From Kudoa neothunni (lineage: Eukaryota > Animalia > Cnidaria), in the NCBI GenBank assembly GCA_964304625.1, contig OZ199839.1, forward strand, positions 5,834,311 through 5,898,310: a stretch of 64,000 nucleotides of DNA. Direction: 5' to 3'. Position numbers and translations under genes: made by a program. Below the pieces are notes generated by a model, which worked only from the letters and a program-made list of their open reading frames with translations, did no database searches and was not told the origin of the DNA. Positions 1-64,000 of this stretch are shown in pieces; the first letter of the stretch is position 1, and every line of letters begins with the position of its first letter.

Positions 1-900
1 ATACACGTCTGTTGTTAGTGAATTTTTTTGTTTATCACTGATGAAAATAAAGTGGGCCTCAATTGAAGAATTAGTCCAAGTAATACAACCAAAGTTTATA
101 ATAAGGATTCTACATTATGGTTTTAACGTGTTTCATGGAATATAATAGGAAAAAGTTCCTCCGCCTAAAAGTTTAATAGTCGACGTTACTCACCCATGTT
201 TTCCCACTGGATACAAAACTATATTCGATAGTAAATTAATGGAGGATGGCTGCAACTTGAAATTATTACCAATTTATTCTGCAAAAGTGACGGGGCAATA
301 CAATTCCAATGCCTGCCAACTGCTGATTCACTCTATACTTCACAATAGTAAAAGATGCAACCAAAACCAACCTTGCAACTTTTCATCTATAAAAAAATTG
401 ATTTTTGGGAATGAAATAAAACTAATTAATGTATATTGGTAAATTGAGTTGATTAATAAATTAGATAAAGATTTACAACCCATATTTCAATATCGCTGAA
501 ACGGGATCAAAGGACCTAAAATTAATTATTGAAGGAGAAATTAAATAATTATAGCTCTTCGATAATTACTAATGAAAAAATAGTATCTTAAAATTTTCGA
601 AAAAATATCAATAAATATAACATTAAATAAAATAGTAATTGTAATGAAATTTAATTTAATTTAGACAACTGGGGAAATGACGTCACGTTGTTTCCAACTA
701 AACATTATTTACAGTTTATTAAATGATAAATCACTCATTAGTGGAGATATTACAGTTTCACTCACAATAATGTAAACCCGTCGTTATTAGACATTATTAT
801 TCACTTATTTTAGACCGATATACAAAAAAACTTTTATGAAAATATATTTTTCGAACATTCCCTTTGGATCTATATTATCCGAAAATGAAATACACTAGTA
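1..900 (+). CDS. Divergent GDA1/CD39 (ecto-NTPDase)-like gene, copy 1; 3' part only, multi-exon, possibly pseudogenised
   Basis: Manual translation gives YTSVVSEFFCLSL, then after an intron VTHPCFPTGY...GCNL...VTGQYNSNACQLLIHSILHNSKRCNQNQPCNFS, then CFQLNIIYSLLNDK at about 689-730. Order and Cys spacing match the CD39 C-terminal lobe (YTHSFLCYG, DPCFHPGY, GNYQQC, C..S.C.F, YCF...Y..LL). Clearly paralogous to 12.9-13.7 kb and 16.7-17.5 kb. Confidence 0.65.
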
Positions 901-962
901 TTTTTTATGTTTATTTACTCAATTTACTCATTGTTTTATCATCTAACGAACTTGAGGTATTA

Positions 963-3054
963 CAGTAGGCAATCGATTTTTCGTACTTTTTAACTTCTTG
1001 TTTCTCGTCTGCTCCAAAAGTCTCTGTAAAGATTTAATATTAGAATATCATATTAAAAATTTAATTAAAAAAAGTTTACAAATAAAGAAAAAATGATGAA
1101 AATACGAAAAATCCATTGTTGCGGATTTTCGTAGTTTTTAGATGGCAAAAAAATAAAAAAAGCATAAAAATTAAGGAAGAATTTAAAATAATCGAATATT
1201 TTGAACACTTGCCCTAGTAGGGAGCGGAGGATGATACTGTTCGATATTTTAAACTCCTTACAACTTCAACATTGGATGACATTCTTAATAAGAGAGAAGA
1301 AATAGTGAAATCCCATGATGGTGGGATAGCTTCATCGAAAAAAATTGAAATGTAGTATCAACAAAGAGCTTGATTCTGAGAAGTTTGAGCGGATTAATTT
1401 GATGCGCTAAAAAATAGAGCTAACTTCTATTGATATGATCAATAAAATGAGAGAATTGCGCTCAAATTATTCGTGTGTGGATTCATTAATAACAGACGGT
1501 TTAAACTTTAAAAAGTTTTAATCAATATTCAATCTAAAATGGCTAAATTATCATGATCTTCGTATTGTTGACAGCGATACAATTAAAAGTGGATTCTGAT
1601 GTTATTAGATGTAATAAAGGGCTGCTCACCCGACTGTGGTTTTAAAATTGACGAAACTTTTCTATACTATCAGCGACACGAGCTAAAAATTTTGTTTGTA
1701 TTATGTTTTGCATGGTTTTAGGAGAGAGCTGTGTCACAACTAAGGAGAATGCTATAACCGAATAAAAAAAAGTAAAAAGAATAACAATCCTCTTTGATGC
1801 TTTATATATCTGATAAGAAACTCGATCCTTTGATTATTTGGAATTCTGCTAATATTGAGGTGCTCCTAAAATGTAAAAAATCTTCTACTAAAGTATGAGT
1901 GCTGCGAAAAACATGAATGACCGATTATATGTTTATAAAATATATAACCGGTTTAAATAAGTTTTTTGAATAAATTACAATAAAATTTTTTTATATTTGA
2001 CAATGCAATTTCTAATGTTCACAATCATTTAAGTCACAAAAATGGTTTTTCTTCCTCAAAATACGATAAACGTTTTGCGGCCTTTAGATCAGGGTATTAT
2101 CCACTGGTTCAAAGCGGCATATAAAAGAGAAATTATAAAAAAGTTCTACGCATTCACAAAAGCTGGCTCTCTTCCATCTTCCCCAAATTATCTGGAATCT
2201 ACATTTTTAACTAAAGAAGCGTGAGATTCTGTTAGCAATAAGATCTTATTAAATTGTTTCAAGGTAGATATTCTTCTGCTAATGATAAAGATATGAATCA
2301 TGAAATTACGCTCCATTAACTAACAGAAATTGACGAAAGGATTCTAGAGGAGCACGATAATTTTTTATGGATGAAGATTCCGTTAACTTACAGCATAACA
2401 TAGAAAAGGTAAAAGAACCACTATGAAGACGATATATCCTAAGATTTACCAATTGATGATAATTCTTAGAAGGAAGTTATAGAATCAATTCAAAAACTTT
2501 AAAGTTCCATAAAGCGTAATGCAATTGACGAATACAACTTGGTTATAAAGCTGGAAGGTACACTGTCAAACGTATAGTAAAAAAATTCGCCAAATTAAGA
2601 TAGCTGATTATTTCCGCAAATTCGATTCTTAAAGTCGTTTCTCAATATTTTTTCGTTCCTATTAGCAATTTTTCATTATTGATTATCAAAATTGATAAAA
2701 ATCGATGAGATAAGATAAATAAACCATTACTATCGTTTCTTGTGGTTGCAATAATTTAATTCGAAATCACCTAGCTCAAAACTTCCAATAGTATAAATCT
2801 TTATTTAATCATAAAGAAAATTTATACTTAAAATAAATATGACTGAAATAAATGTTGAATGTCAATTAAACTTGAAAAAAATAAATTTACTCATATGAGT
2901 AATAACATTAAACGGGTTTGTTTTTAATAATTTATGTTAAATTAAACAGAAAATGTGATGAATTTTAATGGAAAACCATTCAAATCACTCCCCAACTATC
3001 ATGATTCGTAAGATGCGCATGCTCCGAAACGTATAAAAAATCGATTGCCTACTG
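963..3054 (+). mobile_element. pogo/Tigger-type DNA transposon with decayed DDE_1 transposase
   Basis: TIR CAGTAGGCAATCGATTTTT at 963 and its reverse complement ending at 3054, with TA on both sides. Internal VFLPQNTINVLRPLDQGIIHWFKAAYKR matches the Tigger FLPPNTT..LQPLDQGII..FK motif. Many stop codons. Confidence 0.92.
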
Positions 3055-6000
3055 TATAAATCCAAAACCGACATTAATCTAATCATTTAACTATAACAAC
3101 TCGTTAGGTCGGGAAAATTTATTTATTTTACCATTTTATGATGTAAGCATTTAATAAAAATTTGGAGGAAAAAATAAAATACCTCATTAACTTAGCATAC
3201 TATAGATCCCATTTTTTGATGAATGTTATTATTAAATTTTTAATAAAATGACTGCTCCATGGTTGAAAAATTCATTAAACAAAGTTTGCGCAAAACGTTC
3301 GTTATTTCTACAATTAATCTCTCGTAACCCATGTCGACCAACATGCAACTGATGTCCTAACTTTAAATTGAGCATGGTTGTTATGCCCGCATTGTAACGT
3401 TATTTCTAATAATTAAATAAAACAAAAAATTTTTTCGGCACAGTTCATATGATTGAACAATAAACGATTTTATATTGGAGACTACCAATGTTTTTGTGTT
3501 TATAACGAGAATCGCTGTTATACTACCATAATATATGACCAATGCAATAAAGAGAAACAGTTAACGTCTACCCATATAAAATTGGTAAAATAATCAAAGA
3601 TTTATTTTCTATTTCAAACTTTAATATCTTATAAATATAATCTATCACCGTTTTTGTATAATTTAAAAAGGAAGTGATCTTTATAATTCCTATTTTCATT
3701 TCTCCTGATTATCCTAATTATTCTGATGGTAATAATGATGGGTAGTTTCCTATGATGTAGTTGGAGAGAAAAAATAATCTTGCAATGGATAGATGAAATA
3801 ATGTTTATGAAAGTACCACTATCAATATAGGGTAGAATTGAGAGGATTTTTAAAACATCCTCTACAATAAGGGGTTTCAATCAAAATAATTGTTGATCCT
3901 TTCCCCGATCCTACATCCAACTTTAAACAGTGAATCGAATATATACTAGACTGGTTTTCTACATGTTTTAATAACGGTATTGTGAAGAAATAATCAAACA
4001 CACCAATTTTTTTTAAAATTACTATATGAAATCCTTGATAGACTTAGATGATATAGAATTTAAAGCATAATTGGATGTCCTAATTTTGGGGCTTTTATAA
4101 AGACGGAGTAGAGGACTTTTCATTTGAATGGAGGAGCATCTAAACTACCTTGAGAAGATTCGGCCAATAAAGGAGACTTTCTAACTTATGTACATCCCAG
4201 CAATTAAAGAGAATTATTCACCATCACATTTTCCACATTTTCGTAATTTCAAAAAAATTATCAATTTATTACGCCAACAAAATTGAAATGAAGAAATTTT
4301 GTTATCAACGGGAACCAATAATGTAACAAAAGTGGGTGAAATCAAAATACCCTAAAATCATTCTTCATTACAATCGTAAAAATGAGGTGTCATTAATATC
4401 GATAGAATGATATCATCTTTTTTAAAATATCGATTTAAGCGACAAAAGCGAATTGTGGCATTCTTTTATATAATGGATCTTTTATTAATAAAATGTTTTG
4501 CATTACACATTATATAAAAATTTTACGTTAAAAAATACAACGTATTTTCATGACAGAAATTGCACAATCTCGATGACCAAAAATTAATGGACAGAATCAG
4601 CAAGTTAATAAATATATTAAAAAAAACTTGATTCAAAGCTATTTGAGAAAAATCGCTTATTATTTTTCTTCGGCGAAGTGATAAAATACCAATGTACGAT
4701 GCTTTAGTTGCGGAGCTATTTTCTGCCTATTTTATTCTTCTCGGCATCATATTTGTTAATAAAATATATTCTTAAACTGAAACCATTTTTGCAAAATTTT
4801 ATCGTTTTGTTCACGTGCTTATTTTGGTTATAAACTAGATTTTATTAATCCTAAAAGATTACGAAATTATATTTGAACATACCGTAGGGGTTAAAACGAG
4901 ATTAAATAGAAAACTTGAGTGTATTTCCTCTAAAATTTTTGTTCATAGAATTATTTTACAATTTCATAAGTACTTGTATTTAATTTTATAAAAAATTTGT
5001 GGTTTAAAATACCCCAAGTACGTTGGAGATTAGTTATTTTTGATTATTTCAACCTAGAAATGTTGGTTTAGTGAACGGTCATCGTTTTTTATGTACACAA
5101 GTGTTCCAATTAGTGATGAAGGTATCAGTGTAAGTGGTACCACCGATCTACCTATATTATTCTCATCCTACACGATGTATATTGGGGCTCAAAAAGAATA
5201 CAGGCCATTTTTTGGAGTACGAAGTAGCCTTAAAATAACCGTATACGTGTTGACATGTCTTGTTTTTCTCACACTTGTGCTTTTACCGATAATTATGCTA
5301 ACTGTGCTCAAGAGTTTACTGTGTTACAGGCCCAATTTTATCAATGACCTCTAAACACATTCTTCAATTTCTGTCGTCATGTTTTTTTAATTTTACTGAA
5401 AAAGCTGTATTTTTTAAGCGTGAACTGTGATTTATTTATTTTTGAATTTAAAGGTTCTCATCCGTTATTTTAAGATTTACCCCTCGTCTTGATAAAAATA
5501 ACAAAACTACCACCTTAACTGAAAACTTTATTCATTTCTACATAAAGGTTGTACACTTATTTAAAATATTATTAAACTACATCTTTAAAAGATAACGAGG
5601 CATAAAGGAAAGCGGCATATAATAGTATTATAAATGGTTGTTAAATACTTATTCGTAAAAACATTTAAAAATTTCTACCAAAATTTTAATGGAGATTAAT
5701 AGACCTGAATAATACGATTCCTTAGAAATTTTGAAGTAGGTAGAAAATATCATTGTGCAAAAACTGTCCTTCAACCCAATTTTGATATCATTGAATTTAT
5801 CCCTCTTCACCTCACCTTTATTGCTGGTTCAAAACCCTGAGCTAGAGGGATTTATTAAAAAATGGGGGGGGGGATAAAGTAATTATCAAATTTTGTTAAA
5901 ATAAATAATGAGTTTACTTTCCTTTTTCCATTCCTTCTGTATATCTATGAGATTTTTTTATTATTAAATAATTAAAAATAAATTTGATTCTCTATTGAAA

Positions 6001-7949
6001 ATTAAAAAGGTAATTGTTTTCTTACATTCTGTGTATATTTAGCACTTGTCGAATGCGATAAAATCCACCCGACAATTAATTCAAATACAGAAGGATAAAC
6101 TATATTGGTAGATTTTGAAACGAGATTGATTTCACTTTCTAGAAATCAATTAATAATTTTATGTAATATATATATTATATTTGTTAATTTGTTTCGTCTA
6201 CATTCGTCTACATTCGCCAAATCGCTTTTACTTTTTATAGTAATTTTTTACAAGTGTGAATGTTTTTGAAAATTTTTGTTTTAATATTGTCTAAAAAAAT
6301 TAATAATTAGAATTAATTCCTGTATGTATTTGTGTTTCTAATGCATTACTACAAAATAGTTAAAACGAAAAATCCGCAATATAGACATATTTCTTTATAT
6401 GAAAATAAATTAAGTTAGAATAGAATATTAAAAATTTTGTTTTGAGTTAAATATATTATTTTAATAAATATTCAATTTAAGTCATCGTGTAAAAATTTCG
6501 CACAAAAGCTCATCAAAAGGAGCAATGTCAATTTTCTTCTGAATATAGAATCTATCTACAATTTTAAATAAAAATTAATTGATAATTAATTTCTTTCAAT
6601 ATTAAAACTATGGCTAAATTACAGTATACGTGTGGATCTTCGGACGAAATTTGTGCGCGCCTCGGAAAATATTGGATATATTTTTCATTTGCTAATATAT
6701 TCGTTATATGTTTAGAGAGTGTAACTCAATTCCTCTTTTAATACTTTATTTTAAACAATTAATCAGATATATAGTCACCCAGATTTTAGGGTATCTTATT
6801 AAAGGAATTCCGGTACTTTCGCTTGAATGTTCCTCAAATATATTCTATACAAATTGTATATTTTATTACGAGAGAAACTAACCATCTTTAATGGATAAAA
6901 GTTCCAAGGGTTAATCTCTAATATTTTAAATTATTGTAACCACGCCAATCGTCCGTCGTAAGGTCGAGCCCAACTTGACATTATTTGACATAATAGTTTC
7001 GAGAATTTATCTGAGTCAAATCCTTTAAATTTTTAAGAATCGTCTCCTTCTTCACCGATTCCATCTATTACTTAATATTACTGATGCTTAAAAAGCTTTC
7101 CTACGGCGTATTTTGTATTTTCTTGTTTATAAGACAGTTTCATAATTTGTAAGATTATTTTCTTCTTTTCTAATTTCGTTGGATTCTTCGTCTAATTTTA
7201 AAGTCATCATGTTCCTAACAATAGGTTTTTAATTCTATATTGTTGAATTTGTTGATATATTCCCAAATGATGGTGCAAGGCCTTCAATAGGCCATATTTG
7301 GAGGATGGCCTTTATCGCAATAAAAATTATCCACAAAGAAAGCCTCGACATTTCAAATATTGTCTTATTTTGAATGAGATATCTTTTCCTGCAACAATGC
7401 ACTTGAATAGGTTCTCATCATTTACATCCTTCCCAACTGCTGTGTACATATTCACACCGTACCCACATGTATAAACAAATGTAGAAATCCCACATTTTGT
7501 GAAAATTTTTAGAATATATTCAGGGTAAAATTGAGAATAACCGGACTTAAACATTGAAATGGTTTTAGAATCTGCTAGTGTGAGTATTTTTGCAAAAAAT
7601 ACTCCTAATACACATTTTTTTTGTATTCTCGCAGCAATCGACGATGATAACACGTATATTCGTATTTTGGTCCAAATTCTCAAATAACTAATAAAGATAT
7701 AATAAAAATAATTGATTAATATAATTTTTTGAAGTCTATATCGGCCGCTACTAAACATTACTGTAAAACGTTTCGGTTACCAATTTATATTAACTTCAAT
7801 ATTGTTCGATAATTTAAAATAGGTCTCCTAAATCTTGCTAAAAGTTTGTCTAAACAAGATAAAATCACAGTTTCAAACATCTCAAAATTTTGGGAAATAT
7901 TTAAACCCCAAAAATATAAAGATAAAATAATTTTTACAATTGGGTAGTT

Positions 7950-8898
7950 TCAATGCGGGGAAAAAAATATAATCTAGTTTTTTTAATGATCGAAAAATCT
8001 TGTATTATTGCTAAAGGTATTTAAAGAAATGATTTTATCAGATCTCAACAATATGAGCCAGTGGTTTATTAACAAAAAACAGGAAGGTTTTTATTTTATT
8101 AAAATAATGCTCATATTGTCCTTAATCGATCGATTATTTCGAAAACATCCAGCTCCTAATTCTATCAAAAATATTGCGTGTGTGGTGCAACCAATTTATC
8201 TGGGAATAATTCATCGCATAAAAGCCAATTTGAGAAAGTATTGTGCGTAAATATTGCTATTCAGAGAGAAGGACACAAAAATATTTAAATATGCCGTATT
8301 CGATTGTTAAAATACGTTAAAATTGGTTGGGAAATTGTTACGGTTAAAAAATTAGTAATTGAGTTAATAATCCGCCTATTTTCAAACAAAAATAATTTGT
8401 TCTTTCTTCATTTTTATTGAAAAAATAGCAGGATAATACTTTAAGGTAATGTGATCATAAAATAACATTATAAAGTAATTAATGGAAAAATTTGAATATT
8501 CGTATATGTAGATAATAATGTGTAAAGATATTATTTTGTTGGAGAAAATAAAATTTTACATTGAAATTAAGATTATCAAGGTAAATCTACTTTTTTGGGT
8601 GAAGATATTGATCTCATACACAACGATGAAATTGCTACAACGTTTCAAGTATAAAATGTTATAAAAACGTATGTCATTAAGGATCCTATTAATTATTATC
8701 TGTACTTCAAGGTAAAGATGTCTTACGTGAAATTATTAATAAATTAATAAAAAATTATAATGTATATAAGTAATTTTGTAAGAAATGTTAAATTAGGAGT
8801 TATTAGGCGTGCGTTGATGACTCGATATTGCGTAATGTTTTGCTAGAGCGTTATTTTAACGCTCTAGCAAAACATTACGCAATATCGAAACTCGACTG
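7950..8898 (+). mobile_element. Degraded pogo/Tigger remnant with right TIR
   Basis: ORF 8008-8250 contains PAPNSIKNIACVVQPIYLGIIHRIKANLRK (QPLDQGII-like). The end ...AATATCGAAACTCGACTG|TA resembles the TIR CAGTCGAGATTGGATACTGCGTAAT at 31205. Left boundary uncertain. Confidence 0.6.
8822..8888. repeat. Perfect inverted repeat with 32-bp arms and a 3-nt loop
   Basis: TCGATATTGCGTAATGTTTTGCTAGAGCGTTA-TTT-TAACGCTCTAGCAAAACATTACGCAATATCGA, read directly. Confidence 0.97.
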
Positions 8899-9189
8899 TA
8901 ATTTGAAAATTCCAACACATTATAATAAGATAATGTCTATTTATTTTATTATATCATGATTGCCATATAAGTCCTTTGATAATTATCATTGTTATAGATA
9001 ATAATTTTTTGTTGTTAAGGATTTTTAAAATCACTAATAGAGAGTGCAGTAAGTTAAAAATAAATATCTATTACAAATTTCACAATAAAATATAGTGATG
9101 ATCTCACAATATATTCCTTAATTTTTCAATAACTCAGTAAACAACACTTAATCGATCCAACGTATTATTGAAAATAAACATAGTTTGTT

Positions 9190-12100
9190 ATGATGGAATG
9201 GACATTTAAGCATCTGGTCTTTTCTTGTATCACAATCTGTATTTATGTGACAGTAAGGGAACCCAAAAACGCCAACCAAGTATTTCTTATGGTGTCATCA
9301 TTAAAAATTTTTTAAACCAATACCTAAAAAGTTTGGCGTGATCGTATACAAGACTATCACATCTGCCTGGTTTATTTGTTATGAAAGGAAAAATTTGGAC
9401 AATAATCCAAAGAAATGGTTAACACCGCTCACACCTACAAACAACCATTGTAAAAGTAAGAATGTTTAATTTTGTATGTTAAACTATCTATTAAATACAT
9501 AATTTATAACATATAATACATAATAAAACTTTTTTTTATCCAAAATCCACAACCCAAACGCTCTCATCACAAAATAGGAGATATAGAAATTAAAATATTA
9601 GAATTTTTTAAAGGTTTTACTAATTTTTATCTAAATACTATATATCTAATAAAATATTTAGTTATTTATAATCGTTTCCTGACAGATACATTAAGTATAA
9701 TAATGAGACAGTTAATAAACAACGCAAGCTATATTAAATTATATAGTACAATTTAGTAATTTCATCTAAATAGATTTTGTGAAAATGAAAACATTCGAAT
9801 ATTAAGAGTAGGTATAATTTTGCTTATTAGGTTATATAGGTTATTAATTAATTGGTTTATATCAAAATAATTAGACTGATTTTACCACTCCAAAATTTAA
9901 TTCTCTTCATTAGTTAATATATATCAATCTTCTTTTTGCGTATACATTGAAATAATTTAATTTTTAACGCAAAATATTTAATAACTATTTTTATTTAATT
10001 AATTATAATATCTAAAGATGGCATTAAACCATAATATAATTAAGACAAAAGAAGTTAATTATTGAGGTAACATCATTGAATCACTAAAGAAAACTTTTCT
10101 TGTATAATAATTATTCCGAGTTTTGTATGGTGAATTCAGGATTGTAATATTTTTAAAGTATGTAAAAAATCATATATGCTTAATTAATGAGAATCTGGTC
10201 TGAATAAATATGTATTAAAACTTCCCATAAATTATATTTTTAGATTGCGCCCGCTTAAAACAAATTTTCCCATTTTCAGTCCAGCATCTAATTAAATTCA
10301 TAATTTAACCATGATGAATTAATTAGATCTAGTTTTTCAAAAGTGGAACATTATTAATCTGGAATATCATTTAAAAAATTTAAAATTACGATATGTTCAA
10401 CAAAATTCTAATGAATACTCTAATATAATTTTTTCAGTGAATACTTATGTCTAAGATAAAATTTTTGTGGAGTTACTCTTTAGAATTTTAGTCAAATTTA
10501 AGATGATAAAACATTTTTTGTGTAAATTTATTTAATTAGAATATAAATTAACCTTTTAAGTAACAATTAATCAGACCCCCTCGGAGCATAACTGGGGTCC
10601 ATTTGGAACCTTGATTTTTTTTCGCGATTTCTTTTAATAATAGTGTTTCTTATCAATATACTAAGTAACAATTTTAAGAAATATTTTGTTCGTTAATAAT
10701 TTATCGTTTTGTTCTTCCTAACGCATCCGCCTATATGCAATGTTCCTATATAAATAGGATGGCAGATTACTTTAAAATGATTGATACTGGAATACGTTAG
10801 TATCTCCACAAACACATAATGTAGATGCTGGATCTGCTAAAAGGAAAAATTTTGAGCTGTATTTTGTTGGCTTATATTTTATATATTGTATAAAAGAGCA
10901 ATTGCCTCTAGAAGAAACCAAAATGCTCATCACGACATATATTTTCCCCGTGGTTACAATTTTTGTTCATCACCTTAACCTAAATGTCCCATATTTCTCT
11001 AACTGGGGAAAATTTATCATTTAGCTATCATTCCTCCGTAGTTTCTGCTTTATTAAAGTGGAACGCTCTTGTTAGTTGCTTGAATCTGTACGAGGGAAAA
11101 AGATCTTGTATATTCCCCCTACCTTCGTCACAACTAAACATTTCAACAATAGGCTCCTGGATATCCTTATGGATAGTTATGTACAATAAAGATCCAATGA
11201 AACCATGCATTTCATCAACATAAACATCCTTCAGTTATTTCCATAATAATTCTTATCGCATTGATTGGTATATTTAATTGTTCGTTCCATTATTTCCATC
11301 GGGAAGAAATGATGAAAACATCCTGCAATACCAAAGGTCCTTCTGATTTATCAATGTGGTACATAGTCATATCTTTAAGGAAATTCATTTTATTTTCTTC
11401 CACCACCTTGATTTTCTTTGGTTCGATTGCTCTCTATAAATCGTTGTTTATGTTTACAAGCGAATCTTCTCTTCGTCGCATACGAGATTGGTATCATTCT
11501 CATCGTTGATAGTACCCTTCAAGCGCACTAGGTCGGGTGTTTATTTTTCATTAGTATCAATACTATCCTTGCTACTTTTCCCAAAGAAATCCATGCTTAC
11601 ACAATAGAAATTTACACATACGAAGGTGCGTGGTGCTAAATTATTTGTTAGATTTTGGTATGTAAAATACGGTTAAATTCAATTTTCATTTACAAATTAA
11701 TATAAATAATAATATATTATTAATATATCAAAAAAAATTCTGAAGTCAATTTGGACCCCAATTATACTGTGAAGATGTTTTTGTTTTAGAATTTGTTATG
11801 ACGCCTGAAAATTCCAGTAAATCTAATCCTCTCAAGATAAATGTGATTTACGAGAATGGAAGAGGGTTAAATTCTAATTATTACATAACGACTGGGAAAA
11901 CTGGATGATAATCTCGTTTGAGGTCCAAATGGATCCCAGTTTATTTAGAAGGCTAAACTAATATTATTATTCATCTGTATAATTAAGTATCAATGGACAA
12001 TAATTATTGTAAGAGATTAAAGATATAAAAAACAAATTATAAAATTAAATAAAGTCAGTTGTATTGAAACGTTATTTCATTGTATTATGAAATTTATAGT

Positions 12101-14118
12101 ACATATGATAAAAATATTTGATAATAATAGTCAAAATTTGTTTAAAGTCATAGACATTATTATCATTAATCATAATTGATTTTATTTTTTTAAGTACGTA
12201 AGTCAAATTTAATATAATTTTAACTAGATAAAATAGTTTAAAAAGATATTTTGTAAAACTGTTATATTTAATAGTCAGAAAATATAAAAGTATTAATTTT
12301 TATTATTAATATACCTTATTAGAGTTAAATGCTTAAAATCTGTAAGTGATGTAAACATTTCACATAAGGAAATGGTCATGTTACGTTTTTTTTTACATAA
12401 ATTAGTCGTTGAACTGGATTTATTATTGGATTATTCAAGATTACTATAACAAGAAAAAATGCCTCATCTCTGCTGTTAGTCACTGCAAATGGAATAAGAC
12501 TGAACCATACGAAATTGCGGTAAGCTTTGTCTATTCTGTGTATTTTAGACACGAGTATAATCAATGTTGCGTTGTCGTATTTAATTTTGCCATTTTTAAA
12601 GGATTATTAAAAATGGGGAATTTGAATTAATTTTGAAAAATGATTCACATTCGATACAACCTATTAAAAATGCTAAGCCGTTCCTACTTCAACAAGTGAA
12701 AATTGATGAAAAGATGAGTGCTTTGGTAGAACTCTTGAAGCATAACCACAATTTAATCCACACAGTAATTTATTCGTTCCTGTCCGAATAGTTAATAGAT
12801 TGCCGCAAGCAAGCAAACCTAAAACCATTGCTTTATTTTTCATCAATGGGTGTTTTTATGGGATTGTTCACAAGAAATCCTAATCTATATGACGACTGGG
12901 TGGTGGAAAAAATTTACTATCGAGCAGAAAATTTTTGTGGCTGCCGTCCTATAATTTTTATTGCTTGGGCGCTCATAAACTAAAACAAGCAACCTATCAT
13001 GTGTTAGCTCAAGTATAATGATTGATTATGTTATTTTTATAATTGTCTCCCAATAAAAAGGATAAAAGTCGTTCCAAAACAGCCTCCCACGGGAAAATAT
13101 TCCATCCTTGTATTATTGATGGATATTCCGACGTGTTTAGTTCGAGTATGTTAAGCAAGACATGCTTTGCAAAACCTTTACGTAGGTATCGAGTTAAGTT
13201 TGTCGGAAAATACGATTTTGAAAGTATGCGAATCATTAATTCATCGCATATTCTACGCTGATGACCTTTGTAATGAAAACAGTCACTGCAACTTTTCCAC
13301 TGTCAAAAATAAAATTTATCTTGAACAGCATTAATAATATACAGGTTGTTATATTTAAAAATTTGACAACTTAATGATTTCGTAAGATTTACAACGAATA
13401 TTTCCACGTTTTCAAAAGAGGAGAACGAAGGCTTTTCAGCTTCACTATTACAATACCTGGCTAATCATTGCCAAAGAACCAAACCAAATTCACGAATGGT
13501 ATTTAAATTTTCCTCCATTTTTTATGATGTGTTCAGCATGAGAATATTAGATTCCACAAATGTTTCCAACTAAATATTATATATGCTGCAATACGAGATA
13601 AAAAGATAATTCCTGTAAATGTTGTTATGTCCCTTGTACAAATGTAAATTAATTATATTTTTCTTTTGTATTTAAAGAATGAATTTAGTACCTCGGACAT
13701 ATTTTATTCACTTAAGGAGTATATACTCTTTGACCCTCTATATAGTTCTCTTTCGAATGGAAGGGAAAATGAAACAATGTAACTATCATTATTGAATTAG
13801 TAATGTATTATTTAACGAGTAGGACCCCAAAATCTCTCTTAGCCGGCGAAAGCCTCACCAGCCAAACCATTGAAGGTTACTCTCAAGTTTTAAAACAATG
13901 CTGATCCATTTCCTTAATTTTCGTTTCTCTAGCTAAGAGTTATATAAAACTGAGTGGAGCTAAAATAAAAATAAAGAGAACCAACTCATCTATTACACTC
14001 CCATAAAATAATAATTGTCACACTGGTTTGTTTTATTTCCATAACACTTATAGTTTCCATTTTATTTTGTTTAAAGGAAATTATTGGAATATTTCAGAGC
14101 ATGCAAAATCAACTATAG
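9190..14118 (+). pseudogene. Divergent GDA1/CD39-like gene, copy 2, split by a piggyBac element and frameshifted
   Basis: In order: hydrophobic N-terminus MMEWTFKHLVFSCITICIYVT (9190); ISYGVIIKNF (ACR1 position); HLPGLFVMKGK; CKWNKTEPYEIAVSFVYSV (ACR3 position, about 12485); KTIALFFINGCFYGIV (ACR4 position, about 12820); IFHPCIIDGY...CFAKP...KFVGKYD; CFQLNIIYAAIRDK (13561); C-terminal TM IIIVTLVCFISITLIVSILFCLK; stop at 14116-14118. Confidence 0.65.
10576..11953 (-). mobile_element. piggyBac element, internally deleted and decayed
   Basis: Minus-strand translation HGFIGSLL...RFKQLTRAFHFN...DKFSPVREIWDI...DEHFG...IQYIKYKPTKYS matches PGBD transposase motifs. Inverted termini share ACTGGGGTCCATTTGGA (about 10591) and TCCAAATGGATCCCAGT (about 11924). 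Confidence 0.8.
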
Positions 14119-15420
14119 AATATATACTTTACGCTAGTTACTGTTTATTGTCTTTTAAAGCCATTTTTTCATCTTTTCAAATTTTATTTCGGCGTATAAT
14201 TTAGAATAATTCAAAATAACTTTCGACAAAAATATCGATAATCTTTCATAGTTGATAATTGATATTCTTGTCCTTCCTAATTTGTAGACAGGGAGAATAT
14301 TGGCTGTTTCCATATTATACTTCCTATCTTCAGTGCAATCAAAGTTGGATTATCCAGAAAGGAAATTGCTAGTTCCAAATTTCCTATTTAATTGTGGTTT
14401 GAATGTGTTTAGATCAAAATGATTGTTAATAAAAAAATAACACAAAATTATTACACGGACAAATGAACTTCTTATTAGCACTTATAAAACTTGAGTATAA
14501 ATTAAATTTATAAAAAAAAATTTTCTATTTTAAAATATAATAATTCTTAATTAAAATCAAAAATACAAGGAATATCGCGATTATTTTATACAGTAGACAA
14601 GAACTACAGTAATGGGTCGATCGTACGTAATCCCACTGGGGACTTCAAAAATGAAATATACTAGATCCTGACGCAGGAACCAGTTGAGATTAATATCTTA
14701 TTTTTTTTCTTTGTATTTTTCAGATAAATATCTTTTGGAATTGTTTATGACTGGAGCTACTTTTTTTGTATTGATGTGGGATAAAATTTTTTTGGGCAAG
14801 GATCAATTTTCCATTCAAACAAAAATTCATAATTTTGTATATTTATATTATTTATGTTTCATTTTTGTGACTATTTTATTAAAATAAGCGGTTATAATGC
14901 TCCAACCTTCGAAGCATATGAAAAATCAAAAATGCGGCTTACTAGTCAAAAATTTTGGAGGACACCTGTCCTATCCCAATACGCATATCTCGTACTATAT
15001 GCAATATACTTTACATCGGGTGTGTTTTTTTTGAGTTTCATTATGCCAGTAATATTTTAATTGCAGAAATATGTTAAACATAAATATTTAATTACTAATG
15101 ATGTTTCTGAGTTTTTTATAGAATGAAATTGTTTTTTTTTGTTTAAACTATGAGCTTAATCATATTATTAAACACCAACAAATCATAATTATATAAATAT
15201 CATCAGTCTACATCTGTAACACAGAATTTTTTCCACATACTTGTTAAATAAAGAAGCGAATTTAAGTTTTTTATTAATGCTCTACTACAAAAATCAACCA
15301 AGTCGATCTTAAATAAATAAATTAATTAATACACACAAATAATGATATTGAAGATTCTCATTTAAAATCTAATTTATTTACGGCTCATTATTTATTATTA
15401 CACTCAATATGGACCACAAT

Positions 15421-17854
15421 ATGAAATATTATCTCTGTTGGAATTCTTTTATATTATTTGCTGTATCTCATGTGTTAATCATGATTATTCTAATTCCTCA
15501 GTTGATATTGTTGAAATATGTACTAAAAACCGCAAACAAGATCTAAAACAAGTAAATAGAATATAGACTTAATTCAGATATCTTGAAGAGTAACAATTGA
15601 GATAAATCTAAAATAGAATATGCTAGATTACCATTATTAATAAATTAATGAATCACTTTTCAGCTAACTGACAACTTAAACTTCGTCATATAGTTATATT
15701 ATTGAAGTGCTGAATTCGTGTATCATGATATGGACATTTTTGTGTCCTACGAATTTTTATCATATTGGTCAGTGGTCATTCAATTTTTTTGCCGGAGGAA
15801 ATAAAAAAATGTAACCTCAATCGAGATATGGAATAAACGATGCAGTTCTGCATAGATTAGAGAGTTTGGAATAGTAATATATAAAAAAATGACGACTGCC
15901 TGGTTTGTTTGTTATGAGAGAAAATCTATCCGGTATTATACCAAGAGAGTCGAGGAACAAATCAAACTCAAATTCGACTATTGCAAAAGTAATTCCATTA
16001 GCATTGAACAGCTTTAAGTGCCAATCGAATTGAATTTTGGTTAAAAATACCATTTTATTCATATTATCTGTATCTTGTTAACAAAACCCCCGAAGAATTG
16101 GTTCATTGCTTGCATCATACCTAAAAATAATAATTACATTCATATTTATTGCTGTATTAAGTGAAACTAAATAAAAAAGTAAGTAAGTAATTTGATAAAA
16201 TATAATAATTAATATTCAAGATAAAGATATTAATCAAGACTATTTATATGCTGCCTTTAAAGTGTGCCAGTGGAACATTGATGAAGCGTATGATATTGTA
16301 GTAAACATAGCGTATTCCCTGATCTATATATATATATATATATATATATGAGTACATAAATATATCGATTAATATTAATTTAGTATCTTTTAAGCTACAA
16401 TGCATACGACTACAACCAAATATTGGAGAGAAATCTGAAATCGTTAATTCCTATTGGAAAAATTCAAAGAATGACATGTAAGCAGGTGAAAATTGACGAT
16501 AGGTTAAGCGGCCTGGTTCAACATATAAAAATAGATACAAGTTTTTCTGTGTGGAAATTGGTCTCATGCATTCCTTCAATAATATAGTAATCTACAGAAA
16601 ACAGACTACAGGCCCTACGTGTATTCGTCAAAAATGGGGGTTATATGTGGGGAAATTCATCAACTCACCTAATCTATATGAAGAATGGATGGTGATAGAA
16701 ATATCGCTTCAAAATATAGTTTACACATCAGTTGTGAATAATTTTTCCTACCTAAGTAGGTATAGAATAATACATGCAACACACTTTGTATTATTCCAGG
16801 TAGTGTCTATCTATGTTAAATATACGATGATCATTTAGATATCGACTATATAGGAGAAACGTTTTTCTAATGTTGATGGAAGAATTTCACATCCCTGTAT
16901 TATCAATGAATACACTGATGTTGTTTACACAAATATGCTGAATGAAATGTGCATTGCGAAACCTTCAGAAAAATATCGAGTAGTATTTGTTGGAAAAATA
17001 CGATTTGGAAGCTTGTGTGTCTCTAATTCATCACGTACTCCATAGTAATGATATCTGTGGCAGAAACAAAAACTGCAACTTTAATAGTATCAAAAATAAT
17101 CTCTTTAACAACAAAAAATAATGTGATCAAAATATTTTAAAAATTCTATAAATGATACGTTAAATATATTTACAATGATTATTTTGTTAATCCGAAACAA
17201 AAAAATATTAACGTAAGAGAATCACTGCTACAACATATAAATCAAACTTTTGTCATGGATCAAAAAAATCTAACATTATTAGTAGCCCAATGTTTGTCTT
17301 TTGTAAATTAGTTTTAATTGTGATTCTAAGAAATTAATTATTTATTTGATAAATGTTTCCAACTCAACGTTATTCATGCGTTATTGCGAGATAAATCAAT
17401 AATATCTGAAGATACTTTGATGTCTCTTGAGTCAATGTAGATCGAGAACATTTTAGGTCTGCTTATTTACATATTTAGTTTTTCAAAAAAAATCAATTCA
17501 AAACTTGAGTATATATTTTTTGATTCACTATCAAGTGAAAAAGAAATTGAAATTATGTAAATAAGATCATATTATCGATAAATGTGTTATTTTAATAGAA
17601 ATAAAGTAAAATCTACTACAATCACGGACACCTCTACCATTGTACCAACTACAGATCTGCTTTCTCGAGTGTCTAAATTCATAGAATTTAATGAAACCCA
17701 AACCAATCCTAAATTGTGTAACTTCGCCAACTGTACCCATAAAATTACAGTGATAACCTTGATATGCCTTATTGCGATAATTCTGATTGTTTCAATTTGT
17801 TTGTGCATAAAAAATTTGTGTTTATATACAAGGAATCTCCACAGAGATCTTTGA
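15421..17854 (+). pseudogene. Divergent GDA1/CD39-like gene, copy 3: signal peptide, NTPDase fold, Ser/Thr stalk, C-terminal TM; contains stops and a frameshift
   Basis: MKYYLCWNSFILFAVSH (signal-like); YSYIIEVLNSCIMIWTF (ACR1 position); RLPGLFVMREN; CQWNIDEAYDIVVNIAYSL (aligns without gaps to ACR3 TGQEEGAYGWITINYLL); IVYTSVVNNFSYLS; ISHPCIINEY; CFQLNVIHALLRDK; STTITDTSTIVPTT stalk; TM ITVITLICLIAIILIVSICLCIK. Confidence 0.7.
16326..16349. repeat. (TA)n microsatellite
   Basis: Read directly. Confidence 0.95.
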
Positions 17855-19697
17855 AATACTCTCGTTATATTTTGTTTTCTTTTTAGTGTATTTTTGATGG
17901 TTTATATTTTCGTTATATTATTAATTCTTTTTATTGCAAAACTTATCATTTTATCTTTAACCGTCGAAGGATCGTGTGTTGAAAACTTCAGTATGTGCCC
18001 ATTGGGAGTCGTTTTTGACCCTATCATTACTTTCTTATTTTATTGTGCAATTGAATCAAAAAGTTATTATTGGAATTATTACTCTTAACGCATGATATTG
18101 TATTTTTAAAATATATGTTTATTATATTTACATTGTTGATAGTTTCTGAAAGTATAATAACGGGGGTTCAATCAAATATAGATAATAAATGCACACAAGC
18201 GTCCATACTGAAGTCAGGCATGATTTCAGGACAAAATGATTATTCACAAAATTAAAAATGAGATTAAATCTGGGTCACGTTTGTAAGTATTTGAGTATGT
18301 TTATCCATTCAAATAAAACAAATTAAATACGAAAAATTTACAATAGGTTTGTTTAACAATAAATTACATTAATTTATTGTTAAATCCTTAAGAGAGAACA
18401 ATTTATTCAAAGATTACATCAATCGAATTCCAAACTACACACCTGCCAATATAAAACATTTTTTATATTTGAGAGATGAGCTAATAGGTATCTTGTAGTT
18501 ATTGCACCGTACATTAGTTTTTCGATCAATATTTCATGAGAAAAATACACCCGTGGTCTTTTCCATGGATCAATGCTTTCCGTCATTTTGCCGTTTCGCC
18601 AATATCAATACATTTATTAAATAGCTCGAAACTATATTATAAATGCGAACGATAATGACCTTTGAAAGTCTGGCACAAATATTCACCGATAAGTTACGAT
18701 GCCCCCCTTGAAGTTGGTACATTTACATTGCAGTTTAGCCTCAAATTATTGATATCGTTATCAAAGGGCATTCCTAAATATAAATTTCTTCTTAAATTGA
18801 TAATCAATAAGTAAATAATATGTCGTTGTTTATTTTTATCATTTAATAATTTTACTAAAATGTTAAAACATGAAATGTGGGGAGCATGTTCTCAATTATA
18901 CAGGCATTTTTCCTAGGATAAATTTTCATATTTTTCAAAAGCTCGAATTTTTATTGTATTCGAATATATTTTCTAAGGTTAAGTGGATCTTGTACGGAAA
19001 TTTATGAGTTATTCATTTTTAAAAGTAAGGTTTACTTAAAATTGAGTCAAGAGAGACCCCACTTGGTCCTGGGGAGGTTAATTGGTAACCTTCTGGCATT
19101 CCTGATTTAGGTGACTTTGGGTTCGATGAACCCACCTGGATTAATTTCTAGCATTTATTGGATTATATTTTAAGTTGTATTCGCTCAATTCAATACGTTT
19201 TAGATAGGCCTTGCAGGTTTCGACTTACAATTCATGAAAAAATAATTTTAGTTTTCAACGATCAAAACAAATATTGTGACTAAATATGAGTTAAAGCATG
19301 GATGGATCGTTTATCAGACAATCCCATTCTTTCTTTCCAAAATATATAGTTCATTTCCCCCCAAATTCACTATCAATAGTTGGTTTATTCAGATCTTTGA
19401 GTAATTACATACAGTAAATTATATTCACTCGTTAGTTCTCTCTTGTCTTTAGTATGTATTAGGTTGCACAGATCATCAATATTGTCACCTTCAACCGACA
19501 AATGAATGCTTAGATCGATGCGTTTAACCCTCGGAAGACGGAACTCGAAAAACTTACGCGTGTGCCGAAGGGGGGCCTAAGGTACCCCATAGGTTTTTCA
19601 ACTTAAATCGCTTGCAGGGATAAAAAATTTGTTTTATCTGGTTATTACTTAGTTTAAATTAAATTAACCACCCAAAACGTGGCGATATTTAACCAGC

Positions 19698-21602
19698 GGT
19701 AATCACGGAATGTGTGGCTCCAAAATTTAACATTGTTTCGCATGTCCCCCATTCTCAATTTCACTCACCATCAACTTGGCACAATTTATAAATTTTGAGC
19801 GATGAGAAAACAACGTAAAAAATTATGAAATAAAATTCTCACTTTTTACTAGTCTTGGTCCCTTCGGTTGTCATTAAAATAAATTACGAACTCGGGGCAT
19901 GATTACCTAATTGTTTTAAATTTATTTTTGAATACTTGTTTGACTGATTTGTCATAAAAACTTAAATTTTAATATTATTTTTTTCATCGAGTTTACTGTT
20001 TTTGATTTAAATGGTATTAAACTACATATTTTAATAGTATTCATGGATTTATTGAAAAAATGAACGAGTACTTATAATCAATTGTTCACTCGTTAATTTT
20101 ATGTATTCGTTTTGCTAAAATTTCTTTAAATTCAGTTAGCGTATGTCTATGTGAATCTTTTAGTTTATATATTTTTTAAATTAAATATGAGCATGATTAA
20201 ACATGTTTTTCGAAAAATCTATCTAAATTTACCAAATATTTATTCAATATTTTTCTACCATTAAAAAGTCTTACGTATAAACATCGCAAAATACCTTTTA
20301 ATAGATAAAATATTTTGGTTAGTTCTAAAAAAGTACCAAAAATAAAAAAAAACAAATTATATTATCAATTAAGCTTGGTTTTTATAAAAGCTGATTAGGC
20401 TTAAAAAATTTTTTAACACGAGTTATTGCTTTTTTTTATACCAAATCAAAAGTATGATATACTTTGTTCAATTTTATAATTATAATTTTAAAGAAATATA
20501 CAAGATAGTTGATAAACTTTAGAGCTTAAATTGTATTTTGTTAAATATGAATTTCTCAAAAACATGGATGGTTTATGGTATTGAAAAAAATGTCAATTTT
20601 AAATTCAACAAAATTCCATTACCCCACAAAGTAAAAAATTTATTAACTTATCAATATTAATAAGAAGTTCATAAAACCTTATCTGGGTAAAAATTTATTC
20701 CATTACAACATTAGCATTATAATTTGATGCGAATTATAAGGATCTGTTCATAATAGAGACAGACAATTACCGACGCCCAAAGGAATCAAAAATGACATTA
20801 AAAACTTATTGGTTAACGATTACAACGTCCAAAATCTGTCCTATTTTTTTTATCACGGTTGCAATCCGTAACACATTACACATAATAACAAGGTTTTACT
20901 TAAACATTCACCTATAATAAATAGTTTCAAATTTATTCTAGCTGATAATGTTTGAAGAAACTATAACAGTGTCCTGCTTTCCCGGAAGATGCTTGCGTTG
21001 TACTGTTTATTATACACGTTTCCATTATTCAAGAATTGAAGAAAATTTTTTTTCTATTTTATATGAAATTGCTGTAAGAATAAATAAATTTATATAGAAT
21101 GAAAATTATCAGACATTATCTTAGTAAGTTCCATAGATCCTGCCAGAGATGTATATGTTTGTGTTAACCAACCCACGCCTTATATACCGTTTGACTCCAA
21201 TCCCCAATAGATTGCCAAGGACTGTTTTTATCGAAGAAATAACGATCAAAAACAAAGGAATGCTGGTCACTAATCTTAAATTATAAATAAATATACCTGT
21301 AAAAAATATCCCAATCAAATCAAACTGATTAAAATCAAAGTCGAAAAAAATTCGTTTATGTATATTGCATATGAGATTAAACTAATTTTCGACGAATAGA
21401 GTGGAAAAACCCAGGTAAAACGATATTTAAAGACAGTAACGAGGATCCGCGGCACATCTGAATGGACCAAGACTAGTAAAAAAGTGAGAATATTATTTAA
21501 TAATTTTTGATGTTATTTTCTCTTCACTCTATTAAGTGAAATTGAGATTGTGGGACATGCGAAACAATGTTAAATTTTGGAGCCACACATTCCGTCATTA
21601 CC
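19698..21602. mobile_element. Long-TIR element, probably Mutator-like (MULE)
   Basis: Imperfect terminal inverted repeats of about 140-165 bp (GGTAATCACGGAATGTGTGGCTCCAAAATTTAACATTGTTTCGCATGTCCC... versus 21464-21602). Flanks TTAACCAGC and TTAACCTAC match 7/9, consistent with a 9-bp TSD. Interior heavily decayed. Confidence 0.75.
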
Positions 21603-22099
21603 TTAACCTACTAGGAATAAATACGAGCAATTCGTAGCAATCACTTTTAAGAAAACAAGAAATCCCTCAAGAATATAGGTTATGCTTGTATAATGCTATT
21701 AACTAATTATTGGAAACCTCAAGGTTGATTTTCAAGTGCATTTGTCACTTGAAAGGAACGACTGACAAAACCGCCAAAACAAAAATGTATGAAAATTCAC
21801 ATTAACCTCATCTTGTGACCGTGGTGTTAAGAGGTAGGAATAATCACTTCCCTTTAAACAACTATCTTTTCTGTTATAATTTTTATTCTATGGTAAAAAT
21901 CATGGCTGATGTAAAAAGAAAAACCCTGTTGGAATAAAATTAAATATTAATCGACTTATACTTTCAAAATTAATATACTACCAAGAGCGCTCGTGTCTTA
22001 CAATAATCTCAGGATAATTTCCAAGCTTGTTAGGCTCTTTCGGTAAAGAATAAAATTAAAACTTATTCACCATTTGAATTGAATTTAATTTATCTGATA

Positions 22100-22811
22100 A
22101 TGTACTCCGATGACTCAGAAGACTTAATAAGTGATAGTAAACTAGACGATGAAATAGACAGTGATTTGGAGTTTGAAATACCCTTATCGGATGCTTCTGC
22201 CTAGGAAGATATTACCGAATCTTCGGATTTTTTGACGATTTTGAAATTTCTAATAAAATATATATCTCAAAATCTAATTTTTAATATGATTTTACAAATA
22301 GAGTACGCGCAAAAACAAGGTCTTACAATATGATCAATGCTAAACCTGGTCTCATAGGCAATGCTCAAAAAGTTGATTCAAAAATGGGCTCATTCTCACT
22401 GTTCCTCTTAGACATGGTTCTTGAAAAAATTTTGTATTACACGAATAAATATTGCTTGTGTAATAACAAATATATGGATGAATTAAAAGCCTTTTTAGTC
22501 ATTTTGATTGTATCCCGCCGGTGCAATGGGACAAAGTTATCCCTTAAACAGATTAGGGATACCAACCCATTATTTAAGCAATTTTTTTTCAGCGACTCTC
22601 GAAAGAGATAGGTTCAACTTGATTTACCTTACTTTACGGTTTGATGATAAGACAACTCGCCTTGAGAGAATTGGTACATCTGGGGACAAACTTGAGGCCA
22701 CTCGAGAGGTCTTCGACATCGTGAACGTATCCTTCCGCAAAAACTATTCTCCAGAAAAGTATATCACTGTCAACGAAACAATGGTTGGATTTTATTGTAG
22801 CTGTCCCATTC

Positions 22812-22861
<50 letters not shown>

Positions 22862-23700
22862 GATAAGCCACAACGATATGGTATGAAAGTATGGGTGGCC
22901 GCTGATGTGAAGATTTTGTATCGCCTAAATATTCAACCATATTTGGGAAAAGTTGGTGGAACAAGAGTAGATAAACAAAGTGAACGAGTCGTAAAAGATT
23001 TAATGGAACCATATGATGGAACTTGTAGAGGACTCATTACAGATAAATTTGTTATTTCTGTCCCACTTGCGCTTTTTCTCTTAAACAACAGCATCACCTT
23101 AACTGGTACAATGAGACGGAATAATACATATATTCCACCCATACTCCGGGATGTAAAAGATCGCCAAGAATTATCTTCGGCTTTTCTGTTACTCTGGCGA
23201 TCTAACTCTTGTTAATTATGCCCCTAAAAATCACAACGTAATACTATTATCTACGGAAAACCATGACTCTGAAATTGAATCAAGTGACAGAAAAAGATTC
23301 TAGATAATTGCACATTAACTAATAAAAGGGGGAATGGACAACGGTGATGGTACGACCAATTGTATTCCTGGGCTAGAGCAACTAGAAGATGTCCCCTCCG
23401 TGTTTTCCTTGAGTTGGTTGATATAGCTGCATTGAATGCGTATATCATATACACAACAAAATTCACGGATTGGAGTAAAACAGATCGCATCCGAAATCAG
23501 TACTTCTTTCGAGAGTTGGCCACTGAATTGATTGAGTCAGATATCTTAGTTCGTCAAAACAATTTAACTTCTATCCACAATACAGTATTACACGACCAAG
23601 ATTTAAACATGGCGCTCGCTAGTCAGTTTTTAAGAATTAAAATTCAGATATACCTGTTGAACCAGAAATCATTAATAAAATAAGAAGAAAATACGAAATT
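22100..23700 (+). mobile_element. piggyBac (PGBD4-like) transposase pseudogene
   Basis: Acidic N-terminus; ILYYTN...ELKAFL; RDRFNLIYLTLRFDDKTTR...DKL; ITVNETMVGF; KPQRYGMKVW; ITDKF; TGTMRRN; YSWARATRRCPLRVFLELVDIAALNAYIIY. Frameshifts and stops present. Confidence 0.92.
22813..22857. repeat. (TA)n expansion inside the piggyBac ORF
   Basis: Read directly; translates in frame as (IY)7. Confidence 0.95.
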
Positions 23701-23713
23701 GTTAATACGAAAA

Positions 23714-24935
23714 ATGGGGAAAAGATTTCCCAACAACTCTAAATATACATAGTTTGATATAATTTCTAAATCCATTCAGAATGGGAAGACCAACCGTCAA
23801 ATATCTGAGTCTCTGGGCATTCACGAATCTACGATAGGTAGAATTGTCAAAAAGATAAATGAAACAGGGTCAGAAGAAAGACTTGCAACAGGTGGAGATC
23901 GCCGTTCATTATTGATTGCTGATCAAAAACAATTTATTTTTTATAAGGTGGATGACAATTGTACGTTATCCCTTAAACAATTATCTGAAAAGGTCTTCGA
24001 GAAATACTCCATTCGGGTTTCTCTACAAACCCTCTTCAGAGTTCTGAATGAATTCCACTATACCCTGAGAAAAATATCATTAGTGCCAGTAGACAGGAAT
24101 TCCCATAGAATCATTCCATTTATATACGAGTATAAAATTAATTTTTATAATTGGCTTATGATTTTCTTAGTAATGTAAACGAATACATCCGTCTGGAACC
24201 AGAATATTCTGAAATTCTATTAATTGACGAATCTTGGTTTTATCTGCCTACTCGACGTTCTTAAGGCAAATCATTTACGTGAACTAGAGCAAACTTAAAA
24301 GTGAAATCTATTAGATACCAAACATTACGTTAATAGCAGCCACGAGCAGTAAAACAATTTGGAGATTTAAAATTTACATAGGTGGTGTAAACCAATTTAT
24401 TTTTTCTTCATTTTTAACGAGTCTTCAAAAATTTGGAAGAAAATTCAGTAGAAAAAGCCATTTTAATAATGCATAATGTCACATTCAACAAAACCGAGGG
24501 TGTAAGAGCATTGATTGAAAACAGCCCCCATAAATTGTTACTGTTACCACTCTATTTATCATTCCTTAATCCGATTGAGTTAGGTATTTGAACAACTTAA
24601 ATCCATTGTGAAACGGAAGGTACCCAAAACACTTTCAGAGTTTCTCGAATGTATTAGAAAAAATCTCAGAAGAAATAACAGGAGCGAACTGTGCGAATTA
24701 TGTGAAGCATTCAAAATCTTAATTCTCTGTCTAATTGCACAAGGAAGAAAATTAACGATTAGAAATAAAAAATATATATGAATAAAATTTAAGCATCCTC
24801 TGTTATTTCAACGTTATATAACTTTTTTTAAAAAAGTTTCATTGACACTTTTAAAATAAAGTTTACATTCTAAGAGGTATGCGCCATTTTTGCATCTTGA
24901 TTGGAAAAGTTTGCATCTTGTCGTGAAATACTATG
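23714..24935 (+). mobile_element. IS630-Tc1-mariner superfamily DD34E transposase remnant, 5' TIR missing
   Basis: HTH region ISESLGIHESTIGRIVKK; LSLKQL...VSLQTLFRVL...YTLRK...P..RN; ILIDES; IM(H)NV followed by 34 residues to LNPIE. Right end ...CGTGAAATACTATG|TA. Confidence 0.85.
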
Positions 24936-25809
24936 TATAGTAGATATAAATTTAATGGAAGTAGCTATTGATACGGAAAACAATATTCAGAGGTCACTAG
25001 TTTTGGCTATATTTAATTATTTCTAGATCACCACTTTGCTCTTAGGGGGTAGGAATAATTAAATAGAGCAGATTCTAGACAATTAAATCCGTATATTGCT
25101 TGTGAGCAAAAGTCACTGAGATTAAAAATTTCCATCACATAAGCGCAGACGCCGTTTAAGACTAAATTTTACTGTCTATAGTCTCTGCCTAATAAATTTT
25201 AGGAAATAATATAGATTATAACAATACTACGCGTGTATTAAACAGGAAAGTGTAGACTCTGATAAACCACTAATAACCTATATAATATTTAGTCGTATTG
25301 GTGCATTTATTCAATAAGTATCTATTCGCTATATAGATCAGTATTGGATTATAGAAGTCCTCGCTCGTATGGCTTAATGATTGATCAAAGCGACCCTCAC
25401 ATAAACTACACATTAATTACGGCTTCGCTGACTTTTCCAAAAGGCGATGAGTATTTAGTTGTTGCGATAGTCATGATTTTGTCAAATTATTCATAATATT
25501 TTGATCGTCAGTCATCTGAATAACATTTTTTGGTATAAATTGATAATGTTTGCGATTTATGTTATATTTTGATGCATTTGTATCGTTGTTCTTGTTATGG
25601 TTTTCGTCATGAACAAAATGATTCATATATAGATCAAATAACAAGAACTTATCATATTGGGCATGAATTATCATATTTGGTCCTTTAACTTTAGGTGAAA
25701 TAGTTTTGAGCAGATTGAACATGTTTAAGGTGTATTTCGGTTGGGGTACGTTAGTGACCCCAGTTGGGTCATCCCGGTTCTTTTATCGTAGTTGGTGCAG
25801 GAAGGGTTT

Positions 25810-26828
25810 ATTCATTCATTAAACCGATAGAATGAAAAATTTAATTATTTTGTTATAACTAATCATCGTTGGTCGGATTCCTCCAAGATTCTATCGGATC
25901 ATGTATATTTGATTTATCATCAATTTGATCACTGAAATTATACTATCAGGGATATATGTGTAAAAGAAATCAATTTGTCTTCAGTAATTAAGACCACTGT
26001 TTTTTTATAAGAAATATTAAAATGCCATCCACATTGTTAACATTATCCATTTGTCGTATTCACATTATTTACATTAAAGATAATAAAAATACTTTCTACA
26101 TTGTTTTTAAAAATATTTTTTAAATTTGATCAACGATTAAATTCTGCTTTAATGAAAAAATTAATTCCGTAGGTTTGTTATCTATTTAATGTAAAATATT
26201 ATATTTAATTTAACCCTAAAACAATATAATAATAAAAGCGTACATTAATGTGTTATCATTATAGTTTTTTGATTTACATACAATGTCCAACAATTATAGT
26301 TTAAAATCAACAAATATACTCAGTTTAAAGAACAATATGCAATCCTGTAGCAAAAAACCAAGATACTAATAAATTTCTGCACGTGGATAAAATTTATAAT
26401 TATAAAATATTCCCGTTTTCTGCATTGACTATTAGTTCAACTTTTTTTGTTTAATGAATTAACCCTGAATCATTTTTATTAATAATAAAATAGATAAACG
26501 TTGACATCAACGTTTAATTTCTTTCTACTTCTTTAAAATAAAAATCATCAAACAATGACAATACACTTCGATTTTAAGAAATTGTCAAATTTCATGGCGA
26601 CTAAAATTAATGCGCAAAATCCATCGAAAAACCTCAAATGGGGATTGAATTTTAGTGCGAAATATCCATTTTCTAGTATTTGTAAAAAAAAGATCTTAAA
26701 TAAATAATCCCAAAAGTTTCCTTACCAGCTTAAGAGGCATGAGATAGAACTGCACTTTATAAAAGGATAAAATAATAACACTACGAAAAGTGCACAATAT
26801 CCACCTACGCAATAACCGTTGTTGACTG
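25810..26828 (-). mobile_element. Non-coding Tigger-like element, copy A
   Basis: Ends CCTACGCAATAACCGTTGTTGACTG|TA and is colinear, in reverse orientation, with 56482-57085 over several blocks. Confidence 0.8.
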
Positions 26829-27138
26829 TATTTTCTTTTCTTTTTAAAGTAAATATATGAATGAGTGTTTCGAAATGAAATAATTTTTAGGATGCATTTC
26901 CTTCTAGTTGTCAAAGATGTATCAAATTTTAATATTTTTTTCGTTAATATAAGTAAAATAAATTATAACCTGTCCAAATATTTAAGATGAATAATTATTT
27001 CCGAAATATTTTTATTGAGGCGTCATTGGGTTTAAGGCGAGAATTGATTATGTATATATAGATATGTATTATAATCCGATCAAACTTTTGATTTTCATAT
27101 TAAACGACAACTATCGTTTTTATCTTTTACAAAATATA

Positions 27139-30076
27139 ATGAAAGATTTTGTCTACTTTTTGGGAATTTGTACTTTTCTATCATGTATATAAAAAAATTA
27201 CAACAAATATTATTGATTATTTATAGCCTACTTTTTGCTTATATACACTGTAGAAGATCAGTCGGGTGTTTCAGTTCCAGCCGCTACTGAAAACTCTTTA
27301 GTTTATAAACTTGTGGCAGAAGAAAATGTATTGAAACTTAATTTAGTATTAAGTGGAACCGATTACACTACGGGGAAATATTGTCATATTAAACAATCCA
27401 ACAAAGATGACACAGATCTTGTTGAAATAACCACATGCTCTGGTGAAGGTTACATAGCAGATACTAACAAATGTGTTTGGACATATTCAGCGATTCAAAA
27501 TAAATTAGCTTTTGATAGGTCTTCTTCAAGTGCTAAGTATATCGCTGTCTATACAGAAACTGTTGCAGCGACCGCTGCAGATAAAAATAATGGTGGAATT
27601 GTATTTGGATTAGAGTTGCGTAATTAAAGCATTAGATATTTATAGTAAATTTACTTAGCATTATTGGTCAATCCGCAAGTTGCTGTAACGAAAAATGACC
27701 AAAAACTCAAATTTAGCACAAAAACGTGTAAACCGGTGAATTGTCCGATATTTTATAAGGATGTGAGATATACAGAAGGGGGAGCTAAGCAAAGTTGCAA
27801 TGTAAATAATGAAAGTGAAGTAGAGTTTAATTTGATGATCCCACACTATGAAATGAAATGCGAAAATTATCCTAGTTTCTTTTACAACCTGCAAAATAAA
27901 TATACTCTTACAACATTTTATGTTTATCAACCACAATATTACGTGACCTCTAGTTCGAGTTCTCCAACGAAGTATATGCTAAAAGTTTACAAACAAATTT
28001 CCTTTCGAAATGTGTCTTTTCAGTATAAGAGATCCGACAACAGTGATTTCAGCTGCAAGTGCCAATGATTACCAATCAAAATGTGGATCGGAAGGGAAAA
28101 AATGTCATGCACCTTGTAATAACGTAGAACTTGAATTCACTCCCACCAAGTCTGTGGTAGAAATATTGATTCAAACTAGACACGTACCACTCGCCAAAAA
28201 TGGCGCCACATATGAAGGATACACTCAGAAAAAATTTGGTAATTAATGGATATTTACTCATTTATGACCTTTTCATAGTTGTCAAAGAAACTACCGATTC
28301 TATCTTATTGTCAGCACACACATCTACTGGTGTTACGCTTAATGTTCCCTTGTACCAACCAGCAAATGATCCTAAATTTTCTGGGTTGTACTGTAACTTA
28401 TTATGAAGCAGACAAGCCTAAACCTAATTCTCCTGGAAGGCCAAAATGTAAAAAAAACAATGCACAATGTGAAGCAGTGTGTACTGCTGCTCTAGAGGAT
28501 TACAGACCTTTCTAATGGAAAATCATATATTTCTTGAAATTGCAGCAGGGAAATTCCAATAGTCCTCTTCAAGATTTTAAAGAACGTATATTCTTTCGAA
28601 CAGGTAATAAAATAAAAAAAATATTTTTTTACAATAAATATATAGAAAAAAAAAACTGATTCTAACTTTTCTGAGACAAAACCGATAGTAACAGATACAA
28701 CAGCCTCAATTAATGCAATTGATGAAGCCACCACAGTTACATCTTCTGACAAAACATGTGCTTACTATATAAGCCCTCATGGGAAAGATGTTTATGTGTG
28801 TGCGATGTGCGAAGATAGTTATCCCTGCAGAGGTTATTGTAAGGAGTCTCAAAAAATCATAGGATTAATGCCTGGAACTGAATATGACGTAAAAGGTTGT
28901 TGCACATGAGGAAATATGGTGAAAAAAATAGTCAAAATTACAACTAGTATATAAATAATTATTTTCCTCGAATTAAATAACTAATTATGTTTCAAGCTTT
29001 GTCAACATTAGCACTACAATCGGAATTTATAGAAAACGGCTTTTAAGGTGGCAGGTGTTACTTTCAACATCTTATTCTACAGCTATTTGTCACTACAAAG
29101 TAAAAGTAAAGAAAGGGACAGAATCTGAATTGGTCTATCAATGCCCATCATCAGCCTCTACAACAAATATTGGGACAGCCTCTATTATAACCAAGGCTTC
29201 TAAAAATAAAAATAGCCAGGACAACTAATGAAAAACAACCACAGAATGCACCATCATCAAATAAAAACCCCGAAATAACTCCATGCACGCAACCACCATT
29301 ATGTACTGATATTATATTCAATGAAGGATACGTAGCAGACAAAGATATGAAGTTTTGGTTACGGCTGTAGGCAGATCTGCAGAAACTACCATCAAAATAC
29401 CCATAAGTAATAAAAAATCTAATTCTAGATTCATATCGTTTATATTTTAAGTTAATTTTTAAAATTATTAAAATGTGTACATTAATGCTTGTTATACTAA
29501 ATTTTTAATTTAGATCCACAGTCTCCCGCCACGAAGACTTCAATCAAATTAACTGTGGTGTTACAAGAGAAGGCGAGAAAACATAAAAGTTAAAACTTCT
29601 CTTCCTACAGGCGTTGATGAACGGTCGTTATGTAAATGGGAATTGAAAAATTGGGATTGATCCATCCAAACCAATCGTCCAAAAATGCATGGCAATTGGT
29701 GAACAAGGTTGTTCAGCTTTTTCCATCGTGCAAGGAATTTACAATTTTCAAATGTGGATATTACTAGCAATTACCGTTTGATGTTATACCACAGTACAGA
29801 TAACAAACATCACTGGTTCAGTCGAAATCCAGAAAGGTAGCTGAATAAATGATGATGTTCGTTATTTCTGATTATTGATTAGATGATGAGTCAAACAAAT
29901 CCATGTAAAATAAAATTGTTCGTTTCTTTTTTTATTTATTTTAGGTCGAAAAATACTATGTAATTATTGATGGGAATATCTTGTTAATCAATTATTTTAG
30001 AATTATTGCTGTAGTAGTTCCAATGCTCATCATCGTTATTGGGTGTGGGATTCTATCTAGGATATTGGAAAAATAA
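27139..30076 (+). CDS. Lineage-specific type I membrane protein: signal peptide, Cys-rich ectodomain with an FN3-like segment, C-terminal TM; several frame disruptions
   Basis: MKDFVYFLGICTFLS followed by short GT-AG introns joining ORFs 27235, 27664, 28010 and 28279. IIGLMPGTEYDVK (about 28860-28895) resembles the FN3 L.PGT.Y motif. TM IIAVVVPMLIIVIGCGILS and stop at 30074-30076. Confidence 0.6.
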
Positions 30077-31204
30077 GGAACTAAAATTTTTGTTGTTGAA
30101 GAATTCTTTTAAAAATTACCGTTCGATTTAGCGGAGAATATTAAAATTATATCATATATATTGGTTATCTATTAGATTTTATTTATTTTATTAATTTTTA
30201 GGACCTAATTAATTAGTTTTACGCATATTTATTTTTTTGGAACATTGTATTTCTCTCTTTATTTTATACGAGCGGAAGAAATTGCGCAGCGTCGCTTGGG
30301 GGGAAAATTTCGCCTAGAGACGTTTTTAAATAACATTAAAAAATATTTTGAAGTTTCGAATTAACTCATAGAAATAAAAAAACTAAGAAAATTTTAAGCA
30401 ACATACTCTAACGATTTGGATTATGAAATTTAAATTATGATAATTTCCTTGGAGGAGTGTTCCAATCCCGGCGTTCATTTAAAAATTTCGTGGTGAGACA
30501 CCAACACTAAATAATTTAGGGTCAGCGATAGCATCGTGTTTTGTCCATTCCCGAATTATTTAAATCCCGTTAGAATGTTATCTATGTTGTTTCAGCTTCC
30601 TCATGCGCTAAGTCGGCCTCTATATCACGTTTTGCGCTCGTCCTGGTTAGCACCCTTAGAAACACTTTTTTTAACGCACCCACCAAAAACAACAAATTAT
30701 CGACTATGAGTCGATTTAGAGGATAATAAATATATATATATAACAATCTAAAACGTTATATTTTGGCCTGGAAGAATTTATAAAACTCGAATTCTAGCCG
30801 ATTCGGAAACTGTGTGCAGCGCTAAGTTTTTATGAGATAAAAAAATAGAAAAAGTAATAGAGATGGAAGAAAATGTATGAAAATTAATTGATAATGCTAA
30901 AATTAGCATCGCTTGGCCCGGCATAAACATTAATGCACTTCTCTCAAACAAACAGCTAAAAATCGTTTCAAAATCAACACAAATAATTCATATAATTAAA
31001 AGAAGTAAGATTACAACTATCTGCATTGAAATTACTCACTGAAAGTTTAACATAGCGGATAATTTTAATGAAATCCACGAACCGAGCGCTTGCATCATAA
31101 TGTTTTAATCTATCCTATTATAGCAAGCTCTCCTAATTTGCTATTAATGTTGCAAATATATACTCTTTTCCATATATAAAACAATGAATAGCACTTTTAA
31201 AATA

Positions 31205-34640
<3,436 letters not shown>

Positions 34641-35076
34641 TATGGAGGTAAGTAACCCATATTGGCTTGGAAATCGTACAAAAAGAGTAATGGAAAACTT
34701 ACCCTTAACCTACCTCAAACCCCTAACCTCGAACAATGCAGATAACTTTCATAAATATTTTAAAGCATATTCGAACAGTCGCATTCAGGACTGAATCATT
34801 TGGTAGAAAAGCTGCAAAAATGTCAAAGCGTCAATGAGCAAGAAATAGAATTTCTGATAGCTAATCCATTGAATAGTTCCACTGCAAATAAAACCAATGA
34901 CAAAAGAAAAAAAATAATAGTGGTGTGCGAAATTTATAAGCGCTACGACGGATTATTTTATGTTAAAACACTAGTCAAACTGTATAATTGGTGTGTGTAT
35001 AGGTTGGACTATTTATTTTATGTAATTATAACGGTTTTCCACAAAAAATCGTTTTTTCTATGTTATTCCAACCTTC

Positions 35077-36040
35077 ATGGTCAAAATGGAACGTTCGGCA
35101 AAATTTCGCCTCACGTCAAATCTGCAGCGAATGATTTCCCTAAGAAGGTCTTTTGATAATATTTTTAGCAATGAGGATAACTCCATCCATTATCTCATCG
35201 CTATTGGTATATCTAAAGCACCAAATAACTGTATTAAGTGTCATGGTACCAACCATTCTATTCTATACATCTAAAAAATTGGCGATGCTGTTCGAGATAG
35301 TGTAGAAAAGAAACTTTTATTTTTGATTCCACATTTTTAAGCAATACGAAAATTAAACTACATGATTTGTTGGAATTATAATATTACTGGTTGATGGGTG
35401 TAAAAACCGTTAACACGGGTGCAATTACCGGACATTCGTCTCAAACAATAACTAATTATTGTCACTATTTTAGCCAGTTGGTAGCGGATAGTTTAGACTC
35501 TGAAGACATAGCTACTGGGGGTGAAAAAATATTTGTAGAGATCGACGAGATCAAATATAGCAAGGTGAAGCATAACATGAGACATGACGTTAATGGAGCC
35601 TGGGTTATTGGAGATGTGGAAAGGACACCAAAACAAAAATTTATTTTTGGTGGAGGTTCCTGAAAGAACCGCTTAGACTCTTATCCAAAAAATTAAAACT
35701 TACGTCCATCCTGGCTCTATTGCCGTAACTGATTGCTTCAAAAGTTATGGAGCATTACACAATTTCTACACTCACCTCATTGTGAATCATATATAGAATA
35801 TGTGGACAATACCACAGGAGTTCATAAAAACACCATTGAAAGTACCTGAGGTACTATCAAATATAAAATTTCATAAAGAAATAGGCCATTTTCAATTAGA
35901 TAAGATGGTTCTATCTGTATGGATGGTATCAACGAATTTTTCGATGAATTTTAATCGAGAAGGAAAAAAATCACGATTTATGGGATGGCTTTGTATCCTC
36001 GTTAAAAAAATTTTAGTTTACTATCAATTAGATTAGTATT
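35077..36040 (+). mobile_element. Merlin (IS1595/ISXO2-like) transposase remnant
   Basis: Zn-ribbon C..C...WRC...CRK; GGEKIFVEIDE; WVIGDVER; VPERTA.TL...I...VHPGS...TDCFKSY; H..VNH; GVHKNTIEST. TIRs not resolved. Confidence 0.88.
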
Positions 36041-38483
36041 ATTTTGTTGTGTCAATCATAGTTGTATACAACAAGGACCCAATTTTACGTAATCCACTCG
36101 GGACCAAGAGAAAAATGCATCAAATCGGTCACCTCCAATTCCACGTACCCGCGCTCGCAAATATTTAGGGAAAATTGACCTTTATTAATGATTGAGTTGA
36201 GTTTAAAAAGCCTAGTTAACTATATATTAATTTTTAAAATATTATTAACCCCTGAAATATGTGTAAACAACAAAAAAACTATTAAATACTCATCTTGTTG
36301 TTGTTGTAGTTGGTAGAATAAAATAGTTTCGCCTACATGGTAAATAAAAATTTTCAGGGTATTCCTTACAAACTTTAGAGTTTAGGGTTGTGATTGATCT
36401 ACTATTAAGTAATTTTAGATGTAACATCAGCAGATTAACTAATAATAAAATTTGATTTTTTTGATTTTGGAACTTTTCTTTAAAACAACGAAACCCTCGA
36501 CTAATTGATTTCTCTTGAAGATTATTGTGACGGTGATTACTACAATCTTTCTGCTTCGTGCTCACTCAATCCGCTCATACACATCTTCATCAACAGAATG
36601 AAATTACCCTGCTTGAAAATGAATACTATTTTTGAATTCTAAAAACATTTATAGGTTTTGATTATTTTATTTTTCCACTCTAGGATGCCATTAATAGTCG
36701 GGATAATAGATATTTTAAAACGTGAGACAGTAACAGTTTTTGGAACATTAGATTGGAAACTTTCAAAATAATTAGAAATATTGCACATTTTGGCAATAAA
36801 TATAGTTTAGGAGTTTTTGACATTAACTATTGACTTAACTAACAAATAAATAGGAAATACCCAAAAAAGCGCGCGAAATTGATCAATCACGTGATTTTTA
36901 TTTAAATAATTTATCAACTTTTTAAAATAATTTTTATGAAAATTTTGATTGAGATATTATTAGCAACAAATTACACAAACAATGACCAATCAATATTCTG
37001 ACTAAATAGGTTTTTAAAAATTGCGCTTGAGCCATAATGCGTACGTCCCGTACACACTACTGTATAACGTTCTTATGTCTAGTTACCTTCTTCCATTACA
37101 ACGAGGCTAAATATTACATTAAAACAAAAGGTAATTACATGCTTAATATTAAATATATCCAGTTTAATATTCCGAAATAAAATTTAAGGGTACTGTGCAC
37201 ATGCGCATGTGCAGAAGAGTCGAGTTGGGACCATGTCGTTTTGAGTGAATTCGTGCAAACGGCATGGCAAAACGGATGCCTCCGTGTTATCCCGTATGAT
37301 CTCGTGTATATATATTCCTTATTTTCTCAGTGTTCTTCCCGCAGAATTAAATCAAAATCGTCTAATCATTTTTTTAAATATTCTGCTATCATTTAAAGCA
37401 ATATGGGTTAAGATCTAAGATCAGTTCAGTTTTTGAAAAAGCCAAAATCGATTTTGAAAATTTGTTTTTAATAAATATAAATTAGCTTTTATTATTTATT
37501 GATACAGTCTAAAATAGGTAAACGCGTTTTTAAAATAGTAAAAAGACAAAAAATATTTTTGAATGGCGTGTTTTAACCGTGAACAAATTTTGTAATTAAT
37601 ATTACAAGAATTGTATCTGGTATTTGGAGCTATTTTGTTAGGCTTTATAATAAAAGAATAAAATGTAATAAATGTGACTTCGTACTAATACAATTGAAAA
37701 TTTCTCTTGTATTGATGGAACCATTTCAGAAATTTTAAAAATGAAATTTATCAAACGTTGGTTCGAACTACGCACCATTTGGTTTGATATATTTATGTTT
37801 TTAAGGTTCGATTCGAACATTCATAAAAAAAATATTTTCTACAAATGACTTTAAATTTGGAGCTAGAAGACGCCGTTAATTTCATTGAACTGAATGATCA
37901 AATCCAAAACTATAAACCTTCCAAATCTCAGATGAATTTAGACAATTAGATAAATTACGTGTCCAGACCCAGACCAAACGGAAAAAAATATTGTTCCCAT
38001 TTAGTGAAATTAAAAATTTTATTGATCACGATGTGACGTCAGATCACTTAGAAAGGGTTCGTAAAACTCATTCTAATATTAGACCTACGAGTATTGACTC
38101 AGACAGTTGTTTTACCTTATACAATACAACCGTGCTATTTCCCCGTTGAGAACAAAATTGAATGACTCGAAACTTAAAACCATTCTGTTTATTTATGAAA
38201 ATAGAAATAATTACATTGAAATTTGAATCATGAAATCTTTTATTATGTGTTTGAAACCATGTTACTGTAAGAGATTTATAATCGTTTTGAAATGCAGTAA
38301 AAAATAATTAAAAATAATATCAAATTCAATTCAATTGTAAAATAACTCAAAATTTTGTTTAAAAGAGCATATTTAATCAATGAACGACTAAAATAAGGTA
38401 TCAAACAATCACATTTTTACATTTTTTTTGCATGAAACAAATTGATATTGATACTTGAAAGATTATTTACAAAACCGAAAACC

Positions 38484-38530
38484 AATTCTAGATTCTAGAT
38501 TCTATTCCAGATTCCAGATTCTATTCTAGA
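38484..38530. repeat. Short degenerate tandem repeat (ATTCTAG/ATTCCAG)n
   Basis: Read directly. Confidence 0.85.
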
Positions 38531-38851
38531 AACAACCGAATCTTCCTAACCCCTATAAAGCAATAAAAACCCTGATATCAAATTGACCCCAAATATGCAT
38601 ATTTTATGTGTATCGTTGTTTATTCTACTTTTCAAATTTTGATTGAATAATTATAAAATAAAATGTGTCTTAGGAGAATACACCAGATATTACTATTGTT
38701 AAATTCTTCTATGTATATAGAACTTGTGGTACAATAAGCTTAAGGGTCAACTTCGACCCAGAAACGCTCGGAAAATCAAACAAATATAATAAATTTTCAA
38801 ATAAAACACATATTTTGTATGCATTCGCTCGTTCGCAAAAAATCTACAACA

Positions 38852-40285
38852 TTATATAGAATTAGACGTGAAACGCTGCCTAAATTCTTTATAGAAATCA
38901 TCTTGAAACCATCCATCTGTAAAGTCACATTTATCCCTCTAATAATCGGGAAAAATCAATGAATTTAGACACTGTAGAAGTTGGTTTACTTTATTGTTGA
39001 CACATTTACTAACGTATTCTTTAGCTTGGGGATGTTCTATATCGATCAGTTGATAAATACCCGCTTTACTGTCTACAAAATTATGGAGTAAATGGGTGTC
39101 AGTCTTATCGGAGGTTGCCGTGGATAGGTTCGACTATAAATCAAAAAACAATTATAACCGTAAAATCACCTAAACAATAAACTTTTTTAGGAGAAGGTTT
39201 AGATTTGTTGTAATATCGATGATTGAAGGTTTGAAGGATAGCCGACTCACTGTCTACTCTAGGATCATATCCGTTAGCATTCCACGCCCGAGCCCATGGT
39301 CCATCCATCCAATAAAACGCCAAATAATGAACAATTTTGTTGAGAATATCTTTTGGAATATCAATCGAATTCTCGATGTACAATTTTGTGCATATTTTCC
39401 TTCACATCATTCGAACAGTTTATAACAACAATTCACCGGTCACATTTTACCGTTTTTTGAAAATTTCATTCAATTTTGCCCAATCATCTTTGGAAATTTT
39501 ATAAATGGACGGAATATCTAATTTCTTATGATGCTGTGTTTGGGGTGGTACAGCTCCAGACATATAACTCACATGTTTTATCTCGTTTGTTGGAATCTCT
39601 CTAAAGTTGACATGGTGTCCTCACACTTTACCGAACCCAACCACAACAACAAATACTCATGATCATTAAGGGGAAATTGAGATATTTCTGAGATGTTGAA
39701 AGATTCGTCGGTTTTCTGTCGTCTTGATAAAGTGAATTCATGCGGCTGGTCCAAAAGGGACAATTTCAAAGGGACAAAATGAAGCTGCTGAGAGCGATTC
39801 AATGCTTCAGCGCCGAAATTGTTTTCAATTGTATTTCGAATTGCCACAGGAGTAGGCAGTTGGAAGTCGAATATATTATTGAATCTATATTTTTTCGAGA
39901 GGTTTTATTGAATTGCTCTTGTGTGAATATTTTTACTCGAATAATTTTGAAGCAACTCCTATCACTTTTACTTGAATTTCTCCTGTTTTCCGATGTTTTC
40001 GAACCTTCACAATTACAGCCTTATTAGACGAAAGTTTCGCTTCAAGTGGAATAGCGTTGAAATCCTTGTTATTGTAGCTATTCAAAATATTCCTAGTATG
40101 CTAATCGCACTACATTCCTCAACCTACCGTAATGTCAACATGGGTGCTTCTGATTGTTCTACAGCCACACAATTTTGAATGTTATTGATTCCTCCGAGCG
40201 AATCAAGAACTTTATCGATTGATCTAACATAGCCGGGGTATTTGATACACACAAAGTTCCGCATTGGCGTTGGCTGCGGGCGCAT
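38852..40285 (-). CDS. GTF3C5: General transcription factor IIIC subunit 5 (Tau95/TFIIIC63), multi-exon
   Basis: N-terminal FVCIKYPGYVRSIDKVLDSLGGINNI; LAFYWMDGPWARAWNANGYDPRVD..S..LQT (Tau95 GPW...W...GYDPR motif); terminal exon DGWFQDDFYKEFRQRF with stop at 38852-38854. Confidence 0.9.
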
Positions 40286-41488
40286 TGTAGCCAAATTTCT
40301 CACATAGTTCGTATTTTAATCAATTTCTGGTCTCCTAAAAAATATTATCTTTTCTTCAAAGTTAGTAGTAAACTTTACTTTAAATTGGTTTTAATGTATT
40401 AATGTTTTTTGAATTTATTGCAAATCAATTTGATGATTAATCTATCATTCCGCCTTGAATAGACATACTCCAAATGTTTCTTTTAATATTATCGTATATT
40501 TTTTTTTGTTCAATTACTAAATGAATTTAATCTATAGGTTATTTGCGTATTTTCTTTGATGTGGATCAGACGTCACTTTTTATTTTTCATAATTCTAGAA
40601 AATATTTTAGTTATCTTTGCGTTGAAGTTATATGAAATTATTATACATAATATTTGGTATAATTCACAAATTCTTTAAAATTCTATCCGCGCTTGCGCGA
40701 GAAATGAGGAATTTTACTGCGAGCGTGTGTCTCCGATTTATCGAATATTTTGTTAAGCTAAAGTGATACTGCGTTTAAGTGTTACAAAATTAAAATTAAT
40801 TTATTCTATTAATAATAAAATTGGAAATATAATTTATTTTTTTTAATATTTATATTATTTTAAATTAAATATAACCGTATAAATAATTTTATATTAATCC
40901 TCTTTTGTCGTAACTTTATTTGATAATATTCATACGTCGTATTGTTAGAGTAGATATATTTTTAATAAACTTCCAATAAAGTGATATATGTGCATGGATC
41001 ATCACGAAATAAATTATTATTTTATAACTTTTAAAAATATACTAAGCAAAAAATGTTGTTATTTAACTATTATCTAAATATAAAGTATGTTCATTTTTAA
41101 AAGGAATAAATAATTAGATTTTAAGCTGAAAATGACTATGATTTAAAAGATGACTTATTTTGGACCATTCAGATTCCTTTTGCGAAAAATAATTTATCAC
41201 TAATTTATTTTTAACAATTTAAACACTATTAAATACAATAAATAATAGCTAAATCTATGCGAGGATATTATAAAGCGTTTTATTTGGAAATATTAATGTG
41301 CTGATTAAGGAAAAAATATTCGAATATTATAGTGTGACAGGTCACAGCTTGATTGCACTAAATAATCTCGAGTGATAGAATATTTGCTATTGTGAAATAA
41401 AAAAACCAGAAGATGCTCAAAAATATGAATCTTTTATAAACTAATCTAACTAGTGACCTGTAGGAGAATGCTGGCCGACCTCATCAAA

Positions 41489-42157
41489 TCAGTCCATAGA
41501 ATGACCTTTGGAGCTGAGACTAAGGATGTGATGGCGTCGATGTTTCGTACAACAGTCAGGAGGACAGATTGGGGCGCAAACGCTTTGGCAAATTGTAGGG
41601 CATACAACTGGAGGAGGTGGTGGTGGTGGTGGGGCACAACATTGAGGTGGGCAATCAATATTACAAACCTCAACTGTGCAAGTTGGAGGACAAGGTGGAG
41701 GTGGTGGCGGTGGTGCAGGAGCAGCACCAACACAACAGTACTGAGGGCAAGATTCAACGCAGTTGTTATAGCAGGTGTATGGGCAGACTTGAAGTGGTGG
41801 AGGAGGTGGAGCAGGAGCGCCCGGTTCCCCAGGTGGACCCATAAGGCCTTGTGGACCAGGTGGACCTGGTGGTCCGTTTGGACCTTTCATCCCAGGAACG
41901 CCTGGAGGTCCAGGTACTCCAGGTGGGCCGGGTGGAGGTGGGGGAAGATCTGAACAACACATCGGGGGACATGCTGGTACGCAAGTTGTGGCACAGATTG
42001 GTGGACATTGATTGATGTATTGCTTTTTTATGGAAGCACCTAGTTTGAATTAAACCAACTGAATGGGACTTTATTTAATAAGACGAATACTTGCTGGTGT
42101 CGGGTTGGCTAGAAAAGATATTGCAAACAACAAGCACACATCGAAAACCACGACCAT
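41489..42157 (-). CDS. Ncol: Minicollagen (nematocyst/polar capsule wall protein), 205 aa; exons 42157-42091 and 42039-41489, 51-nt intron
   Basis: Signal peptide [17 protein letters not shown]; N-terminal [21 protein letters not shown]; polyPro; 13 Gly-X-Y triplets; polyPro; three C-terminal CRDs. Spliced length 618 nt is in frame. Confidence 0.97.
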
Positions 42158-42526
42158 TTTCAACTTTGAGGGTCCAATCAAGCAAAATCAAAAATTGTAT
42201 ACAAGTGTCAGCGTTTTTTCAATTTCTAACCACATACACATAGAGGTGTTATATTTACGACATAGTGACTTTAGGAGTGGCCAGGTCGTACCTGATCGTA
42301 ACAATCAAAATGTTTTAGGTGTTAAAATGGGTCTCAATTGATGATTTTCGGTAAACAAGTTGTGCATATTGAATTTTTGAACGAAACGTGAAATGATTAA
42401 CCTCTCATAAAAAATAAAATTCGAGCAATAAATAAAGACTTTTAAAAAAATTATTCATCAAAATCCATTGCTAATCATTAGTAATTGTACTGACGATGTT
42501 GAGCAACAATGTTGATCGCATCATAT

Positions 42527-43351
42527 TCATGGCGTGTACATCCAAATAAGTGACATGGGAAAAAGTAGTTGTGACACAACAGGTATATAATCAAGTTGTA
42601 CATCACCAGAGTGATCAATGTGTTTGAGAGAGAAATCAGGATAATGATTGATAAGCACAATCACCGAGGGTGTAAACCAATTCAACACAACTACAATCAA
42701 CGATAAAAACGTATAAGCGTAGAGAAATCGATGGTCTCGCTTTGGGATTGAATGCAACACCTCACCACTAAACAGCATCAACAACAACCCACTTGCAATT
42801 GCACCAAAAGGACCCAAGCAAATTCCAACACACATTATTTTGTGTTGATAGGACAAATTTCCAACTTGAACAATTAAGATAGCGACCAAATATGGTAGCA
42901 TGCAAACCACCAAATAGAGAGATGTTTGCTTAAAGTTTTCTACTGTTGGAAAAAATAATAACACCATCACCAACTCGTATTGGCTTAGGGCAAGTATCAT
43001 AGGGTTGAGGAAATGTGTGGAAACAGCGAACACATACAACGCAGAATAAAGAGAATTTTTGGGCGTCGGAGACCCAGTCACCACTGCCCGAATGCTGTAC
43101 ACCATTAGTATGGCGGAGCCGATTAGATTGGCCATAGTCATGGCAATAGAGTGGAATATTTTTCTCATACACACTTTTCTACTCTGATAACAATCATTAA
43201 ACCTGTCTCTAACCAACACAGACAAAAGTATTGCATTAAGTATTGTCGTAGATGTATAGAAGGAGGTGGTTGTAGATAGGCTGTGAAAAAAAGGTGGAGA
43301 ACTGTAGCCTAATTGCTGCATTCTCACTAAAAGCTGTTCTAATCTCACCAA
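42527..43351 (-). CDS. Intronless orphan 7TM (GPCR-like) membrane protein; first ATG at 43321
   Basis: 274-codon ORF with about seven hydrophobic segments. Rhodopsin-like echoes: TM1 Asn (ILNAILL), TM2 MANL, TM6 NWFTP, TM7 LLFP. No DRY (SQYEL at that position). Confidence 0.65.
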   Translation of the reverse strand: MVRLEQLLVRMQQLGYSSPPFFHSLSTTTSFYTSTTILNAILLSVLVRDRFNDCYQSRKVCMRKIFHSIAMTMANLIGSAILMVYSIRAVVTGSPTPKNSLYSALYVFAVSTHFLNPMILALSQYELVMVLLFFPTVENFKQTSLYLVVCMLPYLVAILIVQVGNLSYQHKIMCVGICLGPFGAIASGLLLMLFSGEVLHSIPKRDHRFLYAYTFLSLIVVVLNWFTPSVIVLINHYPDFSLKHIDHSGDVQLDYIPVVSQLLFPMSLIWMYTP

Positions 43352-43436
43352 TGTTAGTCACCGCTGAAGAAACTATGCAAGAAAATTGAATAAAAAATAT
43401 AACGATAATCAAATGTTTGAAATAGTAAAACTGCAA

Positions 43437-45584
43437 TTATGCAAATCTAATCTCGAATAATCTCGCTTTGTTCATGTATTTGACTCCTTTGAAGGGACTG
43501 TAGTCCTAAGGGTTTAAGATAAGTGATAGATAACAGTGGTAAAATAAAGCCACAAAATCTATACCACTTTTGTCACATTTATCTTTGAAACTTTAGTACC
43601 AGTAACCGAAGCTTTAGTGCATTTGAAATCCACCTAAAGATAAAGAAATATATGACTGTATTTATATGATGGCGAGAAAAGTCATTTTGGCATATGGTTC
43701 AGATACTTTTACAACCACCTTTGGTTTTAGTTTGCTGATAGAGGTAGTTTTATCGATTTCAAACTAAATTCCAACAACCAATTGTCAAAAAATAAAAATG
43801 ACGACACTAAAATACATGAGCTTTAAACTTGAGAGGTTTCAACAAGGAATTCTCGTAGGAATAATCACCAACCTAATGCACATAAAATTTAACACTCAAA
43901 TCCATTTAAAACCTTCCAAGTGATGATTTTGTTCGATTTGCTGTATTCATATGTACCAACTAATCAAATTTACAGCCAGATACATAACACGATAAAACAT
44001 ACAAGTGGGGAAAAATGAGTATGACAATGGACGAATATCCGGAAGATAGATTGTGAATTTGAGATCTTTCAACTATTCCAATAGAATAGATAACCAAAAT
44101 AATTTTAGAAACGATGATTACCTTAGTGCCCTTTTTGGGGGATACGTTAGCAGTCAATTCAAAATCACCAGTCTAATAAAATAGGATCGACAAATGATGC
44201 ATAAAATCAACCTAAATGTACTGTATCCAGTTGATTGTTCGCATGCACCACAATAGGCAAGGAGATAGCTCTAGTTGCCAGCAAATTAAATATAAAATAG
44301 AAAGATTCGAGCGAAATACTTTTTATGGTAGAAATACTCCGCAATAACGAATTTTCCATCAGGAGGTGTAAAGCTAACAACCTGTTGAGACTAGACAACA
44401 ATTGCATCAAAATATTAGGGCAACATTTCAGCAATTCTAAGTCAAATACTTTCCATTTTGCCTTATCGACGGCCGAATGAAAGAAAATCTCATCGAATTC
44501 AGAATGATGAGAGTTACTGAATTGAAGTTCAACCACCGGTATACCGGAAAGAAGACAATCAGCCAATATCTACAATTAAAATTGATGGTTATCACGACTG
44601 AGACCAACAAATGAAATTACCTTCCCAAAAACACTCATATTTATAGTTTGACCATCTGTATCGATAAGCAGGTTGAAATATTCGAAAACGTCGATAAAAA
44701 ACTTAACAAACCAACAAACTCATGTGAAAGCATGTATAAACGTGATATATACCTCATTCTCATCGTAGGATATGTTTGGAGAACGGATATTATTCGAATT
44801 TGACAGGTAATGTTTTTCATTGCTTCTAGCTGGTTGATTCTTTGGCGTCGCGATACTCTTGATATTTTTAATTATGTTTTGACTCTTGTCTGCTAGACTA
44901 TACAGCTATTTAAGCGAAATAACTCAATAAAAGTAGACACTTGCTGGATGTGGCCACTTTATCCACATAGGACATAAATGCTCCATGAGATTTGATGGAT
45001 TTTTTAAGTTGATTTGGATTGACTTCTATTGGATAGCCAACCACAGTGAGTGATTCAATCACCTTTCAAGAATTGCGTTAATATTTGATTTGCACACAAA
45101 AAAACTATACCCTATATAGGCACACAATATTGGCCCTAAGGTAGGGGACAGTGATTTTTTTCTCAAAATACAACATTAATGTGTATATAATCTCGTTGAT
45201 TATTGAAACCAACTCAGAAGGGGAGTTTTCTTCGAGGGCGATTGTCAAAAAATACATATCTCCACTTTTCACACTCACAAAAGCATTATTTTCCTCCACA
45301 AAAACTGATGGAATCGAATCACCTTGTTTCAACTACAACAAAACTATAAACCAACTACACAAAACTCACTTCCACCTTCAATATTTTCTCCACAAATGGC
45401 ACATACACTTTTCTATCCATGATACATCGAAAAAATTTCTGATATATCACATCTCTACAATAGCAAATCAATCAAAAAATATTCCGATATAAATAAGTTT
45501 TTATATTATTTCTATCGATTTGATAGTGAACAATTAGCTGAATTATTACCCATTTTCGGCAACTATAAACAATGACTCCAACAT
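43437..45584 (-). CDS. AP3M: Adaptor complex AP-3 mu subunit, multi-exon
   Basis: MLESLFIVAENG|DVIYQKFF; LRANIVCLY; ADCLLSGIP...FDEIFFHSAV; PPDGKF; C-terminus PFKGVKYMNKARLFEIRFA matching the AP3M-type PFKGVKY.TKAG ending. Confidence 0.88.
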
Positions 45585-45967
45585 CTCGATTTATTTGTTG
45601 ATATTAGTGTGCGCGAGAACAATATTTATTTTTAAATATTCTTTTGGTTATTTTATGAGACGTTTTATTAATATTTTTGATAATTGCCCAATTAAATTTT
45701 TACTTAATACTTGTATTATAAATGATTTAAATTAGACAATTTGTCACTGGTTGGATAATATGGAAAAATTAATTTTAATTTCTAACTCCTATGATCATTC
45801 TTTGGTTAGAAATAGTGCATTTCTACTTGAATTTCTCCATGATCTAATTACAAAAATAATCCGAATGGATACGATGCTTTGTTGTAATCAATGATTTATA
45901 ACGACTCATTAACCGAGTTTTATCTTGATTTAATTCTTTAAATTATCTACTTATGTGAATTCATAAC

Positions 45968-45998
<31 letters not shown>
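45968..45998. repeat. (AAT)n microsatellite
   Basis: Read directly. Confidence 0.95.
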
Positions 45999-46422
45999 TA
46001 TGTGTTGAATTTATCGAGAACTTTTAAAATGGCTCACATATTTTATAGTTCATGAATAAATTTATTATCTTTCTGATTTCGTAGTTAAGCTGTTTTTAGT
46101 GTGAATAAGCTAAAGAATAACTTGAATAAATGTCTACTAAATAATAATTAAATGCTCTACAAGAGACACAAATGGGCTGGATATCGATTTTGAAGATAGA
46201 ATATTTCATTTATTTTAGAGAGTCACTATTCGTACTGGAAATAATGGTCTGTCGTCACCAGTGTTGACTATGTTAAATTATTTTATGGTCCTTAAGAACG
46301 AAACGGCGAGTCAGAAATAATTAAATGTTGCAGATTCTAAATGATTACATTGTATACGGCTTGTGAGCACGAGTTGCTAAGGTTATGATTTATTGTGCCC
46401 CGATAGCCTCTGTTCTTTTTAA

Positions 46423-47270
46423 CCCTCCGATGATTTTGGGGTAGAGTCTACCCCGTAGCGATTTTAAAATTCATATATCTCCTTATGTTGGAAATGTTGT
46501 CGTTTAAGATTTTATGTACTCCAGTAACATATATTTCTTCTTAATTCGAGACTTAAATATTTTTTAATTATTTTGTATTAATAAATTTATTGCATGTTTA
46601 TCTTCCAAAGCTAAAGTCCTTTGGAATGGAAATTACCCCACCGATTTTTTTACGTTTAAATTAAAAAACTCTGTAATTCGTATATATAATGTTTTTATAA
46701 GCACAATTTAATTAAATTTACATATCTCACGCTAGGTAATTGTGGTTTAATCTGTTCCATTATTAATTCATTATAATCTGTATGTCGTAATGTTATAGTA
46801 TGGTTAGACTCATCCAAGTAATTAAATATAGCTTTCAGCGCAAAAACATTAGTTTTAGGGAATATTTATATTGTAAAATCTAAAAAACTGTTTGAAGGAT
46901 ATATCGGACAATGGAATTTATAGCATTTATGGCATCATCTTGTAGGATTTTATCATTTTTCGAGGACAAAACTCACATAATGCACTTTTAATGTTTACAG
47001 GCGGTTCCAAATGGGAAATGTTTGCTTCGTTGAAATGCTTTTTTGCCGGTATATTGGTAGAATATTTGGCCAACAACAATTAAAACAGTTAATAAAGTTA
47101 CTCTGCGATCTCCTCTTCCTCTCGGAAGTTCGTCCATTATACGATTTACCAAATATTTCTTCATACAGTGCAAAAACATTTCCCAATCACAAATCAACTA
47201 TGCTATGAATACGACTATGGGTCATCTCCTTGTAAGTCGACATACAAAAAAATATTCTATTAAATATATA
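46423..47270 (-). mobile_element. piggyBac 3' remnant
   Basis: End TTAA|CCCTCCGATGATTTTGGGGTAGAGTCTACCCC. Minus-strand SIVDL.LGNVFALY and Cys-rich CHKCYKFHCP resemble the piggyBac C-terminus. Confidence 0.6.
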
Positions 47271-47760
47271 TCCATATTATAATAACTTCCTTTTTATTTT
47301 CATACAACAGAAAAAAAGTAAACAATCACAACTGTTTGATATAAAAACAGTGATATCTATTTTTATAATAAAATATTTTTGCTTGTTTTTTGCCCATCTT
47401 TGCTCAAAATAATATGATAGAATTGACAGAATCAAAATGGAACCAATTAGAGAACTTTTTAGCACGCGCTAACTCTCTTAATAAGTTCAACGTTCCTTGT
47501 AATTTATTATAAAAATTGCACTACTTATGAACAGTGATATTCAAAAACCAATACAGATATGAATGCTTTAAGAAAATTACAACCTAATTAACGCATAGAT
47601 CGCTAATTTAGGGGTAAATGTAAACTAATTTATTTTCAGTAGAAAAATTATTTGGTAATAGTTAATTTATTATTGTATGTACTTATGAAATTTAAATCTT
47701 GAAACGGACGTTATATTAGTAAATATTCACATCTGATTCAATAGCCAGTGTCTTTTTTAA

Positions 47761-47836
47761 CCTTCCAAACGCCTGATAACCGACTTTACATATTCCTTCT
47801 TTTGGGGTCGTATGGACTCCAATGACGCTCGGAAGG
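47761..47836. mobile_element. 76-bp minimal piggyBac-type element
   Basis: TTAA|CCTTCCAAACGCC ... GACGCTCGGAAGG|TTAA; TIR match 10/13, all mismatches are transitions. Confidence 0.65.
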
Positions 47837-48889
47837 TTAACAGTGACCGGAAAACTTAGAAATAATAGACAATTTAATATTTTCTTTAAGTTATTAGTTT
47901 ACTTATATATTTATTTACCCATTGAATACAACACATAATATGTTACATGGAAATAAATTGGAAAAACCCGACGTTTTAATTTTATATTTCCTACTGATGA
48001 TTAATTATAGTTAAAACAGGATACAAACCATTAAAAATAATTTAAATTTAATCGAAAATTAAATTTTATTAATAATAATCTTTGGTCAGTTATTTTTTTA
48101 AATTAATATTTCCTATGTACATAAATGTAAATTTTTTTGATTCGATTTACTTTTCAATTAGAAAAGTAATGATATTGATAATTAAAAAAATATTATTATA
48201 ATGTATAAAAATGTGAATAATAAAAGTTGATTATTTATTTTTGAATTTTATCCAAAATAAAATGAAAACTCAATATATATATATATATATTAAACGATTA
48301 AAAAATAAAGCTTATTTTAATAGAGTTAAATAATTTGTGTTTTTCTCTACTCCCATTTAATTAATTGTAAATACTCATATCGTGCACAGAAAATATTGTT
48401 ACTCCCAAACAATGAACAATGTTTAAATAATTCCGTGGATTGAATAAGTTTTTCATATATAAAAATTGTTAAGTTTTTGATTCAGCTTTGACAACATATA
48501 TCTCAAGCTATATGCGTAATATATTAATTTTGATTTATTTGAAATTCCTTCCAATAAATGCAATATAAATTAACCCTATTATAATCTATTAATTCATATA
48601 ATGTATAATTAGAAATTTTTTTGTGATATCCCCATTAAAGTCTGTACAACATAAAATTTAAATCTTAAAGTTTATTATAAAGAAAAACGTTAATCCAATG
48701 ATTTTTTTATCCACATATTTTTATTCTAATACATAAGAATGATTTTATTCAATCCGTAACATATTTGAATAAAAAACATAATTAACTGCAACTTAGAGAA
48801 ATAGAGATTTATAAATTCCATTAAATAATTAATTATAGTAATAAAGGTCTCATACAATAAAAATTATATGGAGTGTAACAAATATAAAT

Positions 48890-51565
48890 ATTATTCATAA
48901 CAGTAATAGTATTCAATATCTGGAAAGAATCTAAAATAAATATATTTATAAAAAATCTATCAACTCTTAATTTAAATAATAATTATTACTTTTGTACGCA
49001 GTACTCGCATATGACACAGGTGTTGTTTAGTTACATTGTCAGATTAAATCAAATCTCCCTCTCCCTATCAAAGTAAAATTAATTTGTCACCCAATATGGA
49101 AATCATGCAAATAAAGTAATAGTATTTTCAATAAATCAAAAAAAATCATATCAATTTTGAAGTTACCTGAGATAACGTGTACTCGATGTTCTGGTCATCA
49201 TCCTGATCCATATAACAAAAATAATCACCCAAACAAATAAAATTGCTAATATTATTCCAGTTCCTAGCGGTGTTCCCTTTGCTGTAGTTGTTAATGGGTG
49301 GGCAAGCAATGTGGAAATAGTTTCTGTTTCTGAGCTTTCACTTTTATATTAAACTCGTTATATTGTTTTAATCAACTAAGAATTTATACATCAACGATGT
49401 TAATCTGGTTTCTATTTCTTCCTCTTTTAAAACAAATCCTACTCTTGGGTCAGCAAATATATATTTTTTGAATGAAAGATCAGGCATATTTCTATAAAAT
49501 ATATTTTATTTAGAATAAATCAAAATAACATTGTGTACTTTTTCTTCACTATCACCCTCTTACCAGTGAATCCTATGACATCTTTTAGTAAATATCTCAA
49601 ATAGACTGCACGGATACAGTTAAATTTGGGGTTTTCCATCTTAAATATAACATGATAATATTTTAGTTAATACGAACGGTTACTCTATATTGTTCAGAAT
49701 CTTCGATACAAATTTTATTTTGAATTTTTTCTAATTCATCATAGATATCGTCAAACTCATTTGATTTGATCCAAGGGGTGTACAGCTTATATAATCGATT
49801 AAGTGAGATGTATATTTAATTGAATGGTGAAATCAACCCTATTAGACTATTATATACCGTCAGCTCATCTTTTCCTTCTATCAACAACGGAATGTTCAAA
49901 TCTGCAAAATTTGACTTTATTTGTGGATCATAATCAAGATTTTTTATGTTTATAATTTTTGTGATCAATTTAATACATTGTTTTTCTTCAAATGCACCAA
50001 TAAACTTTATCTCAGTTTGAACTTTTTCTTTAAAGCATCGACTGTCCTGATTAGCTCGATCTAAATATTTCCAAGTATTTTCTGCCATGCAAGGATGAGG
50101 AATGTTGTCGTTCAATTCTGAATCCTACGTATTATTGATTGTTGTTAATATTGATAATTGAAAATAAAATTATTTTGGTACCAGAATAAGTTGTACCAAT
50201 GCAAGATGCTCAATTTTCCACGGAGAAGCACACAAAAAGTTGTTTGCAGCCACGTGAAAATTTTTTGGTCCATAGCTGACACTGTATTTGATTTGGGGAG
50301 GGTATAGTACATGGTTCACAGTAGTATATCCCATAAATAAAATATCTTCGCGCAATATCACCGTTAGATGTGGCTTTATTTTCTAAACACTATAAAAAAA
50401 ATAAAATAAATAATATACTTCATTCTCAATGTCAATGTTAGTGAGACCAAAAATTAAAAAATCCCTCGTTCTGTCATCATACAATACTTGTGATAACACA
50501 TTTTCAACTCTTAGATATTTTTCAACCGTCTCCCAATCCTTCAATATTTTTTTCTCGAGCTCTGTTTTATCTGAACTAACAAATGAAATGTTTAATATAA
50601 TCAAATAAATTGTAAAATAAGTTTAAATTAATATACGTTTCTTTGAATCTATCAGCGTAAAACACTTTGAGAAATATGTCTTGTTTCGGAACACTTTTCC
50701 ATGCGGGATGCTTTTCATACACGTTTTTTTCACATTCTTCCATATCTCCAACTAGAGCGGTTAAATTTCCAAAAAATATAAATACATCAAAACTCAAACA
50801 TTAAACAATAATAACTTATTAAATATGGCAAGATTATACAGTAGGCTACCACTAATTCATAATTCTTGTAAGATTTAACAAATACAAATAAGACAGCACT
50901 TAGCTCAAATTCAATCTTTTTAGGAATACATGCGGAATAAAATAAAATATTAAGATAATGTTTTCTAATGTTTACGAGAAAACAAAGTCAATCATTTTTA
51001 TGAGTATCATTGTTATTTATCGTCCATTAGACTTCGTATAACAAAATGGAAACTTCACTTGTTCTACAGTAACCGTAAGTTTTAAAACAGCACATTTAAT
51101 TTTTGCGACGCATTTAAAACATCATGTGCGGTAAATGTTTGTCCGCTTTTCTTTAGCGTCTTCATTTCTTCGTTGGCTTCATCATGAACAGCCTCAATAG
51201 AAATAGTTGCATCATTCTTACTAACAGGTACGAGTGTTTTTCTCATTATAATTATCTTTGGTAGAATATTAATTTGAATCATTAATAATTGTATCTGCAT
51301 AATTTAATGGCGATTAATTTTGAGATTATTTTATGATTATCATTACTTCTTAAATATCTACTCTTATGTAACCTAGCGCCATATCTGCATTGATCATATA
51401 ACGTCTTGATCAATTATTGCGATATATTAATACAAAGAATCAAATAATTAAATAATTTCCAGATTTAAAAGCTATAATACTTACGTGGTATTTTTTTTAT
51501 AAGTAAATTCGATAAATTGACGTTTTGATGACTATTACCTTTATCTATGGACAGATTTATTTTCA
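48890..51565 (-). CDS. Divergent GDA1/CD39-like gene, copy 4: many short introns, C-terminal TM; both ends approximate
   Basis: Exons in CD39 order: EECEKNVY...IFLKVFYADRF (ACR2 position); QVLYDDRTRDFLIFGLTN (ACR3); DILFMGYTTVN (ACR4); FHVAANNFLCAS (YTHSFLCYG); IPHPCMAEN...CFKE...KFIGAFEEKQCIKLI; NCIRAVYLRYLLKDVIGF; ADPRVGFVL (ACR5 AGWTLGYML); TM GIILAIFICLG. Confidence 0.72.
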
Positions 51566-52099
51566 TAGTTTTTGTTTTAAACAAATTATTTTATTTAATT
51601 TGGTTTGGTTTGCAAGCTGACCAATTGAGTAAAAATATAACACAAAATTATCATGTATTAAATAAAGATAGGTGAGAATACAGTTAGAAACTAAAAAATT
51701 TGTATAAAATAATTTTTACTTTTATTTTATAAAAGAAAATCTTCGGGTCCATTGGATCCCAAGAACGACTTGACGTTACGTGACGTGGTGTAATTGTTAT
51801 TTAAAGCGGGGAAATAAAATTTCCCATGATTTTGGAAAAAAGATTATGGAAATATATCACAATTTTGAGGAATAATATTGGTGATTAACCTAGTTAGAAT
51901 TACAGATAAACTATAGATAGTTCAGACATTTGCGTTGGGGTCCAATGGACTCCACACAGGCTTGGAAGATCAAACCTATAAATAGTCATACGTTACATTT
52001 TTAAATAACCAATTGCAAAATTATCCGATTTTGAAACCTTTAAAAATGATTTCAAAGACAACTAATTCTATATTTTTTGATCGAATCCAATTAAATCAT

Positions 52100-52800
52100 G
52101 TGTGATCACGCTGATGATCGCCTTCGTCGTTCCTTTTTCTTATTGACCTTGTACTCATAGAAAGCATAGTCTTCTCATAAGCTTCCACGATTTTGTGGTG
52201 TTTATCCAGAATTTCATTTTAAGGTAGAAATATTATATGGCACCAATTTATATTGTTTATGAGGCAGTTTATCATAAAATTTGATTATTTTTTTAGTGAA
52301 TAATTCAATGTTTATCCATTTATGTAATTTTGTACAAATTTAGTGACATTACTAATTACAAGTAAATGCATGAATTAGACACTAAAAAATCAATAATTAA
52401 TATATTATTGCGAGATATTATTAAGTATTATATTGTAATTTAGCCTCGGAATATGCGGAAAATAGATTAGTTACGAATTATCGGTAACCCAACGTATATT
52501 GTAACCAGAATTTTAGTTCAATAACTACGATATTGAAATGATTACCTTCACATCTTGAAATATATATTGATAATAAAACCTGTTTATTCGTTTTCTGGTA
52601 AAATTTTGTTAAGTCATAGATGACTATGTCGATGTTTTCCCTGTATCTGACCATGATCATTCCGTACTAAATTAAGATGAATGCTAAATCATTTATTTTG
52701 AATGTATACTATTGTTTCAAATTGACCTCTTATTACCAAAGGTATTATTGTTGAAATAGCCAACGATACATACAAAACATTTTGCAGCGACCTAAATGTA
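52100..52800 (-). pseudogene. 5' fragment of a further CD39-like paralogue (copy 5)
   Basis: Hydrophobic exon NVLYVSLAISTIIPLVIRG, then after an AG acceptor YGMIMVRYRENIDIVIYDL...SRCEG, aligning without gaps to CD39 YGIVLDAGSSHTSLYIYKW. Confidence 0.45.
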
Positions 52801-55278
52801 CAAGTTATATTAAGCTTGAATTCAATAATTCGCAAAATTACATTATTACAATAGGTTATGCGTTAAGACAATTTTAATCTAGTAATAGTAATTACTAGAA
52901 TAATCATATAATTCAATTAGTTGGCACCTAATAAAGTTGAAGATTTTTTAACTACTAGACTAGCCGAATTCATTTGTAATCACCGAATTAATTATTTAAA
53001 ATTATTCTACAATAATTAATATTATTTAATAAGGTTTTTTCTCACATCAAATTGTGTATTATACGATTTCATGTATGTAAATATTCAACTATTAAAATCA
53101 GGTTTTGATTGGAAATATTCAAGAAATTTTTTATTTATAGCCAAATAAAAATCTTTATTGTTTTTATTAGTCATTCCATAATCGCATTATACATTTTACT
53201 TAATTTTAAAAAATTGTTTGTTGGAAAAATGAATTTTTGTTTATATAAGCATTTAATATATTGAATTTTGTAAAGAAATTTATTTAAGTTCCTCAAATTA
53301 ATCGAATAAAAATGTTTCTGTTATTTAAAACTTTCACAATAATTCGCATGATTAACATCCCCTAAATTCGATAATAACATATATTTTAAAATAATATATC
53401 ATAATGAATTTCGATCTCCCAAAATTAACATATTTTGAATTGATATATTTTTTATGTTATATCTATGGCATATTATAACACTCTGAATGTTAGATCTGAT
53501 GGCATCGCAAGATTATCTTAATCGACTTTGTATTATTATCTATATTAATGTAATCAACACATAGTGGTAATAGTTCTATACTGTATGTTAACTCCTAAGA
53601 GAAATTGTTACATAACAAAACGTACACTAAAGTAAGATGAGTCAATGTAACTGTGATATGATAATTTACAAAAATTTTTTAATCAAAGAAGAATTAATAT
53701 CCCTGACTTATTTGTATCATTAATGTTACCTGAAAAAGACAAAAAATTCCTTTAAGTAAAATTTAACGAGGCTATAAGAAAGATTTCCAATCGAAACCAC
53801 TTCATATTTGCTTGGTGTTTTTCATTGGCTGTATCATAAATATGTAGTGGTAGACCTTTTAAAGTCAATCTTGATTAAGTCTAGAAAAATAACTATTTCA
53901 GATGGTTTGAAAAATAATAATTTAACATGAATAAATATAATCAACTTAACAAATTAACGACTAATTTTTATAGATCGCTTCCTGAAAACAATATAATAAG
54001 AATAAAAATATTTATATCGATTAAAAATGTTATAAAGCTCAAAAATTATTCATGAGCCAATATCATTAAATTACAGGAATGAATGAAAATTAAATAAGAA
54101 CCCTATTCTAATATACCATAGCAACTTAAAAATTTGCTTTGTTTTCGTATTCACCATGACGGGTCGTGGGTATTCTGGACCCAATTCCAATTTTACTGCT
54201 CACAACCCTCACCTACTGATTCATAAATATGTATAAAAATGAAGAACATTATTTAAAATAGCATTATTCCGAATTTTTGACTAAGCATTCTATTGTTATA
54301 ATTCATTAAATAATCTTAATCTTTTTTTTTTAAATAGATAAATGTAACTATCAAATTTTTAAATGATTTTAAAAAAAATACCCAAAATAGGCCGTCAGAT
54401 TTTCGTGCAATTTTTTCTCTTAATCATTAGAAATATAAATGAACATTGATACGAAAAGCTTAGAATTTAAAAATATTTTGCATAGAACGTTAGATCAAAA
54501 ATAACAGAATTATAATTTTAAATATCTTTATAATAACGGAAACATTCGTTACTATGGGAACAGCTAGTCCAGACCAGTGATTAAATAAATTCATGTAGTG
54601 TAGAGATACTCAACAAGGGGTAGATTTTAAATGAAAAGGGGTATATTAATCGACAACAAACTTTGATAGACGCAATTTTTGCATAAGGGGTTAATGATTG
54701 TTCGCGGGAGGGGTTCAAACAAGCGAGCCATAGCTTAGAAAGCGGTGGTGCCGTATCGCTCTTATGCCGATGACACATAAATAAGCTTTCGTCACATCCC
54801 TTATATAACCAACCATTACGAAGGGTTTGTGACGTATGTATAGATTTCTAAAGAATTATATTATTCAAGGCTGTTAAACTCAATAGAATGTTGGCAGATA
54901 TGCTTGATTTCTATTTAAGAATAATATTTAACAATTATTTATAAAACTATAATCGGTCTCATTCTTATATGACTCGTTTATTTTTTAGTGATGTAACCTA
55001 ATAATAATAATAATAATAATAAAGTGGCTATTTGCATGGTAAATAATATTTAGATTTCATTAATTTTGACTATTTTTAAATATACCTGGCCTTTGAGAGC
55101 AAAGAGGTTATTGGGATAGAAATAATTTAGTTTAGTAAAATCTAAGAAATTAAATCTGTAGAAAGCTTGTGAGTAAGAGATGGTGATATTAAAAATTGTC
55201 ATTGTGCAAGCGTACATGTATTTCTAATTTATCCCTCAAATAGCCTCCGCCATAATTAAACCATTATAATACATTTGG

Positions 55279-56467
55279 CAGTGGTTCTTAAGCTTTTTTC
55301 CTTGTTGACTCCTAAGGTGTTTAATGAACATATCATGTACCCCTTCATGTTTTAATGCATAAACCTATCATACATATAAATATTTTACCGTATCGTCCCT
55401 ATTGTTCATTTTAATGGACGGATCAAAAACGGTTTTAAATTATTGATTTTTAAAAAAATAAAATTTTAATTGTATATATTTTAATAACAGTTAAATTTAA
55501 AAAAATACTCGATTAAAGGAAAAATTTGGAAACGGAAGGGTTTTTTAAATATCTTATCTAATATCTATAATATTATTGAAATATTTTTTATGTTAATTAA
55601 TTATGTATTGGTTTTGTTTAAATACGTAATAAAATTTTTAAACACTAGATAAACGAATTATTTTTGGTTTTAAAAAGTAAAATTAACATTTATAAAATCC
55701 TTGCCTTCCCTGTAATTTTTTTTAGAATTTATTACAATCCTAACCAAGTATAGACAATGACGCATAATATTTTAAAATAAAAAATTTAATGAATTATTAT
55801 ATATACATGTGTTAAGGTTTAAAAGTGAAGTCCATAAAAAATTCCTAAACGTAAAATGATCTTTTAATAATCGAAATACTTTTGTTATTTAAAATCTGCA
55901 TTTTTGTTAATTATTGCATTTATTAAAATAAGGAGTAACCAAAGGAGAGATTATTATATAATAGAATGCAAGATTAATGCACACTCCCTATTTTTATATA
56001 AATAATAGACATTAACAGAAAAATTATTAATATTTTTGTGGTTTCTTCTTATCAATAATTTCACTAAATTCTGACAAAAAATTTGAAAGATTAACATGTA
56101 TAAAAACGATTTCGTGACTTTTTATGCTAACCAGCATGGAAGTCTAATTTCGCTATAATAGGCTGTTGTAGAAGGAGTAATGATTCTAATTTCATAGTAT
56201 ACAACAGTAAGAAGTATTTTTTGGAAATTTTTTTGTTTTTGTAGATTTCTTTACAAAAAAAATTATAACTCAATGAAATTTTGTAATTAATATAAGATAT
56301 TTATGATACAATAATGCAACATTATATTTGAAATTTTTAATAATTTCGACAATATTAGTATATACCTTACTATAATGAATGTATGATTATAAAATTGGAT
56401 TCAGATTTAATTGAAATCACTCACGGATACCCATGGGGGTCCGAAAACCTCAGGTTAAGAACCCCTG
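55279..56467. mobile_element. Non-autonomous hAT-Charlie-type element
   Basis: TIRs CAGTGGTTCTTAAGCT and AGGTTAAGAACCCCTG (14/16). Subterminal GGGGGTCCG as in the 32007-34539 element. Decayed 8-bp flanks ACATTTGG and TCATATAG. Confidence 0.8.
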
Positions 56468-56481
56468 TCATATAGTGGATA

Positions 56482-57085
56482 CAGTCAACAACGGTTATTG
56501 CGTAGGTAGATATTTCGCACTCTTCGTTGTGTGTTATTATTTTATCGTTTGATGAAGTGCAGTTCTATCTTATAAGTATTTTAAGCTATTAAGGAAACAT
56601 TTGGAATTATTTATTTAAGAAAAAGATTTTTACAAATGCTAAAAAATGGATATTGTGCACTAATTTTAGTCTTCATTAAATTTAACAATATCTCCACATC
56701 AACGTGTATAATTATTATTTGGTGATTTTAATGTTAAAGGAATTGAAAGAAATTAAACGTTGACGTCAACGTTTTTCTATTATTAATAAAAAAATTTTTT
56801 TAATTTGTTATATAACAAAAATATATTTATTATATTTATTGTTATTGACGTAACTACGACAAATGGATAAGATTTAAATATTTTATATAGAAAACTGCGA
56901 GTTTAATTACTAAATACAAATTGACTTCTTTGATGTATATATCTCTGAGAGTCTAATATCATTGGTCGAATTGATGATTAATAAAATATATGTGATCCGA
57001 TAGAATCTTGGAAGAATCTAACTAACAACGATCAGTAATAATAATATAATTAAATTTTACTTTCTTTCGATTTAATGAATCAGTT
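56482..57085 (+). mobile_element. Non-coding Tigger-like element, copy B
   Basis: TA|CAGTCAACAACGGTTATTGCGTAGG; homologous to 25810-26828. Confidence 0.8.
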
Positions 57086-57699
57086 AAAATCAATTTTTAT
57101 TAATTAATAATATACTAAAGTGTTTATCCTCTAAAATTTGCAAGATGCGTATATAAAGTTGCGAATGGATTAACAATTTCGTTAAACCATACAGAAAATA
57201 TCAAAATGATGTGATAAAAAAATAACTTACGTGTATAACATTTTTTTAAATTAATCATACTTGACATTAATTTGGAAACACTACTAAGTTTTGATTTTAT
57301 TTCCTGAAATCCATAATATTTTATTTTTATGTAACTACTAATATAAAATTGCTTTAAAATAATGAGACTATCATCATTGAATTAAATTATAAACAATTAT
57401 GGGAAAAATTACAATAAGACATTAATCTATTAGCATGTTTCGTGATCATTACGATAAAAATAATTAATTTAGAAAATGTTAAATATATCTGTTTAACCTT
57501 TTTTGATTAAATATATTATGAATGTTATATTTTTTACTATAAATAAAGTATAGATTAATACCATTATAATGTGGAAACAACTGTTTAAAAAATCAGATGG
57601 TAGATATCTTCCAATATTAATTACATATATTTTAAGTTTAGTTATTGAAAATCGCTAAAAAATTCTATAAACTAAGCATCATTGTTGATTGTTGAAAAT

Positions 57700-58680
57700 G
57701 ATGTTTAATTGTAAAAATATTTTTACTTACTGAAAACAGGCCTATAATTCAATATGATGAGCATTAAAAAAACGAATAATGTATTGGAACAAATTGCATT
57801 TTTTGTATTTAATTATCATGTTTTTTGCTTCACAATGAAAAATTAACATTTTTAAACTCTTTTTTATAAAAATATTTTAGGTTTTTCAACTGTGATAATA
57901 TCTAATCGCATAAATGTTAAACAATTTAAATGAATATAATATAACCGATTATATAAGATAAAATCCTAAATTTTAAAATTAAATGAAACTCAAAATAACA
58001 ACTTCATTCCAAATACGCGCACACCACTTATATCCTATGGTTCCTACGTATATCTTTTGCTCTTTCTAGACCAATCGTACCTTAGTAAATCCAAATTTAT
58101 TTATAATTTAATTCCCAAAATTAGATTTAAAGGAAAAATTTATCGAAAATTAATTCCGAATGAACACCTTTCTAGATACCCAAAGATGATCATGTTTGCC
58201 TTTAATTTTCAATTTTTGAAATGTTAAAAAATCGAACAAGGTGGTTATATTATTATTAATCAGTTAGATAATGGAAAAATGTGAAATAATAGAATCTGTT
58301 TTTTTGTCTTATAAGAACAATCTATCTATTTGAAATGTAAATCCTCAATATGATGCTAATCACAATGAAAATGGCCACGTCATGCATGTATTAAACTCGG
58401 AGAAACTGAATCATACCATCTCAGAAATACGCTGACATAACTTATGACCCAAATGGATTGAATGATTTCTACCCAATGATGGATAGGATATCATAAATTG
58501 TAAAATACATAGAAACGTACTTTTATAACAATTTTTCCAATAAATAAATAAGTAAATAAATGTTAAATATTATGTTTAAAAAATATTATTAAGTTTTATA
58601 TTTCACGCGAGCGTTTGCAATTAGATGGATATTGCGTATCTTTTTGCAATTCCCCCCAAAAAGTGCGCAATAAGCGTTGT
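57700..58680 (-). mobile_element. Highly decayed IS630-Tc1-like remnant
   Basis: Minus-strand INKFGF and YDWSRKSKR resemble IDETGF and YGWS.KG.R. Repeated TTTGCA motifs near 58615-58650 resemble the terminus at 24890-24920. Confidence 0.4.
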
Positions 58681-58835
58681 TGATTGTATGTGAATTTGGT
58701 TTCTAAGTTAAGGGGTTTTAATGAATCCATGAGAATAGCTAGTATCAAAACAAAATATAACATTTAAGGAGAATAAAATTTAAGATTGTGATATAAAACA
58801 AGATTTTTAGTTGGAGATTAGAGAGAAAGTTGATA

Positions 58836-61962
<3,127 letters not shown>

Positions 61963-62088
61963 GGTTGGGTTGTAACTGACGCGAGACGCAGCCTAATACC
62001 ACTAAATATACTTCTAAATATAATTGAAAAATTTGCTCAAACTCAATCTATCACAATCTGTCGCCAACCATCGATATCGACATAGAAA

Positions 62089-62113
62089 TAGATAGAGATA
62101 GATATAGATAGAT

Positions 62114-62148
<35 letters not shown>

Positions 62149-62155
62149 TAGATAT
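62089..62155. repeat. Compound (TAGA)n/(TAGATA)n microsatellite
   Basis: Read directly; lies between the divergent TMEM245 and AAMP starts. Confidence 0.95.
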
Positions 62156-62497
62156 AACGGTTGGTCCCTATTCATAAAATTAAATGGCGCTTTACATTTA
62201 TCAGATTAATGTGGTGGATAGTTGAATTTCATTGTTCACCGTTTAATAGCAAAAAATCTAACTACATAAATATGTGATTTTTTAAAAGTGATATCAGATA
62301 CAATATTATTCTTTGTTAAACATTATGAACAGGCGATAACATTTTAGTCCGACTTTACGCGATCAGCCATTCGACAAAAATCGTCTTCAGCAAATACACC
62401 TATAAACTGCTTGATAACTTGGTTAAATTTTAAATTCATTACATCACCATATTTGGAAACATATTATCTATTCTTCTTTTTCTTTTTAAAGTGTTAA

Positions 62498-63213
62498 ATG
62501 GATAATAACCAAAGCAACGAAGACGACTATCTCAATTACGATGAAATTATCGATGAAGCTGAAATTGATCAAATAATTCAGATTGATGAATGCGAAGGTG
62601 AGTGTGAGACTAATAATGAAATTTTTAATTTTCTCAAATTTTATTTCAATGAGTTAATCGATGGTTGCTAGGCCCAGAGGACGAATCTGACGACAATCTC
62701 AACGAGGAACCATTAACTAACGACGAATTCACATGTATGGATCCCGATATTGAAATCAACACTCAACAGGAAACTTTTATTGCCCATCAAGGTAGGTGGT
62801 TATTTGAAACCTTCAAAATGTTACCGATTCCTGACGAAGGGGGGAGTTGGTTTGAATATTATTGGATTTTTTTAAAGTTGATTGTAGGTTCTTGTTTCTG
62901 TAGCAATATATCGAGTACCGAGACTAACGATTTCACTCAGTGTATCCTTACCGGCGGAGAAGATGATTATTTTTGTGCGTACGATTCGATCAACTTCCAA
63001 AAAATCTACCAACATAGTATTTGAATATTAGCTCGTTATTCAAATGAATTTCCTGTCACTCTCAATCAAGAGCATTGTGACTCGGTGGTGTCTGTTGGTT
63101 TCAATTCCACCTTCGACTATTGTCTGAGTGCTGATATGGCGGGTACTGTGAATATTTACAAATACCCAATTTGGTCAAACCCCGAATTCACCCTAGAGAC
63201 CACAGATCTGGAT
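62498..63213 (+). CDS. AAMP: AAMP/Sqt1-like WD40 protein, first four exons; the gene probably continues beyond the window
   Basis: Acidic N-terminus; TFIAHQ|GSCFC; ILTGGEDD; HCDSVVSVGFN...SADMAG.V.IY; LETTDLD. These match AAMP H..SVFC, TGGEDD, HKDSV...GFS, GDMSG. Confidence 0.88.
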
Positions 63214-64000
63214 GTACGTGGTTTCTTTTAATTTATAAGGGTTAAATCTGTTTTCTGCTGAAAGTTAATCATTTAATTTTTTCGTAAACAAATAATAATT
63301 AAAAATTGAGATTAAATCTAAATATATTTTGGCTATATGAATTAATATTATTATTCAATTCAATAATTAATTGTTTTCGTAATATTTCAATATATATTTT
63401 TTATGCATTTTTAATATTCCGATAAAATTTTTTATTAATTTATTCGGTTCACTTCGTGCCGATAATTATCCCTCGAATTAGGCTTTGTTGTAAAATTTGT
63501 AATTGAACACTCCTATATACAGTAAAGTCCGATTAGAATATTCGCTAATTATCAAGAAATTAAAATTATGGTTCAATTTAACAACTGATTCATTATATTA
63601 GAATTTAAATACAGTTTACGTTTGATAGTTGCCTAGTAATTAATTGACTTCTAATTGATCAGATTAAATAATATAAAATATTGCTAGAGAATGGTTGTTG
63701 TTAGAGCAATCAAGTAGGGAAATTCATTTATTTTTATTGTTGAATTAATTAATTAATTCTAATCCATCACTATGCTCCTATGGATAGAAATAACTGAATC
63801 TATCAGATTATCAAAAGATTAACTTTCTATGTCAGATATGAATAGAAATTATTAAGATAAAAAATAATGACATTTAAATCTCGATTATAATTAACATGTA
63901 TTGTAAGATTAGTAACGTTTGTTGGTCTGAATGCGCATTATTTATTTTAGTCCGCATGTAACAAAATTTAGTATTTTGCTTACATATATAGAAATTTATA

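Follow-up and report, generated by a model that had tools for sequence, protein, structure and literature searches.

The window, a 64,000 nt stretch of Kudoa neothunni contig OZ199839.1, carries several related multi-exon loci that were predicted to encode membrane-anchored relatives of the GDA1/CD39 NTPDases. The question these loci raise is whether they belong to a family descended from surface NTPDases and, if so, whether its members could still hydrolyse nucleotides. The most probable reading (about 0.7, a joint figure for the whole explanation) is that four of the loci belong to a lineage-specific family of at least 27 loci in two subfamilies, whose products would be non-catalytic, NTPDase-derived surface proteins, i.e. 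pseudoenzymes. Homology searches were run exon by exon, and structures were modelled from unspliced open frames.

Related loci in the window

Copies 1–3, all on the forward strand, share an exon of the form 'HPC..C..FVGKY..C..LI..C..CNFS' (the HPC exon) and a second of the form 'CF.LN.IY.LL' (exon F), with BLASTP E values of 1e-7 to 5e-17. The corresponding HPC′ exon of copy 4, on the reverse strand, matches family queries at E 0.001. By sequence, loci 1–4 are true paralogues within a genome-wide family. Their parts are as follows.

Copy 1
L036:2894–3034, 7416–7541, 7607–7783 and 7787–8053: exons A to the start of D, upstream of the window
2–142, + strand: 3′ part of exon D ('YTSVVSEFFCL...'), open frame matching family exon D
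149–439, + strand: Cys-rich HPC exon, core 179–421, single frame, five Cys (Pfam, hhalign)
465–895, + strand: open frames of exons E (465–545), F (665–772, 'CFQLNIIYSLL', BLASTP) and G (791–895, 'IPFGSIL')
5058–5354, + strand: family-type TM/tail exon ('KITVYVLTCLVFLTLVLL...NFINDL*'), TM-exon HMM E ~5e-6 (5.4e-6)

Copy 2
9184–9312, + strand: signal-peptide-like frame preceding exon A
9305–9466, + strand: exon A with the ACR1 equivalent 'FGVIVYKTITSAWFICYERK' (family conservation, hhalign)
12406–12788, + strand: open frames of exons B (12406–12627) and C (12600–12788, 'KIDEKMSALVELLKHNHN')
12792–13015, + strand: exon D, broken (frame 3 at 12825–12935, frame 2 at 12953–13015, the part between in the remaining frame)
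13043–13331, + strand: HPC exon, frame switch near 13218–13237
13528–14118, + strand: exons F (13528–13644, BLASTP) and G (13648–13779), TM exon (13975–14118)

Copy 3
15373–16014, + strand: signal-peptide-like frame (ATG at 15421) and exon A (15856–16014, 'FGIVIYKKMTTAWFVCYERK')
16199–16835, + strand: open frames of exons B (16199–16348), C (16384–16584) and D (16503–16835, one frame, intact)
16854–17118, + strand: HPC exon, +1 frameshift in an A-run at ~16993–16997 (match up to 16997 in frame 3 and from 16996 in frame 1)
17156–17854, + strand: exons E (17156–17308), F (17330–17437, BLASTP) and G (17441–17557), TM/tail (17582–17854, ends HRDL*)

Copy 4 (subfamily 2)
49166–50800, − strand: whole locus, open frames with family matches
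50579–50800, 50386–50622 and 50173–50382, − strand: frames B′, C′ and D′
49819–50124, − strand: HPC′ exon, three Cys, without the last Cys pair
49666–49815, 49523–49666 and 49371–49505, − strand: frames E′, F′ and G′
49166–49348, − strand: short S/T stalk and TM segment

'Copy 5'
52481–52835, − strand: signal-peptide-like frame (52692–52835) and 'YGMIMVRYRE' frame (52481–52666)

The original prediction counted five related loci; four are counted here, of which copies 1 and 4 look intact and copies 2 and 3 are frameshifted. The motif strings it quoted do occur in the translations, and the membrane anchor it foresaw for copies 2–4 is borne out by TM segments at their ends. Copy 1 had been placed at 1–900. 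This locus is real, yet it extends past the window start and its TM exon likely lies well downstream: the exon at 5058–5354 is the sole TM-exon HMM match within the window outside the training set, and we infer that it is probably the last exon of copy 1. Copy 2 is a decayed pseudogene whose frame switches within both exon D and the HPC exon. Copy 3 carries a single +1 frameshift; in annotation, neither broken copy should be labelled functional. In copy 4, every pair of frames is linked by frame-compatible GT-AG introns of 36–72 nt. The string 'YGARLHK' at 51285–51413 was considered as exon A of copy 4 and is unsupported by the profile. Transposon remnants are present near the loci of the window.

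Membership of copy 5 in the family is not upheld. Its 52481–52666 frame has no paralogue genome-wide at E<=10, and it compares with the exon-A profile at E 0.25–0.6. The two frames may be 5′ exons of copy 4, or they may be unrelated.

Family size and constraint

The copy 1 HPC exon matches at least 27 places genome-wide, which agrees with the proposed expansion into a family and shows it to be spread across the genome rather than local. Two subfamilies are apparent. Subfamily 2, with which copy 4 clusters, comprises at least 10 loci; it has a Ser/Thr-rich, mucin-like stalk and has lost one Cys pair.

An alternative explanation is that the loci are decaying NTPDase duplicates without present function. 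The frame switches in two exons of copy 2 and one in copy 3 fit such decay, as do the nearby transposon remnants and the count of 0 reads on 48700–53000 in three RNA runs of the same species label, runs from which the parasite may be absent. However, most of the ~27 HPC exons and the 10 subfamily 2 exons are open and stop-free, and paralogues of 25–55 % identity share their Cys and hydrophobic core. Estimates of dN/dS among paralogues (NG86) are 0.16–0.36, rough values because dS is near saturation. The family had been described as fast-evolving, with a dN/dS near 1 named as the mark of plain decay; the computed values instead point to purifying selection under which the structural core and cysteines have been kept. 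Additionally, copy 4 threads through its short GT-AG introns, and a family member with identical exon order and open frames occurs on a foreign metagenome contig, i.e. in another organism. Decay without present function is thus improbable.

Descent from GDA1/CD39 NTPDases

The strongest evidence for descent comes from the HPC exon. Its profile aligns with an ENTPD3 alignment at residues 293–372 (hhalign 96.6 %, E 6e-10), with a score of 64.8 versus 13.6±2.3 for column shuffles. Searched against 1.84e9 proteins, the profile leads to ENTPD3 at the homologous residues 289–369 (E 1.5e-4 to 4e-4). The copy 1 exon at 149–439 matches Pfam GDA1_CD39 at profile positions 238–297 with E 9.3e-5 and 21.7 bits, the best score of any exon and below the gathering cut-off of 24.9 bits. 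The remaining exons, searched singly, gave no match to this model, and a six-frame genome scan with it missed all family loci. Annotation pipelines based on Pfam will overlook these genes.

Weak but collinear hhalign alignments to NTPDases were obtained for exon A (positions 57–95/121, E 0.011–0.025), exon D (249–286, E 0.11–0.14) and exon F (422–449, E 0.011–0.036), each scoring above 59–60 of 60 column shuffles. Exons B, C (alone) and G and the subfamily 1 exon D alone gave nothing meaningful with hhalign. All five HPC-exon Cys align with ENTPD3 Cys, and the cysteines of 'F.C' in exon D and 'CF' in exon F likewise align with those of NTPDases; the predicted retention of the disulfide scaffold therefore holds for subfamily 1.

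An AF2 model of the unspliced C+D open frame (pLDDT 74) was compared with the PDB using Foldseek, and the ~40 best matches were nearly all NTPDases from four lineages (E 0.013–0.3). A second AF2 model was poor (pLDDT 64), with NTPDases mixed in among its weak matches. When the exon profile was searched against PDB sequences, NTPDase1 came up at E 0.78, amid noise, and an ESM Atlas feature search with two unspliced pieces returned AT-rich viral hypotheticals only and was uninformative. Taken with the HPC-exon and Pfam results, the Foldseek ranking supports the GDA1/CD39 ancestry that had been proposed for the fold.

Loss of catalytic motifs

NTPDase activity depends on residues for phosphate and metal binding and water activation in five conserved regions: ACR1 DxGSS, ACR2 ATAGMR, the ACR3 Glu, ACR4 DLGGAS and the ACR5 Trp. 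No canonical ACR1–5 pattern is present in any frame of the family loci in the window. At ACR1, the family reads 'kyGIVI-x-K-x-x-x' aligned on 'kYGIViDsGSS' (hhalign E 0.011–0.025), and the Asp and Gly-Ser are absent in 14/14 members. The ACR2 pattern (A/G)TAGMR was not found across the six frames of the window and is present in the single canonical NTPDase of the genome (L001); hhalign aligned no part of exon B with this region. The ACR3 Glu position would be occupied by S/T/A in subfamily 1 and by A/T/R in subfamily 2 (R in copy 4), as judged from a G/NY-anchored alignment whose score is not significant (E 0.67) and whose register may be off by a few residues. In subfamily 1 a conserved Glu, as (D/N)E, lies three residues before the canonical ACR3 catalytic position. 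The ACR4 pattern D(L/M)GG(A/G)S is absent from the window loci, with Asp-x-Gly-Gly in neither candidate register (again uncertain by a few residues); the β-hairpin expected for ACR4 in the AF2 model is 'PFISIS-NTD-FSIGFIT'. The ACR5 pattern W.LG occurs in no frame of the window loci; exon G reads 'F.DP.FGSI' or 'FADPRIGF', and hhalign gave no ACR5 alignment.

The original prediction was right that the catalytic motifs are lost, in that there is no ACR pattern and no catalytic Asp, while several of its motif assignments lay in the wrong exon or frame. Instead of the quoted ACR1 strings 'YGVIIKNFL' and 'YSYIIEVLNS', the family-conserved equivalents of copies 2 and 3 are in the next exon, as 'FGVIVYKTITS' (9305–9466) and 'FGIVIYKKMTT' (15856–16014). 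The frame of the copy 2 ACR4 string 'LFFINGCF' is not conserved in the family; the conserved frame reads 'GVFMGLFTRNP'. Absence of the catalytic Asp survives these corrections. A 'VDAGS' string at 10821, in the long intron of copy 2, was rejected as a chance occurrence, with ~1 match expected (an estimate) and the wrong strand context.

Comparison with known NTPDases

The surface NTPDases 1/2/3/8 (PF01150; fish ENTPD3 P0005, rat NTPDase1 3ZX3, NTPDase2 3CJ1) have their segments in the same order as the family, starting at ACR1 and running through to the C-terminal helix. Both share 'HPC...C...G..C...C....C.F', the 'F.C' strand and the 'C...Y..LL' helix, and both have an extracellular domain on a C-terminal TM helix, as predicted for the family. 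However, the family lacks the ACR1–5 signatures, has no exon above the Pfam cut-off and, by eye, has a signal peptide in place of the N-terminal TM helix. It also numbers ~30 copies compared with few surface NTPDases, and its subfamily 2 adds the mucin-like stalk and loses a Cys pair.

The canonical NTPDase of the genome (G000:C2:7278507–7279569; Pfam 119 bits) belongs to the same superfamily and likewise has introns in an AT-rich genome. Unlike the family it is of the Cys-poor type and keeps ACR1–4 ('IIDAGSTGS', 'ATAGMRLL', 'GVLEGVYQW' and 'ELGGASLQ'). Genome searches with family exons did not match it, and a search with one of its exons led to 3 proteins only.

Toxoplasma NTPases, Schistosoma ATPDases and Legionella Lpg1905 are active enzymes thought to degrade host nucleotides (PMC8630654). 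Like these, the family would place NTPDase-fold proteins at a host–parasite interface; given that its catalytic motifs are gone, the same mechanism is unlikely to apply. It could be argued that the proteins are still-active nucleotidases with motifs too diverged for alignment, given the conserved (D/N)E with which the ACR3-equivalent helix of subfamily 1 begins, the uncertain ACR3/ACR4 register and a surface location that suits an ecto-enzyme. Both phosphate-binding loops, however, lack Asp and Gly/Ser in every member in either register, and the textbook motifs of the canonical NTPDase in the same genome indicate that composition drift is not the cause. Retained activity is therefore very unlikely.

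Interpretation and implications

A coincidental resemblance to NTPDases in a single Cys-rich exon, with the rest of the protein an unrelated fold, is hardly credible. In its favour, no exon but HPC reaches significance by itself, exons B, C and G are unaligned and rigid-body structure comparison was weak. Against it, four further independent pieces (A, the place of C, D and F) map collinearly onto NTPDases, three scoring above shuffles, and Foldseek ranks NTPDases first for the C+D model, from which the HPC exon is excluded.

According to the non-catalytic surface family reading, the proteins would be type I membrane proteins with an ectodomain derived from a surface-type, disulfide-rich GDA1/CD39 NTPDase. 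Exon order suggests a signal peptide, an N-lobe (A–C), a C-lobe (D, HPC, E, F and G), a TM helix and a short tail, with the Ser/Thr-rich stalk of subfamily 2 ahead of the TM helix. The phosphate-, metal- and water-activating residues would be replaced throughout the family, and such replacement in a protein that keeps its core and cysteines makes a surface-displayed binding or structural module most likely, rather than an apyrase. Nucleotide hydrolysis is probably absent and another role probably present. The results establish homology, motif absence, gene breaks and family size, from which we infer whole-ectodomain fold, topology, inactivity and surface role. The roles put forward in the original prediction (nucleotide decoy or sensor, adhesin, variable antigen) are speculative.

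Myxozoans are important fish parasites whose surface and host-interaction proteins are poorly known. A literature search of incomplete coverage found no paper linking myxozoans with NTPDase/GDA1/apyrase families, or NTPDases with pseudoenzymes. It is possible, if doubtful, that a myxozoan turned a surface NTPDase into a family of dead ectodomains with ~30 loci and two architectures, one of them mucin-stalked, which bind host ligands such as danger-signal nucleotides or host surface molecules, or form an interchangeable coat. If so, this would be a parasite surface family of a kind previously undescribed. More broadly, a large family of membrane-anchored proteins under selection and built on a disabled ecto-apyrase fold would be a clear case of conversion from enzyme to pseudoenzyme followed by expansion, and would supply candidate antigens, adhesins or decoys that face the host.

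Paralogy and exon structure

The Kudoa neothunni genome comprises 40 Mb in 4 contigs. GC content of the window is ~22–35 %, mostly near 29 %, and introns are only ~36–72 nt, so that exons show up as separate short open frames; every homology search was run on single exons, and folds on unspliced genomic open frames. All-against-all BLASTP comparison of the stop-free frames of the window revealed three exons shared between loci on the + strand:

149–439, 13043–13331 and 16854–17118 (+): Cys-rich (HPC) exon, copies 1, 2 and 3
665–772, 13528–13644 and 17330–17437 (+): exon F, copies 1, 2 and 3
9305–9466 and 15856–16014 (+): exon A, copies 2 and 3

Exon-by-exon matches among these loci have E values of 1e-4 to 5e-17. 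Genome-wide, the HPC exon of copy 1 matches 27 places, mostly stop-free open frames, and the exons of copy 4 (− strand) match ~10 further loci forming a second subfamily, which cross-matches the first at E ~1e-3. Copies 1–4 are thus true paralogues, as originally predicted, and belong to a dispersed family that is more than a local oddity. Exon order was established from 14 paralogous loci fetched with flanks, the frames of which were clustered.

Exon order (5′ to 3′) and consensus in subfamily 1, with subfamily 2 (primed) where listed
Exon A: K(Y/F)GIVI.K......FICY.R, long intron after; A′: YGIILMK.VDKI
Exon B: C.W.....V..IYSL.F.Y
Exon C: (D/N)E.SSGLIELLKYNYDF; C′: D.LTFGLTNIDI
Exon D: FSIGIFTNNP.LYD.W.VKEFSI...KYTA.VN.FYCL; D′: LIFRE.ILF.GF...P ... 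Y.I.AN.F.CASP
HPC exon, then exon E: between D and F
Exon F: CF.LNIIY.LL
Exon G: F.DP.FGSI; G′: FADPRIGF
TM/tail exon: last, with a frequent RDL ending

The intron 3′ of exon A is routinely 3–5 kb in subfamily 1. Subfamily-1 cytoplasmic tails have similar C-termini (HRDL, INDL, ERDL and VVDL; 17840–17854 and 5340–5354 in the window, and paralogous loci L040 and L041), which may be a sorting signal. Subfamily 2, which includes copy 4, L049 and L052–L056, keeps the exon order with another consensus. Its HPC exon lacks the last Cys pair, and an extra Ser/Thr-rich, mucin-like stalk, long in L052–L054 and short in copy 4, lies N-terminal to the TM helix.

State of the copies

Exons B–G of copy 1 are each one open frame, with exons A–D located upstream of the window start. 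The gene probably ends in a family TM exon at 5058–5351 (E 5.4e-6), 4.2 kb downstream. The putative intron before that exon contains a 60-aa ORF at 2042–2224 (+), 'LRPLDQGIIHWFKAAYKRE', which resembles by eye a pogo/Tc5-type DDE transposase fragment. Copy 2 is a pseudogene: the family match is spread over three frames in exon D and over two in the HPC exon. Copy 3 is intact apart from a single surplus A within an A-run of its HPC exon; we take it as a young pseudogene. An assembly error is the less likely alternative, as other paralogues have no such breaks and the assembly looks clean. Copy 4 exons were located from B′ onward; as far as the TM exon, GT-AG introns of 36–72 nt, frequently with a GTATAT donor, can join every consecutive pair in frame. 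The window therefore holds two members that are apparently intact and two that are broken.

A proposed fifth copy, recognized by a motif picked out by eye, could not be upheld as a family member: its 62-aa frame (52481–52666, −) scores 6.6 bits (E 0.25–0.6) against a 14-sequence exon-A profile, and a genome search with a threshold as loose as E≤10 gave no match to it. Given the long intron routinely found after exon A in subfamily 1, it may represent the first exons of copy 4; equally, it may be nothing.

NTPDase ancestry

The HPC exon of copy 1 matches Pfam GDA1_CD39 (profile positions 238–297) at E 9.3e-5; its score, 21.7 bits, is below the 24.9-bit cut-off. A profile of 14 HPC exons, searched against 1.84 billion representative proteins, gave five hits: one family fragment, two repeat artefacts and two cyprinid ENTPD3 sequences, matched at homologous residues 289–369 (E 1.5e-4 and 4e-4). 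The ENTPD3 pair are the sole matches that are neither family nor repeat. Compared profile to profile with 106 aligned ENTPD3 sequences, the HPC exons reach 96.6 % probability (E 6e-10), and all five of its cysteines align with ENTPD3 cysteines.

Exons A (ENTPD3 57–121; E 0.025, or 0.011 with both subfamilies), C (161–199; E 0.67), D (249–286; E 0.11–0.14) and F (422–449; E 0.036, or 0.011) match far more weakly than HPC, yet in collinear order. Against 60 column shuffles per exon, scores exceed the shuffles in 60/60 cases for A, F and HPC and in 59/60 for D; the score of exon C is not above its 60 shuffles, though its placement is correct. Shuffled top hits fall on the same place in 2–4/60 cases for A, C, D and F, and in 25/60 for HPC, which has a larger target region. 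Exons B and G gave no alignment to the ENTPD3 profile. Together, the HPC match and the collinear exons A, D and F support the originally proposed descent from the CD39 fold.

The canonical NTPDase that this genome encodes belongs to the Cys-poor type, and the outside matches of the HPC profile are to cyprinid ENTPD3. A host-derived origin of the family is conceivable but unlikely.

Folds were computed for two genomic open frames in which the short C–D intron is read through, with paralogue exon fragments as separate alignment rows. The AF2 model of the subfamily-1 piece (L046, 137 aa; pLDDT 74, and 78–91 across exon D) has a beta-hairpin, two further strands and then a helix, resembling the start of lobe II of the ASKHA fold. 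In a Foldseek search of 350,542 PDB chains, NTPDases (those of Legionella and legumes, and rat NTPDase1 and NTPDase2) fill almost all of the first ~40 ranks, with E only 0.013–0.3 and TM ~0.25. As this piece does not contain the HPC exon, the match is independent support. The subfamily-2 piece is poorer (pLDDT 64), with NTPDases only mixed among weak hits. The models are consistent with NTPDase descent but not decisive.

Catalytic motifs

Apyrase conserved regions (ACR1–5) were scanned by regular expression in all six frames. The genome's one canonical NTPDase has ACR1 'IIDAGSTGS', ACR2 'ATAGMRLL', ACR3 'GVLEGVYQW' and ACR4 'ELGGASLQ'. No family exon of the window has an ACR1–ACR4 pattern or the ACR5 pattern W.LG, in agreement with the predicted loss of catalytic motifs. 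The profile alignment across ACR1 has no gaps and is anchored on either side: the family has a hydrophobic or aromatic residue in place of Asp, then usually Lys, and variable residues where Gly-Ser-Ser would stand. The ACR1 strings first proposed, 'YGVIIKNFL' (9288–9314, +) in copy 2 and 'YSYIIEVLNS' (15689–15718, +) in copy 3, prove to lie in other frames, 40–170 nt upstream of exon A proper. Both copies have two YG-hydrophobic motifs close together.

ACR4 has two possible registers, the hairpin turn, suggested by the AF2 model and by spacing to the 'F.C' cysteine, or the following strand, as first assumed; neither has Asp-x-Gly-Gly. An alignment anchored on the conserved Gly and Asn-Tyr, which is not significant, would put Ser/Thr/Ala (subfamily 1) or Ala/Thr (subfamily 2, with Arg in copy 4) at the ACR3 Glu position; in subfamily 1 a Glu located one helical turn before it is conserved. 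As both phosphate loops are lost, nucleotide hydrolysis is unlikely from established NTPDase enzymology.

Selection and occurrence in a second organism

Nei–Gojobori dN/dS, summed over exon-wise local alignments, is 0.16–0.36 in six of the seven pairs of paralogues, among them copy 2/3 and copy 4/L052. As dS ranges from 0.9 to >3, near saturation, and the alignments are local, these values are rough, yet far from neutral decay. A 901 nt metagenome contig (ENA ERZ28624939 scaffold_21136; 30 % GC) contains the end of exon C and exons D, HPC, E and F of one family member in the same order. Identity to any copy of this genome is at most 38–45 % (HPC) to 58 % (D), thus the family is also present in a second organism.

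Other features of the window

41492–42049 (−): minicollagen, with two CxxxCxxxCxxxCxxxCC domains, poly-Pro tracts and a Gly-X-Y run
22508–23215 (+): PiggyBac-type transposase ORF, 235 aa (DDE_Tnp_1_7, E 1.7e-28)
25031–26886 with 55053–57000, and 19657–19788 with 21527–21634: repeated coding-like segments

The first is a typical, textbook minicollagen; minicollagens are a cnidarian/myxozoan marker. A small genome rich in AT would also be in keeping with a myxozoan. The repeated segments are dispersed and partly inverted, with 44–91 % amino acid identity between pairs (all-against-all BLASTP), and are probably transposon copies.

Function

The literature search found no paper pairing myxozoa with apyrase (on-topic), NTPDase or GDA1, nor pseudoenzyme with NTPDase, within incomplete coverage. 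The family combines NTPDase descent, loss of recognizable catalytic signatures, C-terminal TM anchors, Ser/Thr stalks, high copy number and conservation, and is best described as a real family of NTPDase-derived membrane pseudoenzymes. Its members would be type I membrane proteins that carry the NTPDase-like domain on the extracellular side and would serve, with no hydrolytic activity, in binding at the surface or as part of a coat. Decoy, adhesin and antigen are all candidate roles. P2X receptors are reportedly missing from the myxozoan T. kitauei (PMC10620158); this is a weak argument that somewhat favours a host-directed role over one in the parasite's own purinergic signalling.
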